Origin: Candidatus Bathyarchaeum tardum
GTDB taxonomy: Archaea; Thermoproteota; Bathyarchaeia; Bathyarchaeales; Bathyarchaeaceae
Reading direction: 5' to 3'
NCBI GenBank assembly: GCA_024650005.2
Contig: CP122380.1
Coordinates: 992,001 to 1,056,000, forward strand
Length of the DNA stretch: 64,000 nt
Part shown: positions 1 to 64,000 of the stretch, piece by piece
Layout of the letters: every line of letters starts with the position of its first letter
Position numbering within the stretch: the stretch's first letter is position 1
Made by a program: the position numbers and the translations under genes
Notes under the pieces: model-generated
What the model was told of the DNA's origin: nothing
Database searches by the model: none
Seen by the model: the letters and a program-made list of their open reading frames with translations, nothing else

Positions 1-1
1 A

Positions 2-253
2 ATTGGTGTACGATGTGTCTATGACATTTTTGATTCAGTTAAAATTCCAATCATTGGCTGCGGTGGAATCAGCAATTGGCAAGACGCCATCGAATACATG
101 TTAGCTGGAGCATGTGCAGTTCAAATTGGAACTGCGATTGCGTTTGAAGACATTACCGTATTTAAATCAGTAACCGAAGGCATGACAAAATATCTTGAAG
201 AAAAAGGCTACAACTCCATAAAAGAGATAGTTGGATTAGCCCACAAATTCTAA
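2..253 (+). CDS. pyrD: dihydroorotate dehydrogenase catalytic subunit, 3' part (truncated by window edge)
   Basis: Manual translation IGVRCVYDIFDSVKIPIIGCGGISNWQDAIEYMLAGACAVQIGTA; precedes pyrK. Confidence 0.93.
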   Translation: MGVRCVYDIFDSVKIPIIGCGGISNWQDAIEYMLAGACAVQIGTAIAFEDITVFKSVTEGMTKYLEEKGYNSIKEIVGLAHKF

Positions 254-360
254 ATCTGCATTTTTACTGTACTCTTCGATACGTCTTTGTTTTCCGTCAC
301 ATATTTAATAAACGTAGACACTTAAAAGAACATACTCCTGAACAGGAAGGAAAAACACAA

Positions 361-1215
361 TTGCAGTATAATTCCCATAAATGTTCCCATAGTTCGCCTA
401 TTGAAGCAGCAAATCGTATGAGAACCGTAGAGTTGTTGGAAGTAAAACAGGAGAACTGCTCTGTAAAAACATTGACTTTTGAAGACCCTCTTTGTTCAAA
501 AGCTGAACCAGGTCAGTTTGTGATGGTTTGGATACCTGGAGTTGATGAAATTCCGATTAGCCTTTCTGGAATAGCTTCTGATGGATTAACTTCAATAACT
601 GTCAATGCTGTTGGAGATGCCAGCAGTGCCCTTAACCTAAAGAAGAAAGGGGAGATCATTGGAGTACGGGGACCTTTCGGGAATGGTTTTGTTCCTGTAA
701 AAGGCAATGTTCTTGTTGTTGGGGGTGGAACCGGTTTAGGTCCAATGATGCCTTTAACTGAAAATCTTGTTAGAATATCATCAAAAATAACTGTAATGAG
801 CGGAGTAAAATGCCAAGATAATCTGCTGTTTTTGGACAGAATTGCTGATCTTCTTTCAAGTGTTGATTCAGAAACTATATGCACCACAGAAGATGGAAGC
901 TACGGCTTTGAAGGCTTAGTCACCAGCCAAGTGGAAAAAAAATTAGCAGCTGAACATGTTGACATGATTTACACTTGTGGTCCCGAACCAATGATGTATC
1001 GAATTTTTCTTTTAGCCGAACAATACAATGTTCCCGTGCAAGCTAGTTTAGAACGTATAATGCGTTGCGGAATAGGTTTATGCGGAAGCTGTGTAATAGG
1101 GGAACTCAGGGTCTGTAAAGATGGTCCCGTGTTAAATTCTGAACAATTAAGAAGCATAAAAGATGAGTTTGGAAAATTTAGGTTAGATTGGACCGGAAAA
1201 AAAGTCAAACAATAA
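361..1215 (+). CDS. pyrK: dihydroorotate dehydrogenase electron transfer subunit
   Basis: PGQFVM, RGPFGNGF, GGGTG, CGPEPMM, ERIMRCGIGLCGSC..VCKDGP [2Fe-2S] motif. Confidence 0.93.
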   Translation: MQYNSHKCSHSSPIEAANRMRTVELLEVKQENCSVKTLTFEDPLCSKAEPGQFVMVWIPGVDEIPISLSGIASDGLTSITVNAVGDASSALNLKKKGEIIGVRGPFGNGFVPVKGNVLVVGGGTGLGPMMPLTENLVRISSKITVMSGVKCQDNLLFLDRIADLLSSVDSETICTTEDGSYGFEGLVTSQVEKKLAAEHVDMIYTCGPEPMMYRIFLLAEQYNVPVQASLERIMRCGIGLCGSCVIGELRVCKDGPVLNSEQLRSIKDEFGKFRLDWTGKKVKQ

Positions 1216-1242
1216 TTATTAATTGAAACGCAGGAAAATTGC

Positions 1243-1851
1243 ATGGTTTATCTTAAAAAAGCATATTTTGAAAACTACGTTTTTGATGTTGATGAACACG
1301 TTTACGAGACAGCAGAAGACAGTTTCCTGATTGCTGAAAAAATTGCAGTAAATGAAAACGACACTGTATTAGACATGGGAACCGGATGTGGGATTCTCGC
1401 AATAATTTGTGCAAAACGTGCAAAACACGTGGTTGCAGTTGACATTAACCCTTATGCTATCAAATGTGCCCGCAAGAACGCAAAAGCGTTTGAACTAACA
1501 GAAAAAATGGTTTTTCTCCAAGGAGATTTATTTGGTCCGATCAAAAACAATGAAAAATTCAGTTTGATTCTTTTCAATTCGCCGTATTTGCCCTCTGAAC
1601 CTGGAGAAGAAAACAGTTGGATAGGAAAAGCATGGGCAGGGGGTTCAGACGGGAGAAAAATAATTGATCGATTTATAGCAGATGTTCCCCATTGGTTAAC
1701 TGATCAAGGTCATATATTGCTCGTTCAATCTTCTCTTTCTGACCCTGTACGAACTATTGAAATGTTTACTGAACAAAATTTGCATGCACAGATTATTTCT
1801 CAAGTTAAGTTTCCGTTTGAAAGTATCATTTTGATTGAAGCTAAATTTTGA
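1243..1851 (+). CDS. HemK2/N6AMT1-like release factor glutamine methyltransferase
   Basis: VYETAEDSFL, LDMGTGCG SAM motif, NSPY (NPPY variant), WAGGSDGR. Confidence 0.88.
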   Translation: MVYLKKAYFENYVFDVDEHVYETAEDSFLIAEKIAVNENDTVLDMGTGCGILAIICAKRAKHVVAVDINPYAIKCARKNAKAFELTEKMVFLQGDLFGPIKNNEKFSLILFNSPYLPSEPGEENSWIGKAWAGGSDGRKIIDRFIADVPHWLTDQGHILLVQSSLSDPVRTIEMFTEQNLHAQIISQVKFPFESIILIEAKF

Positions 1852-1860
1852 TTTCGTGAG

Positions 1861-2049
1861 TTAACTAAATTCGTGGTCGTTGCTGTTAGCTAAAGAGGAA
1901 AGAGCAATTACTCCTGTAAACCAGACAATAAATGTGGAATACCATACTGGAAAAACTGTTTGATAGTTGCATATTATGCTATGATAAATTGACAAAAGAA
2001 ACAGTGATAACCAGCAACCAGCAGTCCAATAAAGTTTCATGTGCTTCAT
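1861..2049 (-). CDS. small membrane protein (2 TM)
   Basis: 62-aa ORF with two hydrophobic stretches. Confidence 0.45.
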   Translation of the reverse strand: MKHMKLYWTAGCWLSLFLLSIYHSIICNYQTVFPVWYSTFIVWFTGVIALSSLANSNDHEFS

Positions 2050-2244
2050 AACTAACTACATTATCTTGTTTGTGTAAAAGAGTTCAGAAACACAAATATT
2101 GTTCAGAAATACTGATTTGTTCTCAAGGTTTATTTTTGGCAATTTTAATTTAGTTTCCTGAATTGTTTGTTTTTTTTTTGGGTATCTGCAATTTTTTTAA
2201 GACAGAACAAAAATAGGTTTGTCTGTAATGCTTGGGGTTCTAGT

Positions 2245-2493
2245 ATGGTGTATTATGTCTATATTCTTCGTTGCACGGATGGCAGCTACTACACTGGACA
2301 TGCAAAAGATGCAAAAAAACGATTTGAATTGCATAAGAAAGGACGGGGTGCAAGGTACACAAAAATCCATGAACCTGAAGAGCTGGTTTATGTCGAAACT
2401 TGTGAAACTCGTGGTGACGCCATGCGAAGAGAACGAAAAATTAAAAAGTTGTCACATAATGGAAAGAACCAATTGATTGATGCCCCTGAATAA
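2245..2493 (+). CDS. GIY-YIG nuclease (UPF0213/YhbQ-like)
   Basis: YYVYILRCTDGSYYTG..RFELHKKGRGARYT..AMRRERKIKK; ATG at 2245. Confidence 0.9.
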   Translation: MVYYVYILRCTDGSYYTGHAKDAKKRFELHKKGRGARYTKIHEPEELVYVETCETRGDAMRRERKIKKLSHNGKNQLIDAPE

Positions 2494-2673
2494 GATAGAT
2501 GATTGTGAAATTTCTTAGTGATGCTGTTTTTTCAGTTGAATTTTTAAACTGCAACCTGAACAGGTATTATGTTGTGTTGCTGGGTGCTTCTTTTTAATTG
2601 TTGGTATGTTGTTTCATGGTGGGGGATGTGGGAAAACATAAATGCTTGATGTTAACTGAAGGCTAAGATAACC

Positions 2674-3420
2674 ATGGCTTTGTATGTAGTGTATAGAGCT
2701 CCTCTGGAGTCTAAAGCTAGAAGTGCAATTCCTAGGCGATTAAAGGAGCTTGGTTGCCAACAATTGCATAGAGCATTTTGGAAAATTGAAGAAAAGAAAA
2801 TGCATGATGTTTTAAAAGTTCTTGAAAATAATCAGCCAGTGGTTATGAAACGTTTACGGGAAATCAAAAACCCCAAACTTGCAAAAAAGAAAGCGTTCTC
2901 AGGTCTTGGAAGCTTGGTGGTGGTAACTTTTACGCTTCCTAAAGGAGCAAACCGGGAAAAAGTGACTAATTTTCTTCGAAAAGCACCTTGTATTCGTTTG
3001 CGTCGTTCTGTTTACGCTTTTTCTCAGAAACGTTCTTTTTATGAAAAACAAACTAGTCTTGTTGATGCTTTAAAATTTGTTAATTTTATTCGAGATATCG
3101 GGGGAAATGTCAAAATTATTTCCCGGGTTGTAATCTTGAATCCAGTTGCAGTTGAACGCCTTCTAGATGAAACTAAAGATCGAATTGAAACTGGGGTTTT
3201 TAATATTGTTAGTTCTTGCAAAAAATTATACGTTGAAGCTTGCAGGGGAAAAGATTACGAACTGATTCGGGGTGAATTTTCTAGGTTGAAAAGACGGTAT
3301 TTAATCTTAAAGAAGGTTTGTTCTGTTTACACGGTTTGGCTAAAAATTGATTTTACTAAAATTTTAATGCGGGCGTATCATGCACTAAGAAAAGTTAACA
3401 CACGTTTAGAGCAAGCATAA
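2674..3420 (+). CDS. hypothetical protein with two ChrB_N/PaaX (Cas2-like ferredoxin fold) repeats
   Basis: YVVYRAP..RRLKELGCQQLHRAFW and VVTFTLP..FLRKAPCIRLRRSVY..IRDIGG. Confidence 0.55.
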   Translation: MALYVVYRAPLESKARSAIPRRLKELGCQQLHRAFWKIEEKKMHDVLKVLENNQPVVMKRLREIKNPKLAKKKAFSGLGSLVVVTFTLPKGANREKVTNFLRKAPCIRLRRSVYAFSQKRSFYEKQTSLVDALKFVNFIRDIGGNVKIISRVVILNPVAVERLLDETKDRIETGVFNIVSSCKKLYVEACRGKDYELIRGEFSRLKRRYLILKKVCSVYTVWLKIDFTKILMRAYHALRKVNTRLEQA

Positions 3421-3543
3421 TTTGATGGTTTAAACTTTTGAAAGCGTTTAAAAGCAATCATTCAATTATATATAGTTGAAATCATAGACGCGTCAGAAAT
3501 TCTGTTTTATAGTTTTTCACGTGATGATTTAGCTAGTGTAAAA

Positions 3544-4074
3544 ATGAGTGCTTCAAAACTTTCAAACAAAATTAGAGTGGTTGCAGATTCAAAAAAACTT
3601 GAGACTTGTTCAGAAAATAAATTAAAGTTTTATACGGATTATGCCTCGGTTGTTTCTGAGACTCTGAAAAAACCTTTGTTCCAAAAATTTTTGCACTGGA
3701 TTATAAAAAAGGAAGAAATAGAAAATAAGGTTGTCAAAGATATTCAGGTCAGGGTTTTTCCTTTTCAAAAAGAAAATGGCAATTCTGTTGCTGGGCGATG
3801 CAATAGCAATGATGGAATTATTCTGATTTTTCCAAAAAAACAGAGTTTTGTGAAAAAGAAAATGGAAAATAATAAAAAACAAAAAGTTCGTTTTTACCTA
3901 AAACATAGGGCAATGGCTGCTTTAATACACGAATTGCTTCATGTAAAATATGCGGGAAATGAAAGCAAAGTACGTCAGCTTACAAAGAAATATTTTCATA
4001 TTTTTGTTCGTCGCCATGTTCCTGATGTTTCAATTATTAATAATGCTGTTCCGACGATGTTTTTGGGTTTATAA
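3544..4074 (+). CDS. zincin-like (HExxH) hypothetical protein
   Basis: AALIHELLH motif preceded by VAGRC..GIILIFP. Confidence 0.6.
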   Translation: MSASKLSNKIRVVADSKKLETCSENKLKFYTDYASVVSETLKKPLFQKFLHWIIKKEEIENKVVKDIQVRVFPFQKENGNSVAGRCNSNDGIILIFPKKQSFVKKKMENNKKQKVRFYLKHRAMAALIHELLHVKYAGNESKVRQLTKKYFHIFVRRHVPDVSIINNAVPTMFLGL

Positions 4075-4354
4075 CTTTATTTTTTTCAAAATTAAGGTTA
4101 TCGTGTTTTTTATATGCAAATTCAAAAGTAATTACCTTAATGTTCGTAAAATGAAGTTTTAATCACTGTTTGCTGGTTTTTTTCAGCTGTTTTTGTTTTA
4201 ATGGCGTTAAAAATGGTTTTTTTATTTAAATAAGGTTTTTTATCGTAGTAAATCAAGTTTAAACTAATTCTTGCGGTTATTTTTAATTGCACAACTCTTA
4301 TTTGATTTTTGGAGAACGCCTCTGGTAGGCTCCAACTATGGAGGTGAACTAGAA

Positions 4355-4420
4355 ATGATATTTGAAGAAGATGATTGGGAAGATTGGGAAGAAGATGAAG
4401 AAGAAGAGGAAGACTGGTAA
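4355..4420 (+). CDS. 21-aa acidic Trp-containing microprotein MIFEEDDWEDWEEDEEEEEDW
   Basis: SD GGAGGTGA at 4340-4347, ATG 4355, TAA 4418-4420. Confidence 0.65.
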   Translation: MIFEEDDWEDWEEDEEEEEDW

Positions 4421-4716
4421 ACAGATCATATCCTTTGAATATTTGGGCGCAAAAGTGAACGAAATAGCACTAAGCATATAATGCACCCATGAAATCCCAG
4501 AAATATATCGCCTATCAATCCCTAAAAATAGATTTTTTATTATTTTTTATTTTATTAAATACGCCAAAACTAACAATGGCTTATCGGTTTTCTTGTTTGA
4601 TTTAATCAACCAAATTAAAAACTGTTAACTGAAAATTTTGTTTGATTACATCTTTTAAGTTCATAAGAAATATCTTTACTATTATTCTTATTATTGAATG
4701 CAAAGGTGTTTCAGTA

Positions 4717-5277
4717 TTGGACGACTCGGCAGACTCAAGCCCTCGGGATATAATCAAATTTTTGGAGGCATCCGGAACTTTGAAAAGAATTCAAAGAACA
4801 GGATGGGTCGATGTTGGAGTTTTCGACCCTGAATCTGTTGCAGATCACACGTTCAGAACCGCTATTCTTTGTATGTTATATGCTGACATGAACGGCTTGG
4901 ATACCTTAAAACTTTTAAAAATGGTGCTGATTCATGACCTTCCCGAAGCAATAATTGGGGACTTAATGCCTTCACAAAAGACTGCCCGTACAAAACAGGA
5001 CGAAGAAGCTGCAATTCGTAGTATTTTAGATCTGCTGCCCAAAACCCAAAGGGACAATTACTTATCGATTTGGGTTGAATATAAGCAAGGAAAAACCAAA
5101 GAAGCTAAAGCTGTACTGCAACTAGACAAGATTGAGATGGCGCTGCAAGCTAAAGAGTACGAAAAGTTGGGGCATGAAAGCGAATGTTTGGAACGGTTTA
5201 TAACCTCAGCAAAACAATTTTCTGAATGGCCTGACATAAAACGCCTTCTTGCATGTATTTTGGAGGAAAAACAATGA
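4717..5277 (+). CDS. HD domain phosphohydrolase (HDDC2/YfbR-like 5'-deoxynucleotidase)
   Basis: LKRIQRTGW, ESVADHTFR, LIHDLPEAIIGD, LDKIEM; TTG start after AAGGTG. Confidence 0.9.
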   Translation: MDDSADSSPRDIIKFLEASGTLKRIQRTGWVDVGVFDPESVADHTFRTAILCMLYADMNGLDTLKLLKMVLIHDLPEAIIGDLMPSQKTARTKQDEEAAIRSILDLLPKTQRDNYLSIWVEYKQGKTKEAKAVLQLDKIEMALQAKEYEKLGHESECLERFITSAKQFSEWPDIKRLLACILEEKQ

Positions 5278-5531
5278 GCTTTAAAGAAAGATGGACCCAT
5301 GAATTCACAAAAATGTTAACTGCCGATGAAAAAACTGCGTTTAAGCTATGGCTGGAGTTTTCTCAGGGAAAAATTTCTGAATCTGATTTTCAGTCCAGGA
5401 TGGACATCAAGATTATGCCCAAACTAATGGGCAAATTAAGTGCAGCTCGAATGAACGCCTTAGAAGATGAAGTTGAATCCCTAAGAAAACGGGTTGCTAA
5501 CCTTGAAAAGCGTGGCCAAAAAAAGTCTTGA
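5274..5531 (+). CDS. hypothetical protein with C-terminal coiled coil
   Basis: GGAGG SD; ATGA overlap with HD gene stop. Confidence 0.7.
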   Translation: MSFKERWTHEFTKMLTADEKTAFKLWLEFSQGKISESDFQSRMDIKIMPKLMGKLSAARMNALEDEVESLRKRVANLEKRGQKKS

Positions 5532-5552
5532 ATAGGACTGGATCATTTCATT

Positions 5553-6056
5553 TCAGAATCTCAAGGGTTTTTTGTTCCCTTTTTTGGGTGCCTTTTTTTC
5601 TCGCCTTAAAAAGTCCCCGACATCAAGTATGTTTTTTACGGCAACTTTATCCATGTCGATTTCGCCCCGAATGTTAATCATTACCCTGCCAAACCCTAAA
5701 CATTCGTCATGTTCGTTTACAACTAATGTGTATTCGCCATTTTTCAGGTTCCCATCTTTTAGCAGTCCGCGTTTGAATATGTCTCGTCCACAAATGAAAA
5801 GCCATGCTGCTTTCTGGTCTAAGGTTATCTTGTTTGCTTTGGTTTTTGCAATTAATCTTAACAAGGCAAACCCCGGAAAGAAACCGGTTCCTTTCACTGC
5901 TCCTAGGTATTCTCCCGCGTAAAAGAATCCTTTCGGAGATTGCTGTATTAATTTGTTAGAAAGCATGTAGTACCTGTTTGCTTTTCGAACTACTTGTTTG
6001 TCATCAAAGGAGATTGTCACACCAAATTGTGCTACAAATTCATTAATTTCTTTCAC
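5553..6056 (-). CDS. NIP7-like ribosome biogenesis PUA domain protein
   Basis: WLFICGRDIF, VVNEHDECLGFG, LDVGDFLRRE. Confidence 0.85.
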   Translation of the reverse strand: MKEINEFVAQFGVTISFDDKQVVRKANRYYMLSNKLIQQSPKGFFYAGEYLGAVKGTGFFPGFALLRLIAKTKANKITLDQKAAWLFICGRDIFKRGLLKDGNLKNGEYTLVVNEHDECLGFGRVMINIRGEIDMDKVAVKNILDVGDFLRREKKAPKKGNKKPLRF

Positions 6057-6940
6057 TGGTTTTCTTCCCTTTTGAGTTTACATACAAAGAATCCTTGAGT
6101 TTTGTAAGGCCAAATTCGTTTAGCCATTTTTATAGACGGGTCAAGTTTTTTGTCAAAAACTTTTGTTAATCCTTTTTCTCCATAACAATTGATTTTTTCA
6201 ACTTTAAGAGGCAAGTTTTTCAGTGCCCAATCAATGTTGAATTCGTTTTCTTCGGGTTCTAAAGAACATGTTGCATAGACGATTTCTCCACCGATTTTTG
6301 TAACTTTTGTAGCTTCAGTTAAAATCTGTCGCTGCCGACGGGCGTTCCGGTGTACGTCATCGATTGTTCGTTTGTTAAACCAATCCCTGTCTGTTATCGG
6401 ATTGCCTGAACATGGAAGGTCCAAGAGAACGCAATCAAATTCAGTGTTTAAAGTTGAAGCTTTTTTTGCATCCAAATTGTAAACTGCCGTGTTTTTCACT
6501 TGGCTGCGTTCCAGTTGGTTTACTAATGGAAACATTTTTCGTTGTTTTAGTTCAAGAGCTACGATTAAACCTGTGTTATTCATTAAACTGGCTAAATGAA
6601 CTGTTTTTCCTCCTGGGGATGCACATGCATCAAGAACTGTTTTGCCTGTCAGGTCCATGAACAACATGGCTGGAATTTGTGCAGCAGCTTCTTGAATTGA
6701 ATATAACCCCAAAAGATATTCCTCAGTTGCTCCGATAGAAAATTTGCTTTTTTCTATCCAAAAACCGTTTTCAAGAAACGGAATCTTTTCTATGAATATT
6801 CCCCGTGTTTTTAGTCTTGAAGTTACCTTGCTGTTGCTGGCGTTGATGGTGTTAACTCTTATTGCTTTTTTGAGGTTTGGTTTTTTGTATGACCATCCTA
6901 ATTTCTTGTAGCGATTAACGAAAAATGGTTTGCTGGACAT
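6053..6940 (-). CDS. RsmB/NOP2 family RNA m5C methyltransferase
   Basis: IQEAAA, LDACASPGGKT, LLDLPCSG, VYATCSLEPEENE, GFFVC. Confidence 0.92.
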   Translation of the reverse strand: MSSKPFFVNRYKKLGWSYKKPNLKKAIRVNTINASNSKVTSRLKTRGIFIEKIPFLENGFWIEKSKFSIGATEEYLLGLYSIQEAAAQIPAMLFMDLTGKTVLDACASPGGKTVHLASLMNNTGLIVALELKQRKMFPLVNQLERSQVKNTAVYNLDAKKASTLNTEFDCVLLDLPCSGNPITDRDWFNKRTIDDVHRNARRQRQILTEATKVTKIGGEIVYATCSLEPEENEFNIDWALKNLPLKVEKINCYGEKGLTKVFDKKLDPSIKMAKRIWPYKTQGFFVCKLKREENQ

Positions 6941-7153
6941 TACACTGATATGACCAACTGTGCTAAATAAAACGTTGGCTTGTATAGTTTGATGTTTAGA
7001 TTTAATGTCCTTTTTTTGGAAAAAATCTTTTGTTTTCAAATGTAGTTTTCATGAAATATTTGTTGTTCAGGGGGTTGTATGTGCATGTTTTGTGTTTTGT
7101 TGGGCAAGTTATTTATCTTAATTACGAATAAAGAATTATTAGGCTAGGACAAA

Positions 7154-7408
7154 TTGGAGAATGAAGTTATGCCCATGGCTTATGTTTTAATTACAACTGA
7201 AACTGGCGCTGTTGACAGCGTTTTAGCTTCTTTAAAAAAAATGGAGTCTGTGAAAGAGACCTACATGGTCTATGGTGTTTATGATCTCATAGCCACTGTT
7301 AAAGCAGACACCATGGAGAAATTAAAAGAAATAGTAACCTGGAATTTGCGGAGTTTAGATCAAGTTAGATCTACACTTACTATGATCGCAGTAGAAGATC
7401 AAAGTTAA
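7154..7408 (+). CDS. stand-alone Lrp/AsnC ligand-binding (RAM) domain protein
   Basis: AYVLITTETG..VYGVYDLIA..VRSTLTMI. Confidence 0.9.
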   Translation: MENEVMPMAYVLITTETGAVDSVLASLKKMESVKETYMVYGVYDLIATVKADTMEKLKEIVTWNLRSLDQVRSTLTMIAVEDQS

Positions 7409-7411
7409 TTT

Positions 7412-7657
7412 TTAAGCCCCTTCTAGGGGTTTTCTTTTTATCCCCTTGTTGGTTTTCTTGTTTTGTATTGCAGGCAGTATCGTTTTAGACGTCAAAATTT
7501 CTCCTCCTAACGATATGAATACAGAAGTTAATGGAAAAATTAAATCGACATGTTGTTCTTCAATTATTTTAATTGAGTAGCTAAACATGCTGATTCCAAT
7601 TATTAACAACACGATTCCGAAAATGGTCAACAATTTTAACTGTTTTATTTGATGCAC
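7412..7657 (-). CDS. small membrane protein
   Basis: Two hydrophobic helices and a basic tail. Confidence 0.5.
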   Translation of the reverse strand: MHQIKQLKLLTIFGIVLLIIGISMFSYSIKIIEEQHVDLIFPLTSVFISLGGEILTSKTILPAIQNKKTNKGIKRKPLEGA

Positions 7658-7846
7658 GTGGATGTTTTTTCTGGGAGTTTGTTTTTCGTAGGACTTAATA
7701 TATCCGTTATTACATGCGTTGGGTGTTCATACACGTAGAATATCATTAATTATGACTATGTTTTGTGACAAAATTCGACAACCCTTTCATCAAGTGAACA
7801 TTGAAAATCTTATATATGCCCAAAGTGTCCTATGATGTTGAGTAAC

Positions 7847-8155
7847 ATGGCTGATATTTGCCCAACTTGTGGACTACCCTCAGACATTTGTGTCTGTGAA
7901 GAAATTGGAAAAGAACAACAACGAATTCGTGTTCGTTTAGAAACCCGAAAATGGGGAAAAGCGGTAACAATTGTGGACGGCATCAGTGAAAAAGAAGCTG
8001 ATTTAAGTCGTTTAGCACAAAAACTCAAATCGTACTGTGCCTGTGGAGGAACCGCAAAAAATGACGAAATCATTTTACAAGGTGACCACCGCGACAAAGT
8101 CCAAGAGTACCTAATCCGTGAAGGCTACCCCGAATCAAACGTTGAAGTCCAATAA
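7847..8155 (+). CDS. translation initiation factor aIF1 (SUI1)
   Basis: CPTCGLP..CVCEEI, GKAVT, LKSYCACGGT, ILQGDHR. Confidence 0.95.
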   Translation: MADICPTCGLPSDICVCEEIGKEQQRIRVRLETRKWGKAVTIVDGISEKEADLSRLAQKLKSYCACGGTAKNDEIILQGDHRDKVQEYLIREGYPESNVEVQ

Positions 8156-8181
8156 TATACCGTTTAACCGAGAAAACGAAA

Positions 8182-8421
8182 ATGGGTAAACTCGCAAATT
8201 TTCGCGAAACATTAAAGGAACTTAAGCGCACAAACCGGAAAGAAAAAACTATTAAAGTTTGCCCAAAATGTGCCAGCCCAAAAATTTTGCTTAGTAGCAG
8301 TTCGGATATTTATCCTCGGTTGTATGGAATTGCCCCTATGCAGTATTTTTGTTCAAATTGTGGCTACAGGGGAACATTAGTTTTAGAAAAAATTAAAGAA
8401 AAGACTGAAGAAACAGATTAG
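8182..8421 (+). CDS. small zinc-ribbon protein
   Basis: CPKC..YFCSNCGYRG. Confidence 0.8.
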   Translation: MGKLANFRETLKELKRTNRKEKTIKVCPKCASPKILLSSSSDIYPRLYGIAPMQYFCSNCGYRGTLVLEKIKEKTEETD

Positions 8422-9335
8422 TCTGGCAATTCTATGCCTAATTGGCGTCTTAGGCTTTTGTATCTGTTACGGACAGTTACTTCAGTTACGCCAGCTGCTT
8501 CAGCAATGTCTTTTTGAGTCTTTTTCTCATTCTTGATCAGGCATGCAATATACAATGCAGCTGCAGCTAATCCCATGGGATCTTTTCCTGCTGCTGCCCG
8601 TTTTCTTCGGGCTTCATGCAAGATTTTGATTGCATGACCTTGGGTCTGACCCGAGATTCCTGTTTTTTCTGCAATCTTAGATACGTATGTTAGTGGGTTT
8701 GCAATAGGCATTTGAACATTTAGTTCCCGCAGTAATAATCGGTAGCATCTTGCAACATCTTTTTTGTCAACAAAGCTTGCTTCGGCGATTTCTCTTAATG
8801 TTCTTGGTGTTCCAGTTGTTCGGCAAGCTGCATATAATGATGCTGCAGCGATTGCTGCAATGGATCGTCCGCGTACTAATCCCTTATCGAGGGCTTTTCG
8901 GTAAATAATGGCTGCTTTTTCTTTGACTGGTCCCGGTATGTATGATTTATCTGAAAGTCGGTCAAGTTCAGCCATAGCTTGGGCGAGATTTCTATCTACT
9001 GAAGAATGAACTCGTGAGCGGATTTGCCATTTTCTAAGTCTCCACATTTGCAGTCTAGTGGATAAAGGCAGTTTTCGACCAAAGGCGTCTCTGTCTACTC
9101 GTCCGATGGCGGTGGATAAGCCTTTGTCGTGAACTGAATAAGAAGTAGGAACTCCTACACGGCTTCTGGATGCTTTTTCTTCTTGGGTGAAAGCTCTCCA
9201 TTCTGGGCCTTTGTCCATCATTTGTTCTCGGACAACTAGGCCGCAGCCTCCGCATATGGTCTCTCCAGTGTCGTAGTCGTGAATAAGGTTAGGACTACTG
9301 CATTCTGGACATTTTTCTGTTCGTCTACGTGACAT
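8418..9335 (-). CDS. tfb: transcription initiation factor IIB
   Basis: Zn ribbon CPEC..CGGCG, GPEWRAF, cyclin repeats, GVTEVTVRNRYK. Confidence 0.98.
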   Translation of the reverse strand: MSRRRTEKCPECSSPNLIHDYDTGETICGGCGLVVREQMMDKGPEWRAFTQEEKASRSRVGVPTSYSVHDKGLSTAIGRVDRDAFGRKLPLSTRLQMWRLRKWQIRSRVHSSVDRNLAQAMAELDRLSDKSYIPGPVKEKAAIIYRKALDKGLVRGRSIAAIAAASLYAACRTTGTPRTLREIAEASFVDKKDVARCYRLLLRELNVQMPIANPLTYVSKIAEKTGISGQTQGHAIKILHEARRKRAAAGKDPMGLAAAALYIACLIKNEKKTQKDIAEAAGVTEVTVRNRYKSLRRQLGIELPD

Positions 9336-9620
9336 TCCTTCGTTATTTTGTGTGATTGGGTTCGCCTCAGGAGATTTCTGGCGAGAAATCCGTGTAAACG
9401 TAAATCGTTTCCTATTTAAGGCTCAGAAACCGTTTTTTCTGGACCCGCCGTAGATACCCTGAGGTTATGACTTGATATATAAGCGTTACGATTTGTCACA
9501 ACAGATATGGATTATGTCAATAAAAATCTTTACTTAAACCCTTTTTTTCATCATTTTTTTTTCACAACCAAACAATAACAGATTTATTAAAGAATCAAAC
9601 ATTCAACTAAACACAAGTAA

Positions 9621-9696
9621 AGCCCGGTGGTGTAGTGGCCAATCATGGGGGCCTCTGGAGCCCCTGACGGGAGTTCGAATCTCCTCCGGGCTACCA
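9621..9696 (+). tRNA. tRNA-Gln(CTG), CCA encoded
   Basis: Acceptor stem AGCCCGG/CCGGGCT, anticodon arm GGGGC-CTCTGGA-GCCCC, TTCGAAT T-loop. Confidence 0.95.
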
Positions 9697-9956
9697 TCAT
9701 TTAAGCGTGAATTTATGCCTTTTTTGTTTTTGATTCTTGTATTTCTTTGGTCATTTGCTGCTTTAACGTCATGGCAATTGATCTCCTCCGTTACAATAAT
9801 CCAATTTTTTTAAACCCCGTTTCCAGTTCAACGTCTACCTCCCCTGTTTGCTTGATGCTTGAGAAGCGAAGGTGAACTACGTATTTTGGGGGGCAAGTTA
9901 TGTCCCATAATATTTATGTATTCATCTGATATCTATTGTATACTGGTTGATGTGTA

Positions 9957-10274
9957 TTGCCTCTTAAACCGTTAGCTGTTCGTGTTCCTGTTGAATTGGA
10001 TAAAGGAATTTCCGATATAATAAAAAAAGAAAAGCTGGATAAGGCAACTGTTGTTCGGAATCTTCTTGAAATTGGCATCAATGAATGGAGAAAGCAAACT
10101 GCCTTGGAGCTCCTAAGTGCAGGAAAAGCAACTTTTGCCCAAGCAGCAGACCTTGCAAAGCTTTCTTTGTGGGAATTTGCGGATTTACTGAAACAATGCA
10201 ACATTGAATGGGTAAGGTTTGAACCCGAAGAAATAGAAGAAGAATTCAAGTCAGCAGCGGCGAAACATAGTTGA
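9957..10274 (+). CDS. UPF0175 family antitoxin
   Basis: RHH-like N-terminus, ALELLSAGKATFAQAADLAKLSLWEF; overlaps PIN gene. Confidence 0.85.
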   Translation: MPLKPLAVRVPVELDKGISDIIKKEKLDKATVVRNLLEIGINEWRKQTALELLSAGKATFAQAADLAKLSLWEFADLLKQCNIEWVRFEPEEIEEEFKSAAAKHS

Positions 10275-10783
10275 AACCGTTAGTTTTCAATTCTACCCCT
10301 CTGATTTACCTGTCTAAAGTAGGATTAAGCGGAATTATTGAAAATCTGCAAGGAGAAAAGATGACTTCTCTGCTGGTTAAAGCTGAAATTGTAGATAAAG
10401 GAAAACATAAAGGTGTTCCAGATGCGATTGTTCTGGAAAAGCTATTTGAAAACTGCGTTTTTAAACTTTGTAATCCCAAAGACAAATTATTCCTTTCACG
10501 TTTGTCCAAGACTCATGGGCTTCATGCCGCTGATGCTGAGATTTTAGCGCTTGCTAAAGAACATGCAGGACTAGCGGTCATCGATGATGAGGTGGCAAGA
10601 AAAACTGCTAAAGTTTACAGAATCAGTTTTGTAGGTACACCATATGTTTTAGCTAGGGCAGTTTTTGAAGGTCTCCTGTCAAAGGAGCAAGCAAAAGCGG
10701 CTTTTATGGGAATGATTTCTTCAGGTTGGCGGTGTAATGTGGAAACTTATTCCAAGATAATTGAGTTAATAGATAAAATGTAA
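10271..10783 (+). CDS. DUF3368 PIN-domain (VapC-like) toxin
   Basis: VFNSTPLIYL, LHAADAEILALA, VIDDEVAR, VGT. Confidence 0.88.
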   Translation: MKPLVFNSTPLIYLSKVGLSGIIENLQGEKMTSLLVKAEIVDKGKHKGVPDAIVLEKLFENCVFKLCNPKDKLFLSRLSKTHGLHAADAEILALAKEHAGLAVIDDEVARKTAKVYRISFVGTPYVLARAVFEGLLSKEQAKAAFMGMISSGWRCNVETYSKIIELIDKM

Positions 10784-10809
10784 TTAGTATATGATAGCAA
10801 ACAACAGAG

Positions 10810-11172
10810 GAGACATAGTGTTCGCTGAAAGGATATTTGTCAAAGGGCAAGAGTACCTTGCCGTCTTGAGATAATTTTTCCCATAAAACGTCAAGATTGT
10901 TCCGAGCGTTCTTGTCTATAGACGGATCAAAGTTAACGAAAAATGAGATCGACGGGTTAAGCTTGAAAAGTATGTCCTGCGCTTATGACCATAAATTGGT
11001 ATCCTGTTAGCTCGAAAGATGCGATGTCTGAATCTCCGGAAGGTGTGCCCTGAAGAGTTATGGTGTTTATGATTTTTGATTCAGGAAATAGAGAAATGTA
11101 AAACTTTGCTGCTTCCTTTGCTTCTTTGTCAAACCATAAGTGGGGAATAATTTTTTGTTTTTCTTCAGCCGT
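10810..11172 (-). pseudogene. VOC/PhnB (3-demethylubiquinone-9 methyltransferase-like) remnant
   Basis: [34 protein letters not shown], frameshift, [26 protein letters not shown], then truncated; ACG at the expected start. Confidence 0.85.
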
Positions 11173-11353
11173 ACGTAATCCTTCTCTTCGAAAACTAAAC
11201 TGGAACTAAGGAACTAGTGGATTTAATCATATGTGGTTGTGTGTCAGCAGTCACAAAATTTTATTAAACAATCTTAATGATACTATCATGTAATATGTTT
11301 AAATCAATACGTTTGAAAAAAGAACTTTGATGTAATTATTAATCTACTTAAAT

Positions 11354-11740
11354 TTGGATCTAATGAATCCATTTTCTTTGGAAGAGGTTATAAAAAAATT
11401 GAAGGACCTTTTAAATAAAAATGTGAAAAAAATCAAATTGCCGATCAAACAAATTGACCTTCAAGGGTATAAAATTGAAAAAGGAATTGGGTTTAAGAAA
11501 CAAGAAACTGAAACAACTAGAAAAGCTAAAACAAATGAAGAACGACCGCCTCGATTTCAGTTAATTATTGTTGGAAAACAAGACGAGGATGTTAAAGTAT
11601 TAGAAGTTAATAAAATTAATTTCGTTTATCTAAAAAATCTTTTAAACAGGGGAAAATCAATTTTTATGACACAAAGACAAACAGGTAATTATAACTCTGA
11701 AATATTCATTGAACCTCATGAATCTGATTTATGGTTTTAG
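11354..11740 (+). CDS. hypothetical protein
   Basis: 128-aa ORF, no recognised motif. Confidence 0.5.
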   Translation: MDLMNPFSLEEVIKKLKDLLNKNVKKIKLPIKQIDLQGYKIEKGIGFKKQETETTRKAKTNEERPPRFQLIIVGKQDEDVKVLEVNKINFVYLKNLLNRGKSIFMTQRQTGNYNSEIFIEPHESDLWF

Positions 11741-11833
11741 TTTTGCATTTTGCAAAAAAGCATTCTTTTTGTTTACTGGATGATCATTGAACCATTTCTT
11801 CCAAGGCATCAAACATTTTCCTTTTTCCAATTT

Positions 11834-12028
11834 TTAAGATTTTTTGCTTGGAGTATATTTGGTCTTTGGAAACTTAGTTTCTGTTTTTACCTTTTTTTCA
11901 GTATCACATCTTTGATTAATGAAAGCTTCAATCGAGCTTGATAGAAGCTCTTCAGTTGAAATTTCTAAAGTTTCCGTCAATCTTTTTATTTTTTTGTTTA
12001 ATTCTTCTGAAACTGATATGTCTCCCAA
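11834..12028 (-). CDS. small ribbon-helix-helix-like protein
   Basis: ISVSEELNKKIKRLTETLEISTEELLSSSIEAFI; GAGGAG SD. Confidence 0.55.
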   Translation of the reverse strand: MGDISVSEELNKKIKRLTETLEISTEELLSSSIEAFINQRCDTEKKVKTETKFPKTKYTPSKKS

Positions 12029-12193
12029 TACTATAGTCTCCTCAAAATTACCTATAAGTTCAATTTTTAATTATTCTTTAAAAAAAAATAAAAAAACCTG
12101 TGAGTGTATATTTGCAGTCGCATTGTATTAAATTGTTTTTTTGAGATACTATTTTCATCGGGTTTGGAATGAAAAACCTCTAAGTGACTGTAA

Positions 12194-12227
12194 GAAAACT
12201 CGATTTTGATCCTGTCAACGAGTTTTC
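12194..12227. promoter_or_regulatory. inverted repeat GAAAACTCG-N16-CGAGTTTTC upstream of hsp20
   Basis: Perfect 9-bp arms with inner TTGA/TCAA. Confidence 0.5.
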
Positions 12228-12256
12228 CACTTATTATATGAGAAGGAGGTGATATT

Positions 12257-12868
12257 TTGTCAGAAAAAGATGATTTATGGAGTGATTGGTTCAGGCAAAG
12301 AAGTTGGTGGCCGTTTACTCGGAGATGGATTTCAGATGATGTAAAAGGAGTTTTTGAGGAAATGGAGGACATAATGGTTAGTAGGTTCAAGGAACTTTCA
12401 GAAAATGCGCCGGAAAATCTTCTAAGGGAACGAACCCTTCCCGATGGAGGGAAAGTGAAAGAATGGGGACCGTTTGTTTATGGTTACAGCATGGTGGTTG
12501 ATGAAGATGGTAGACCGCAAATTAGGGAGTTTGGCAATTTACGGCCTAAGGCCGGTTTTCAAAGGGATAAGCTTGATGTTCAAGAAAAGCGGGAACCATT
12601 AGCTGACGTAATGGTTTCGGATGGTAAAGTACAAATTATAATTGAATTACCTGGGGTTTCAAAAGAAGACATTGATCTGAGGTTAACTCCTAATAGTTTA
12701 ACAATTGCTGTTGACACTCAACGGCGAAAATATTTTAGGAAACTAGAGATGCCTGTTAAAGTTGATCCGAAAACTGCCAAAACTAATTACATAAATGGTG
12801 TTCTGGAAATGAGCGTCAAAGAAACAAAAGAAAAGGAAATTGAAGGTGAAAAATTAGAAATTGAGTAA
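12257..12868 (+). CDS. hsp20: archaeal small heat shock protein Hsp20
   Basis: GPFVYGYS..GRPQIREFGN, EPLADV, ELPGV, YINGVLE; SD GGAGGTGA. Confidence 0.93.
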   Translation: MSEKDDLWSDWFRQRSWWPFTRRWISDDVKGVFEEMEDIMVSRFKELSENAPENLLRERTLPDGGKVKEWGPFVYGYSMVVDEDGRPQIREFGNLRPKAGFQRDKLDVQEKREPLADVMVSDGKVQIIIELPGVSKEDIDLRLTPNSLTIAVDTQRRKYFRKLEMPVKVDPKTAKTNYINGVLEMSVKETKEKEIEGEKLEIE

Positions 12869-13047
12869 TCTTTCCTCTTTTTATTGAAAAAAACTAAAGT
12901 TACCTGTGCTTGAAACGATAAACTAGACCAAGTGTTTCTTTGTCTAGATTTATTATGGTAACAGTCTGCAGTTTTCAAATTTTTAGTTGTATGTAGGTTC
13001 ATTATTGGTAAATCATTAAGAAAAAAGATTTGGGATTTGATGTTAAT

Positions 13048-13704
13048 ATGTTTAGTAGCCCCTTGTTTGAGAATCGAAATGAAGCAGGAAAAAAGTTAGC
13101 TCTTAAACTTGAAAAGTTCAAGAATAAACAAATAATCGTTTTGGGTATTCCCCGCGGTGGAGTTGTAATTGGTTACGAGATTGCCAAAAGCTTGCATGCT
13201 GCTTTGGATATTGTAGTTCCAAGAAAATTACGTGCTCCCTCTCGGCCTGAATTAGCAATCGGTGCAATAACTGAAGATGGAACTGTTATTTTAAATCAGC
13301 AACTCGTTAATTCTTTGAAAGTCTCTAACGCTTATATTGAAAAAGAAAGTGACCAGCAAAAGCTAGAGATTGAGCGCCGTTTGCATGCATATAAAGGAAA
13401 ACAAGAAATCGTTGATTTAACTGGATTAACGGTAATAGTAGTTGATGATGGGATAGCTACAGGTTCCACCATGAAAGCAGCTCTTGTTTCTGTTCGCAAA
13501 CGGGGCGCTGAATACGTTGTTTTAGCTGTTCCGGTTGCTTCTTTGAGTTCCATTAAAATGCTTGAAAATGATGCTGATGAAATATTTTATCTAGATGCTC
13601 CTCAAATATTCTATGCCATTGGTCAATTTTATCGCAATTTTGAGCAGGTCAATGACCACGAAGTAAAAAGACTTTTGGAAAAAAATAAAATGGAACTCAG
13701 TTAA
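13048..13704 (+). CDS. phosphoribosyltransferase (Rv0571c-like)
   Basis: FENRNEAG, LGIPRGG, ELAIGAI, VVDDGIATGSTM, AIGQFY. Confidence 0.9.
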   Translation: MFSSPLFENRNEAGKKLALKLEKFKNKQIIVLGIPRGGVVIGYEIAKSLHAALDIVVPRKLRAPSRPELAIGAITEDGTVILNQQLVNSLKVSNAYIEKESDQQKLEIERRLHAYKGKQEIVDLTGLTVIVVDDGIATGSTMKAALVSVRKRGAEYVVLAVPVASLSSIKMLENDADEIFYLDAPQIFYAIGQFYRNFEQVNDHEVKRLLEKNKMELS

Positions 13705-13728
13705 ATTTGACGGTCAGGGTGAATTAAT

Positions 13729-14376
13729 ATGTTCAAAGAAAATGAATATGTGAAAATTCCCCTAAATGAACTTGTGTTAGAAGGAAACCTGAATATTCCT
13801 CCAGGTGCAAAAGGGCTTGTTATTTTTGCCCATGGAAGTGGAAGCAGCAGATTTAGTCCAAGAAACAATTTTGTTGCACAAAAACTTCAATCTAACGGTC
13901 TGGCTACCTTGTTAATGGATTTATTGACTCAAGAAGAAGAAAAAGTGGATGTTAAAACTAGACAATTTAGGTTTAATATCAAACTTTTGTCTGAACGACT
14001 TGTTGGGGTCTTGCGTTGGGTTAAAAGTAACGAAAGTACTAAAAGCCTTAAAGTTGGCTATTTTGGTTCCAGTACTGGGGCTGCAGCTGCATTGATTGCA
14101 GCAGCGCTTGAAAAAAATGTGGATGCAATTGTTTCACGGGGTGGAAGAACTGATTTAGCAGGATCTTATTTGCCCCAAGTTGAAGCTCCCACTCTGCTGA
14201 TTGTTGGAAGCAATGATGTTGCAGTGCTGAATCTTAATATAGAAACATTGAACCAACTTAAAACTGAAAAGAAACTTGAAATTATTTCAGGCGCTTCCCA
14301 TCTTTTTGAAGAGCCTGGAACCCTTGAACAAGTAGCTGAACGTTCAGCTGATTGGTTCAAAACATATTTTGACTAA
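13729..14376 (+). CDS. dienelactone hydrolase-family alpha/beta hydrolase
   Basis: FAHGSGSSRFSPRN, GYFGSSTGAAAAL, SRGGR, GASHLFEEPG. Confidence 0.9.
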   Translation: MFKENEYVKIPLNELVLEGNLNIPPGAKGLVIFAHGSGSSRFSPRNNFVAQKLQSNGLATLLMDLLTQEEEKVDVKTRQFRFNIKLLSERLVGVLRWVKSNESTKSLKVGYFGSSTGAAAALIAAALEKNVDAIVSRGGRTDLAGSYLPQVEAPTLLIVGSNDVAVLNLNIETLNQLKTEKKLEIISGASHLFEEPGTLEQVAERSADWFKTYFD

Positions 14377-14456
14377 TCAAAATTTGTCGGTGTTTGTTGG
14401 AACAATATTTGGGAAGAAAAATTGAAAAAGCACCTAAACTAATTTTATAATGGGGA

Positions 14457-14624
14457 ATGATTTTGGGTAAATATTTTGTTAAAGACATGAAAGTTCACAA
14501 GTATCCGCCAAAATGTGAAGTTGAACGCATGGGTGAAAAGATTTACGGCTCCCCGCCCAAAGGGTACGTTAAATGTAAAAAATGTTTCGAGTTGTCTTTT
14601 GATTCAAATCTTATGAAAGAATAA
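14457..14624 (+). CDS. 55-aa putative zinc-binding microprotein
   Basis: MILGKYFVKDMKVHKYPPKCEVERMGEKIYGSPPKGYVKCKKCFELSFDSNLMKE (H, C, CxxC). Confidence 0.55.
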   Translation: MILGKYFVKDMKVHKYPPKCEVERMGEKIYGSPPKGYVKCKKCFELSFDSNLMKE

Positions 14625-14747
14625 CCATTTTTTATTCTACTGAATGTTAAGGCATCTAATAAGAAAAGTTTGATTATTTAGCAGGTTAACATAAGTGTTC
14701 ATAACAGTTTTAATTACAAAAAACTATAGTAATTCGGGGAAAAAATT

Positions 14748-15020
14748 TTGTCAATAGCTGAAATAAAAGTTATAGGTGTAGATGAAATTCGAACACATGC
14801 AATAGGGCAAAAAAATTCTATGTTAAAAGTTTATTTTGAGCTGTCAACACCTCCCACAACGGAATGGAAAACGTTTTTTGAAAAAAGAAACATTGGAAAA
14901 ATGGAAGTTGACGGAAGACACATCGTAGTTGAAGCTTTATCCAGTGAAATTCCTGAAAAAATGCTTGAAGCACAAATGGAAGTTGCAAAGACAAATCAAA
15001 AATTTCTTGAACATGTTTAG
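14748..15020 (+). CDS. hypothetical protein
   Basis: 90-aa ORF with FELSTPPTTEWKTFF. Confidence 0.6.
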   Translation: MSIAEIKVIGVDEIRTHAIGQKNSMLKVYFELSTPPTTEWKTFFEKRNIGKMEVDGRHIVVEALSSEIPEKMLEAQMEVAKTNQKFLEHV

Positions 15021-15248
15021 GTGATTTCAGTATTTCATAAAATATTTTGTTCAAGTAATCAGGATGGATAAACTTGGTTTTCAATTTTTGTTTGTCAATC
15101 CATTGAGGACCTGACAAGGTATACATAAAAGAATGTTATAACAAATCTCCATTTTTTCATTTGGTTGGGGGGTTAAAAATTGTGCTGATATTATGGTAAT
15201 TTAATGTGCGAAAAGTGCGTAGCTATGTTTTTGGTTTTTTGATTGTTA

Positions 15249-15473
15249 TCAGGTTTTTTTGTTTGATTTTCGTGAAATAAATGTAAGATATGATACTGAA
15301 ATTATCAAAAAACATGCGTCCAAAATGTTTGGAAATGACGGAAAATAAACCCATTGATTAAAAAAAGTGACAAACTTCAAAGCTATCCCGATTGTTCCAA
15401 AAAGCATTATGATCTGAACACAATCTTTTATCAGATCAGTCCAGTTTTCGTGTATCACGTTCATATCGTTCAC
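15249..15473 (-). CDS. small membrane protein
   Basis: Two hydrophobic helices. Confidence 0.45.
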   Translation of the reverse strand: MNDMNVIHENWTDLIKDCVQIIMLFGTIGIALKFVTFFNQWVYFPSFPNILDACFLIISVSYLTFISRKSNKKT

Positions 15474-15558
15474 TGGACTGATGTTTAGTTTTTTTTAAAT
15501 AATAAAATTATGAATAGAAAATATATAGTGAAAATTTATGTTTTTATTCAAACAAGCT

Positions 15559-16209
15559 TTAGTTTATTCTTTTAGCAGTTTCAATGACAATTCCGTTTTG
15601 GCTTAAACTGTACTCTAATCGTCGTGCAGGAACAATAGCACCTTGATTTTTTTTAACAAATAAATACCTAACATGAGAATTTCCCATCCACGACATATTA
15701 AATTCAATAACACCTTCTGCAAAATGCTTGATTGTACTATCAACTTTTTGGTCTTGCATTCCTTCAGTTAATAAAAGCATGTGAAATCTATTAGAGCCAT
15801 TATTTTTTAGGCACATTTGGGTAATTAAATCAATAACTGTTTCCAGTTTATGTTGCAAAATAAGCTCTGAAAGAGAATCAATAATTACAGTTCTTTGTTC
15901 ATCCATTTCACTAATAACTTTGTTTACTAAATTGTTCTCTTTATTGATTTGCAGATTTCTCCAACTTCCATTCTTTTCAAGTTGGTCAACATTAAAGCCG
16001 TAATCTAACATGTTTTTCTTAATATAATTACCATTTGAATTAACAGTAAAGTAAGAAATTTTGTCGTTTACAGCACAATTATAAGCAATTTGCCTAGCAA
16101 AAATTTCGGTTCCAGACCCGGGAATGCCAACAAGTAAAAAGACTGTTGGGGCCAAACCGCCTTTCAAGTACCAATCAAAACTTGTAATACCCGTCTTTAT
16201 AGCCTTCAT
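15559..16209 (-). CDS. KaiC/RAD55-like (FlaH-like) ATPase with degenerate Walker A
   Basis: IKTGITSFD..GG, GIPGSGTE (no Lys), IIDSLSEL, HFAEGVIEF. Confidence 0.8.
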   Translation of the reverse strand: MKAIKTGITSFDWYLKGGLAPTVFLLVGIPGSGTEIFARQIAYNCAVNDKISYFTVNSNGNYIKKNMLDYGFNVDQLEKNGSWRNLQINKENNLVNKVISEMDEQRTVIIDSLSELILQHKLETVIDLITQMCLKNNGSNRFHMLLLTEGMQDQKVDSTIKHFAEGVIEFNMSWMGNSHVRYLFVKKNQGAIVPARRLEYSLSQNGIVIETAKRIN

Positions 16210-16646
16210 CTCATTTCCCTTACTTGGAAATATCCATTGCATTCATTTAGACTTTTTAGATACAAGATAAGTAACATGGTCTCTGCCTTTTTTAATTCGT
16301 TGTCATATTAAATGCTTAGTTGATTTATCTTCAATATTTCTTTACTGAAAATATTTCCATTTTTTATATAGAACACAATTACATAAACAGCATCCTTGTG
16401 CTGTTAAATAGGACTTTTTGAGGCTTCTTATAATGTTAATCGTAATGAAGTAAAAGAGAAAAAATGCAATACACAATGTCGCCACAACTCAGCATTGGGC
16501 ATAGACCAAAAGAGCATCAATATAAATCGTCACCTAACACTCAATATCGGTCAAATATGCCGGAATATTCCCATAAAAGGATCTCGTGTTGACCCATTTT
16601 TCTCTTTTTTGTAAACGTTAAAAGAAACATTAAGGAGCTTACACAA

Positions 16647-18353
16647 TTGGATCGTGAAGATAAAACAAAGAGGTCACCCTCTGAAAAAGAGTTGGAAGCT
16701 TCAAAAATAACTAAAGTTAATTTTAAAAATATTGCTAATTTTATGTTGCAACTAAAAAATAGATTGAATCTTACTCCTAAGAAAAACATTGTAAAATCTA
16801 AATTTTATAAAAGAAAATCTTCAAAGATAGTTGCTTCAATTGAGGCAGATAATAATCTTGCAATTCAAGAGGGTACAAATCAAGACGATGTTGTTGAACA
16901 ATATGTTCTAAAAGAACCGTTTGTTTTTGTAAAAATTGTTAAAGAAAAACAAAGAGGCAACCTACTATACAAAATTGAAGAGCCTTCATTGAATGAAAAT
17001 GAAACTCTTGCATTAGCTCGTCTAAAACGAATACTAAACGAAGTTATTGAATTAAAACCCGATGAAATGAATTCAAAAGAAAATGCTGAAACTTACCTCA
17101 AAAAATTAGCCGCTGACATTTTAAATAATTATCATTTCAAAATTTCTGAAGAGCAAAAAGAAAAACTTCTTTACTACATAGTCAGAGACAATCTTGGTTT
17201 TGGAAAAATTGATCCTTTAATGCAAGATGATTTAATTGAAGACATTTCATGTGACGGCGTTAACGTTCCCCTCTATATATGGCACAGACAGTATGAATCA
17301 ATTGTTACTAACTTAAAATTTGATAATATTCCTGAACTAGATTTAATAGCCTTAAGATTAGCCTACATGTGTGGAAGTCATGTTTCAATAGCCCATCCCT
17401 TATTAGATGCTTCTTTACCTGATGGAAGCAGAATAAACTTAACTTTTGGAACAGAAATAACGCGAAAAGGTTCAACATTTACTATTCGAAAATTCAAAGA
17501 AGATCCTTTCACTATTAGTGATTTAATTGATTTTGGAACTTTATCAAAAGAAATGGCAGCCTATCTATGGTATGCTATTGAAAATCGAATATCTATCCTT
17601 GTTGCAGGAGGAATAGCAGCAGGAAAAACAACGTTGCTCAACTGTTTGAGCATGCTCATAAAACCGGACCTAAAAGTTGTGTCAATTGAAGACACTCCTG
17701 AATTAAACTTGCCTCATGAAAACTGGATTCCAGCAGCTACTAGAACCATTTTTGGCAACAAGGAATCTGAAGAAATTACTTTGTTTGATTTGCTAAAAGC
17801 ATCCCTAAGACAAAGGCCTGACTACATAATTGTAGGCGAAATTAGAGGTGAAGAAGCATACACGCTTTTCCAAGCAGTAAGCACAGGCCATCTAGGAATG
17901 TCAACAATACACGCAGAATCTGCCGAGTCTGCAGTTTACAGGCTTGAATCAGCCCCAATGAATATTCCCCGAACCCTAATAGCAGGTATTGACATAATTT
18001 TAGTTCAGAAAAAAGTTGAATTCAAAGGAAAACCTGTTCGAAAAACCGTGGCTGCAACAGAAATTGTAGGTCTAGATCCCCGTTCAGGTGAAATATTAAC
18101 CAACGAAACATATCAATGGAATCCTGTTGAAGACACTTTTGATTTTACTGGTCGAAGTTATATTCTTGAAAATATTGCTGAAAAAAAAGGAATAAAAATA
18201 GAACAAATCCAAGAAGAACTCCAAAACAGAGCAAAACTAATCGAGTGGATGCAAAAAAACCATATTCGAAGACACCGAGATGTGTCAGACATCATTCGTT
18301 ACTACATTTCAAAGCCAGAATTCTTTAAAAATGAGGTTTTAAAAAATGAATAA
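16647..18353 (+). CDS. type IV pilus assembly ATPase (VirB11/FlaI family)
   Basis: IEDISCDG, GGIAAGKTT, IEDTPEL, LRQRPDYIIVGEIRG, TGH. Confidence 0.95.
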   Translation: MDREDKTKRSPSEKELEASKITKVNFKNIANFMLQLKNRLNLTPKKNIVKSKFYKRKSSKIVASIEADNNLAIQEGTNQDDVVEQYVLKEPFVFVKIVKEKQRGNLLYKIEEPSLNENETLALARLKRILNEVIELKPDEMNSKENAETYLKKLAADILNNYHFKISEEQKEKLLYYIVRDNLGFGKIDPLMQDDLIEDISCDGVNVPLYIWHRQYESIVTNLKFDNIPELDLIALRLAYMCGSHVSIAHPLLDASLPDGSRINLTFGTEITRKGSTFTIRKFKEDPFTISDLIDFGTLSKEMAAYLWYAIENRISILVAGGIAAGKTTLLNCLSMLIKPDLKVVSIEDTPELNLPHENWIPAATRTIFGNKESEEITLFDLLKASLRQRPDYIIVGEIRGEEAYTLFQAVSTGHLGMSTIHAESAESAVYRLESAPMNIPRTLIAGIDIILVQKKVEFKGKPVRKTVAATEIVGLDPRSGEILTNETYQWNPVEDTFDFTGRSYILENIAEKKGIKIEQIQEELQNRAKLIEWMQKNHIRRHRDVSDIIRYYISKPEFFKNEVLKNE

Positions 18354-19224
18354 AAAATTTCTTTCTTTTTTGCTAACTTTGAATGAAAAACTTCCAAAGT
18401 TTTTAACCTCAAACCTAAATAGTTTGCAAAATGATTTGGCTAAAATTTCAAAAACTAGTTTTGAAGTTTATCTAGGTTTGCTTACATTTACAGTTCTAGT
18501 TGCAGGAATCACTACGTTTTCTGTTTCATTGATTATTATTGTATCGTTTTTATCTCTATTACAAGCATTGATTGTTTCAATTCTTCTAGGAATATGTGCA
18601 GGACTGATTTCCGTAGGTTCTTTCTATTTGTATGCAAACCTTAAGATTTATTCGACTGCCCGCAAGATTGATGTGAACCTTCCTTTGATCTCAAATTTTA
18701 TGGCAGTATTGGCAAATTCCGGGATGCCTCCCGAACGGATTTTGCGTTCCCTTGGCAATGTTGGAGATGAATTTGGAGTTGGTGAAGAAATCCGACGGGC
18801 AGTAGGAGATGTTGAACTTTTAGGAAAGGATCTAAAAGGTGCCCTAAGAAATGCTTCAGCAAGATCTTCTTCTTCAAAATTTGCATCGTTGCTTAACGGT
18901 GTAATTAGCACAGCCCATGTAGGGGGGGATTTAGACGCATTTTTAAGAGAAAAAGCAAACGTCTACATGAAAGCACGCAGGTTGTCAATGAAAAATTTCT
19001 TAGAGAATCTTAACAGCATTGCCGAAGTATATGTTAGTTTCATGATTGCTCTTCCCTTGACATTAATCATAATGCTTTCAGTAATGTCTTTTCTTGGAGG
19101 AGGAGTAGCTGTATTCGGAAACTTAGACCCATACATTCTCTTAATGATTTTAACTTTTATTATCACTCCTGCTGGGGTTTGCATACTCCTTCTAACAGTT
19201 GATTCCCTAACTCCGCCGAGGTGA
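18346..19224 (+). CDS. type II secretion system F (TadC/FlaJ-like) membrane platform protein
   Basis: TM helices with T2SSF core (MAVLANSGMPP, GGDL); overlaps ATPase. Confidence 0.88.
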   Translation: MNKKFLSFLLTLNEKLPKFLTSNLNSLQNDLAKISKTSFEVYLGLLTFTVLVAGITTFSVSLIIIVSFLSLLQALIVSILLGICAGLISVGSFYLYANLKIYSTARKIDVNLPLISNFMAVLANSGMPPERILRSLGNVGDEFGVGEEIRRAVGDVELLGKDLKGALRNASARSSSSKFASLLNGVISTAHVGGDLDAFLREKANVYMKARRLSMKNFLENLNSIAEVYVSFMIALPLTLIIMLSVMSFLGGGVAVFGNLDPYILLMILTFIITPAGVCILLLTVDSLTPPR

Positions 19225-19227
19225 ACT

Positions 19228-20088
19228 ATGTTGAGAAAAATTTCTTCCAAAATAAAAAAATTGACGTTTGCATTATCCGTTATAGTAGTCTTGGTTATTC
19301 TGGCATGGTCAGCAATTTTTGATGGCCAAATATTTTCTACTTACTCCAATGAAATTTTTCTTGTTTCCATTTTGATACTGTTAATACCTTCAGCGATATT
19401 GGATTATCATCATCAAAAATGGATAGACGGCATAGAAAACCAGATGCCGTTGCTGGTTCGAGGAATATCTGAATCTCAAGAAACTGGTTTAACAATCGTT
19501 AAAGCGTTTGAAAAAATTGCAGATAACAAACTAATAAGTGAACCATTAGCAAGTGAGGTAAAAAAAATTACTGTTCAAATGGCTTGGGGCACCTCATTTG
19601 AAGATGCGTTAATCAATTTTAAAGAAAGAGTAGGCTCCTCTATTGTAAATAGGTTCTGCGCCCTTGTTTTAGAAGCCAGCAATGCAGGAGGATCAATAAA
19701 AAAGGTTTTTACAGCAACTTCAGGTTTCATGGAAGAAATGAACGAAATGGACCGAGAAACTTCAACTCAGATGAAACCCTATATTCTTGTAATCTATGCC
19801 GCATTTGGGGTCTTTATTATAACTGCTGCTATTTTGGTGCAATCCTTTTTTTCCCCCCTTGAGGGTTTTCAAAGCATAATGAGTGATGTAGCAATAGGAA
19901 ATACCGATCAGTTTGCAGATTTCTTTTACAAAAACATGCTTGTTTCAGCAGTCTTTGGAGGTTTAATGGCTGGAAAACTAAGCACAAGAAGAATAATAGG
20001 TGGCCTTAAACATGGTGCTTTGCTCTCAGTTTTAGGCTATGCAATATTTTTGGTTTTAATTCCACCTACTTGGATGGTGTTAGCATGA
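19228..20088 (+). CDS. type II secretion system F (TadC-like) membrane platform protein
   Basis: IENQMP, QMAWGTSFEDAL, AGG, GLMAGK..GGLKH. Confidence 0.88.
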   Translation: MLRKISSKIKKLTFALSVIVVLVILAWSAIFDGQIFSTYSNEIFLVSILILLIPSAILDYHHQKWIDGIENQMPLLVRGISESQETGLTIVKAFEKIADNKLISEPLASEVKKITVQMAWGTSFEDALINFKERVGSSIVNRFCALVLEASNAGGSIKKVFTATSGFMEEMNEMDRETSTQMKPYILVIYAAFGVFIITAAILVQSFFSPLEGFQSIMSDVAIGNTDQFADFFYKNMLVSAVFGGLMAGKLSTRRIIGGLKHGALLSVLGYAIFLVLIPPTWMVLA

Positions 20089-20519
20089 TTCGTTTATTTA
20101 AAAACAAAAAAGCTGTTTCAAATGTTGTTTCAGCAATGATGATGGTTTTGATAGTAATGATTGGAATGAGTGGAGTATTCGCATATTTTGTAAATTACTC
20201 TCGAGACTATCAAATTGGAGCTGGAAGTTCTGTGTTGGAATCTATAACAGTTGAAGATGTTTGGTTTAGAACATTAAATTCAGAAACGGTTTGTGATATA
20301 TGGGTTTACAATTTCGGAAAAATTGATGTGACAATTTCTGATGTTTATGTTGAAAACGTAAGATTGGGCTTATCCGAGCGCCTAACTATTGAGGTTGGCG
20401 GTCACGGAAATATAATTTTGCAATCATCAAGCCTTACATTTGCTCAAGGCGAAAGTTACCTGTTCAAAATTGTAACCGAAAGAGGCACATCTTTTGAGGG
20501 GACCTACACATGGTGGTAA
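20085..20519 (+). CDS. archaeal type IV pilin
   Basis: Class III signal KKA/VSNVV plus hydrophobic helix; VYNFGKID, FKIVTERG. Confidence 0.85.
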   Translation: MIRLFKNKKAVSNVVSAMMMVLIVMIGMSGVFAYFVNYSRDYQIGAGSSVLESITVEDVWFRTLNSETVCDIWVYNFGKIDVTISDVYVENVRLGLSERLTIEVGGHGNIILQSSSLTFAQGESYLFKIVTERGTSFEGTYTWW

Positions 20520-20959
20520 AAAAATTACAAAAAAAATTATCAATGTTCAAAAATTGTCGCAAAGGTACAGCTGAAGTTGTAGGAACAGTGCTGTTTTTGG
20601 TAATAGTCTTTTTTGTCTTTACCAACATATATCTATGGCATGATACCGCAACGCGTGAAATGAACACAATTCACTTTGAAAAGATGAATTCACCTTTATC
20701 CGTCAGGTTAATCCCTGATGAATCAAACCCCACAGGATTAGAAGTAACAAATAATGGCGGTGTTGAAGCAGGGTTATCCCGTGTTTGGATAATCAGTGAT
20801 ACAAATCATTATCCTATAGATTTAAATTTAAGAATCGCACGTGGAGCAAAAATTGTGTTACAATTTTCAACGTTGGGGATTTCAACTCCAACCCAAAAAA
20901 CAACATACAATATTCTTACAACATTAGGTAACATGGCTGCATGCACATATTATCCCTGA
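20510..20959 (+). CDS. archaeal type IV pilin
   Basis: Class III signal RKG/TAEVVG; VTNNGG, ILTTLGN. Confidence 0.82.
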   Translation: MVVKKLQKKLSMFKNCRKGTAEVVGTVLFLVIVFFVFTNIYLWHDTATREMNTIHFEKMNSPLSVRLIPDESNPTGLEVTNNGGVEAGLSRVWIISDTNHYPIDLNLRIARGAKIVLQFSTLGISTPTQKTTYNILTTLGNMAACTYYP

Positions 20960-20968
20960 AGATAAATC

Positions 20969-22120
20969 CTATTTTTTAGAAACTTTTCTTAAGCTAACAT
21001 ATGAAACTGGTTGTTGACTATCGGAAATGACCATCCATTGGTTGGGTTGAAGTTCTGTTATTTTAGTTGCTTCTTTAGGGGATATCCTCAAAAGATAATC
21101 AAGGTACTTGTCATCATTTGTCCTACCTATTATTTGGGTGCTCATTTGTACAATAATATTTGTGCCCAGTGCAGATGGCTGTTTGCATATTAGTATTATT
21201 GCAATTCCATATTTTGTTCCTTCATAAACGATTTGTTCTAAGGCTACTGAATCGATTTTTTCTGGATTTTCAATAAACAACGTGAAATTTGGCAATTTCC
21301 CTTCAAGTTTAGCGTTCCAAAGAAACTGAAGATATTTTGAATAAATTTTTCTTTTCTTTTCAGGAGTTAACTTTTTTGTGGTTACTACAACTATCTTTTT
21401 GGATTCAATTTTTGATAATATTTCAAGTTTGATTTCTTTAGCTTCTGTTAAATTAACGATTTCACAACTTTTGTTCTGGGAAACAACATTTTCGTATTCG
21501 CCATAAGGGTCAAAAATGATTAGGGGTTGATCGGTTTTTTTATTGATTTCTTCAGCAAGAATTGTTGCTGCTTTATTTTTTCCAAAGGTGTCCATCGAGG
21601 ATATCAATGAATGAGAGTTAACAAAATTTGTAAAATCCAAATAGTATTCGATTGTTTTGCTATCTTCTTTCTGGTTTATTGCTTTAAAAATGGATTCTCC
21701 TAACTGTAAAGGAATTTTGAAAGGAATGCCATGGAGATTAACGTTAAAGACTTTGACCAGAAAATCAGAATATATTAAATGAACTCGGCTTCCAGGATTA
21801 GGGGGCGTATTTAGTTCAATAATTTTGTTTGTTTCATCTTTAGTGTTTATGTATCCAATTATTTTGGTCACTGCCATCATTCTTCCAACCTTTACGCCGA
21901 TTGTCCCTCCTGCTACTTGTTCGTAGCATCTGATTTCTGTGATAATTCCTAGAATTTGCGAAGAACTGCCCTTTGTTGGGTGATCAACACATACGTAATC
22001 GTTTTTTTCTGCATGTACCCTATCTTTTAATGGGCTTATTATAAAACTAAATTGAGTTGTGTTTGTATCATTAATTACCATGCCAATGTTTTCTTTCATT
22101 CTGATTTTTGATAGGTCCAA
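20969..22120 (-). CDS. HerA-like protein (HAS barrel plus shortened, degenerate ATPase)
   Basis: IGMV..TTQFSF, PPNPGSRV, SMDTFGKN, IIFDPYGEY, EGTKYGI..QPSAL..QMSTQI. Confidence 0.75.
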   Translation of the reverse strand: MDLSKIRMKENIGMVINDTNTTQFSFIISPLKDRVHAEKNDYVCVDHPTKGSSSQILGIITEIRCYEQVAGGTIGVKVGRMMAVTKIIGYINTKDETNKIIELNTPPNPGSRVHLIYSDFLVKVFNVNLHGIPFKIPLQLGESIFKAINQKEDSKTIEYYLDFTNFVNSHSLISSMDTFGKNKAATILAEEINKKTDQPLIIFDPYGEYENVVSQNKSCEIVNLTEAKEIKLEILSKIESKKIVVVTTKKLTPEKKRKIYSKYLQFLWNAKLEGKLPNFTLFIENPEKIDSVALEQIVYEGTKYGIAIILICKQPSALGTNIIVQMSTQIIGRTNDDKYLDYLLRISPKEATKITELQPNQWMVISDSQQPVSYVSLRKVSKK

Positions 22121-22416
22121 GCTAAAATCTCCAAAGTAACCTTAAATAACAACGGAACTGCAAGCAATCAGTATTGAGTTTATACTGTCAAGTAAAAAAC
22201 TTATTAAGCTTGAATCCTGATTAAGACAAACTCAAAAATTATTCAAGTAAACGGTACTCAATTGCCTTGCTAACTAGTAATTGGTTATAGAAAAAATTAC
22301 TAAAAATTTTTGATTTGTTTTCTATAAACAGCGTCCTCCTGTTATTATATATGACTTTTTGAAGCATTTTATAGTGTTATAAAATCGTTAATGAACGAAA
22401 AAAAGAGGAAAACAAA

Positions 22417-23496
22417 ATGAGAAAAATAACAAAAATTAGACGTTCTGTTAAAGCCGTTTCTCCCGTAATTTCAGTTCTTCTCATGATCGCAATTGCTGTC
22501 TCTGCTGCCTTAGTAGCTTTTGCTTGGGTATCAGGATACCTAGACTTTACTACCGCAAAAATTGGAAAACAAATACAAGTACAAAGCGTCGCCACAGACT
22601 TTGCATATGTACAAAACACAGGAGACTCCAACGTCTTACTTGTAGACTTGTACGTAAATGGTGAACGAGACCCCGGAGCAAGATTTGAACCTGATGAAAT
22701 TGGGCCTTCAGAAACATCCAAGGTCATTCCCTCAATCATATGGGAAGACGACCCAAGAGTGACAATAAAAATCGTCACCTCAGACGGATTATCAACTGAA
22801 CACAAAAAAACATTCACAACAGCAACAGGAACAGGCGGTACAACTACACCACCTCCAACAGTAGCTCAAATTTCATCAACTACAACAGGTTTCAGTGGAG
22901 TCCAACCCGGAGACTTGCTTGTAGTAATGGCTACCACACGCGGTGGAACCCCAGGTACTTGGACAACTGGGGAACTTACAGCATCAGCTGATCAAGGCTT
23001 TGGTGCTGCAGTAGAAGTGGCATCATTCAAAACGGTCACTAATACTGCTGACCGTCGTGCTGTCGCTATCTTCGTTAAAACAGCTACTGGTTCAGAATTG
23101 GATGACGTCACCGTTACTTGGGGCGGTTCTGGTGTAACAACTAGTGTTATCGGATATCAGATTTTTAGGTCAGATGGTGGTGCTGACACTATTTGGACGG
23201 TAGGTTCACATGATTCTAACGATGGCATTGCAGACAAGGTCAGTGTTTTGACCATTCCAACTATTTCCCTGTCTGGAGGTAGCACAGCTAATATCCTATC
23301 TATAGGTGCAATTGTAGGACGAGATGGTCCAAGCTCTGCAACCTTTACTAATCTACCTCTAGGTTCAACCTCCTTTGACAGCACTGCTCCCTGTTTTACT
23401 GCTTACAACTATGATCTGCCTGTTACTACAACCACTGCGTATTTGGATTCTGAGTACCATGTAAGTGGTTTACTTGTCCAGATACAAGTAAAATGA
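22417..23496 (+). CDS. pilin with C-terminal adhesin-like domain
   Basis: KA/VSPVISVLLMIAIAV pilin N-terminus, YVQNTG, Thr/Pro linker, Gly/Ser/Thr-rich beta domain. Confidence 0.85.
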   Translation: MRKITKIRRSVKAVSPVISVLLMIAIAVSAALVAFAWVSGYLDFTTAKIGKQIQVQSVATDFAYVQNTGDSNVLLVDLYVNGERDPGARFEPDEIGPSETSKVIPSIIWEDDPRVTIKIVTSDGLSTEHKKTFTTATGTGGTTTPPPTVAQISSTTTGFSGVQPGDLLVVMATTRGGTPGTWTTGELTASADQGFGAAVEVASFKTVTNTADRRAVAIFVKTATGSELDDVTVTWGGSGVTTSVIGYQIFRSDGGADTIWTVGSHDSNDGIADKVSVLTIPTISLSGGSTANILSIGAIVGRDGPSSATFTNLPLGSTSFDSTAPCFTAYNYDLPVTTTTAYLDSEYHVSGLLVQIQVK

Positions 23497-23761
23497 TAAC
23501 TAATGTTGAGTGGATCTGAAACGGTAGCAGTTAATTGGCAAAAACTGCCAACTTTTCCCTTCTTTTTTTTTTTAAAAAAAATATTATCAAAAAACAATAA
23601 TCACTAGATATCCTAACAATTTTATTAATAATTCAAACTATTTACCCTAATATCCATAGTTGTAAACCAGGATTGACCCCCTAGTTTCTTCTTTTGATTA
23701 ATGTAATAAATAAAATCAACAGTGTTATCTACTTGTCATGTATAAAAAGAAGAGAATAATT

Positions 23762-23899
23762 ATGCCTGACCCAACTGTTGATGACCTTCAAAAACAAGTA
23801 ACAGAACTTAAAATGCGTGTTGATATGTTAGAAAAGATTGTTTTTCAGTTGGCGAAGGAGCCAAAAAAGGATGGTCGTGATTGGGTCAAACAAATTTAA
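23762..23899 (+). CDS. 45-aa coiled-coil microprotein
   Basis: MPDPTVDDLQKQVTELKMRVDMLEKIVFQLAKEPKKDGRDWVKQI. Confidence 0.55.
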   Translation: MPDPTVDDLQKQVTELKMRVDMLEKIVFQLAKEPKKDGRDWVKQI

Positions 23900-23917
23900 T
23901 CAAATGGTGGGCTTGTT

Positions 23918-24070
23918 TTGGTTGAACGCAAATGTGAATCCTGTGGAGTTCCGTTGGGGGATGAGGACGTTATGAAAATTGTTTTGGAAGATGGATCTTG
24001 TGAAGTATTTCCATTTACGAAATGTCCGAAATGTTTTGCTGAAGAATTAGGCAAAAAGGCTCGAAGCTGA
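23918..24070 (+). CDS. 50-aa zinc-finger microprotein
   Basis: MVERKCESCGVPLG..KCPKCFAEELGKKARS; GGTGG SD, TTG start. Confidence 0.65.
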   Translation: MVERKCESCGVPLGDEDVMKIVLEDGSCEVFPFTKCPKCFAEELGKKARS

Positions 24071-24144
24071 TTGTTTCGTAGTTTTTTAGGTTTATTAACT
24101 TGTAATCACCAAAAGATACTGAAGATACTACTTGACCATATTTA

Positions 24145-24660
24145 TTGAGGTGTACAGGGACGAAAAAACTTGAGTTTGAACCAGTTCAATTTTTGCATAA
24201 CAACTGGATTGAATACAGCAACAAACATGACATAAACAAAGAGTCAGAAACACTGATTCCATTGCTTGATGACTCTTCACCGGTTATGCGAACTCAAGAC
24301 CAAATCTTGGATGCAATTTACAACGCAGCAGTAACAGTTTTAGAATCAAGCCCAGAAATAGACGGCGAACAAAAAACCCGCGCCTTGTATTTACAGTATA
24401 ATCTTTGCACTTGTGATGAATGCCAAAAAGACTGTGCAACCCATATCAACAAAAAAGGGCAGATACGAATTTCTCAACAGTTTTTCCAAAACACGTTACA
24501 GTCTTCACCCCCTGCAGGAATCATGGAAGTAATTTACACTATACTCCACCAACTGTTGCATGGAATTTTCCCAGAATTTGACGAGGAACAAATTTCCGAC
24601 AAAACGCAACAAGTCTGGAACAGCGGCATGGCTGAATTAGCTAAAGAAAAAATAAACTAA
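24145..24660 (+). CDS. zincin-like hypothetical protein with HQxxH variant motif
   Basis: CTCDEC..C, GQIRIS, YTILHQLLHGIFP. Confidence 0.6.
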   Translation: MRCTGTKKLEFEPVQFLHNNWIEYSNKHDINKESETLIPLLDDSSPVMRTQDQILDAIYNAAVTVLESSPEIDGEQKTRALYLQYNLCTCDECQKDCATHINKKGQIRISQQFFQNTLQSSPPAGIMEVIYTILHQLLHGIFPEFDEEQISDKTQQVWNSGMAELAKEKIN

Positions 24661-24672
24661 AAAAAATAAAGT

Positions 24673-25722
24673 TTAAGCGGTTGAACCAACAAGGCGTTTT
24701 CTGTAAACTGCAACCGCTATTAGTGACGAAACCAGAAACAAAGACATAAGCAACACTGCAGAAAACTCGGGTATTGTTTCAGTGCCAGTAATTTCAATTG
24801 TGTGGACGCTGTGAACGTAACTAATGTCAAAAATTTGATGGGTTCCATTCCCTGTTTGGGTATAATCATTTCCTGCTGTTAGGCCATGATCGTCCATGGT
24901 TAACGTGAAACTTCCTGAAAGTAAACTTTCGGGAACTGCAACTTTACAGGAACCAATGGTTCCAGTTTTGCCGGACACTTGCAAACGTAACTGTTTTTCG
25001 TCTTGTTTGAACTCAAAACCCAAAAGGTTTGAGTTACTGTTCACTGAAACAGGATAATCTTCGCTGTCAATTAAAGGATAAAAAACTTGTTCCAGACCGA
25101 CTCGGCTGAAATGAAGGGTCAACGCTTCAGTTATTTCATTATCTGTAACTTCGGCACCGCTTCTTGTGTATTTTAGAAGCAAACCAGTGGATTTTTCCCA
25201 GTAATAACTGTCAGAGCATTCTTGGTCGTCTATGGTGTAACTGAAACTAAGCTGGACCGCTTCTACTGTTGAGTCTCCGTCCTTTAAGTAAACGGTGTTT
25301 GTTACTGTTGGCGCGTTATCAGTGCTTCCACTTTCGTCGGTCCAGCCTGGATATATCAAACTGCCGGTGCTAAGACCTGCAGGAATAACAACAAAATAAG
25401 CGGTTCCATATCCAGTGTTTAAATCGATCCAAGAAGTTCCAGTGCTGGTTGTTCCATTCATAAAGTCTCGATCATATTTGATGGTGACGTTGGTTCCGGA
25501 GATTTGTTGAACCGTTATTGTTTCAAGATAACTAGCAGTAAAGGGCAAAGATAACGTTAAGTCTCCGCTGCTGTCGCGTTTGGTTCCACTAGCTGCGGAG
25601 ACATAATCGTAACTTAGTCCAACTGTTACGCCAACGTTTGCGTCAGCCAAACATGAAATTACGCCTGAAAACAGTGAAGCAACAAGCACAAAAGTTAAGG
25701 ATAAAACAATTTTTCTGTTCAT
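24673..25722 (-). CDS. secreted/surface protein with PEF-CTERM-like sorting signal
   Basis: Signal peptide MNRKIV.., YYWEKSTGLLL, HSVHTIEI, IPEF plus TM plus RKR. Confidence 0.82.
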   Translation of the reverse strand: MNRKIVLSLTFVLVASLFSGVISCLADANVGVTVGLSYDYVSAASGTKRDSSGDLTLSLPFTASYLETITVQQISGTNVTIKYDRDFMNGTTSTGTSWIDLNTGYGTAYFVVIPAGLSTGSLIYPGWTDESGSTDNAPTVTNTVYLKDGDSTVEAVQLSFSYTIDDQECSDSYYWEKSTGLLLKYTRSGAEVTDNEITEALTLHFSRVGLEQVFYPLIDSEDYPVSVNSNSNLLGFEFKQDEKQLRLQVSGKTGTIGSCKVAVPESLLSGSFTLTMDDHGLTAGNDYTQTGNGTHQIFDISYVHSVHTIEITGTETIPEFSAVLLMSLFLVSSLIAVAVYRKRLVGSTA

Positions 25723-25879
25723 AACACACCAACAAATCTTAAGTTTACTTTGATACTGACTCAACTGGTGAACAACTAAGATATAATTATTTTTCAAAAT
25801 CACGTAAACAAATTTTCCAAAACAACCTAAAAACCTAAAAAGTTTAAAGACCCCCAAACAAATATCAACAGGACACAAC

Positions 25880-26059
25880 ATGCAATGCATATTTTTCCGA
25901 AACGACATCTGTTACGCAAATCCGCAGATTCCGGCACTGCTTGGAAAATACCAACCCGAAAAACAAGTCATAGATAAATACTGCAAAACAGAAAACTTTC
26001 CCTGTTGCCCCCGACTAAAAGCGACTTTAGAATACTTCAAAGCAGTAAACGGGGAATAA
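25880..26059 (+). CDS. 59-aa Cys-rich microprotein
   Basis: MQCIFFRNDICYANPQIPALLGKYQPEKQVIDKYCKTENFPCCPRLKATLEYFKAVNGE. Confidence 0.6.
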   Translation: MQCIFFRNDICYANPQIPALLGKYQPEKQVIDKYCKTENFPCCPRLKATLEYFKAVNGE

Positions 26060-26130
26060 CAAACTAAAACCGTCCATAATCCTTATCTTGCCCGCAAATC
26101 ATGTGCAAAGAATCCGCAAAGGTGCTTGTA

Positions 26131-27093
26131 ATGGGAAACTTGACAGTTGCAGTTCTAGGAAAACAAGGATTCAGTAGTAACTTTGGCAAAAAAGGGACCT
26201 CAACTGACATTACACTTTATAACCTAAAAAAAGGCGAAAACACGGTAACATTTATTGAACCTACACGTTACCCTGACCGATTGGCACCTTTGTTTTATTC
26301 TTGTTCAATGGCTACAAAAGCAATCGTTATTGTCGAAGAATTAACTGCTACCCTTGGAGAACAACTTGTAATGCTCCAATGCTGCGGAATAAAAAACGGC
26401 TACTTTGTTTTAAAAAATTACATACCCCCTGAAAAAATGCAACCTTTAGTAAAAGGCACAATCCTTGTAAACTACAAATTTGTAGAAGATGAACCAAGCC
26501 TAATCCGCGAAGAACTAGAACACGAAGCAACACTAATCCAAACATCCGACAAAGAACAAAACTTCGGAACAGTACCTGTAGACCATGCTTTCAATGTAAA
26601 AGGCATAGGCGCAGTAATTCTGGGGCTAGTTGCAAACGGAGCAATCAACATACATGACACCCTAAATGTGCTTCCGGGAACTAAAACCACACAGATTAGG
26701 TCCATTCAAAAACATGACGACAACTTTAATTCCGCTAACGAAACGGACCGTGTTGGATTAGCCCTTAAAAACATCAAAATTGACGACGTCGACAGAGGCA
26801 CCGTGCTAACAAATGACCCCAAAATCAAAACAACAAAAACAATAACCGCTCAAGCATCTTTAGTCAAATACTGGAATGCTCCAGTAAAAACCGGAATGGT
26901 GTTGCACATTGGACACTGGATGCAAGTTTTAAACTGCACCATTGAATCTGTTAACAGTCAACCCAACTCGCGCAATCCAACTTTAACCTTGAGTTTGGAC
27001 AAAGAAATTGTTTATTGTCCAAATGACAACGCAGTTTTGATGTATCTGGAAGGCGGAAAATTGAGAGTCATGGGAACAATACAATTGCCCTGA
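26131..27093 (+). CDS. archaeal SelB-like / EF-Tu-like protein with degenerate G domain
   Basis: GKKGTSTDITLY, VDHAFNVKGIGAVILG, IRSIQKHD, RVGLALK, DRGTVL. Confidence 0.85.
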   Translation: MGNLTVAVLGKQGFSSNFGKKGTSTDITLYNLKKGENTVTFIEPTRYPDRLAPLFYSCSMATKAIVIVEELTATLGEQLVMLQCCGIKNGYFVLKNYIPPEKMQPLVKGTILVNYKFVEDEPSLIREELEHEATLIQTSDKEQNFGTVPVDHAFNVKGIGAVILGLVANGAINIHDTLNVLPGTKTTQIRSIQKHDDNFNSANETDRVGLALKNIKIDDVDRGTVLTNDPKIKTTKTITAQASLVKYWNAPVKTGMVLHIGHWMQVLNCTIESVNSQPNSRNPTLTLSLDKEIVYCPNDNAVLMYLEGGKLRVMGTIQLP

Positions 27094-27098
27094 CCCGA

Positions 27099-27551
27099 CT
27101 AAATTAAAGGTTTAACCTTTTTTTCCATTAACAATCCATCCAGTCCTTTACCGTAGAAGTTTTTCTTAACTTTTTGTTCTACCAATCCCAAATTTTTGTA
27201 AAGCCCAATAGCGGTATCGTTATTTATTCTAACATCTAACCGAAGTTTTGCAATGCCTTTTTCTCGACACTTGGACTCTAAAATTTCTAGCAGCTCCTTG
27301 GCAACACCTTGATTTCTGTTTTTGGGATGAACAGCAATCGACAGAATATAACCAAAACTTGGGGCACAGGTCAAAATCGCGTAACCAACTATTGAATCAA
27401 AAGAGTCTTCAGCAACAAAAAAACTATCCGCGAATCTGTGCAAATAATGCAGAAACTGAGTTTCAGGAAAAACTTCAGACATATCAAAAGAAGCCTGTTC
27501 TATTTCCATTATTCCTGGCAGGTCGTCTTTTGTTGCAGTTCTGATATTCAA
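27099..27551 (-). CDS. RimI-like GNAT N-acetyltransferase
   Basis: IEQASF, ILSIAVHPKNRNQGVA, LDVRINNDTAIGLY. Confidence 0.9.
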   Translation of the reverse strand: MNIRTATKDDLPGIMEIEQASFDMSEVFPETQFLHYLHRFADSFFVAEDSFDSIVGYAILTCAPSFGYILSIAVHPKNRNQGVAKELLEILESKCREKGIAKLRLDVRINNDTAIGLYKNLGLVEQKVKKNFYGKGLDGLLMEKKVKPLI

Positions 27552-28426
27552 GTCAGTTGGTGCTCCACAATTTTTTTGGTCAAATCTGAAACTGCTTTAT
27601 TAATAACATATTCATATCCCCAAATTTTGAACCTTGGAATTGCTGTCCATTTTTTCTTGAATTCTTCAATTCCTAAGTTGCAGGCCCAACCTAAATCAAG
27701 CCAACTGAAGCCCTTCTGTTTTGCATAATTTATTTCATTAAACATTATGAAATCAGAAATTGAAGGGGCATCAGTGTAAAATCCAAGGGGCACAGTCATT
27801 GTGTCGCTTAGAAAATCAATTAAATCAAAACCCAAAAGTGTGCCGTCACAGACAACATCAAAAAGAACTGGAGTTTTGAAGTTACGCAAATAATCATAAA
27901 TTGCGAAATATAATTGGCGGTCGTAAAGGTCTAACCGTTTTGAGTGTTCGTGTTGTGCAATAATGTGGAAATGGGCTGGGGTCATTTTTTTACTAATTTT
28001 AAGGGTGTAACCTCGTTTTTCTGCGTTACGAACACGGTATCTTGCATCGCTTAGGTGACTGCCTTTCAAAGTTAAGTCAAAATCTGGAACATAAATTTGG
28101 TAATCTGTGTCTTGATTAATGTCTATGCACTTAAACTTTCCAAGGTCCATGGGCAGTTCATGAGGTGCAGTTATTACAAGTTTTTCAGGCTTGAACATTT
28201 TGACTGCTTCTTCAATACAAGAAAAATCATTCTCTTTTGCATTTAGCTCAAACAAACTCAAATGCAAGAGTTTGCTGTAATTGTCAAAGTACGCTAGATA
28301 GGTATCTTTGTAGATGTAGGGTTTACCGTAAGCAAGGGAATACAAACTTGCAAGGTGTTCATCAAAATGACCAAATTTCTGGTAATAAACTAAGGCGCTT
28401 TTTGTTAAATGTTTAAAACAAACCAC
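27548..28426 (-). CDS. FemAB/DUF2156-like double-GNAT protein
   Basis: DYQIYV..LKGSHLSDARYRVRNA, AKQKGFSWLDLG..GIEEFKKKW. Confidence 0.6.
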   Translation of the reverse strand: MVCFKHLTKSALVYYQKFGHFDEHLASLYSLAYGKPYIYKDTYLAYFDNYSKLLHLSLFELNAKENDFSCIEEAVKMFKPEKLVITAPHELPMDLGKFKCIDINQDTDYQIYVPDFDLTLKGSHLSDARYRVRNAEKRGYTLKISKKMTPAHFHIIAQHEHSKRLDLYDRQLYFAIYDYLRNFKTPVLFDVVCDGTLLGFDLIDFLSDTMTVPLGFYTDAPSISDFIMFNEINYAKQKGFSWLDLGWACNLGIEEFKKKWTAIPRFKIWGYEYVINKAVSDLTKKIVEHQLT

Positions 28427-28603
28427 AGGGTATCTTGCCTTTTTCTTATGTTAATCAAATCTCTGAGATGGAGATTCTGCTTAAAAAACTTTTTGTAGCA
28501 TATATTATGCAAAATAAAATAACTTTATAAAATACTAAAACAAAAAAGCAAACAAGAGTGTGGGTGCCCTCTTGCAAGGTTTAAGGACTTTTCTAATCTT
28601 GGT

Positions 28604-29170
28604 TTATACTGCTTTTACTATGGTTTCTGTTGCGTAAAGCGCCTGAGCTGTTGAGATTGTTACGCGCATTGGTGTACCGACGTCGTAGACCATTAGTTTT
28701 CCCGGGTTGACGATGAAGAACAGCATGCTCCAGCCTGATTGAAGAATCAAGTTTTCGCCTACTACCTCGAAGTCGTATATGGTTCCGTCAAAGGTCAGAG
28801 TGTTCGTACCCGTCTGGTTGAATGTGTTAACGTATTGCAAGTTTGCAGATAGTGCTCCTTCGACTTTGGTGAACAACACATATGATGATGTTGCGTTCCA
28901 TGCACATTCTTGACCTTTGATTGTAACTTTGCTCAATACAATGTCTGTTTCACCAGTATTGGTTACCAGAATGCTGCCCAAAGACTCTGTACTATTCTTG
29001 TACCAAACAGCTACGTTTGCCAAGAACAAGTTTTCTTGTTGGACACGGCTTCCTGCTACGTTGAGGGCGAAATTTGATGCAACACCAGCCAACAAAACGG
29101 ATACTACCAGCAAGATCAAGCTAGCCACAGCAGAACTCAGAGCTTTTTTGTTCTTTAGAAATTTCCTCAT
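28604..29170 (-). CDS. archaellin/pilin-like protein
   Basis: Class III signal KKA/LSSAVASLILLVVSVLLAG; VTNTGETD. Confidence 0.8.
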   Translation of the reverse strand: MRKFLKNKKALSSAVASLILLVVSVLLAGVASNFALNVAGSRVQQENLFLANVAVWYKNSTESLGSILVTNTGETDIVLSKVTIKGQECAWNATSSYVLFTKVEGALSANLQYVNTFNQTGTNTLTFDGTIYDFEVVGENLILQSGWSMLFFIVNPGKLMVYDVGTPMRVTISTAQALYATETIVKAV

Positions 29171-29184
29171 TCAGTTAACCCCCT

Positions 29185-29427
29185 TTAAGTTGTTACTTGC
29201 GTATCTAACTCAGCGGCAACTTGTGGCGACATAATCTTTGAATGCTTTGGGTCTTGATTAGAAATGTAAAGGTAAGTCAATGAACGATTTTGATAAATCA
29301 GTTTGGCTCCATTCTGGTTTTTGGCGTACTTTAAAAGATCCAGATATTGTTGCGCATTGCCTTTTAGTACAAAAGCCATGTAAAAAAATGGCTCATCCTT
29401 ATCTCCGATGTGTTTGCATTTTTCCAT
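29185..29427 (-). CDS. hypothetical protein
   Basis: 80-aa ORF with GAAGG SD, directly upstream of the pilin-like gene. Confidence 0.6.
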   Translation of the reverse strand: MEKCKHIGDKDEPFFYMAFVLKGNAQQYLDLLKYAKNQNGAKLIYQNRSLTYLYISNQDPKHSKIMSPQVAAELDTQVTT

Positions 29428-29686
29428 TTTCTGTCTTTCCTTCTTTCAATCATCCATTGTGGTTGCTTTTTTGTAGCAACCGCAAAGGTGTATGTTGTAT
29501 TAAGACTTAATACTTAATAAATATTGCTGATTAATATTTGCAGTAATGACACAAAATCCAATTACAAAAACAACAAAAATAAAAACACATTGGATAAAAA
29601 ATGCTGTTCAATCAAAAATATTAAAATATTTTTTAGCAAAAAATGCAAAAACATCTAAATGTATTGATCATTCTAACTAAATGAAT

Positions 29687-30103
29687 TTATTGCTTTTTTT
29701 GCGTCTTTAGTATAGATACTTTGAGTTGATTGATTTGCTCATTAATGCGAAATGCTTCTACTAGCTTTCTAATTATTTTAGCTTCTCCTTTTACCACGAT
29801 CACTTCGAGGCAATGCTCTTCATCGATGTGGGCGTGAAGGAAGGTTGATATTATGTTTCCAAAACTGTGCTGTATTTCCGATATTTGCCCTTTTGTTGTG
29901 TCTCTGCTGTAAATTATTGTTATTGAAGCAGTGATTTCGCCTTCAAGTTCTTTGAGGCTTTTGCTGTCTGTAAGGAATGTTCGTAATGCTTGCCTGACTA
30001 TTTCTGAACGGTTTGCGAAGCCTTCGTCTTTTATTGATGTTTCAACTCGTTGTAAAAGTTTCTCGGGGACTGATATGCTGATTATTGGAATTCTTGACAC
30101 CAA
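29687..30103 (-). CDS. nikR: NikR family RHH metalloregulator
   Basis: ISISVP..NRSEIVRQALR; EIQH..LHAHIDEEHCLE metal site. Confidence 0.88.
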   Translation of the reverse strand: MVSRIPIISISVPEKLLQRVETSIKDEGFANRSEIVRQALRTFLTDSKSLKELEGEITASITIIYSRDTTKGQISEIQHSFGNIISTFLHAHIDEEHCLEVIVVKGEAKIIRKLVEAFRINEQINQLKVSILKTQKKQ

Positions 30104-30137
30104 TTTATTAACTTATTACCTTGTATTTATATATTTT

Positions 30138-30165
30138 TTATTAAAATCTATGAAAAATTTAATAA
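30138..30165. promoter_or_regulatory. candidate NikR operator TTATTA-N16-TAATAA
   Basis: 6-16-6 palindrome just downstream of TATA (TTTATATA 30126-30133) in the nikR/ABC divergent promoter. Confidence 0.55.
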
Positions 30166-30203
30166 CTATGTGTTGCACAATAACTACAACAAGGTGCCCC
30201 TAA

Positions 30204-31157
30204 TTGAACAAACAACAAAAAATATTTGTAACCGGAGCAATCGTGCTCATAATAGCAGTGGCAACTGCTTCAACCTTATTCAACCAACAAAAAAGCACTG
30301 AAACAGACAAACTAAACATAGTGGCTACATTTTATCCATTGGCGTTTTTTGCTCAAGAAATCGGCGGAGAACAAGCAAGCGTCAAACAACTCATCCCTGA
30401 TAACACAGAGGTACATAACTGGCAACCTTCGACTCAAGACATTCTTGCTGTAGAAAAAGCTGATGTGCTACTGTATAATGGAGCGTCTCTTGATCACTGG
30501 TTTGAAGAAGACATTCTTTCGGTCATTGATTTAAGCAACAAAATAATTGTTGAAACAACCGATGGGGCACAGCTGCTCGAAACAGGCCACGAAGATGAAA
30601 CCCATGAATCAGGCCACGAACATGAAGGAATTTATGATCCACACACCTGGATAAGTCCCACCATGGCAAAACATCAAGCTGAAAATATTTACCAAGCCCT
30701 TTGCCAAAAAGATCCAGACAACACTGATTATTACACAGAAAGATGGCAGATACTAAAATCCAAATTTGAAGAATTAGATAACCGTTACCGGACTGAACTT
30801 GGAAGTAAACAGAAAAACGAAATATTTGTTTCCCATTCTGCGTTTGGGTACCTTGCTGACAGTTACGGTTTTGAACAACATGGAGTCATCGGAATTTCTG
30901 CAGATGAACAACCAAGCGCTTCAACCTACATGAATCTAGTAGAAATGATGCTGGAACATGAAACATACGTAGTTTACGTGGATCCTGTTTATTCTGGACA
31001 ATCTGCTCAAACCCTTGGAACTGAACTCCAAAGACTTTCTGGTCAAGAAGTGCAGATCCTAAAATTGTATCTCATGCTTGGGAAAATAGATAATTTAAAC
31101 TATTTTGAACAACAAGAACAAAACTTAGTTAACTTAAAGATTGGATTAGACGTTTGA
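30204..31157 (+). CDS. metal ABC transporter substrate-binding protein (ZnuA/cluster A-I)
   Basis: ATFYPL, EVHNWQPS, His-rich loop, DPHTWISP, SHSAFGYLA. Confidence 0.92.
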   Translation: MNKQQKIFVTGAIVLIIAVATASTLFNQQKSTETDKLNIVATFYPLAFFAQEIGGEQASVKQLIPDNTEVHNWQPSTQDILAVEKADVLLYNGASLDHWFEEDILSVIDLSNKIIVETTDGAQLLETGHEDETHESGHEHEGIYDPHTWISPTMAKHQAENIYQALCQKDPDNTDYYTERWQILKSKFEELDNRYRTELGSKQKNEIFVSHSAFGYLADSYGFEQHGVIGISADEQPSASTYMNLVEMMLEHETYVVYVDPVYSGQSAQTLGTELQRLSGQEVQILKLYLMLGKIDNLNYFEQQEQNLVNLKIGLDV

Positions 31158-31175
31158 CAAGAAAGTTGAAATGAA

Positions 31176-31985
31176 ATGTCAACAAATAAACAGCTGGACA
31201 CTATGAACAAAAACACTCCAGTGCTGGAAGTTTCTGGACTTAATATATCCCGAGCAAATTCTTTAGTTATCGAAGATGCCAAATTCACCATCCACAAAGG
31301 AGACTACGTAGGAATAGTAGGACCTAACGGGGGCGGAAAAACAACCCTGCTTTTAGCGTTACTCAACAGCATGCCAAAAACAAAAGGCAATATCCAGTTG
31401 TTTGGTCAAAACATCGAGTCTTTTTCACATTGGGAAAAAGTCGCGTACGTCCCCCAACATGCAGTAAATTTTGATTCTCAGTTTCCTTTGACCGTAAAAG
31501 AATTGGTGTCTTTGGGGCGAGTAAACCGAAAAAATCTGGGAAGACCTTTAAACAAATCTGATTGGGACTCAGTCAATGAAGCCCTTGAGTTCATGGGAAT
31601 AACCCATGTCAAAAACAGAAGAATCGGTCAACTTTCAGGGGGACAAAAACAAAGGGTTTTTGTGGCCAAAGCATTGGTTAGAAACCCAGAAATTATCTTG
31701 TTAGACGAACCAATAGTTGGTGTTGATACTAAAACTCAAGAAAAATTTTTCAAAAAACTTAGCGACCTTAACCTCAAAAAGAACATAACCATACTTTTGG
31801 TGACTCACGATTTAACAGCAGTTTTTTGCCGAATGACCAAAGTAATGTGCATAAACAAACACGTCAACATTGCTGAAATAACTAAAAACTTGAAACCAGA
31901 AGAGGTCTTAAGAACAGTTTACGGCGAACACTTCCATTTTGTTTTCCACAAACATGAATGCGAGATGGACTCTGGCGATGAATGA
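31176..31985 (+). CDS. metal ABC transporter ATPase (ZnuC-like)
   Basis: GPNGGGKTT, AYVPQ, LSGGQKQR, LLDEP, THD. Confidence 0.93.
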   Translation: MSTNKQLDTMNKNTPVLEVSGLNISRANSLVIEDAKFTIHKGDYVGIVGPNGGGKTTLLLALLNSMPKTKGNIQLFGQNIESFSHWEKVAYVPQHAVNFDSQFPLTVKELVSLGRVNRKNLGRPLNKSDWDSVNEALEFMGITHVKNRRIGQLSGGQKQRVFVAKALVRNPEIILLDEPIVGVDTKTQEKFFKKLSDLNLKKNITILLVTHDLTAVFCRMTKVMCINKHVNIAEITKNLKPEEVLRTVYGEHFHFVFHKHECEMDSGDE

Positions 31986-32796
31986 ACTACTTGAAATTTT
32001 CAGGCTTTTCGAGTTCCAGTTCTTCCAAAATGCATTACTGGGCGGAACAATAACTGCTTTGGCTTGCGCATGGGTAGGACTTTTCTTAATTCTACGAAAA
32101 GAATCCATGATAGGGGACGGAATTGCCCACACTGCCTTTGGAGGCATCGCTTTAGGCCTGTTTTTGGGAATTAACCCTATTTTGTCGGCATTGCTTGTTT
32201 CAGTATTAGCAGTTTTGGGAATATCGTACATGAGACGAAAGGGCCTTGCGCAGTCTGACTCAGCAATAGCAGTAATGTTAGCTGTTGGGTTTTCCACCGG
32301 TTTGATTATAATTAGCTTGGCAGGAGGTTTCAACGTAGAACTTTTCAGTTTCCTGTTTGGCTCGATCTTAACCATTGACCGAACCGACTTGATTATTGTC
32401 TCGATTCTTGGACTGACCACAATAATTGTTCTTGGAATATTCCATAAAGAATTGTTGGCCATGACCTTTGACGAACAAAGCGCCCGACTGATGGGAATTC
32501 CTGTACGTCCACTATCGATGGCATTTAATCTGCTAGTAGCAATTACGATTGTGCTCTCAATCAAAGTGATAGGCGTAATTCTGGTAGTCGCGCTCTTAGT
32601 ATTGCCTGGGCTTTCTGCACTTCAACTAAACCTTTCTTTCAAAGCAACAACCCTTGCTGCTGTAATCTTCGGAATAGTCAGCATGACTGCTGGAATACTT
32701 TTATCAGCAATCTACAGCGTAGCAACAAGCGGAATAATCGTTTTCACGGCAGCAGGTATATTCATTTTTACTGCAATCTACAAAAAATTAGAATAA
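31978..32796 (+). CDS. metal ABC transporter permease (ZnuB-like)
   Basis: GDGIAHTAFGG, FLFGSIL, TFDEQSARLMG. Confidence 0.93.
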   Translation: MNELLEIFRLFEFQFFQNALLGGTITALACAWVGLFLILRKESMIGDGIAHTAFGGIALGLFLGINPILSALLVSVLAVLGISYMRRKGLAQSDSAIAVMLAVGFSTGLIIISLAGGFNVELFSFLFGSILTIDRTDLIIVSILGLTTIIVLGIFHKELLAMTFDEQSARLMGIPVRPLSMAFNLLVAITIVLSIKVIGVILVVALLVLPGLSALQLNLSFKATTLAAVIFGIVSMTAGILLSAIYSVATSGIIVFTAAGIFIFTAIYKKLE

Positions 32797-32824
32797 ACAA
32801 AAAAGAAAAAAAATTCCTTCAGGG

Positions 32825-33349
32825 TTATACTTTAACTCTGAAGTCTTCTTTTACTACGTTAAGCACAACGTTTGTTACAGTTTTGCTGACATGGGGCATC
32901 TTCAATGCTGATTTGATGAAGTTGTTTAATGCACCGCGGTCTTTGAATCGGGCAACAACTGCTACGTCGTAGTCTCCGGTTATGTCATAAATGCAGATTA
33001 CTTCGTCTAGGGCTGCTAGCTGTTTTTCAACCTCAGGAAGATAACTGCCATCAGCTTGAATGAGAATAAGGGATGTTAAACCATAACCAAGCCGAGCAGA
33101 ATCTAAAAGTATGGTGTAACCTTTGAGAATCCCGCTGTCTTCTAGGTTCTTTACGCGATTATATGCTGTTCCAACAGCAATGCCTAGGCTGTCAGCGATT
33201 TTGTTGAAGCTTTTTCTTGCATCTTCTTGCAGTAAACGTATTATTTTTCTGTCGACTTCATCCACTTTATGATGGGAATCGTTATCCAGTTTTTGTTCCT
33301 CCTCATTGAATGATTGTTTATGAACCAAATTATATTTTTTTGTATTCAT
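32825..33349 (-). CDS. Lrp/AsnC family transcriptional regulator, divergent from glnA
   Basis: DEVDRKIIRLLQEDAR..HTH..YDITGDYD; start uncertain (ATG 33349, or CTG 33289 after GAGGAGG). Confidence 0.92.
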   Translation of the reverse strand: MNTKKYNLVHKQSFNEEEQKLDNDSHHKVDEVDRKIIRLLQEDARKSFNKIADSLGIAVGTAYNRVKNLEDSGILKGYTILLDSARLGYGLTSLILIQADGSYLPEVEKQLAALDEVICIYDITGDYDVAVVARFKDRGALNNFIKSALKMPHVSKTVTNVVLNVVKEDFRVKV

Positions 33350-33450
33350 GAACACTTGTTCATTAGAACAGGATATATATAAGGTTTCCTTCAACTCTCT
33401 AGAAAAGTTTATATACAAATATGTAATAATTTCAATTTCAATTGAATGAA
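33307..33450 (+). promoter_or_regulatory. glnA promoter: TGAA boxes at 33307-33320, 33349-33362 and 33380-33393; TATA TTTATATACAAATA from 33408
   Basis: Sequence and spacing shared with the promoters near 52500 and 53900. Confidence 0.7.
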
Positions 33451-33461
33451 TGGTGAAAGAT

Positions 33462-34919
33462 ATGGATGCTATTACCAAAGCAAAAGAAACCCTGAAAAAA
33501 AACAAAATTCGATGGGTACACACCGCTTTTGTTGATATCCGAGGCCTAATGCAAGACGTAGTTATACCAGCACGCCACTTCACTGAAGGTCAAGCCCTGA
33601 CAGCAGGCATAGGCTTTGACGGTTCATCTGTACGAGGATTCAAAGCCATAAACGAGTCAGACATGATCCTTAAACCCGCTGCAGACACCCTTTCTATTAT
33701 TCCATGGACAACAGACGAAAAACAAAAAAGCGCAATAATCCTAGGAGACGTCTACGAAGCATTCGGAGGCAACCAACCCTCAGTTGTAGACCCCCGAGGA
33801 TATGTAGCAAAAAATGCAGTAAAAGCCGCAGAAGCTATGGGATACACTGGCTTTTTTGGTCCAGAACTAGAATATTTCGTTTTCAAATCAATTGATCCAA
33901 CCACCCTTGTCTGGGACATGTGGGTAAGCCCAAAAGGTGGCTCAGGAGACTCATGGGGAGCACCACGAGTAGTTCCAGTATCTCCCGAAACCACGCCAGG
34001 ATGCCAAGTGCTGCGACCCAAGGAAGCATACTTCCGACCTCCACCTGAAGACACTACAGTTGAATACCGTAATGAAGTTGCATCAATACTTGAAGAAAAC
34101 TTTGACACTGAAATTGAAATGCACCACCACGAAGTCGCTACGGCTGGACAAATTGAAATTGACTTCAAATATGGGGAATTAGTGAAAACAGCTGACCGAA
34201 CTCTCCTTTACAAGTTTGTTGCCAAAAACATTGCAAAACAACATGGTTTAATTGCAACTTTCATGCCCAAACCAGTTTACCTTGACAACGCAAGCGGCAT
34301 GCATGTTCATGCTTCCTTATGGAGCGGAAATACTAACGTCATGTATGACGAAACCGATGAATATGCAGAAATGAGCCAAACAGGCAGATACTTCATCGGA
34401 GGCTTGCTTGACCATGCTCGAGCAATAACTGCAGTCACTTGTCCTACAGTTAACTCTTACAAACGACTTGTTCCAGGATTTGAAGCCCCAATTTTCATTA
34501 TGTGGTCTCGCCGAAACAGGTCAGCAATGATTCGTGTTCCAGTATACTTCAAAGGCCCTGAACATGCAGCAGCCAAACGAGCAGAATTACGTTCCGCGGA
34601 TCCATCATGCAACTCATACTTGGCATTGGCAGTTATCTTAATGGCAGGACTTGACGGCATAAAAAAGAAAACTGAACCCGGAGACCCAGTCGACGAAGAC
34701 GTTTACGAATTACCCACTGAACGCCGAAAAGCCCTTGGAATTCAAGAATTACCAACAACCTTGAAAGATGCATTGGAAGCAATGAAAAGTGACGAAGTAG
34801 TCTTGAAGGCTCTTGGCAGCCACATATTCGATGCATTCATCGACTACAAGACAAATGACTGGAACCAGTTCTGTTTGTATGTAACCCCATGGGAAATAAT
34901 GAAATATCTAGACTATTAA
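33462..34919 (+). CDS. glnA: glutamine synthetase type I
   Basis: FDGSSVRGF, GPELEYF, HHHEVATAGQIEI, FMPKP..SGMHVH, NSYKRLVPGFEAP, NRSAMIRVP. Confidence 0.97.
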   Translation: MDAITKAKETLKKNKIRWVHTAFVDIRGLMQDVVIPARHFTEGQALTAGIGFDGSSVRGFKAINESDMILKPAADTLSIIPWTTDEKQKSAIILGDVYEAFGGNQPSVVDPRGYVAKNAVKAAEAMGYTGFFGPELEYFVFKSIDPTTLVWDMWVSPKGGSGDSWGAPRVVPVSPETTPGCQVLRPKEAYFRPPPEDTTVEYRNEVASILEENFDTEIEMHHHEVATAGQIEIDFKYGELVKTADRTLLYKFVAKNIAKQHGLIATFMPKPVYLDNASGMHVHASLWSGNTNVMYDETDEYAEMSQTGRYFIGGLLDHARAITAVTCPTVNSYKRLVPGFEAPIFIMWSRRNRSAMIRVPVYFKGPEHAAAKRAELRSADPSCNSYLALAVILMAGLDGIKKKTEPGDPVDEDVYELPTERRKALGIQELPTTLKDALEAMKSDEVVLKALGSHIFDAFIDYKTNDWNQFCLYVTPWEIMKYLDY

Positions 34920-34949
34920 AATAAATGATAAGGAGAGAGGTGAATAAAC

Positions 34950-35180
34950 ATGAAAGCGTATCTATTAATCGATACACGACCTGGAACATCCGAGGATGTA
35001 GTCAAAGCCATTAAAATGCGATTCGAAAACGTTCTGCATGTTGACTCAGTATATGGACGCCACGACGTTGTTGCCGTCTTAGAAGCACCAAACCTAGAAG
35101 CCCTCAACGAATTCGTATACAAAGTAATCGAAAAAGACCCCAACATCGTCCACACCGAAACTGCGATTACACTCTTCTAA
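34950..35180 (+). CDS. stand-alone Lrp/AsnC ligand-binding domain protein
   Basis: AYLLIDTRPG..VYGRHDVVA..HTETAI; GAGGTGA SD. Confidence 0.9.
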   Translation: MKAYLLIDTRPGTSEDVVKAIKMRFENVLHVDSVYGRHDVVAVLEAPNLEALNEFVYKVIEKDPNIVHTETAITLF

Positions 35181-35195
35181 ACAGGAGAGAACAAT

Positions 35196-35456
35196 ATGAC
35201 TCAAAAAGATCTCCGCAGCAAAAAAATCCGGGCGTTCGTACTCGTTACGATGAGACCGGGCACTTCGGAGGAGATCGTACAGTCAAGGAAGATAAAAGGT
35301 ATAAAACTCGCCAATTCAGTTCTGGGACGGTTCGACGCAGTAGCAATAATAGAGGCAGACAATTCAGAGCAACTCGCAGAAATCATCTACGAAATGATGG
35401 AAAAGAACCACAACGTGATTCACACTGAAACATTGCTGTCAATGTTCATACCTTAA
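35196..35456 (+). CDS. stand-alone Lrp/AsnC ligand-binding domain protein
   Basis: AFVLVTMRPG..VLGRFDAVA..HTETL. Confidence 0.88.
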   Translation: MTQKDLRSKKIRAFVLVTMRPGTSEEIVQSRKIKGIKLANSVLGRFDAVAIIEADNSEQLAEIIYEMMEKNHNVIHTETLLSMFIP

Positions 35457-35630
35457 ACAAAGTTCCTTGACAAAAACGTTCAACATCCAAAGTGCCAAGT
35501 CGGGTCAAAAAAGCCCGCCAATTTCCTTTTTTATTTTCTTTTTCCAAATAATTTCTTTTTAAAATTAACACTTATAGAAAAGTATTTGTTTAGCACCTGC
35601 TTTTTTCAGGGTTTATCAGTGGTGTATAAC

Positions 35631-36431
35631 ATGTCTGCTGAGTTGCTAACTAATGATCAAATCTTTAGGATAATTATCGCACTGGTTATTGTTGGAATTA
35701 CTATTGTTCTTGACAAAGTTATCCGCAGATCAATAACAAGATATGGCCAAAAAACGTGTATGGAACCGCATGCTATTAATATTTTAAAGTTACTCGCAAG
35801 AATACTTGTTGTAGCTGGAGGCGTAGTTTCTCTACTCGGACTTTTTGAAGTGCCCACTGAATGGTTTTTCGGAGCATCAGCACTTACTGGAACCGCTATA
35901 GGTTTTGCTTCCACTCAAACCGTAGGCAATTTCTTGGCTGGTTTCTACATTATGATTTCTAGACCGTTCATGGTACGGGATTACGTAAAAATTGGAGATG
36001 TAGAAGGCGAAGTAACAGAGATAACAATAAACTACACTAAGATTTACACGCCATCATACAACATAACTGAGATTCCCAACAAGAAAGTCTTGGATAGCAT
36101 TATTCGCAACTATTCTGGAACAAAAGACATAATCGATTACTCATTCAAGATGGGCTTCCCCCATTTGGACCACAAAACCAACAAACAGATGATCGAAGAC
36201 TGCATCAAACCCACAATTGAAAAATTCTATGAAAAATACAAAGACATTCTTCCACAGAAACCTGAAGCAAATATGCTTACGATGGATCGCCTTGGACGGG
36301 AAGTAAACATCAGAATGTTTTTCCCTGAAGGGAAAATTAATGACTTCTACAACCTTCAACCTGAACTGATGCGAGATATAATTCACTGCTGGGACAAATT
36401 CAAAACAGGTAAATGTGATAAAAGCTGTTAG
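35631..36431 (+). CDS. MscS family mechanosensitive channel
   Basis: AIGFASTQTVGNFLAG..RPFMVRDYVKIG..EGEVTEI..IPN. Confidence 0.9.
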   Translation: MSAELLTNDQIFRIIIALVIVGITIVLDKVIRRSITRYGQKTCMEPHAINILKLLARILVVAGGVVSLLGLFEVPTEWFFGASALTGTAIGFASTQTVGNFLAGFYIMISRPFMVRDYVKIGDVEGEVTEITINYTKIYTPSYNITEIPNKKVLDSIIRNYSGTKDIIDYSFKMGFPHLDHKTNKQMIEDCIKPTIEKFYEKYKDILPQKPEANMLTMDRLGREVNIRMFFPEGKINDFYNLQPELMRDIIHCWDKFKTGKCDKSC

Positions 36432-36552
36432 GTTATTCCTAACTTTCACCATTTTTTTGTTTTTCACATAAATCGTTTTTTGTCTGTCACATTTTTCACT
36501 TCACAAGAAGTCATATCTACTTTTTGGCATAAATGCGCAAACGTGAAAAAGA

Positions 36553-37032
36553 ATGCAAAGGAAAAACTTGCTAAAGACTGGAGTGCTTGCAACGTTGTTA
36601 CTTGTTTCAAGTTTTGCTACTGTAGTGTATGCACTTGCATACACAGAGAAACATGAAGTAATCTACAGCAACACCATCACAATTGACGGCCAAGAAGTAA
36701 AGTTCAGGGCATTCTATTTGTCTTCACCTGCAGCGTTTTTTGAAGTCAAACTAACTGTTTCAGAAGGAACAATAAAGTGGACGCCTCACTCTGCAGTGAT
36801 GTTTGACGACACTCAAGGATGGTTCCCCTGTCGATTAGGCAACGACACATTTGGGAAAATCCAAAGATGGGTAAGTGAAACAGACAACGGAACAGTAAGC
36901 TGGCGCGTAGACCAAGAAAACGTTGACATGGTATGGTACATCAACTTGTTCAACCCTGACGACTACGAAAAAGAAGTGCATATCGAAATCATCAAAGTTT
37001 GGGAAACCCAAAACTACAACGAATGGATGTAA
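36553..37032 (+). CDS. secreted hypothetical protein
   Basis: N-terminal signal peptide, beta-rich body. Confidence 0.65.
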   Translation: MQRKNLLKTGVLATLLLVSSFATVVYALAYTEKHEVIYSNTITIDGQEVKFRAFYLSSPAAFFEVKLTVSEGTIKWTPHSAVMFDDTQGWFPCRLGNDTFGKIQRWVSETDNGTVSWRVDQENVDMVWYINLFNPDDYEKEVHIEIIKVWETQNYNEWM

Positions 37033-37223
37033 CTATCCAAACAAAATTACAAAACACGTTGACAATAAGCAGAAAAACCTGACTAGTTCAGGTTCAACTT
37101 TCTTCTATTTTTTAAAAGAATATCATTATTTTTGGAAGCCAAAAACAATTTACAAACAGCAAAACAATTGAATAAACTTTAATTAAGTCCACGTTTCGCA
37201 AGTTTACTCCTATGTTGCACAAT

Positions 37224-37921
37224 CTATTTCGGTTTGCGGAAATACCATTCCTCTCCATCTGTTTGAACCAAATCCCACCATCATTAATGAATTCAATTCG
37301 TTCCTGTTTGTTGAAGCAATTTGAGTTAGAAATTCCTTTAGTGCTTACCCCATATATCTGCTCATAGACTTCTACATATCGCATTGTAGTTAAGACGCTT
37401 CGGTGTCCCATTATTTTTTTAACATGGGTAAGAAGTCTTGTCCGGTGGTATTCTCTAAGGGCTTTACAATGACGAAATGTATGCACATAAATTTTTAGGA
37501 ATCTTGGGTTATTGTGTTGTCGTGCCAGATTTTTCATTCTGTTTCTGAAAGAGTTGGTTCTTGTGTTTTTTGCTACTTTGGGAAATACGATGTTTTCATT
37601 ATTTTGTAAAGTGTTGAGCATGTTGATTAATTCCTCTGGAACCGGAACGATTCTTTAAACGCCGTTCTTTGACGCTTTCAAGGTCACTAAATTTTTTTCT
37701 TTGTTGATGTCAGCCCATTCGAGTCGTTCAGCTTCTTTGCATAGGGTGCCAGTTTCGTCTAGAAAATGTGAAAATATTATACTTGTCGTGTCACCAATGC
37801 TTTTTGCTAATATACGTTCGGTTTTAGGGGGGATAAAAGGAAATTTATGTTCCGGTCGGTAATTGGGTTTTTCCCAAGTTTTCCAACAAACATTACCTAA
37901 GCAATAAAAACATTTTCCCAT
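37224..37921 (-). pseudogene. tyrosine recombinase/integrase remnant with several frameshifts
   Basis: FIP.., ETGTLCKEA (Arg lost), LKASKN, HTFRH, MGHRSVLTTMRY, out-of-frame tail DGEEWYFRKPK. Confidence 0.85.
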
Positions 37922-38118
37922 CCATGAACATATTTCTGTTTGAAGATTGTCCCATATAATTTTTGAAAAAAATAACTTTTTTTGTTATGATTTTCTTTAG
38001 TTTTTTTCTATATAAAAATTTCATTAGTTTTTAATATCACTTTATTTTCCAGTTAAATGTAAAGATCTTAGTGTCTATGAACATGATAAAAAATCATGAA
38101 AGAATGAATTAAATTTTA

Positions 38119-40437
38119 TTGGAAATTGGGTCTGTTTTGCGAACTCTCAAGGGTTTAAAATTAGTTAAATTATCTAAAAAAGTATTGTTTGTGTTATGTT
38201 TAACAGTTTTAGCAACGAATCTATTAATTCAAACTGGTCCATTATTTGTTAAAGCTCAGGATTTAACTGAGCCAATAATCTCAATAATTTCTCCTACAAA
38301 CCGTGTGTATTCAACAAAAATCATCGACCTAGACTTTAGTGTAAATGAGGAAGTTTCTTGGATTGGTTATAGTTTGGATGGAAAGAGCAATCAAACAATT
38401 GATGGGAACATAACTCTTCCCGAATTGTCTGAAGGAGTTCACACAATAGTTGTTTTCGCGACAGATTTAGCAGAAAACACAGGAAAATCAGATACTATAG
38501 CTTTTGAAGTTTCACTTCCTTTACCGGACAAAGAACCCCCAACAATAACAATTCTCTCGCCCACATCCACCACCTATCCTACCAATGATGTGGAACTAAT
38601 TTTTACAATAAATGAAAAAGTTTCTGTGATAGAGTATAGTTTAGATGGGGCAGAAAATCAACAAATCTCAGGAAACACAACCCTAAAATCATTGTCTGAA
38701 GGTCATCACAAAATAGTTGTTTACGCTACGGACTTGGCAGGAAACACTGGAAAATCAAATCCAATAAATTTCAATATTTCAATTGCTCCACCGGATACAG
38801 AACCCCCAACAATAACAATTCTTTCTCCCGCATCCACCACCTATTTTACTAACGATGTTGACCTAACTTTTACGGTTGATGAACAAGTCTCGTGGACAGG
38901 GTACAGTTTAGATGGCACAGCAAACCAAACTAGCGGCAACACCACATTATCGTCACTATCGGATGGTGTCCACACAATAGTTGTATACGCTACAGACTTG
39001 GCAGAAAACACAGGAAAGTCAAGTATAATTTACTTTGTAGTCTCACTATCCCAACCTGACACGGAAGCTCCAACAATAACAATTCTTTCGCCCACATCGA
39101 CCACCTACTCTACAGGCAATGTGGAGCTTAATTTTACGATAAGTGAGACTGTTTTTTGGATTGGATATAGTTTGGATGGTACAAGCAATCAGACAATTTC
39201 AGGAAATACAATTCTTGCTTCATTGTCAGAGGGAAGTCACAATTTAGCTGTTTATGCCACGGACCTTGCAGGAAACACTGGAAAATCAGATATTATAAAT
39301 TTTGAAGTTGTTATTCCTCCTCCAGACACCGAATCTCCAACAATAAATGTTAATTCACCGCAAAATTTGACTTATTCTTCAAGTAATGTTCCAATTAATT
39401 TGACGGTAAGTGAGGAGACTTTTTGGATTGGTTATAGTGTTGATGGGAATGAAAACGTTACAATTTATGGCAACTATACCATTTGGGCGTTAGGTGATGG
39501 TGTTCATAGTTTGGTTGTTTATGCTACTGATTTGTCGGGAAATACTGGAAAAAGTGATGTTGTTTATTTTTCTGTTGACACGGTGCCTCCTGTTGTGATT
39601 ATTTGGCCGCCGGGAAATGAGACATATCCTAGTTCTGAGGTTGATGTTTATTTTGTTTTTAATGAGGAGCTTTCATGGATTGTTTATAGTTTAGATAGAG
39701 GAAAAAATCAAAGCATAACTGGTAATTTTACTCTTTCGTCTTTGTCTGATGGTCCCCACAGTGTTGTGATTTATTCTGCTGATAAGGTTAATAACACGGA
39801 TAGGTCAAACATTGTTTATTTTTCAGTTGACACGACTCTTCCAGTTGTTAATTTGTTGTCACCTAAAAATGTGACTTATACTACAAATGGTGTTGATTTT
39901 AATTTTAAGGTAGAGGAGGACACTTCCTGGATTGGGTATAGTTTGGATGGGGGGAGTAATCGGACTGTAGATGGTAATTTTACTCTTTCGTCTTTGTCTG
40001 ATGGAGAGCATAGTGTTGTTGTTTATGCTCTGGATGCCAAAAAGGTGAACATGGGAAAGGCTTTTGTTTTCTTTACGGTGGATACGACTCCTCCCGAGGT
40101 TGTGATAAAATCTCCTGTTGATAACAAAACATACACTGATTCAAATAACATAACTTTATCATTTACAGTTAATGAGAAGGGTGTTTTGAAGTATTCTCTT
40201 GATGGGCAAGCTAACATTACTGTTGTGAATTCAACGGTTTTGTATAATTTATCTAATGGGGAACATAATTTGACAATGTTTGCAGAAGATTTGTATGGAA
40301 ACAAGGGTAAAACGGGGACAATTGTTTTTGAGGTGGATTTTGATCGAATACTGAGACCTTTGGAAATTGTTGCTGTTTCAGTAATAATAGTTGCAGCATT
40401 CTCGTTTATAATCATTAAAACATATAAAAATAAATAG
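38119..40437 (+). CDS. cell-surface protein with about 8 tandem Ig-like repeats and C-terminal TM anchor
   Basis: Repeated DTEPPTITILSP..FTVNE.VSWIGYSLDG..LSEGxH.IVVYATDLAGNTGKS (about 88 aa). Confidence 0.88.
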   Translation: MEIGSVLRTLKGLKLVKLSKKVLFVLCLTVLATNLLIQTGPLFVKAQDLTEPIISIISPTNRVYSTKIIDLDFSVNEEVSWIGYSLDGKSNQTIDGNITLPELSEGVHTIVVFATDLAENTGKSDTIAFEVSLPLPDKEPPTITILSPTSTTYPTNDVELIFTINEKVSVIEYSLDGAENQQISGNTTLKSLSEGHHKIVVYATDLAGNTGKSNPINFNISIAPPDTEPPTITILSPASTTYFTNDVDLTFTVDEQVSWTGYSLDGTANQTSGNTTLSSLSDGVHTIVVYATDLAENTGKSSIIYFVVSLSQPDTEAPTITILSPTSTTYSTGNVELNFTISETVFWIGYSLDGTSNQTISGNTILASLSEGSHNLAVYATDLAGNTGKSDIINFEVVIPPPDTESPTINVNSPQNLTYSSSNVPINLTVSEETFWIGYSVDGNENVTIYGNYTIWALGDGVHSLVVYATDLSGNTGKSDVVYFSVDTVPPVVIIWPPGNETYPSSEVDVYFVFNEELSWIVYSLDRGKNQSITGNFTLSSLSDGPHSVVIYSADKVNNTDRSNIVYFSVDTTLPVVNLLSPKNVTYTTNGVDFNFKVEEDTSWIGYSLDGGSNRTVDGNFTLSSLSDGEHSVVVYALDAKKVNMGKAFVFFTVDTTPPEVVIKSPVDNKTYTDSNNITLSFTVNEKGVLKYSLDGQANITVVNSTVLYNLSNGEHNLTMFAEDLYGNKGKTGTIVFEVDFDRILRPLEIVAVSVIIVAAFSFIIIKTYKNK

Positions 40438-40859
40438 AAAATATTTATCTCCTAATCAAAAAGGGAAAAAAAATTTACAGGGTTAAGAAGCTTTTTTTGG
40501 CAAAGTTTTTTGGTTTTTTAATATAAATTAATATTTATACGAACAACATCGCTTGTTTAAGTTGAAAACTCGATTCAAGATGCCCCATTATAATATTCAA
40601 GATATCTACACGGTTACACACACAGAAACGCCAAATCGGACAAGTGCATGTGCGGTGGGGGTTTCCCTTTGTGATTTTCCGCATAATGTGTGAGGTTGAA
40701 CCATGAAAGATTCTTTATTGTTTGTTAGGTTTTTTCGTCAGTAAAGCAGTTAACTGTGTAGCCATCTGGTTAAGTTTAGCTTCTAATTTTTCCATGAAAA
40801 TTATTAAAAACAAATTTCTATTTATAAATAACGTAACAATTAATAAATTGGCGATAAAT

Positions 40860-42371
40860 TTGCAAAGATGTGCTGTTTGTGGAAAAGCGGTGGATTTACC
40901 TTTCAAGTGCAAATATTGTGGTTTGCGTTATTGTGATGAACACCGTTTACCCGAAAGCCACAATTGTGTATATCAACTCAAAAAATCGCCCGAGCCCCCA
41001 AATCAAGAATATAATCTTGATGTGTGCGTTGAATGCAAAACTAAACTGAATGACAGCACAACAAAACCAGTTACACCCTGTCCACATTGCGGACGGAATA
41101 TGTGTAGTTATCATCTACATCCAACACTTGCAAGCATTCCAAATCTCAAATATCAGTCAAAGGAACAGAAAGCAATAGCTGAACAACAAAAGTTAAATCA
41201 CAAAGGTAAAGGTGGACATCCATGCTTTCCGTACACAAGAGACTTTTGGCAAAAATATGACAAGCAATATGAATATAAAATGCCATACCAAAAAAGGAGC
41301 CCGTTCCCAAAAAGGCACCCGCAATCAAAACCATATTCAAAACCCAAAACAGCAAAATCTTCTAACAAAAAATGGACAATAATAGCAATAATTATTGTTG
41401 TATTTTTGGTAGTGGGTAGTTATTATTTAATACAAAATCCAAATTTTTTGGCTGACTTAACTGACCTAAACAAAAATGATACTTCAAATACTGAATCGGT
41501 TTTGCCCGAATTACCAAATTCTGATTCAAGCAACATACCACCTCCTGAAACCGTCAATTCCGACACACAAAGTAACACCAACACAATTACACACCAAGAA
41601 TTGGAGATAAACCCAAAAAATTTAAGTTTAAAATACCTTCTGTACGGTGAAACTAACCAACTTTCATTTACTGTTTTTGATGGTGTAAATGAATATTTAT
41701 CAGAAATTCCACGCACTATATCCTACTTTTTTTGGGAAACAGAACCAACTAAAAAAGACTTTGTCATGAAATTTTTGAATGATGACGTTCAAATGGATTA
41801 TCTGATTGATTTGGTAGATGAAATCAAATCAGAAACATCCAGTAAAGATGACCAAGCAAGGATTGCTATTAGTCTAGTTCAGCAAATTCCTTATGATTGG
41901 GGAGGATTAAGTTCTGTAAATTCAGAAAATAGATACCCCTATGAAGTTATATCTGATGAAATGGGGGTTTGTGAAGAAAAATCACGGTTACTTGTTTTTC
42001 TGTTGAGAGAATTAGGATTTGATACTGTTCTATTCAATTTTGAGTCAGAAAATCATATGGCGGTTGGAATAAAATGTTCATTTCAATATTGCTTCAAAGA
42101 TACAGGATATTGTTTTGTTGAAACAACAAGCCCGTCAATAATAACTTATGACCAAGCAGAATATGTTGGGGTTGGAAAACTAACATCAACTCCTGAAATT
42201 ATTCATGTGAGTGAGGGTTTTTCATTTGATAGCGTATCTGAGGAATATAATGATGCTCAAGAATGGATACGACTAAATAATTTAGCATCACCAACAGGTT
42301 ATCTAAGTGAAAATGATTATAACAATTGGTGGTCGCTGATCAATAAATATGGTATTAATGTTTCAGATTAA
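40860..42371 (+). CDS. AN1 zinc finger + second Zn finger + TM + transglutaminase-like domain
   Basis: CAVCGK..PFKCKYCGLRYCDEHRLPESHNC; CVEC..CPHCGRNMCSYH; GVCEEKS, NHMAVGI, FVETT. Confidence 0.85.
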   Translation: MQRCAVCGKAVDLPFKCKYCGLRYCDEHRLPESHNCVYQLKKSPEPPNQEYNLDVCVECKTKLNDSTTKPVTPCPHCGRNMCSYHLHPTLASIPNLKYQSKEQKAIAEQQKLNHKGKGGHPCFPYTRDFWQKYDKQYEYKMPYQKRSPFPKRHPQSKPYSKPKTAKSSNKKWTIIAIIIVVFLVVGSYYLIQNPNFLADLTDLNKNDTSNTESVLPELPNSDSSNIPPPETVNSDTQSNTNTITHQELEINPKNLSLKYLLYGETNQLSFTVFDGVNEYLSEIPRTISYFFWETEPTKKDFVMKFLNDDVQMDYLIDLVDEIKSETSSKDDQARIAISLVQQIPYDWGGLSSVNSENRYPYEVISDEMGVCEEKSRLLVFLLRELGFDTVLFNFESENHMAVGIKCSFQYCFKDTGYCFVETTSPSIITYDQAEYVGVGKLTSTPEIIHVSEGFSFDSVSEEYNDAQEWIRLNNLASPTGYLSENDYNNWWSLINKYGINVSD

Positions 42372-42477
42372 CTAACATTTAATCTTCTTTTAAAAAAGGG
42401 GCATTTTGCGGAAAAACGTGGCGATATATCCAGCGCTTGGGAAACAACAATTTCCAATAAAATCCGCTAAAAATTAC

Positions 42478-42678
42478 TTATCTTCTTGCAAGGAGAATGA
42501 ATAAAACTAGAGCCATTGCTCCTACAATAATCAATATTAAATATCCAAGTTGTCCAAGTGTCTGAAAAACAGCAATTACAAGCCATCCACCAAAAATAAC
42601 AGCCAATATTGTTGCAATTAATCCTAATACAATTGCTGAACCACAATTATTTTTAATCAAAAAAATTGTCACCTTCAT
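42478..42678 (-). CDS. small membrane protein (2 TM)
   Basis: Highly hydrophobic ORF ending in RR; true start may be downstream of 42678. Confidence 0.55.
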   Translation of the reverse strand: MKVTIFLIKNNCGSAIVLGLIATILAVIFGGWLVIAVFQTLGQLGYLILIIVGAMALVLFILLARR

Positions 42679-42810
42679 ATTAATAACAGAAAAATCCTTT
42701 ATTTAAGCTAAATTAAATTTTTGGCTCAAAAAGTTTAGTAAAAAAGGTAAGTGTTTCCATACATCCGTATTTTACAAATATTTAACATCTCACAAAATTT
42801 TTCAGTTTAA

Positions 42811-42930
42811 TTACTGGCTTAGATATTCTTTGCGATTCCAGCATTTATCCCTCCATTTTGTGTTCATGGTTCAGCAATACCGACAACGGATTTTATCTGG
42901 TTCGTAAGTTCGGGGTTGAGTAAACACCAA
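42811..42930 (-). pseudogene. decayed zinc-ribbon microprotein
   Basis: SD GGTGGTGA; MVFTQPRTYEPDKIRCRYC*TMNTKWRDKCWNRKEYLSQ (TGA at Gly position, last Cys changed to Arg). Confidence 0.5.
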
Positions 42931-43106
42931 ATTAGATCACCACCCGAAAACAAAATTCAAAAAAAGGGGGAATGTTGCAAGAAAACAATTGGCGATGTAT
43001 CCACGAACTTAACAAACTTTAATTAACTCTTTCACATTTTCTCGGATTATCGTAAAGGTTATGAATCCCTTTTCAAGCATCATAAAAGGAACTGGAGAGA
43101 AATCAG

Positions 43107-44459
43107 TTGAACAAATTTGACGTTATAGTTGTTGGGGCTGGAACCGGGGGATGTTTAACAGCCAAAACTCTTGCAAACGCAGGCCTAACGGTATGTATGA
43201 TAGATCGCAAAGAAGAAAAAAACATAGGCGACAAGGTCTGTGGAGACGCAATCGGCAAACATCATTTTGATAACATAGGAATTGCTTATCCTTCGGGAGC
43301 AGAACTTGACCAAGTAATCGAAGGCATAAAAGTTTACTCACCTGACCTAGAAACAGAAGTAAACGTCAAAGGCGAAGGCGTCCATGGATACCTAGTTAAC
43401 CGTTTACTTTTTGGTCAAAGACTGGTAAAAGAAACAAAAGAAAGTGGCGTGACCCTGATGGATCAGACAGTTGTCATTGATCCCATCGTAGAAAACAATT
43501 ACGTGGTTGGAGTTTCAGCAAAAAACCTCAAAACTGACCAAAAAATGGAAATACGCGCCAAAGTTGTTGTCGACGCAAGTGGACATGCAGCTGTTCTACG
43601 CAAAAAACTTCCTGCAGAATTTGGCATAGAAAACGACATTAAAGACGAAGATATAGAAATTTGTTACCGGGAAATTAGAGAAATAAAAGAGCCAATTGCA
43701 GACCCTGGGTTCTGTAAAATTTACCTTGACTTGAATAAGGTTCCAGGTGGATATTACTGGGTTTTCCCTAAAAGCCCAACTACAATTAACGTGGGCCTGG
43801 GCGTAGCCATGAAAGAAGGGTTCCTAAATCCCAAAGACCTTTACAATGATGTGATTTCATCAATGCCCCTGTTTAACGACTCAAAAGTCTTAACAGGTGG
43901 TGGAGGTCTGGTTCCAACCCGAAGTCCAATAAGCCCAATGGTTGGAAACGGAATAATCATTATCGGCGACGCAGCATGCCAAGTTAACCCCATCCACGGA
44001 GGTGGAATTGGTTCATCAATGATGGGGGGCGTCAAAGCAGCAGAAGTCATAATCGAAGCGTTAGAAAAAGGTGACGTGAGCCGCGAACAAATGTGGCCTT
44101 ACACTGGCATGTTCATGGTAGCATATGGCGCCAAACAAGCAGGACTTGACTTGTTCCGTTTGTTTCTTCAAAGTTTAACTAACGAAGAAATGAACTACGG
44201 AATGAGCCACCACCTAATCACTGACGATGATTTGCTCAAAGCCAGCATGGGTGAAGATTTAAAACTTAACATAACTGAAAAAACAAGCAGGCTCTTTAAG
44301 GGACTTGGATGTTTATCGCTTTTGATGAAATTGAATTCTACCGCTAAACTCATGAAAGAAGTTAAACATCTTTACAGGAACTACCCTGATTCCCCGGACG
44401 GCTTAGCAGAATGGCAATCCAAAGTTAATCAGGTGTTCGAAAAAGCAAAGAACCTGTAA
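43107..44459 (+). CDS. geranylgeranyl reductase family (digeranylgeranylglycerophospholipid reductase)
   Basis: VVGAGTGG, KVCGDAI, GGYYWVFPK, GDAACQVNPIHGGGIG. Confidence 0.92.
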   Translation: MNKFDVIVVGAGTGGCLTAKTLANAGLTVCMIDRKEEKNIGDKVCGDAIGKHHFDNIGIAYPSGAELDQVIEGIKVYSPDLETEVNVKGEGVHGYLVNRLLFGQRLVKETKESGVTLMDQTVVIDPIVENNYVVGVSAKNLKTDQKMEIRAKVVVDASGHAAVLRKKLPAEFGIENDIKDEDIEICYREIREIKEPIADPGFCKIYLDLNKVPGGYYWVFPKSPTTINVGLGVAMKEGFLNPKDLYNDVISSMPLFNDSKVLTGGGGLVPTRSPISPMVGNGIIIIGDAACQVNPIHGGGIGSSMMGGVKAAEVIIEALEKGDVSREQMWPYTGMFMVAYGAKQAGLDLFRLFLQSLTNEEMNYGMSHHLITDDDLLKASMGEDLKLNITEKTSRLFKGLGCLSLLMKLNSTAKLMKEVKHLYRNYPDSPDGLAEWQSKVNQVFEKAKNL

Positions 44460-44484
44460 AATTCCCATTTTTGGATGAATAGAA

Positions 44485-45159
44485 ATGCAATTAGCAGCAC
44501 TAGTCAGTGGTGGAAAGGATTCAGTCTTAGCTCTTTACAAAGCTCAACAGATGGGACACGAAATCAAAGTTCTGGGCACAATGGTTCCCAAACGTTCAGA
44601 CAGTTACATGTTTCATTATCCAAACATCCACATTACTGATTATCTTGCTGAAGCATTAGAAATTCCGTTGGTTAAAGCAAAAACTTCTGGAATAAAAGAA
44701 AAAGAACTAGAAGACCTCAAAAAACTAATTGCATCCCTTGACGTGGACGGTCTGGTGACGGGTGCAATTGCCTCAGTTTATCAGAAAAAAAGAATTGACA
44801 ACATATGTGACGAGTTGGGGTTAAAATCCATTGCTCCGCTGTGGCACCAAGAACCGTTAGGTTTGATGAATGAACTAGTTTCTCTCAGATTCAAAGTCAT
44901 AATTGTAGGCGTGTCAGCTCAAGGTTTAGACCAAACATGGCTGGGACAAGAAATCAACCAAGAAACACTGCAAAAGTTTGTGGAACTAAACAAAAAATAC
45001 CAAATCTCTTTGGTAGGCGAAGGCGGTGAATACGAGTCATTAGTTTTGGATGGTCCTATTTACAAAAAAAGTATCGAAATAGTAGAAAGTGAAATCGACT
45101 ATAAAAATGACAGCGGCGTTTTAATAATAAAAAAAGCAAAACTAGTAGATAAATCCTGA
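44485..45159 (+). CDS. dph6: diphthine--ammonia ligase
   Basis: SGGKDS, DSYMFH, GAIASVYQ, APLW, GEGGEYES. Confidence 0.93.
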   Translation: MQLAALVSGGKDSVLALYKAQQMGHEIKVLGTMVPKRSDSYMFHYPNIHITDYLAEALEIPLVKAKTSGIKEKELEDLKKLIASLDVDGLVTGAIASVYQKKRIDNICDELGLKSIAPLWHQEPLGLMNELVSLRFKVIIVGVSAQGLDQTWLGQEINQETLQKFVELNKKYQISLVGEGGEYESLVLDGPIYKKSIEIVESEIDYKNDSGVLIIKKAKLVDKS

Positions 45160-45254
45160 AAAGGTTTATTAACTGTTTGTTGTTTGTTGCTAGTTGTTCC
45201 GATGGGATGTGACCCAATTTTGGGTTGAACCGAAAGAATGTGAGGAATAAAAAA

Positions 45255-45827
45255 ATGGCATACAATTATATTGCAGAGGCTTGGAAAAATCCCGATAAAA
45301 CCTATGTGAAAGAGTTAATGTGGCAAAGAGCCATAACTTGGCGTAAAGAACACGCTATTATAAGAATTGAAAGACCAACCAGACTAGATCGTGCACGAAA
45401 CCTTGGATACAAAGCCAAACAAGGAATAATTATGGCTAGAGTCAGGGTTAGACGCTCTGGTTTTCGAAAAACACGACCAACTGGTGGTCGCCGACAAAAA
45501 CGTTTGGGTGTAAACAAATTTAAAGTCGGCAAAAACATGCGACTAATAGCCGAAGAACGTGCTGCAAGAAAATTCCCTAATCTAGAAGTATTGAATTCTT
45601 ATTGGGTCTGGGAAGATGGGCGCTTCAAATGGTACGAAGTAATCATGGTTGACCCCGTTGTTTTGCCTGATCATCCAATATCAAGTCAAACACGACGTGT
45701 GTTCCGTGGATTAACTAGCGCAGGTAAACAAGCTCGTGGGCTTCATAACCGTGGACGAGGCGCAGAAAAAGTCCGACCTAGCAAAAAAGCTATTCTGCGA
45801 ATCAGAAACAAGCATCCCCGTAAATAA
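45255..45827 (+). CDS. rpl15e: 50S ribosomal protein L15e
   Basis: [41 protein letters not shown]. Confidence 0.97.
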
Positions 45828-45832
45828 ACCCG

Positions 45833-45880
45833 TTTGGGGCTTCCTTTTTGTGGAATCCCCAAATCATATTTTTTATTTTT
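45833..45880 (+). terminator. hairpin TTTGGGG-CTTCC..GGAAT-CCCCAAA with T-tract after rpl15e
   Basis: Inverted repeat followed by T-rich run. Confidence 0.45.
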
Positions 45881-45945
45881 TTAAGTATCACTTGACATAT
45901 TTATATCAAGTAATGTTATAGGTTTGTATGCGAGAGTGAACATGT

Positions 45946-46392
45946 TTGCCTCAGTTTCCAGTAGCTTATGTTGATGTTCGATTTTGTGCCCACGCCACTG
46001 AAGATGTTGAAAAAGTTATGAAGGCAGTTAGAAACGTTTTGTCAATCAAGAACGAAGAAGATGAAATAGCATTCAATAAAGACAGCCTAGAAGGTCATTA
46101 TGGTAATCCTATTGTTTTTTTTGACGCAAGAATCAAAAACAAAATCGCTATAAAGGCACTAGTTGGTAACCTGTCTGAAAACCTTAGTTCATTTGATAAA
46201 GTTGAATTAAGTTCAACACTGGACCGTTGCTTTGAAAAAGGAAGCATTTACCTGCGAGTGGACAAACAAGCAGCCTTGCAAGGTAAAATTAAACTTGTAG
46301 CCTGTGACCCGATTCGTATTCGTTTGCGTTTCAGAAAAACCAAGCTAGAAGATGTAACTCAAGTCTGTAAAGAAATCGGGATGTTAACATGA
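45946..46392 (+). CDS. exosome-associated RNA-binding protein (DUF54/COG1325)
   Basis: HATEDVEKV, EGHYGNPI, YLRVDKQAA. Confidence 0.9.
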   Translation: MPQFPVAYVDVRFCAHATEDVEKVMKAVRNVLSIKNEEDEIAFNKDSLEGHYGNPIVFFDARIKNKIAIKALVGNLSENLSSFDKVELSSTLDRCFEKGSIYLRVDKQAALQGKIKLVACDPIRIRLRFRKTKLEDVTQVCKEIGMLT

Positions 46393-47120
46393 AATTTTTT
46401 GCTGATTTGCAGTTACGTGTTCCTCTTAACGATCCTGTTCAAACAAAAAAAATGGTACAAAAAGCTGCACATTTAGGCTACCAAATGTTAGGAATTCCTG
46501 TTCCAGAAAATGCTACCTCGCAACTAATTAGCAACCTCAAAAACATTTGTGCCTCAGCAGATGTTGACTTTGTTTCAAGAGTGAATCTTTCTCCCAGTAA
46601 CTCCAATTCACTTCTCAAAGACTTGCGAAAATACCGAAGAAAATTCGAAATCATATCAGTGAGATGCAACACAAAAGATGTTGCCCGCCAAGCTGCCAAA
46701 GACCGACGAGTAGACCTTTTACAGTTTTCAGTAACCAATATGCGACAAAGGTTTTTTGACAACCAAGAAGCAGAACTTGCCGGAACTGCCCTTTCAGCTC
46801 TTGAAATTGAGTTAGCTCCAATTCTGCAGTTGACGCCCTTGTCTCGGATTTATCTTTTGTCTCGTCTGCGAAAAGAAATTGGAACAGCAAAACGAAGCAA
46901 AGTCCCTGTAATACTATCTAGTGCTGCAACAACTGAACACCTGATGAGAGGACCTTACGATAATGCCGCAGTTACAACCCTTTTTGATTTTTCTGTAGAA
47001 TCTGCGTTGAAGGCATTATCATCAAATGCATTGTTTATCGTTGAACGAAACAGAAAAAAATTGAGCCCTACTTATGTAGCCCCTGGAATACAGGTTCTAG
47101 GACTGAAAAACTGTGATTAA
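46389..47120 (+). CDS. rnp3: RNase P subunit p30
   Basis: RRKFEIISV, RQAAKDRRVDLL, ALEIEL, PVILSSAA..MRGP; operon context. Confidence 0.88.
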   Translation: MKFFADLQLRVPLNDPVQTKKMVQKAAHLGYQMLGIPVPENATSQLISNLKNICASADVDFVSRVNLSPSNSNSLLKDLRKYRRKFEIISVRCNTKDVARQAAKDRRVDLLQFSVTNMRQRFFDNQEAELAGTALSALEIELAPILQLTPLSRIYLLSRLRKEIGTAKRSKVPVILSSAATTEHLMRGPYDNAAVTTLFDFSVESALKALSSNALFIVERNRKKLSPTYVAPGIQVLGLKNCD

Positions 47121-47427
47121 ACGAGAAAAACGTCGCTATTTAGCATTACAAGTTTCAAGTGACCAAAATTTTGAAGAATTTACAGTTTTTAATGCTGTTA
47201 AAAATTCAGTTCTTAGACTTTTTGGAGAATATGGCTCCAGCAAAGCTAATCTAAAACAGCTCAAATATTTTCCCGGAAAAAACCAAATAATTATTCGATG
47301 CTCCCATACAATGCTTGAACAAGTTCGAGCCGCTGTAGCAACAATTATTGAAATAAATGGAAAAACAGCAGCTGTACACGTTAAAGCTGTATCTGGAACT
47401 TTGAAGTCTTTGTCAAAAAAGATATAG
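47113..47427 (+). CDS. rnp2: RNase P subunit Pop5
   Basis: KRRYLA, LFGEYG, IIRC, VSGTLK. Confidence 0.9.
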   Translation: MIKREKRRYLALQVSSDQNFEEFTVFNAVKNSVLRLFGEYGSSKANLKQLKYFPGKNQIIIRCSHTMLEQVRAAVATIIEINGKTAAVHVKAVSGTLKSLSKKI

Positions 47428-47448
47428 AAAAAAAGAATTTTTTATTTA

Positions 47449-50199
47449 TTATGGGTTCTCGATTGTTCGAGTGTTGTATTCATCTATGTAGTTTTGGTTT
47501 TCTATGGTATATGGGTAACTTTCTAGCTCCATGTCATATGGGAAGCAGCTCATTTCGTGGAATGGCAATGGGTCAACGGTAAAATCAACGTAGAATAATC
47601 CGTCAACTTTGAACCATACGCTTGCAAACAGGAAATAATCCCGTTCCATGCCTTCTGGAACTTCAGGCAAGTCATCTACAGAATAATGAAGAACGATTTG
47701 GTCGCCTTGGCGCATTATTACGAATTGGTTGTCGGGGTTATGAAGCAGTTCGGTTACTTCTCCATATCTTGTGAAGTTTCCTGTTGAATTGGAGTTTGTA
47801 GCAAATGCTTGAGTTAAATTAGCAAAATAAACTGGTAATTCGCCAACGATTATCTCTTGTTGTGCTGTTGTGTCAACTGCTATGTAATCAAATTCCGTGT
47901 TGAAGAATGTGTGTATTCTAAGGGCGTAATCTCCTGGCTGGAAAAGTCCTGTTAGGTTTATGGCAAAACAGTCTGGAGTAACATCTAACAACGGGAATTG
48001 TCGATTGTCTGGAACCGGAACCCAATTGCCTTTTGCATCTCTTACTTCCATGTATGGCGGAGGAAACGGTCGTTCACCGGGTTGGTTAAAGAATTGTCCC
48101 GCCCATTCTCCTTGTTCTTCTCCTGTGGAGTAAATGATTGTTCCTGCTACTAACAGTTTGATTTGTTCTGCCTCAGACAAATCTCCTAAATTTAATTCCA
48201 AAGTGTCCCAAGTGAATTCGTTGCCTTTTGTAGTGATTCCATCTCGTTCTGAAACTAAATGCAGCACATTGTGTCCTGTTGAGTTAACGCAAGAAACGGG
48301 CGAAGATGGGTTATTGCTTACGGTGTAGATTGTTCCTTGTTCGTCAAGGTCATATAGATATGTGGCTTTAGTTGAAAACACATCGAATTCTACTGGGTGG
48401 TCAACGTAAACCAAAGTTGCAGAGTCTATGTATGAAATTTCATCCCATTTTTGAATGAGAGTCATATCGTAGAAACCGTTTCGAGGTTCCATTCGGCTGG
48501 CATTTAGTTTAGTATAATCCCAAGGAACACTATACAGGAACAATAAACTTCCATCTTCTTGGAAGTAATCAAAGATGCCAAGATAGCCTGTTCCGTCGGA
48601 TATTTCTGCGGTGTACCAATATTCTTCCCCATTCCAAACATACAAGGAAGGACAAGACTTACAATTCAGATAAGTTGCAGTAAGGGAAACACGATTATTT
48701 AACTCAATAGTTCGGGTAAGACTTGTTGGGCCATCATTCCAACGGGTCCAATTCCACCAAGTGCCTCCCCCTTCAAAACCATCAGGCAATTCAACGATGT
48801 AAGTTCCTTCAGGCAATAATCTTTGATAAGGTGCAGCATAAGTTTCGCCATCTATAGTAAACTCCATTCCAATGGCGTTAACTGAAACAGAAAAGGTATG
48901 GAATCCATCAGGAACAACCTGATAATATCCCGATAAAAAGTTAGTTTGATTTCCCATGTTTACTAGCTGAACCCTGTATCCATCGGGTTTTCCATCATCA
49001 CGGCTGTACGACACAGTGATTGGAACCTCAATTGGAACGTCTGTTGCACCTGAATCTAATGTGAATGTTTTAGTAGTTACAACAACGTCACCAACAAAAA
49101 CCCTTAACTGCAGAGTAGCTTGCTCATTGGCGAAATTATCTGCTTTGGCTTTGACTGTTACAGTTTGTCCGTCCCAAAGCTCGTATGGCGCCACACTTAA
49201 ACTGCGTATAAAAACATCGGCAGATGCAGAAACCGATTGTTCTACAACAAAAATTCCCGACAGGTGGTCTATCTCAACGGTATGTGTCCCAGCTGCGGTT
49301 TCAGTAATTTCAAATTCAACAACTTTGCTTGCAGCTCCAGACAAAGTAACAGTTTTTGTTTCAATTGTTGTGCCGTCAACTGTTAGATTCACATCATAAC
49401 TGCCGCTGCTTTCACCAACATTGGTTACCGTAACTGAAACAGTGACGCTTTCATCATCTAATACTGATGTTGGGTTAATCGTCAAATCAGTGAATTTAAA
49501 CTCAGCCTGTGTAGCAGCTTGGGCGCCAGCAGAAACCCTATACGCTGTGGTTAAGTCACCTGCCTTAACGACATGCTCTCCTTCAATGTCACGGGTGACA
49601 TCAAAAAACACAGTTGTGGTTTCGGTTCCATCTAATTGGATGTTTTGAGTTTCTTGTTTTACATCATTTACGAATAATTCTACTGAAAAATCACCCAGTA
49701 AATCACCAACATTTTTTGCAGTAACAGAAACTGTGATTGTTTCTCCAATGGCAGCCTCAGGGCGACTTACTTTTAGGGCAGACAATTTAAGTTCAGCTGG
49801 CCTTACAGGTTTTTCTAATGTAACCCGGATTGACCCCGTTAAATCATTAACAGTAACTGTGTGATTTCCAATTTCTAATTCTGTGGCTAAGAAAAAAATT
49901 GTTTCAGTTTCTGACGCTGAAAGAGAAACAGTTTCAGTTCCTATTACAACTTCACCAATAGTTAGACGTACTGTATGATTACCTGCTTTGTCTCCAACGT
50001 TAGCTACATCCACTGAGATTTCTACTGGAGTGCCTACTTGAACCCAGTTATAATCAAAATCAAGATTAGTCACCTGAAATTTGGCGGGTTTTGGGATTAA
50101 TGAATCTACGTAGACGTAACTGGGAACTGCAACTGCTAAAATTACCAAAGTTGCAACAAAAATAATTTTTAATTTATTCCGGGTTGACCGAGGAGACAC
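47449..50199 (-). CDS. membrane-anchored CARDB-repeat protein with C-terminal SCP-x-LY-x-WNG domain
   Basis: N-terminal TM; about 4 Ig/CARDB repeats (VxVxNVG); CKSCPSLYVWNG..VDHP..FTRYGEV..PLPFHEM..YNTR. Confidence 0.75.
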   Translation of the reverse strand: MSPRSTRNKLKIIFVATLVILAVAVPSYVYVDSLIPKPAKFQVTNLDFDYNWVQVGTPVEISVDVANVGDKAGNHTVRLTIGEVVIGTETVSLSASETETIFFLATELEIGNHTVTVNDLTGSIRVTLEKPVRPAELKLSALKVSRPEAAIGETITVSVTAKNVGDLLGDFSVELFVNDVKQETQNIQLDGTETTTVFFDVTRDIEGEHVVKAGDLTTAYRVSAGAQAATQAEFKFTDLTINPTSVLDDESVTVSVTVTNVGESSGSYDVNLTVDGTTIETKTVTLSGAASKVVEFEITETAAGTHTVEIDHLSGIFVVEQSVSASADVFIRSLSVAPYELWDGQTVTVKAKADNFANEQATLQLRVFVGDVVVTTKTFTLDSGATDVPIEVPITVSYSRDDGKPDGYRVQLVNMGNQTNFLSGYYQVVPDGFHTFSVSVNAIGMEFTIDGETYAAPYQRLLPEGTYIVELPDGFEGGGTWWNWTRWNDGPTSLTRTIELNNRVSLTATYLNCKSCPSLYVWNGEEYWYTAEISDGTGYLGIFDYFQEDGSLLFLYSVPWDYTKLNASRMEPRNGFYDMTLIQKWDEISYIDSATLVYVDHPVEFDVFSTKATYLYDLDEQGTIYTVSNNPSSPVSCVNSTGHNVLHLVSERDGITTKGNEFTWDTLELNLGDLSEAEQIKLLVAGTIIYSTGEEQGEWAGQFFNQPGERPFPPPYMEVRDAKGNWVPVPDNRQFPLLDVTPDCFAINLTGLFQPGDYALRIHTFFNTEFDYIAVDTTAQQEIIVGELPVYFANLTQAFATNSNSTGNFTRYGEVTELLHNPDNQFVIMRQGDQIVLHYSVDDLPEVPEGMERDYFLFASVWFKVDGLFYVDFTVDPLPFHEMSCFPYDMELESYPYTIENQNYIDEYNTRTIENP

Positions 50200-50348
50200 A
50201 GCACCAACTCACAAGAATGAAATGTTCATTCTTACTTCAATATTTAAGACCTTCGTAACATAGTTGTTTAAATCAAAAATTGTCAAATTAACATAGAATT
50301 GACCTAAAACTAATTTTGTAGACACGAAAAAATTAGATCAAAACTAAA

Positions 50349-50381
50349 TTAAAAAAGAAAAAGGGTTGCGCCCTTAGGCGC
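50349..50381 (-). terminator. hairpin GCGCC-TAAG-GGCGC with T-tract after amt
   Basis: Minus strand reads gcgcctaagggcgcaacccttttctttttt. Confidence 0.5.
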
Positions 50382-50389
50382 TATGAAGT

Positions 50390-51709
50390 TTATTTTTCTT
50401 CCATCATGTCTTCGGGGTATGCTAGGGTCTTGTGTAGTGCGATATCCAGACCGTATAGTTCTGCATCTCGTCCGACACGGAGTAAGTTCGCTTTTTTGAG
50501 GATACCAAACATTACCAGTCCCATTACTGTAGCCCACAGGAATATTGCACCTGCACCGATTGCCTGTATTCCGAGTTGACCAATCCATGTTGTCATGTCC
50601 GCGAATCCATAGATTGGGTGTGCTCCAAGGGCAGTTCCGCCAAAGATTCCAGTTGCTAACAGTCCCCAAACTCCACATGCTGCGTGAACTGGGAAACATC
50701 CTAAAGCGTCGTCAATGTGTAGTTTGTGTTCAAGGACTCCCATCGTGAATGTTGTGATTACTCCTGCGATTATACCGATTACGAACCCTGCTAACGGATG
50801 GACTATGTGGGCTCCGGAACATATTGCAACAGCACCTGCAAGCAAACCAACCATGCTTGTTAGCACATGACCTCTTGAGGTGATTGCTGCTCCGAACATT
50901 CCTCCAGCCATACACATTGCTGTAGTCAGTGAGACCCATGCAAGTTCTACGTTGATTGTCATTGGATCTGCAGCTACGCTTGAGCCAACGTTAAAGCCGA
51001 ACCAACCGAAAGCCAGTAACCATGCACCAATTACAGACAATGGGATGCTGTGTCCAAAGAATGTTCTCGGCATCTTCTTGTCGCCTACGAACTTTCCAAT
51101 CCTTGGTCCAATCATTATTGCACCCATTAATGCAAGTGTTCCACCAACTAGGTGAACTACCCCTGAACCTGCGTAATCGATGAAACCCAGTTCTGATAGC
51201 CAGCCTCCACCCCAGACCCAGTGTTCAACTACGGGGTAGATGAAACCAGAGATTCCTGCAGCTGCAACTATCCAGCCCCAGAATTTGTCACGTTCTGCTA
51301 AACCTCCTGGGACTATACCTACGACGGTAATTGCAAACATTGCCATTTTGAACCATGTTGCAAGGTCGCCTATTCCAGAGGGGCTTGCGGCTAAACCGTA
51401 AGCACCCGTTTCGGACAGCAATGGTGGCAGTGGGTTAGCTATTGTTGGAGCAAACTGTGGAATCCCAAACACAGGTTCAGCTACATAATATGCTAGAGGG
51501 AATCCAATTAGGAAGTACACGACGAATGCGAGTGTCCATCCTACGTTGATTTGCAGTATAGTGTGAGTGACGTTCTTTTTACGGACCATTCCTGCATAGA
51601 ACAAGGCAAATCCTGCAGTTGCCATGATGAAAATGGCTACAGGTGCCCATCCTACGAAAAAGTTCTGCTGGAACGCCGCCCATGTTTCAGTTGCTTGATC
51701 TAACATCAT
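50390..51709 (-). CDS. amt: ammonium transporter
   Basis: GFALFYAGMVRKKN, YPVVEHWVWGGGWL, DYAGSGVVH, GWFGFNVGS, DDALGCFPVH. Confidence 0.97.
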   Translation of the reverse strand: MMLDQATETWAAFQQNFFVGWAPVAIFIMATAGFALFYAGMVRKKNVTHTILQINVGWTLAFVVYFLIGFPLAYYVAEPVFGIPQFAPTIANPLPPLLSETGAYGLAASPSGIGDLATWFKMAMFAITVVGIVPGGLAERDKFWGWIVAAAGISGFIYPVVEHWVWGGGWLSELGFIDYAGSGVVHLVGGTLALMGAIMIGPRIGKFVGDKKMPRTFFGHSIPLSVIGAWLLAFGWFGFNVGSSVAADPMTINVELAWVSLTTAMCMAGGMFGAAITSRGHVLTSMVGLLAGAVAICSGAHIVHPLAGFVIGIIAGVITTFTMGVLEHKLHIDDALGCFPVHAACGVWGLLATGIFGGTALGAHPIYGFADMTTWIGQLGIQAIGAGAIFLWATVMGLVMFGILKKANLLRVGRDAELYGLDIALHKTLAYPEDMMEEK

Positions 51710-51719
51710 TCATCACCAT

Positions 51720-52460
51720 TTATTCATTTCCGAACCAAACGGGCTTCAGTGAGAAGGGTATTTCTTCTACGGACAATCCACCCGCTTTGATGTTCAGTTT
51801 TAATACTTGAGGTTTCATGGGAACACTTCGCGCCTTTTTAATAAGGAAAACGCGTGTCCAGACTACGTCGTGTTTTCGGTAGTCAAGGTAAATCAAATGG
51901 TCTACAAGGTATTCGGTAATGCCAGGGGTTGCAGGAATGCCTTCGGCACTAAATAGTGTGGTTGCTCCTTGGGCTTTGGTTTCCATTAGTATCTTCATGA
52001 AGACTTGTCGGAATTCTTTTGAATCAGATAAACGCCTTGCAAGAGAAGATAACGAGTCGATTACAATCCTAACGGCACTTGGCTGGGCTTTCAATCCTCT
52101 TGTAACTATGTCCATTGCTTCTGTTTTGTCTACAAGACAATACTCGCTAGCATAGCTTGCAGTGATTGAAAGGTTAACTACTTTTATTGTTCCATTTTGA
52201 ATTAGTTTTGGGAAATCGGACCAGAGCTCTCCTCCGGTTCGCATTACTGTTTCGGGGGTTTCCTCGGTTGTGATGTACAAGCATTTTTCGCCATTTTTTG
52301 CGCCTTTGTAAAGAAATTGCAAACAACTAATGGTCTTGCCAGTACCTGGTTCACCGCGCACTAGTATTGCATCGCCCTTTGGGATTCCTGGAATGAACTT
52401 ATCCAAGCCATCCATTCCGATGTCAACCCATTCAATATTTGATGTTTGTTGCATTACCAT
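51720..52460 (-). CDS. single-domain KaiC/RAD55-like ATPase, co-transcribed with amt
   Basis: GEPGTGKT, YITTEE, IVIDSLS, EYLVD, KKAR; 10-nt gap to amt containing GGTGA SD. Confidence 0.88.
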   Translation of the reverse strand: MVMQQTSNIEWVDIGMDGLDKFIPGIPKGDAILVRGEPGTGKTISCLQFLYKGAKNGEKCLYITTEETPETVMRTGGELWSDFPKLIQNGTIKVVNLSITASYASEYCLVDKTEAMDIVTRGLKAQPSAVRIVIDSLSSLARRLSDSKEFRQVFMKILMETKAQGATTLFSAEGIPATPGITEYLVDHLIYLDYRKHDVVWTRVFLIKKARSVPMKPQVLKLNIKAGGLSVEEIPFSLKPVWFGNE

Positions 52461-52465
52461 GTCGA

Positions 52466-52572
52466 TCACTTCTTATTCAATTAAATTGCTAGATATTGAC
52501 TATTTGTATATAAATATTTCTTTTTTATTGAATGATTGTTTAGTGCTGAAGTTAACATTGAATGAACGTTCA
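52466..52572 (-). promoter_or_regulatory. kaiC-like/amt promoter: TATA 52507-52514; boxes 52529-52542 and 52559-52572
   Basis: Matches the glnA and second kaiC-like promoters. Confidence 0.7.
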
Positions 52573-52724
52573 AAATTGCATAAAATATTATAATGTGGAT
52601 GAATTTTGCGTTAAAATTTAATAAAAATTGGAATTTTTTCTGATAAAAATTAAACCATAAAAATTATGTTAAATGAAAATAGTTTAAGTTGAAAAAATAT
52701 ACATGTTCATGTTTACAAAAGGCG

Positions 52725-52915
52725 TAAAAAAAGCGGATAAAAAACCGAGATAATTATGTGTTGTTGGGCTTGGAAACAATTAAAGCTGTTCCCACACTGG
52801 GGTCTAAGGCTGTGGACCCTGACCAGATAAACGTAACAAACTGAAACTAGATGAGGCGAGTCACGTTGGCTGTGATCCGGATCCACAGTTTAAGCCAAAT
52901 TATGGTATTACCATT
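52725..52915 (-). ncRNA. candidate structured small RNA
   Basis: GC-enriched island, 10-bp stem (52810-52819 with 52879-52888), extra hairpins, upstream TATA-like element and downstream T-tracts on minus strand. Confidence 0.4.
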
Positions 52916-53094
52916 TAAAATAAAAGTGTTACTGTTTTACTATAAAATGAAAGACAATAATATTAACGGTTTAATTAAACCTCAGCGTTTGTACAGGAAA
53001 TTTGGAATTGATTATTTTTAGTATAAACAATTTTTTTAGAGAGGAAAAATAGAGAACCTCATTGGGGGAGCATGAAGTTCCTGTTGGAAGTGAA

Positions 53095-53835
53095 TTATAT
53101 TTTGCTTTGGAACCACACAGGGTTAAGGGCAAATGGGGTTTCTTCTACTGACAGTCCGCCTTTTTGAATGTACAGTTTTAGTATCTGTGGCTTGAGAGGT
53201 ACGCTTCGGGATTTTCGCAGAATGAAAACTCGAGTCCATTCTGTGTCTTGTTTTCGGTAGTCGAGATATACTAAGTGGTCTACGAGGTATTCGGTGATGT
53301 CGGGGGTCATGGGGATGCCTTCTGCTGTTAGTACTACTGTTGCGTTTTTTTGTTTGGTTTCCAGTAGCAATTTCATGAAGACTTCTCGAAATTCTTCGTA
53401 GTCAGACAGCCGCTGATCTAACGAAGACAACGAATCAATTACGATTCTAGATGCCCCTGGTTGAGTGGCAAAGCCTGTTTCAGCGATTTTCATTGCTTCT
53501 GCTTTTCCTAGTAAGCCATATTCGTTAGCGCATTCGCCAGTTATGGACATGTTTACAAATTTGATTACTCCCTTTTCAACTAATTTGGGGAACTCGGGCC
53601 ATAGCTCTGCTCCTGTTCGTAGTATTGATTCTGGGGTTTCTTCTGTTGTAATGTAGAGGCATTTTTCTCCATTTTTTGCGCCTTGATACAGGAATTGTAA
53701 GCAAACTATAGTTTTACCTGTGCCGGGATCGCCGCGCACTAGTATTGCATCGCCTTTTGGGAGTCCTGGAATGAAATCCTCTAGTCCAGATACGCCAAAG
53801 TCGATCCATTCTATGTTTGATGTTTTTTGACTCAT
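53095..53835 (-). CDS. single-domain KaiC/RAD55-like ATPase (paralog of 51720-52460)
   Basis: GDPGTGKT, YITTEE, IVIDSLS, EYLVDHLVYLDY, RKSR. Confidence 0.88.
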   Translation of the reverse strand: MSQKTSNIEWIDFGVSGLEDFIPGLPKGDAILVRGDPGTGKTIVCLQFLYQGAKNGEKCLYITTEETPESILRTGAELWPEFPKLVEKGVIKFVNMSITGECANEYGLLGKAEAMKIAETGFATQPGASRIVIDSLSSLDQRLSDYEEFREVFMKLLLETKQKNATVVLTAEGIPMTPDITEYLVDHLVYLDYRKQDTEWTRVFILRKSRSVPLKPQILKLYIQKGGLSVEETPFALNPVWFQSKI

Positions 53836-53840
53836 GCTGA

Positions 53841-53947
53841 TCACATCTCATTCAATTAATTGTCTAGATATTGACTATTTGTATATAAGTATTTCTTTTT
53901 TACTGAACATTTTTTTATACTTGCTTTTATAACTGAATATTTATTCA
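53841..53947 (-). promoter_or_regulatory. second kaiC-like promoter: TATA 53882-53889; boxes 53904-53917 and 53934-53947
   Basis: Near copy of 52466-52535 with the same box spacing. Confidence 0.7.
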
Positions 53948-54132
53948 TTACACTATTGTTATTTGCTGGAATTAGTATATGATGTATCAAAACAAGTATT
54001 TTTAGTAAAAAATATTTAAAATCAAATTAATCTAAAAATATTGTTAAAACTAGAATAATGAATTAACCAAATGTGCACCTTAATATCAGCAAAAAAAATA
54101 TTAAGAAAACTTAGCAAAAAGCGGGCGACATA

Positions 54133-54270
54133 TTATTTGTTAATTATTAAAATTAGTTTGTGGCAGTGTTTGCAATCGAAAACTGTTGCGTCACAATCTA
54201 AATCGAAATCTAGATTATCAATAAAAGTATTGCATACTTCCATTTCTTTCTTACAAATCGGGCAATCCAT
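54133..54270 (-). CDS. 45-aa CPxC zinc-finger microprotein
   Basis: MDCPICKKEMEVCNTFIDNLDFDLDCDATVFDCKHCHKLILIINK; GAGGG SD. Confidence 0.65.
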   Translation of the reverse strand: MDCPICKKEMEVCNTFIDNLDFDLDCDATVFDCKHCHKLILIINK

Positions 54271-54403
54271 ACTTTTCCCTCATGTACAATTAGATACAAC
54301 GTTTGCTTAACTATAAAATAGTTCTTACATTCAAATGATATTCATGAAGATTTAAAACAACGTTTTTCCTTTAACCGCTTTTTAAAACGGAGATATATTT
54401 TCT

Positions 54404-54544
54404 GTGAAAAATTTGATAATGTCTGATTCTAATGCTGGAAAGACAGAAAAACTTGCAAAAGTAGTAGGCAGGATGAGTTTTGAACTCAAAAAACCGAAAC
54501 ATTTGACACATACGGTCTTAAACGTGAAAAAAGTTATGCGATAG
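54404..54544 (+). pseudogene. possible flavodoxin/WrbA N-terminal remnant
   Basis: VKNLIMSDSNAGKTEKLAKVV resembles the flavodoxin FMN loop; early stop. Confidence 0.4.
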
Positions 54545-54773
54545 GTTCAACATCTCGTTTTGGTTTTATAACAGACATAATGTTGATGTTGTTGACCAAA
54601 CTTTATTGGGTGTGTCATAATCTGGCGGTTAAGCCACTTCACCTTGATTAAAACAGGCAAGCAAAATCTTTGAATGTGATTTACTGAAGCAACCCTATAG
54701 TAAGTTAGCTTGAATTTAAACAACACAAAGTTAAGGAAAACATTTTAGCTTCCAGCTCTTGATACATTAGATT

Positions 54774-55463
54774 ATGGGAAACCATCTGTGTAATAGTTCT
54801 GCATTTACTGTTTGTAAAGGTCTTATTGCATTTTTTATTGTAGTACTATTATCGTTTTCATTTGTTGTTTCGGGCTATTGTCTATCTGAAACTGCATTTA
54901 CTTCTGATGACGTTTTTGAAATCCCTCAAACTAACAGCTCTGTACGTTTTACTACAAATGGAACCTACGAAAATGCAGTTCTGGAAAAAAATACTTGGTT
55001 TTTTGATGGTTTGTATTTTTCAAGTTTTTTTACCACACAAAAACTAAACGTTACTATTTCAGCCAGCGACTGCCATTTAACTATCAATCCTTTTAGATTT
55101 TTTAGGCGTACTTCCCAAGGAGAAAACGTAACTTGGGTTCTTTTCAGTTACAGGGTTCAGGGTCAAGGAAAACAAGTAATCAATTTGGGTCTTGATCCGC
55201 AAAAGGGTCATATTGATGCAATTTTGGATGGAGAGTTTATAGGGTTAAACCATGGTTGGGTCCGTTCCCCTGATGGGACTATCACGGTAACTGCCCCTGT
55301 AAGTAATGTTACCCTTTGGTATTATGGACATCCTGAATCATACTTGCAAGAACCAAACTTTTTTGAAGACCATTCTGTTGTCATTGGTTCTACTTTTTCA
55401 ATGGCTGTTATTGTGGGCTTGGCAACGTTTATCACTCGGAAAAAAGGAAACAATGAGGCATAG
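54774..55463 (+). CDS. secreted hypothetical protein with C-terminal TM anchor
   Basis: Signal peptide, beta-rich body, TM plus RKK. Confidence 0.7.
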   Translation: MGNHLCNSSAFTVCKGLIAFFIVVLLSFSFVVSGYCLSETAFTSDDVFEIPQTNSSVRFTTNGTYENAVLEKNTWFFDGLYFSSFFTTQKLNVTISASDCHLTINPFRFFRRTSQGENVTWVLFSYRVQGQGKQVINLGLDPQKGHIDAILDGEFIGLNHGWVRSPDGTITVTAPVSNVTLWYYGHPESYLQEPNFFEDHSVVIGSTFSMAVIVGLATFITRKKGNNEA

Positions 55464-55465
55464 CG

Positions 55466-56683
55466 ATGGTTTGGGAATATTCGAGCAATTTAATTTTGTT
55501 ATGCTATGTCGTAATTGTTTTGGTCAGCATTTTTTTGATACTTAAGTTCACAAAAACCAAACGGGTTAGTAACCTTAGGTTAGTGATTCAGATTGCTGCA
55601 GTTGTAGCCATTTTTATGGGGTTACTTATTGGTCCGTTTAATGACCCATTTTATCAGGCGTTAGGGGTTTCCCCCCGTGACAGGTTAATAGGGAAAGATT
55701 TGTTAGGGAATCAACTTCCTGATGGGTTTCCAGTGCCCGTTTTGGCGTGTTATTTTCCTAATGGGCGAACAGTTACATGTCCCATATGGCAGATTCAAGC
55801 GTACATTTTTCCATTTTGGGATGCTGGTCAAATTGGCTACGACGTTTTTTATTCTACATCAGGCTTGGAGAAATTAGCAATAGTATTCAGTTTAGTTATT
55901 GGTCTATCAATTCTATTAGGAAGATTCTTTTGTGGTTGGCTATGCCCTTTTGGATTATACATGGACCTAATCACAAAGTTACGTAACGCATTCAAGATTC
56001 GTCACCTGAGTTTTTCTGAAAAAACAAACAAAATATTGCGTCAGTTCAGATTTGTATTAATTGCAGCTTTTTTGATTCTAAGTTTCATTTTCGGGTCTTA
56101 TCTTATTCTTGGCACTGAACTAATTCCCGGAACAATTCCCGGAGGACCTTTCGGAACCGAATCTGGAATCGTGGGTTTTATCAATCAACCTTATTGCTTA
56201 ATTTGCCCGATGAGACCCCTTTCAATTATCGTACAATCCGCTTTGGGTTTCTTAAATTACTCATACATTTCCCAAATAACATATGGACCATTCTTTATTG
56301 CTGGGCATTACCTAACTTCAATAAATGTTTCAATTTTTGTATTTATCACAATTCTCTCTTTTGCATACCGGCGATTCTGGTGCAGAATATGTGCCCTAGG
56401 TGGATTACTAGACCTGTTTAGCACCCATTTTCCGTTCAATAAAATAGCAATAACTCGATTAAACAAAAACGAAACCAAATGCACAAAATGTGGCATCTGC
56501 AAACGGGTTTGTCCAACGCAAGTAACAGAAGTTTATAATAAAAAAGGCGGTGACGTCACAACCCCCGGATGCACTCTTTGTTTCAGGTGTGTTGAAATGT
56601 GCCCCGAAAAAGGCGCTTTAAGTGTGAATCTAGCAACAAAAACAGTTTACCAATCCAAGAACTGGCTTGAACAAAAAGAGTAA
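55466..56683 (+). CDS. membrane 4Fe-4S protein (NapH/MauN-like)
   Basis: GRFFCGWLCPFG, YCLICP, RRFWCRIC, CTKCGICKRVCP, CTLCFRCVEMCP. Confidence 0.9.
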   Translation: MVWEYSSNLILLCYVVIVLVSIFLILKFTKTKRVSNLRLVIQIAAVVAIFMGLLIGPFNDPFYQALGVSPRDRLIGKDLLGNQLPDGFPVPVLACYFPNGRTVTCPIWQIQAYIFPFWDAGQIGYDVFYSTSGLEKLAIVFSLVIGLSILLGRFFCGWLCPFGLYMDLITKLRNAFKIRHLSFSEKTNKILRQFRFVLIAAFLILSFIFGSYLILGTELIPGTIPGGPFGTESGIVGFINQPYCLICPMRPLSIIVQSALGFLNYSYISQITYGPFFIAGHYLTSINVSIFVFITILSFAYRRFWCRICALGGLLDLFSTHFPFNKIAITRLNKNETKCTKCGICKRVCPTQVTEVYNKKGGDVTTPGCTLCFRCVEMCPEKGALSVNLATKTVYQSKNWLEQKE

Positions 56684-56734
56684 TTGTTTGCAATCGGAAA
56701 AAGAAAAATGATTTCCTGTTTATGTCTTTGATAC

Positions 56735-56938
56735 TTATGCATCTTCAATTGCTTTTTTGGTTTTTTTAACCCCTTTTTTTCCTAATTTAATGCCTTCTTT
56801 ACCTGCTTCTTTGCCTGCTTTCAAACCCTTTTTGCTAACGTCTTTGCTAACGTCTACTCCTCTTTCTCCAACTTTTTTTCCAGTATCCACAGTTTTTTTG
56901 GTAACATCCTCTGTCTTTTTCTTCAATTTTTTAAACAT
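56735..56938 (-). CDS. Lys/Gly-rich small protein with 11-mer repeats
   Basis: KKTVDTGKKVG/ERGVDVSKDVS/KKGLKAGKEAG/KEGIKLGKKGV; AAGGTG SD. Confidence 0.7.
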   Translation of the reverse strand: MFKKLKKKTEDVTKKTVDTGKKVGERGVDVSKDVSKKGLKAGKEAGKEGIKLGKKGVKKTKKAIEDA

Positions 56939-57254
56939 AAAATTACACCTTTAATGAATTACTCAATTTTGAATATAAATTTTGAGAGGTCACTTACTAG
57001 TGTGAAAAAAAATATCATGTATTTCTGTTATTTTAATTAACCATTTTTTATGAGAAAAAATTTAGATAAATGTTTCACTCGCCAAAAGTATCGGGTTTAT
57101 TATATTCGCCAACCACAATTTGTTCGGGTTAGCACATTTGTTTGGGACTGCTTTTGTTGAAAATAATCACCATATTCTCGACGCTGCGAGTACGTGGAGA
57201 AAAAAGCAATGATTAGGATTCGACGAAATCCAAGTTTATTCTTTTATTTTTTGT

Positions 57255-58037
57255 TTATATCCAACTTAATTTGTTTGCATCCACATCAAAATTACATTCT
57301 TTCAATTCATTAATTAACTTAAAGTACCATTCTTGCTTGTATTCAATCCAACGAATTCCTTGGTATTGGTCTGGAATTTCAAAATCCTTTTTTGGGAAAT
57401 AAACAGCGGCAACATTATTTTTGCCAAGTTTTCCAAGAAGAAAACCTAACTTAAAAATTACATTTTGTGATGCTTGATAGTTTGATTCCTTAGAATTTTG
57501 CTCTTTTGAATAAACAGAAATGTCGGGAGATAAAAGAACCAACCCAAACGAAACATTCGGACGGTTACTTACTTTCTCGATTAGTTTTTGTTCACTGTTG
57601 GGGTCTTCATTCAGAATAATTGGTTCCAGCTCTAATTTCTCTAAGGTTTGAAATACATCTGCATTCATTTCAGTGTTATTTCCATGAACCACAAAAAGCT
57701 GGTTTGACCTAATTTTGGTGTTTACTGAATACTTGACTGGTGGTGAAAGTAGTAGCTTTACCTTTTTCAACAAATTGTCTGAAGCGTTTGTTATTTCCCT
57801 TAATTTTGCTTTTTCTTGTTCATTATACCCCGATTCATATGATTGGTCACTGAAAGGGACTTCCTCAAGGGGTTTCATGTTTTTGTAAAAACCTAGTGAC
57901 TGCAAATCTATCAGCAGTTTATTATATGTTTTCAAGTAATTTTCATATTCACTCCAAAATTCGTTAGAAAAATCTTCCTTAGAACTAGACACAAGGGTTT
58001 CCAAATCAATAATTAAAGAACCAAAATCCACGCTCAT
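57255..58037 (-). CDS. predicted nucleotide-binding TIR domain protein (COG4271/CAP12-like)
   Basis: LFVVHG, LEPIILNE, LIEK, FGLVLLSPD, QNVIFKLGFLLGKLG, EIPDQYQGI. Confidence 0.85.
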   Translation of the reverse strand: MSVDFGSLIIDLETLVSSSKEDFSNEFWSEYENYLKTYNKLLIDLQSLGFYKNMKPLEEVPFSDQSYESGYNEQEKAKLREITNASDNLLKKVKLLLSPPVKYSVNTKIRSNQLFVVHGNNTEMNADVFQTLEKLELEPIILNEDPNSEQKLIEKVSNRPNVSFGLVLLSPDISVYSKEQNSKESNYQASQNVIFKLGFLLGKLGKNNVAAVYFPKKDFEIPDQYQGIRWIEYKQEWYFKLINELKECNFDVDANKLSWI

Positions 58038-58233
58038 TTGTTAGATCCCTTCAGAAACTAAATTATGCCCCAAAATATATTATATATTCCCTGAAACCAA
58101 AACACCAGAGTTCAATACTTCATGAAACATGTTCGAATACAGTAGCAATGTATTGTTGAAAGCAAGTTTTCATAAAAAGAACTACACCTCACCCAGTGGG
58201 GGTAAAGTTAACATTAAATTTTTAAATCAAGAA

Positions 58234-58938
58234 TTAGGTTTTTCCCAGAAGTTTTCGTCTTTTGTCTTCTTTAGGTTTTACTGTTTCTTCTACTAGGGCA
58301 TACTGTCGCTGATAAATGTGGCAATTCTTGGAGTGAAAAATCATTTTTCCTGTTCGTAAGTTAAGGTCAGTTCGTTTGTTAATTTCTGACACAAGCGCTT
58401 CATTAAAAATTTGAATTCCCGCAATGTTTGCAGGCAATCCCGCATAGGCATCCCAAGACCTAAAATAACAAGTCAAATGCAATTGATCATCGGAAATTTC
58501 AGTGTCAAGTATGCTCAAACAAGGAGGTTCATGTCTTGTATCTTTTTTTATGCATTTTTTTATGTCTTCAGGCAACCGAATAACAAAAGTTACTTGGCGG
58601 TCTTGAATTTCTTCCACGTAACGGTTAATGGCTTCTTCAACTTGGTCTACAGGGTCACGCATCCTACTTCCATAAGTGTATGTTTCATCATCTATTGCTC
58701 CTGACCATAAATACTTCAAAGCGTACCATTGAACATACTGCATATCACAGGGAGCCATAAAATCAACCAATGGGCGATTCGCTGGATTAGTGATTTCGAT
58801 ACTGATGTTAAGTTTCTTTGTTTCTGTAAGTTCAGAACCATAACCAACATTAAAAACGTCTCCACGGTACCAAATTTCGTTCAAAACTTTATACCATGCA
58901 TCTGGACAATCAAAGGCTTTAAGCATCTTGTATTTCAA
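58234..58938 (-). CDS. thyA: thymidylate synthase (archaeal ThyA type)
   Basis: YTYGSRM, EPPCL, YFRSWDAYAGLPAN, CHIYQR. Confidence 0.9.
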   Translation of the reverse strand: MKYKMLKAFDCPDAWYKVLNEIWYRGDVFNVGYGSELTETKKLNISIEITNPANRPLVDFMAPCDMQYVQWYALKYLWSGAIDDETYTYGSRMRDPVDQVEEAINRYVEEIQDRQVTFVIRLPEDIKKCIKKDTRHEPPCLSILDTEISDDQLHLTCYFRSWDAYAGLPANIAGIQIFNEALVSEINKRTDLNLRTGKMIFHSKNCHIYQRQYALVEETVKPKEDKRRKLLGKT

Positions 58939-59031
58939 AAGAACCCCTCACCTCTTTTTTATTATCAACATCTCCCATATAATTTGCTTTTCATAAAAAA
59001 GAAACACCCCAAAAAAGGAGCATTCAACTGT

Positions 59032-59499
59032 TTATGGTATAACGTCATTTATTCTGCGTTTTCGATAATCATCATAATCTGGAATAATCCTGTGGTATTC
59101 CCTGTCCATTAATGTTGATGAAATTATAAAATCAGCAGTAGAACGGTTACACGCAACTGGGATGTTCCAGACTACAGCCATGCGTAATAGTGCTTTTACA
59201 TCAGGGTCATGAGGAAGTGATTCAAGGGGATCCCAGAAGAAAATCAGAAAATCGATTTCACTGTTAGCAATCTTGGCGCCGATTTGCATGTCCCCCCCTA
59301 AAGGGCCACTTTTGAGTTTGTTGACGGTTAATCCTGTTTTTTCTATAATTTTTCCAGTTGTTCCTGTAGCGTAAAGTTCATGTAAACTCAGAAGATACTT
59401 GTTAAACATAACCCATTGTAGCAAATCTTCTTTTCTGTGGTCATGGGCAACCAAAGCGATTTTTTTGCGCTTATTAATCAAGACTGTATTGCAGTTCAT
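59032..59499 (-). CDS. mgsA: methylglyoxal synthase
   Basis: [40 protein letters not shown]. Confidence 0.96.
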
Positions 59500-59553
59500 T
59501 TTCAGTTCCTCTTTTTCATAATTAAAAAGGGGGATAGAAAAAATTTTGCTTTT

Positions 59554-61650
59554 TTATTCACACTTCTTTTTTTGTGCTAATGATTTTGGTTGGTATATGC
59601 ACCATGGGTCTTCTGCTAAGTAGTCTCCTTTTAGCTCTGTTGGTTCATGCAACGCTCCACAAAAGTCCATCTGATCCGTGGTTACTCCATACGCTCGGGC
59701 TCTGCATCCTCCACAGATTTCATTGTGTTCGCATTCGCCACATTTTCCTTTTAGTTTATTAAAGTCCCGTAACGCATTGAAAACTTCTGAGTTGAACCAT
59801 ATGTCTTTGAAGGATTTTTCCCGAATGTTTCCAAGATTAACTGGCATATATGGGCAAGGGGTGACCTCTCCTGACGGATAAATGCGACAATAATATAATC
59901 CTGCCATGCATCCCCGAACCCACCTGGACATATCTACTCCTTGGTCTTTGGCAACCCGCATGAACTGAGGGGCACATGAAGGCTTTACGTTCAATTTATA
60001 TTTTGTAGTTTTTGCCAAGGTTTTTGCAATCATTTCCTCGTACATATGTGGAGTAATATCTTGGATGTCTGTGCCCCTTCCAGTAGGTACCAAAAAGAAC
60101 AAATGGAAATTTTCAACCCCCAAATTTTCGGCTAGTGCCATTATGTCTTCCACTTCATCATAGTTTTGTTGGGTGACTGTACAATTTACTTGAACTTCTA
60201 TTCCTGCTTTTTTAAGAGCTTTAATAGCGTTTATCGCATGTTTCCAACAGCCTTTAACGCCGCGAAACTCATCATGGCGTTCAGGTTTGCTGGAGTCTAA
60301 ACTGATTGCAACAGTCCACATTCCGGCTTCCTTGAGCTTTTTTGCCACTTCGTCGTCGATAAGCATGCCATTGCTTCCCATGCCCATTCTTAGACCGCGG
60401 TCAGCACCGTACTTTATTATGTCGTAGATGTCTTCTCGTAGCAAAGGCTCGCCGCCACTGAGTATCAACAAAGGTTTGCTGACTTCAGTAATTTGGTGAA
60501 TAAGCATTTTCGATGCATCAGTGCTTAATTCATTCGTAGTTGTTGCTTTTGTTCCTTCGGCGTTGATGTAACAGTGGGCACACTTCAAATTACACCGCAA
60601 GGTCATGTTCCAAGAAATTACCAGTGGAACGTATTTTTCATTAATTGTTTTTTCTTCTGAATTAGGCGCAAGTTTGATTTGATATTCACATTTCCCATCA
60701 GTTGCCATTCTTAAAGGCTGAGAAACAGCCACTGGAAACGGAATAAACTTTCCAAACATGGACTGAGCATGGGCTTTACAAAAAATTTTACAGAAAAGTT
60801 GACCGCTTTGATTGCTTTTGCCGTTTTTTTGTTCCATGTATTTGTGGCTTCCATGGATTGGGCAGTTCAAGAAGCGCATGAACCCTCCCAGGTTTTTCAT
60901 ATCCATTTTATATTCAATGAAGTGGTCGCTGAGCATCAATTTTTGCAGTTTTTCTTTTGATAATCCAACTTTCAATGAAACTTCAAATGCTGAATCCACT
61001 GTTTTGTCGCCAAAGCTTTTCTGAACGCTTCTCATGCCTTTTGCAACTTGTTCAATGCCTAGATCTTCAACTATTTTTTCTATAATCAAAAATCCTTTGA
61101 TTGTTTCATATTCTTGACGCAAACGCATCTCAACAACGTGCAGGGTCCAGTCTTCAAAGAGATTTTGGATTTCTTCTAATGATTCTGGGGCATGTTGCTT
61201 TAGCAAATCTTCAACTTTTTTGGTTTTCTTACTTAATTTTCGAAAAAGATCAATTTTTTCTAATGCATCAGGAGCTGGACATTTAACGGATTTTACTGCA
61301 TTAGCATTTAACTTGATAATCCCGTCTAGTAATTCTTCTGTGTCTGAAACAAAATCAGCGTAAAATTGCCACAATTCATCTTCTATTTCTGGCTCATCAA
61401 CATTTAATTCTTCAAGAACAATTCTATGTTCTGAAGACATCTTACTTATCATGGCCATATGATACAGTAATGACCCCTCCATGCTGACGTCACTGTTTCT
61501 TCCTGAAGAGCCATGAAAAACCTCAGAAACTAAGCTTTTTGCTGTATCAAAATTGCCAGAAGATATGGCTTCTACTGCATTATCTATTTTCTTTTTTCTT
61601 TCCTTCAGCAGAAGTGCCCACTTGTGGCAATGTGCTTTATCGAATTTCGT
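59554..61650 (-). CDS. radical SAM/SPASM enzyme (AhbC/AhbD/NirJ-like) with N-terminal helical and V4R/MetOD1-like extension
   Basis: WNMTLRCNLKCAHCY, SGGEPL, FFLVPTGRG, GCMAG..PCPY..CGECEHNEICGGCRARA; frame stays open upstream of ATG 61482 to the SD near 61660. Confidence 0.85.
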   Translation of the reverse strand, partial: TKFDKAHCHKWALLLKERKKKIDNAVEAISSGNFDTAKSLVSEVFHGSSGRNSDVSMEGSLLYHMAMISKMSSEHRIVLEELNVDEPEIEDELWQFYADFVSDTEELLDGIIKLNANAVKSVKCPAPDALEKIDLFRKLSKKTKKVEDLLKQHAPESLEEIQNLFEDWTLHVVEMRLRQEYETIKGFLIIEKIVEDLGIEQVAKGMRSVQKSFGDKTVDSAFEVSLKVGLSKEKLQKLMLSDHFIEYKMDMKNLGGFMRFLNCPIHGSHKYMEQKNGKSNQSGQLFCKIFCKAHAQSMFGKFIPFPVAVSQPLRMATDGKCEYQIKLAPNSEEKTINEKYVPLVISWNMTLRCNLKCAHCYINAEGTKATTTNELSTDASKMLIHQITEVSKPLLILSGGEPLLREDIYDIIKYGADRGLRMGMGSNGMLIDDEVAKKLKEAGMWTVAISLDSSKPERHDEFRGVKGCWKHAINAIKALKKAGIEVQVNCTVTQQNYDEVEDIMALAENLGVENFHLFFLVPTGRGTDIQDITPHMYEEMIAKTLAKTTKYKLNVKPSCAPQFMRVAKDQGVDMSRWVRGCMAGLYYCRIYPSGEVTPCPYMPVNLGNIREKSFKDIWFNSEVFNALRDFNKLKGKCGECEHNEICGGCRARAYGVTTDQMDFCGALHEPTELKGDYLAEDPWCIYQPKSLAQKKKCE

Positions 61651-61757
61651 TAAAGTTTCCCTCTCCTGTTACGATTTAATGGCGTTAAAGCGTTAAGGAG
61701 TTATAAATTCTTTGATTTTCCCTGATATTCTTTTGTTATGTTAATTTTACGTCTGGT

Positions 61758-62150
61758 GTGTTAATTAAAACCAAAACAGTAACCATCTGCCGAATTATCA
61801 TTATGTCTTCTTTAGCTGTGCTAATTTCTTGGCTTATTACTGTTGGTATCCCCTTATTGCCTGTTATCGTAATCTTCATCGCAATGGCTTTAACAGTGAT
61901 CTTGAAACGAAAGGATAAACAACCCTCCGTGTTGACGAGAGACTCCAATTAATAAACGCAAAAACAGCAACATTATCGATAAATTTCTTTCTTTTGGGTA
62001 AAACAATTATTGGTTTATTTTTGTTAACCCTTTCTTATGCCTGATATTCTGATCTTTCTTTGTTGGGTTACTGCTGATTTTACTCAAACTGTTCATTGCT
62101 TGTTTTGAATCTAGTAATTGGAGCCTACTTCCTTAGGCAGTATGGGGTTA
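61758..62150 (+). pseudogene. DUF2178 membrane protein pseudogene
   Basis: TM helices, frameshift before VDERLQLINAKTA, internal TGA stops, ends YFLRQYG. Confidence 0.7.
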
Positions 62151-62157
62151 ACTGTGC

Positions 62158-62350
62158 TTGAAAACTAAACTGAAGGTGTATCGAGCAATGCATGACTTAA
62201 CACAAGAAGACCTTGCCTGAGCAATTGGAGTAACTCGGCAGACGTTGATAGCAAATGAGAACGGAAAATTGCACGCTACTTTAATGTTAGCATTGAAAAT
62301 GTTTTTATCTATGACGAAAATGATAAACAATTGAAAAGGGGACATTAAAG
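62158..62350 (+). pseudogene. XRE-family HTH regulator pseudogene
   Basis: MKTKLKVYRAMHDLTQEDLA*AIGVTRQTLIANENGK, deletion/frameshift, IARYFNVSIENVF. Confidence 0.85.
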
Positions 62351-62351
62351 G

Positions 62352-63134
62352 GTGAGCGATACTAAATCAAAGTTTGCAGTAAATATTGAAAATGTTTCTA
62401 AAAGTTTTGGAGCTGTTCAAGCAGTTAAAAAATTAGATTTACAAATCGATGCAGGAACAGTTTTTGGTTTTCTAGGTCCCAATGGTTCAGGCAAGTCTAC
62501 AACCATGAAAATGATAATGGGGCTATTGAAAGCAGACTCTGGGAACTTGCAAGTTTTTGGAATAAATGTCTTAAATGACCCTTGGGCCGTCAAAAAAATT
62601 GTTGGTTATGTTCCGGAAAGTCCCCGACTTTACACTTTTCTTACTGGATTGGAGTACTTAGATTTCATCGCCGATGTGTATGGTTTAGATGCGGCAACAA
62701 AGAAAACTAGAATCCATGGGTATCTAGAAGCCTTTAATTTAGAAAATCGTGAAAACGAAATGATCAGCGGTTATTCTCATGGCATGCAACAAAAAATCGC
62801 AATTATTGCTGCTTTATTACACAAGCCTCGACTTCTCATTCTTGATGAACCTCTTGGTGGGTTGGATCCCAAATCTGCACGAATTGTGAAAGACTTAATT
62901 CACAAACTAGCAAACGAAGGTGTAACCACAATTTTGAGTACTCATGTTTTGGAAATTGCTGATGCAGTCTGTGACAAGATAGCAATTTTGTATGATGGAG
63001 CAAAATTAGCGGAAGGCACTCCAGGTCAATTGCGTGAAGAATCTCAAATGCCTGAATCATCACTTGAAGAAATTTTCTTGAAGTTGACTGGTTCAAATGA
63101 CGTAAAAGACATTGTTCAAGCCCTCGGAAAATGA
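62352..63134 (+). CDS. ABC exporter ATP-binding protein
   Basis: GPNGSGKST, GYVPE, YSHGMQQK, LDEP, STH. Confidence 0.93.
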   Translation: MSDTKSKFAVNIENVSKSFGAVQAVKKLDLQIDAGTVFGFLGPNGSGKSTTMKMIMGLLKADSGNLQVFGINVLNDPWAVKKIVGYVPESPRLYTFLTGLEYLDFIADVYGLDAATKKTRIHGYLEAFNLENRENEMISGYSHGMQQKIAIIAALLHKPRLLILDEPLGGLDPKSARIVKDLIHKLANEGVTTILSTHVLEIADAVCDKIAILYDGAKLAEGTPGQLREESQMPESSLEEIFLKLTGSNDVKDIVQALGK

Positions 63135-63149
63135 GGTGGGTAACTGGCT

Positions 63150-64000
63150 TTGAATTTTAAACTTATTTTGCACTTTGCAAAAATTTTGGCGCTGGCTTCA
63201 GTTCGTTCAAAGAGAGTTAATGATTCTACTCCGAAAGGGTTTTCAAAATCCCCGCGAATAAATATCATCTTCGGTGTTGCATCTTTTGTAGTTGCAACCA
63301 TTGTTGCATACTTTTTTTCAACAGGCTTTCTAGCCGACCTTAATCTCGCTGTGTTCGTAGTTCAAATTGCAATCTTTCTTCCATCAATTATGACTTTAAT
63401 GGCTGTAATGTATGGAGTCTTGTATGAGTTCAGCCAATCATCCTCTGTGGGTTCATCCGATGTGATAAATTGGTTGCCCATATATCCTATTGAATTTGTT
63501 TTAGCTTCAGCACTTTCAATGCTTTACTTTTTAGCGCCTTTAATCGGTATAGTTTACGGTGCAGTAATAGGTTTATCGTTATCAGCAAACATGTTAGATG
63601 TAGGTCTTTTCGGCTTAGCTGTGAGCACTTTGGGATTGTTCTTGGGTACTTTCACCTTAGAAATTATGCGAGCAATAACAAATCGTGTATCATCTACTGT
63701 TTACAAGCGCACCGGTCGAACCACCGTAATCGTAAGAATGGTTATGTTTGTACTCATTTTCGTTGTGTACATGCTCTTAACTAATGTCAACTTCTTGTTT
63801 TCTATCCTTAACCAATTCATGGGTGGAATCCAGTCAGCATGGTTCATACCCGTTTTATGGCCATCATTAGCTGTAATGAGTTACCTCTCCACGCAAGTTT
63901 TAGAGCTGTTAGTATATTCCTTACTAAGTGTAGTACTAACACTATTGCTTCTTTGGACTGGAGTAAAATTTAGACACAAATACTGGGTTCCTGTACCCTT
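63150..64000 (+). CDS. ABC exporter permease, 5' part (runs off window)
   Basis: Multi-TM frame open to the window end after GAGGTG SD; SDVINWLPI motif. Confidence 0.75.
   Translation, partial: MNFKLILHFAKILALASVRSKRVNDSTPKGFSKSPRINIIFGVASFVVATIVAYFFSTGFLADLNLAVFVVQIAIFLPSIMTLMAVMYGVLYEFSQSSSVGSSDVINWLPIYPIEFVLASALSMLYFLAPLIGIVYGAVIGLSLSANMLDVGLFGLAVSTLGLFLGTFTLEIMRAITNRVSSTVYKRTGRTTVIVRMVMFVLIFVVYMLLTNVNFLFSILNQFMGGIQSAWFIPVLWPSLAVMSYLSTQVLELLVYSLLSVVLTLLLLWTGVKFRHKYWVPVP

Follow-up and report, generated by a model that had tools for sequence, protein, structure and literature searches.

The promoters of glnA, of the kaiC-like 1/amt operon and of a second kaiC-like gene in Candidatus Bathyarchaeum tardum share the cis element TGAA-N6-TTCA, with the operator consensus TGAAYR-NN-YRTTCA, and this element is real, being the product of neither chance nor recent duplication. 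It is probably the operator of a nitrogen-assimilation regulon, and its promoter placement and gene neighbourhood point to the Lrp encoded divergently from glnA as the most likely binder. The layout linking these three transcription units, first proposed in a sequence-only reading of the window (the whole 64,000-nucleotide stretch analysed, to which all coordinates refer), was found to be conserved and regulon-like. The genes concerned are as follows.

32825..33265, minus strand: lrp, Lrp/AsnC-family regulator of 146 aa, GTG start at 33265, divergent from glnA
33462..34919, plus strand: glnA, glutamine synthetase (Pfam Gln-synt_C, 3.3e-124, plus Gln-synt_N)
50390..51709, minus strand: amt, ammonium transporter (Pfam Ammonium_transp, 3.6e-93)
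51720..52460, minus strand: kaiC-like 1, single-domain KaiC/RecA-type ATPase of 246 aa (Pfam PF06745, 2.6e-43)
53095..53835, minus strand: kaiC-like 2 (Pfam PF06745, 1.1e-42)

Against every NCBIfam KaiC model, the kaiC-like 1 protein stays under the cut-off. Its gene is followed after 10 nt by amt, and this direct succession was observed in the organism's own genome and in 15 relatives carrying both genes on one contig. The promoter elements are listed below.

33305..33320: 16-mer ATTGAATGATTGTTTA in the lrp leader, adjoining the lrp Shine-Dalgarno and identical to the kaiC1 proximal box region
33349..33362: glnA distal palindrome TGAACACTTGTTCA, 46 nt upstream of the glnA TTATATA
33375..33390, minus strand: predicted lrp core promoter, BRE GGAAACC plus TTATATATA
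33380..33393: glnA proximal box TAAGGTTTCCTTCA, its TTCA ending 15 nt before TTATATA, overlapping the lrp BRE/TATA
33409..33421, plus strand: glnA TATA 13-mer TTATATACAAATA
33440..33447, plus strand: AATTGAAT at the predicted glnA transcription start
52475..52482, minus strand: AATTGAAT of the kaiC1/amt promoter
52501..52513, minus strand: kaiC1/amt TATA 13-mer
52529..52542: kaiC1 proximal box, TAAACAATCATTCA in gene direction, ending 15 nt from TTATATA
52559..52572: kaiC1 distal palindrome TGAATGAACGTTCA, 45 nt from TATA
53850..53857, minus strand: AATTGAAT of the kaiC2 promoter
53876..53888, minus strand: kaiC2 TATA 13-mer
53904..53917: kaiC2 proximal box, ending 15 nt from TTATATA
53934..53947: kaiC2 distal palindrome TGAATATTTATTCA, 45 nt from TATA

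The common TATA and downstream element, the proximal boxes 15 nt from TATA and the distal palindromes 45-46 nt upstream had all been described before, and every one of them was recovered at its position. The 13-mer (33409 on the plus strand, 52501 and 53876 on the minus strand) has only these three copies in the 2,152,572 bp of the genome. In each of the three promoters AATTGAAT comes exactly 18 nt later, and a further 14 nt, holding a Shine-Dalgarno GGTGA or GTGATC, lead to the ATG; the distance between distal palindrome and start codon is likewise kept the same. The 16-mer reported as shared by positions 33305 and 52527 is indeed identical there and has no further genomic copy, and its TTGAAT part is retained in most, not all, genus orthologues, as judged by eye. 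Among the 199 genomic TTATATA sites, TTGAAT at offset +33 accompanies only four, namely these three promoters and that of one asnB-like gene, so promoters in general do not share it.

Conservation was observed for each of the orthologous promoter sets, as the earlier proposal implied. Perfect TGAA-N6-TTCA palindromes lie 44-46 nt upstream of TATA in 21/21 glnA promoters of the genus and in 28 of 30 kaiC-like promoters, counts that exclude four kaiC1 rows lacking their own promoter, as well as the glnA rows L019, L021, L028 and L029 from outside the genus, and that come largely from one genus whose members are not independent. Throughout these approximately 50 promoters the arms are invariant, and the N6 spacer and the flanks drift. 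The TTCA of the proximal box keeps the same offset in most kaiC-like promoters; the conservation of the glnA proximal box has a second cause, because it overlaps the divergent lrp BRE/TATA (GGAAACC-TTATATA on the minus strand). An nhmmer profile of 31 kaiC-like promoters from other genomes found the organism's own glnA promoter as its best non-kaiC match (E 5.5e-7), and the reciprocal glnA profile of 20 sequences matched kaiC/amt (E 6e-4). The motif also stands above the genomic background, since the ten highest-scoring matches of the palindrome weight matrix in the whole genome include nine intergenic ones, against a mean of 2.1 for column-permuted palindromic matrices, none of which reached nine in 200 permutations. 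Beyond these three transcription units, the palindrome occurs in 21/22 genus promoters of a GOGAT-like gene (gltB, Glu_synthase domain) and at Asn_synthase-domain (asnB-like) genes, and 8 of 9 genus promoters of a second ammonium transporter gene, amt2, carry one to three perfect copies. Upstream of the gdhA-nrpR1 operon no palindrome was seen.

These data bear on the reading that there is no common regulator, only promoter duplication or gene conversion joined to the strong core promoter of highly expressed genes. The two kaiC-like genes are paralogous, the proximal box of glnA serves at the same time as BRE/TATA of lrp, and TTTATATA is simply a good TATA box. Yet invariant arms amid drifting spacers and flanks, the different layouts in which gltB and amt2 carry the palindrome, the restriction of TTGAAT at +33 and the intergenic enrichment of matrix matches all speak against this account, to which we give almost no credence. 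The two kaiC-like promoters, earlier described as duplicates, are not a recent pair: their proteins share 69% identity, and each promoter is retained across the genus.

As regards the binder, the Lrp/AsnC-family protein is favoured on comparative grounds because Lrp paralogues recur near glnA, asnB-like and amt genes, because the lrp TATA keeps a fixed 20-nt offset to the palindrome, and because the box spacings, approximately 21-23 bp and 30-31 bp, that is two or three helical turns, are Lrp-like; Lrp sites are described as two or three helical turns apart (PMC2995911). The protein displays the HTH_AsnC-type, HTH_24 and AsnC_trans_reg Pfam domains. In every genus locus seen, glnA and the lrp orthologue are oriented divergently, and the same arrangement was found in genomes G049, G069, G028 and G034; paralogues adjoin an asnB-like gene in G019 and amt2 in G023, and another lies upstream of an amt in G040. 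The same 3 of the family's 20 genera hold both this GlnA type and the close Lrp orthologue. The lrp TATA had been placed between the two glnA boxes, and this was borne out: TGAACACTTGTTCA begins 20 nt past the lrp TTATATA, the distance from TTATA to palindrome is exactly 20 nt in G000, L057, L200, L204 and L104, and TATATAAGCTTTCCTTCA of the lrp core promoter is nearly invariant within the genus.

It is nevertheless conceivable, though rather unlikely, that another regulator binds the palindrome and that the neighbouring Lrp genes are its targets or unrelated local regulators. Assignment through gene neighbourhood is indirect, an even 14-bp palindrome is atypical among Lrp sites, and many HTH genes exist in the genome (the Lrp query alone gave 35 first-look candidates). 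Moreover, the Lrp orthologue found in G038 (68% identical) is not linked to glnA, and no perfect palindrome was seen upstream of that lrp. Set against this, the motif is repeatedly linked to three Lrp paralogues and to no other regulator gene. A 145-aa HTH_3 protein (G000 1860926) with a palindrome at its start site was considered as a candidate and rejected; that palindrome is retained only in the three closest genomes, and the conserved operator of the gene is a different one, ATGAC-N4-GTCAT.

A further reading is that the palindromes are operators of NrpR homologues, which would read TGAA-N6-TTCA rather than GGAA-N6-TTCC and, as in methanogens, be released by 2-oxoglutarate when nitrogen is limiting. 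The earlier statement that the scheme here differs from that of NrpR was too quick, inasmuch as the genome holds two NrpR-domain genes (9.8e-74 and 2.5e-71), one of them, nrpR1, directly 3' of gdhA, NrpR was detected in 23 of 24 other genus genomes, and the methanogen operator GGAAN6TTCC is described with the same 4-N6-4 inverted-repeat geometry and the same targets, glnA and amt (PMC4335013, PMC3087415), differing in the outer base of each arm. Reported NrpR operators sit just past the start site (PMC5512572), where the palindromes of five amt2 promoters and of lrp also lie; the main sites here, however, are upstream of TATA, with the strong site of glnA, kaiC and gltB 45-67 nt upstream and not past the start site. 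The region upstream of nrpR2 showed no palindrome, and the canonical GGAA-N6-TTCC occurs at background (6 of 59 intergenic). In G033 NrpR and the GlnA type are present, but a perfect palindrome at glnA is absent. Conversely, neither the Pfam model nor the organism's own NrpR protein detected NrpR in G028, G038 and G034 (92-99% complete), and these genomes contain only one, two and one copies of the strict palindrome TGAAYRNNYRTTCA, respectively, one per genome at a glnA gene. It is solely the retention of the palindrome at glnA in relatives where NrpR went undetected that makes us regard binding by NrpR as quite improbable.

In Halobacterium an Lrp adjoining glnA is described as inducing it (PMC2894021), and the haloarchaeal Lrp genes (Halobacterium salinarum OE3923F; Haloferax mediterranei HFX_RS01210) lie, like the present one, beside glnA, often in opposite direction (PMC2894021, PMC8229911). 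The haloarchaeal NCBIfam model is the best match here, yet at 118.9 bits it is below the 190-bit equivalog cut-off, and the present regulon, read from sequence, would include kaiC-like ATPases, amt and a GOGAT-like gene. The closest solved relatives are 8q90, an AsnC-family structure with an acid-rich sequence and the best of them, and PH1519/FL11. The FL11 half-site TGAAA resembles the TGAA found here (PMC2715240), but the expected FL11-type form did not hold, as characterised archaeal FFRP sites are given as 13 bp, abcde-WWW-edcba (5+3+5), against 14 bp (5+4+5) here (PMC2715240). The FL11 DNA contacts L24, A34, E35, S36, T37 and H39 (numbering from PMC2715240) correspond to F, A, V, G, T and Y in the present protein, as read from the alignment with solved relatives. 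Sa-Lrp of Sulfolobus acidocaldarius and Grp of S. tokodaii are glutamine-responsive Lrp proteins, the former reported to bind gltB, gdhA and three glnA control regions (PMC3584215), a set largely shared here except for gdhA, which shows no palindrome; Sa-Lrp is described as an architectural protein, unlike the sharp 14-bp palindrome at fixed promoter positions observed here.

We propose that dimers of an Lrp oligomer would occupy the strong distal palindrome, centred approximately 53 bp upstream of TATA, and the weaker half-palindrome near the BRE, its TTCA ending exactly 15 nt short of TATA and a few bp from that element; three helical turns, or 30-31 bp, separate one box from the other. The BRE-proximal Lrp would govern TBP and TFB assembly, and a third contact may be made at the regulon-specific TTGAAT, located where transcription is predicted to begin. 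Lrp-type activators are described with a dimer site at a constrained position a few bp from the BRE, and Ptr2, LysM and Ss-LrpB with such a site, an extra upstream site and autoregulation (PMC2995911); by this likeness, the targets would be activated. At the lrp promoter the distal palindrome, 20 nt past TATA, covers the predicted start site, so the regulator would repress itself, and the placement fits lrp autorepression. In 5/9 amt2 promoters a perfect palindrome directly follows TATA, a repressor-type position, and the targets may therefore instead be repressed. Activator-dependent promoters are often without perfect TATA boxes such as TTTATATA, and the presence of such boxes in the target promoters counts against the activator reading. 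Glutamine or 2-oxoglutarate are the candidate effectors.

The pairing of amt with kaiC-like 1 may resemble amt-glnK (PII), in that the genes for an ammonium transporter and for a small, cytoplasmic protein that binds nucleotides would share a nitrogen-controlled transcript. Here the partner is a KaiC-like ATPase gene upstream of amt and not a PII gene downstream. A search of the 25 genus genomes found no PII, which was detected in 13/14 control genomes. The regulon would be wider than first proposed, adding the GOGAT-like gene, asnB-like genes and amt2. In this genome it would comprise glnA and lrp, kaiC-like 1-amt, kaiC-like 2, the GOGAT-like gene and one or more asparagine-synthase-like genes, and in relatives it would additionally include the second amt.

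We observed that the 14-bp palindrome TGAAY-N4-RTTCA (TGAA-N6-TTCA) stands, together with a proximal box, upstream of a TTATATA word in the promoters of glnA, kaiC-like 1 (kaiC1)/amt and kaiC-like 2 (kaiC2), and each coordinate recorded for these elements by the sequence-only reading was found to be correct when the sequence was read again. The genes concerned are listed below; among Rfam families, a tRNA was the sole match in the window.

Genes at the shared promoters (window coordinates, strand, identity; gene identities from Pfam)
32825-33265, minus: lrp, Lrp/AsnC regulator divergent from glnA, 146 aa from GTG
33462-34919, plus: glnA
50390-51709, minus: amt (amt1), 10 nt after kaiC-like 1
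51720-52460, minus: kaiC-like 1, single-domain KaiC-like ATPase
53095-53835, minus: kaiC-like 2, 69% identical to kaiC-like 1

The layout of these promoters is exact to the base. In the 2,152,572-bp own genome (G000), TTATATACAAATA occurs in three copies, confined to the promoters of glnA, kaiC1/amt and kaiC2, where it is followed exactly 18 nt later by AATTGAAT and, after a further 14 nt, by ATG, with GGTGA or GTGATC lying between AATTGAAT and the ATG. Both of these short words are complementary to the usual archaeal 16S rRNA 3' end. Exactly 15 nt separate the TTCA of the proximal box from TTATATA in the promoters of glnA, kaiC1, kaiC2 and an asparagine-synthase-like gene (asnB-like 2), and most kaiC-like orthologues keep the same offset. 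At glnA, kaiC1 and kaiC2, 45-46 nt lie between the end of the distal palindrome and the TATA word, and the centres of the two boxes are 30-31 bp from each other. TTGAAT at offset +33 was detected in 4 of the 199 genomic TTATATA sites, namely those of glnA, kaiC1, kaiC2 and the asparagine-synthase-like gene, and this downstream element is therefore regulon-specific and no general initiator. At glnA the proximal box shares bases with the lrp BRE/TATA, so that its conservation there is over-determined. The other single sites of TTATATACAAAT, CAATTNAATTGAAT and CAATTAATTGAAT (G000 187491, 1264652 and 1876995) are apparently coding and without TATA as judged by eye, and were taken as chance occurrences.

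Orthologous promoters were taken from 40 relatives, of which 24 belong to the genus and 16 to other families of the order. The motif was conserved: although the relatives are kin and most of the counts come from a single genus, all 21 genus glnA promoters (with one locus unreadable at the N-terminus) had a perfect TGAA-N6-TTCA at 46 nt from TTATA, and 28 of 30 kaiC-like promoters had one at 44-45 nt from TTATA, both misses belonging to G022, which kept the right arm alone. Four kaiC1 genes lying directly behind kaiC2, without a promoter of their own, were left out of this count, as were the glnA rows L019 (cut), L021, L028 and L029 from outside the genus; L021 and L028 showed no perfect palindrome, and L029 showed half-sites by eye. 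Of the glnA rows counted from outside the genus, L020 and L022 have a perfect palindrome at 45 nt, and L023 retains 6 of the 8 arm bases. The six inner bases vary among promoters and the flanks drift, and constant arms around varying inner bases form the pattern of a putative protein-binding site. When 31 kaiC-like promoters, all from other genomes, were used as an nhmmer profile, the own kaiC promoters were retrieved first and then the own glnA promoter (E 5.5e-7, aligned from profile position 10 to 119). In the opposite direction, a profile made from 20 glnA promoter sequences retrieved kaiC/amt at E 6e-4, and anchored conservation profiles display the same conserved blocks in both sets. The proposal that one shared layout links glnA, kaiC1/amt and kaiC2 is thus borne out by the conserved palindromes and by the matches across promoters.

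A weight matrix derived from foreign palindromes was then scanned over the own genome at a threshold of 16.5 bits or more. It returned ten sites, nine of them intergenic by crude gene calls (longest ORFs, with 84% of the genome called coding), against a mean of 2.1 intergenic hits for 200 column-permuted palindromic matrices, none of which reached nine; the motif is accordingly well above background.

Intergenic palindrome sites from the matrix scan
lrp/glnA
kaiC1-amt
kaiC2
upstream of a 529-aa glutamate-synthase-domain (GOGAT-like, gltB-like) gene, G000 304825-306414
before a DUF996 gene
in the gap separating a small gene from a DsrE-like gene
at an HTH_3 gene start
two sites for which no target is obvious

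The GOGAT-like gene carries a perfect palindrome in 21 of 22 genus orthologues, and its promoter displays a conserved TGAATGTTT half-site 27 nt beyond the palindrome. Its leader (L110, G000 about 304750-304824; L111-L131 in relatives) also harbors a conserved GGCRAnAGGUUGCCGUAUACCG with a small hairpin, an element for which no Rfam match was found. The full layout recurs at asnB-like 2 (G000 745644-746630; Asn_synthase), where the boxes are separated by 17 nt, another 15 nt lead to the TATA, and TTGAAT stands at +33. This layout is kept solely by the closest relatives and a small number of further genomes, making the membership of asnB-like 2 patchy across the genus; the core promoter of asnB-like 1 resembles that of glnA (E 7e-4). 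Relatives possess a second ammonium transporter gene, amt2, about 30% identical to the first, which was not found in the own genome. One to three perfect palindromes were present in 8 of 9 genus amt2 promoters, five loci having a tandem pair 21-23 bp apart, centre to centre, and five promoters having a further perfect palindrome directly after TATA. The theme of the predicted regulon is ammonium uptake and assimilation.

Two further matches to the kaiC-type promoter were noticed. One (nhmmer E 0.048; G000 about 796685-797100) stands before a small ORF of Zn-ribbon-like type, a homologue of which lies directly upstream of asnB-like 2 in many relatives (L213-L226, by eye). The other (E 0.015; G000 about 46209-46312, minus strand) precedes a 33-codon ORF only, between a mevalonate-kinase-like gene and that gene's upstream neighbour; its product may be a small protein or else a non-coding RNA.

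With reference to the binder, the Lrp divergent from glnA is the best candidate on the present comparative evidence. The protein has the build of the Lrp/AsnC (FFRP) family, an N-terminal AsnC-type HTH and a C-terminal RAM domain (AsnC_trans_reg) in about 140-160 aa, with Pfam matches to PF13404 (3.9e-13) and PF01037 (1.6e-15) and with 25 matching solved Lrp/AsnC chains, the best at 6.8e-29. Its top NCBIfam model is the haloarchaeal Lrp equivalog NF041396, at 118.9 bits against a cut-off of 190 bits, and it is a homologue and no called equivalog; that model, the solved structure 8q90 and FL11 are its nearest characterised relatives. Upstream of lrp (window 33266-33304) a conserved AGGAGGAA is followed by ATG in most relatives, as seen by eye; the own genome and its two closest relatives lack this ATG, and the first in-frame start is the GTG at 33265, about 33 nt on.

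In every genus locus seen, and likewise in G049, G069, G028 and G034, the lrp orthologue and glnA are arranged divergently; across the family, the 3 genera (of 20) that have a close Lrp orthologue are also those that have this GlnA type. Lrp paralogues of the same subfamily were found in G019 beside an asnB-like gene, where the whole intergenic layout is copied, in G023 next to amt2, and in G040 at a position upstream of an amt. In G038, where the Lrp orthologue is unlinked from glnA, no perfect palindrome was found upstream of it. The regulator's own promoter contains a site, as in Lrp-type systems, and in all lrp promoters read in detail (G000, L057, L200, L204 and L104) the first base of the palindrome is exactly 20 nt downstream of the first T of TTATA. 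The family has two GlnA types: the present one (identity of 74% or more), always with a close Lrp, in 3 of 20 genera, and another, 45-51% identical, in the remaining genera. The lrp-glnA pair may be a travelling cassette. Another Lrp/AsnC-like gene (L207, G000 207440-207949), identified by eye on the basis of its N-terminal sequence, lies divergently to an operon (204598-207247) encoding a small Cys-rich protein, gdhA and nrpR1, and no TGAA-N6-TTCA was found there.

The architecture agrees with Lrp-type control in spacing and differs in the recognition sequence. The FFRP sites described in the available part of PMC2715240 are 13 bp long (abcde-WWW-edcba), whereas the palindrome here has 14 bp. 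According to the accessible text of PMC2995911, Lrp-type sites are spaced by two or three helical turns, which corresponds to the 21-23 bp of the amt2 tandem (two turns) and the 30-31 bp between boxes (three turns); the same text places the dimer site of Lrp-type activators a few bp upstream of BRE in a tightly constrained position, matched here by the putative box ending 15 nt before TTATATA. Since this spacing and the BRE-proximal position fit Lrp-type activators, we lean towards activation of glnA and the kaiC-type promoters by Lrp bound at the proximal box. Self-repression would be favoured at lrp, because the palindrome covers its predicted start site, which was estimated at about 30 nt after TATA by rough calibration on a tRNA promoter. 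Repression of the target genes by the palindrome binder is an alternative to be reckoned with, as the target TATA boxes are perfect, TTGAAT is located at the predicted start, and the operator-like palindrome of amt2 comes right after TATA.

NrpR had to be taken seriously as the protein binding the palindrome. The sequence-only reading had set this regulon apart from the NrpR scheme of methanogens, a contrast drawn too soon: the own genome harbors two NrpR-domain genes (PF01995), one directly behind gdhA, and the NrpR operator GGAAN6TTCC, as presented in the portion of PMC4335013 available, has the same geometry as TGAA-N6-TTCA. However, NrpR was not found, by the Pfam model or by the own NrpR protein, in G028, G038 and G034 (92, 99 and 98% complete), where the strict pattern TGAAYRNNYRTTCA occurs 1, 2 and 1 times with one copy each at a glnA gene; conversely, G033 possesses NrpR and this GlnA type and lacks a perfect palindrome at glnA. 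NrpR operators lie just after the start site in the part of PMC5512572 consulted; here a palindrome follows the TATA at lrp and at five amt2 promoters, whereas the strong sites of glnA, kaiC and gltB are placed 45-67 nt upstream of TATA. The arms are TGAA/TTCA in all regulon promoters, with no GGAA-N6-TTCC among them; a genome scan for the latter gave 59 sites, 6 of them intergenic and none at regulon promoters, which is background level. The upstream regions of nrpR2 and the gdhA-nrpR1 operon yielded no TGAA-N6-TTCA palindrome.

The 145-aa HTH_3 protein with a palindrome at its start site was also considered as binder and rejected, as the palindrome is kept there in the three closest genomes alone and the gene's own conserved operator is a different palindrome. 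In a comparison of L140-L167 (own site G000 about 1860830-1860925), ATGAC-N4-GTCAT (ATATGACATACGTCAT) abuts the TATA of this gene, frequently as two copies, in almost every orthologue of the order, and the word also follows the TATA upstream of nrpR2 (G000 about 1957950-1958000), which looks like a separate, autoregulated regulon touching NrpR.

The kaiC-like members deserve separate consideration. Known amt-glnK modules have a PII gene beside amt, whereas PII (PF00543) was found in 0 of 25 genus genomes by a search that was positive in 13 of 14 control genomes; the sole match among 41 genomes was in G035, beside an amt. The KaiC clock protein has two tandem KaiC domains, whereas the proteins here are single-domain and of 246 aa, matching PF06745 and yet falling below the own cut-off of every NCBIfam KaiC model. 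It is a tentative and rather doubtful idea that such ATPases replace GlnK as nitrogen-status transducers gating ammonium transporters and perhaps also GS or Lrp itself. We raise it because the kaiC-like genes carry the glnA operator layout; because amt1 directly follows kaiC-like 1 in the own genome and in 15 of 15 relatives having both genes on one contig; because the presence and absence of kaiC-like genes coincide with those of amt1 across the genus, six genomes without a kaiC-like match being also without amt1; and because kaiC-like 2 clusters with the very different amt2 in several relatives, in which amt2, kaiC2, kaiC1 and amt1 form one cluster. A complex prediction for Amt with kaiC-like 1 gave a score of 0.00 from shallow alignments of 9 and 16 rows, a value that counts neither for nor against a complex. 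In the own genome, amt2 appears to have been lost, with kaiC2 left alone behind its promoter. In G013 (L188) and G011 (L199), a kaiC-type promoter and a short ORF were seen by eye before amt2, the ORF looking like an N-terminal kaiC-like remnant.

Lrp-type nitrogen control is of a known kind, considering that the Halobacterium Lrp adjoins and induces glnA (available part of PMC2894021), that lrp-glnA pairing is common in halophiles (PMC8229911, as far as accessible) and that Sa-Lrp is glutamine-responsive and binds the gltB, gdhA and glnA control regions (PMC3584215, in the portion at hand). What is new here is the sharp 14-bp operator with a base-exact promoter grammar, its coexistence and that of Lrp with NrpR, and the membership of kaiC-like ATPases. 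A literature search of limited coverage found no publication joining 'Bathyarchae', Lrp and glutamine synthetase, or KaiC-like, archaea and ammonium transporter. McrA was not found in our search of the lineage, which is non-methanogenic; the AmoA search (PF12942) gave no match, nor did it in any control genome.

Archaeal nitrogen control is understood in methanogens (NrpR) and partly in haloarchaea and Sulfolobus (Lrp-type proteins). This study adds a sharply defined putative operator and a coherent predicted regulon in a little-studied, non-methanogenic lineage, a directly testable case that involves a single protein, a single 14-bp site and about six promoters. The coexistence of Lrp and NrpR is a natural experiment on division of labour, and the pairing of ammonium transporters with KaiC-like ATPases, in a genus where PII was not found, bears on the roles of archaeal KaiC-like proteins.
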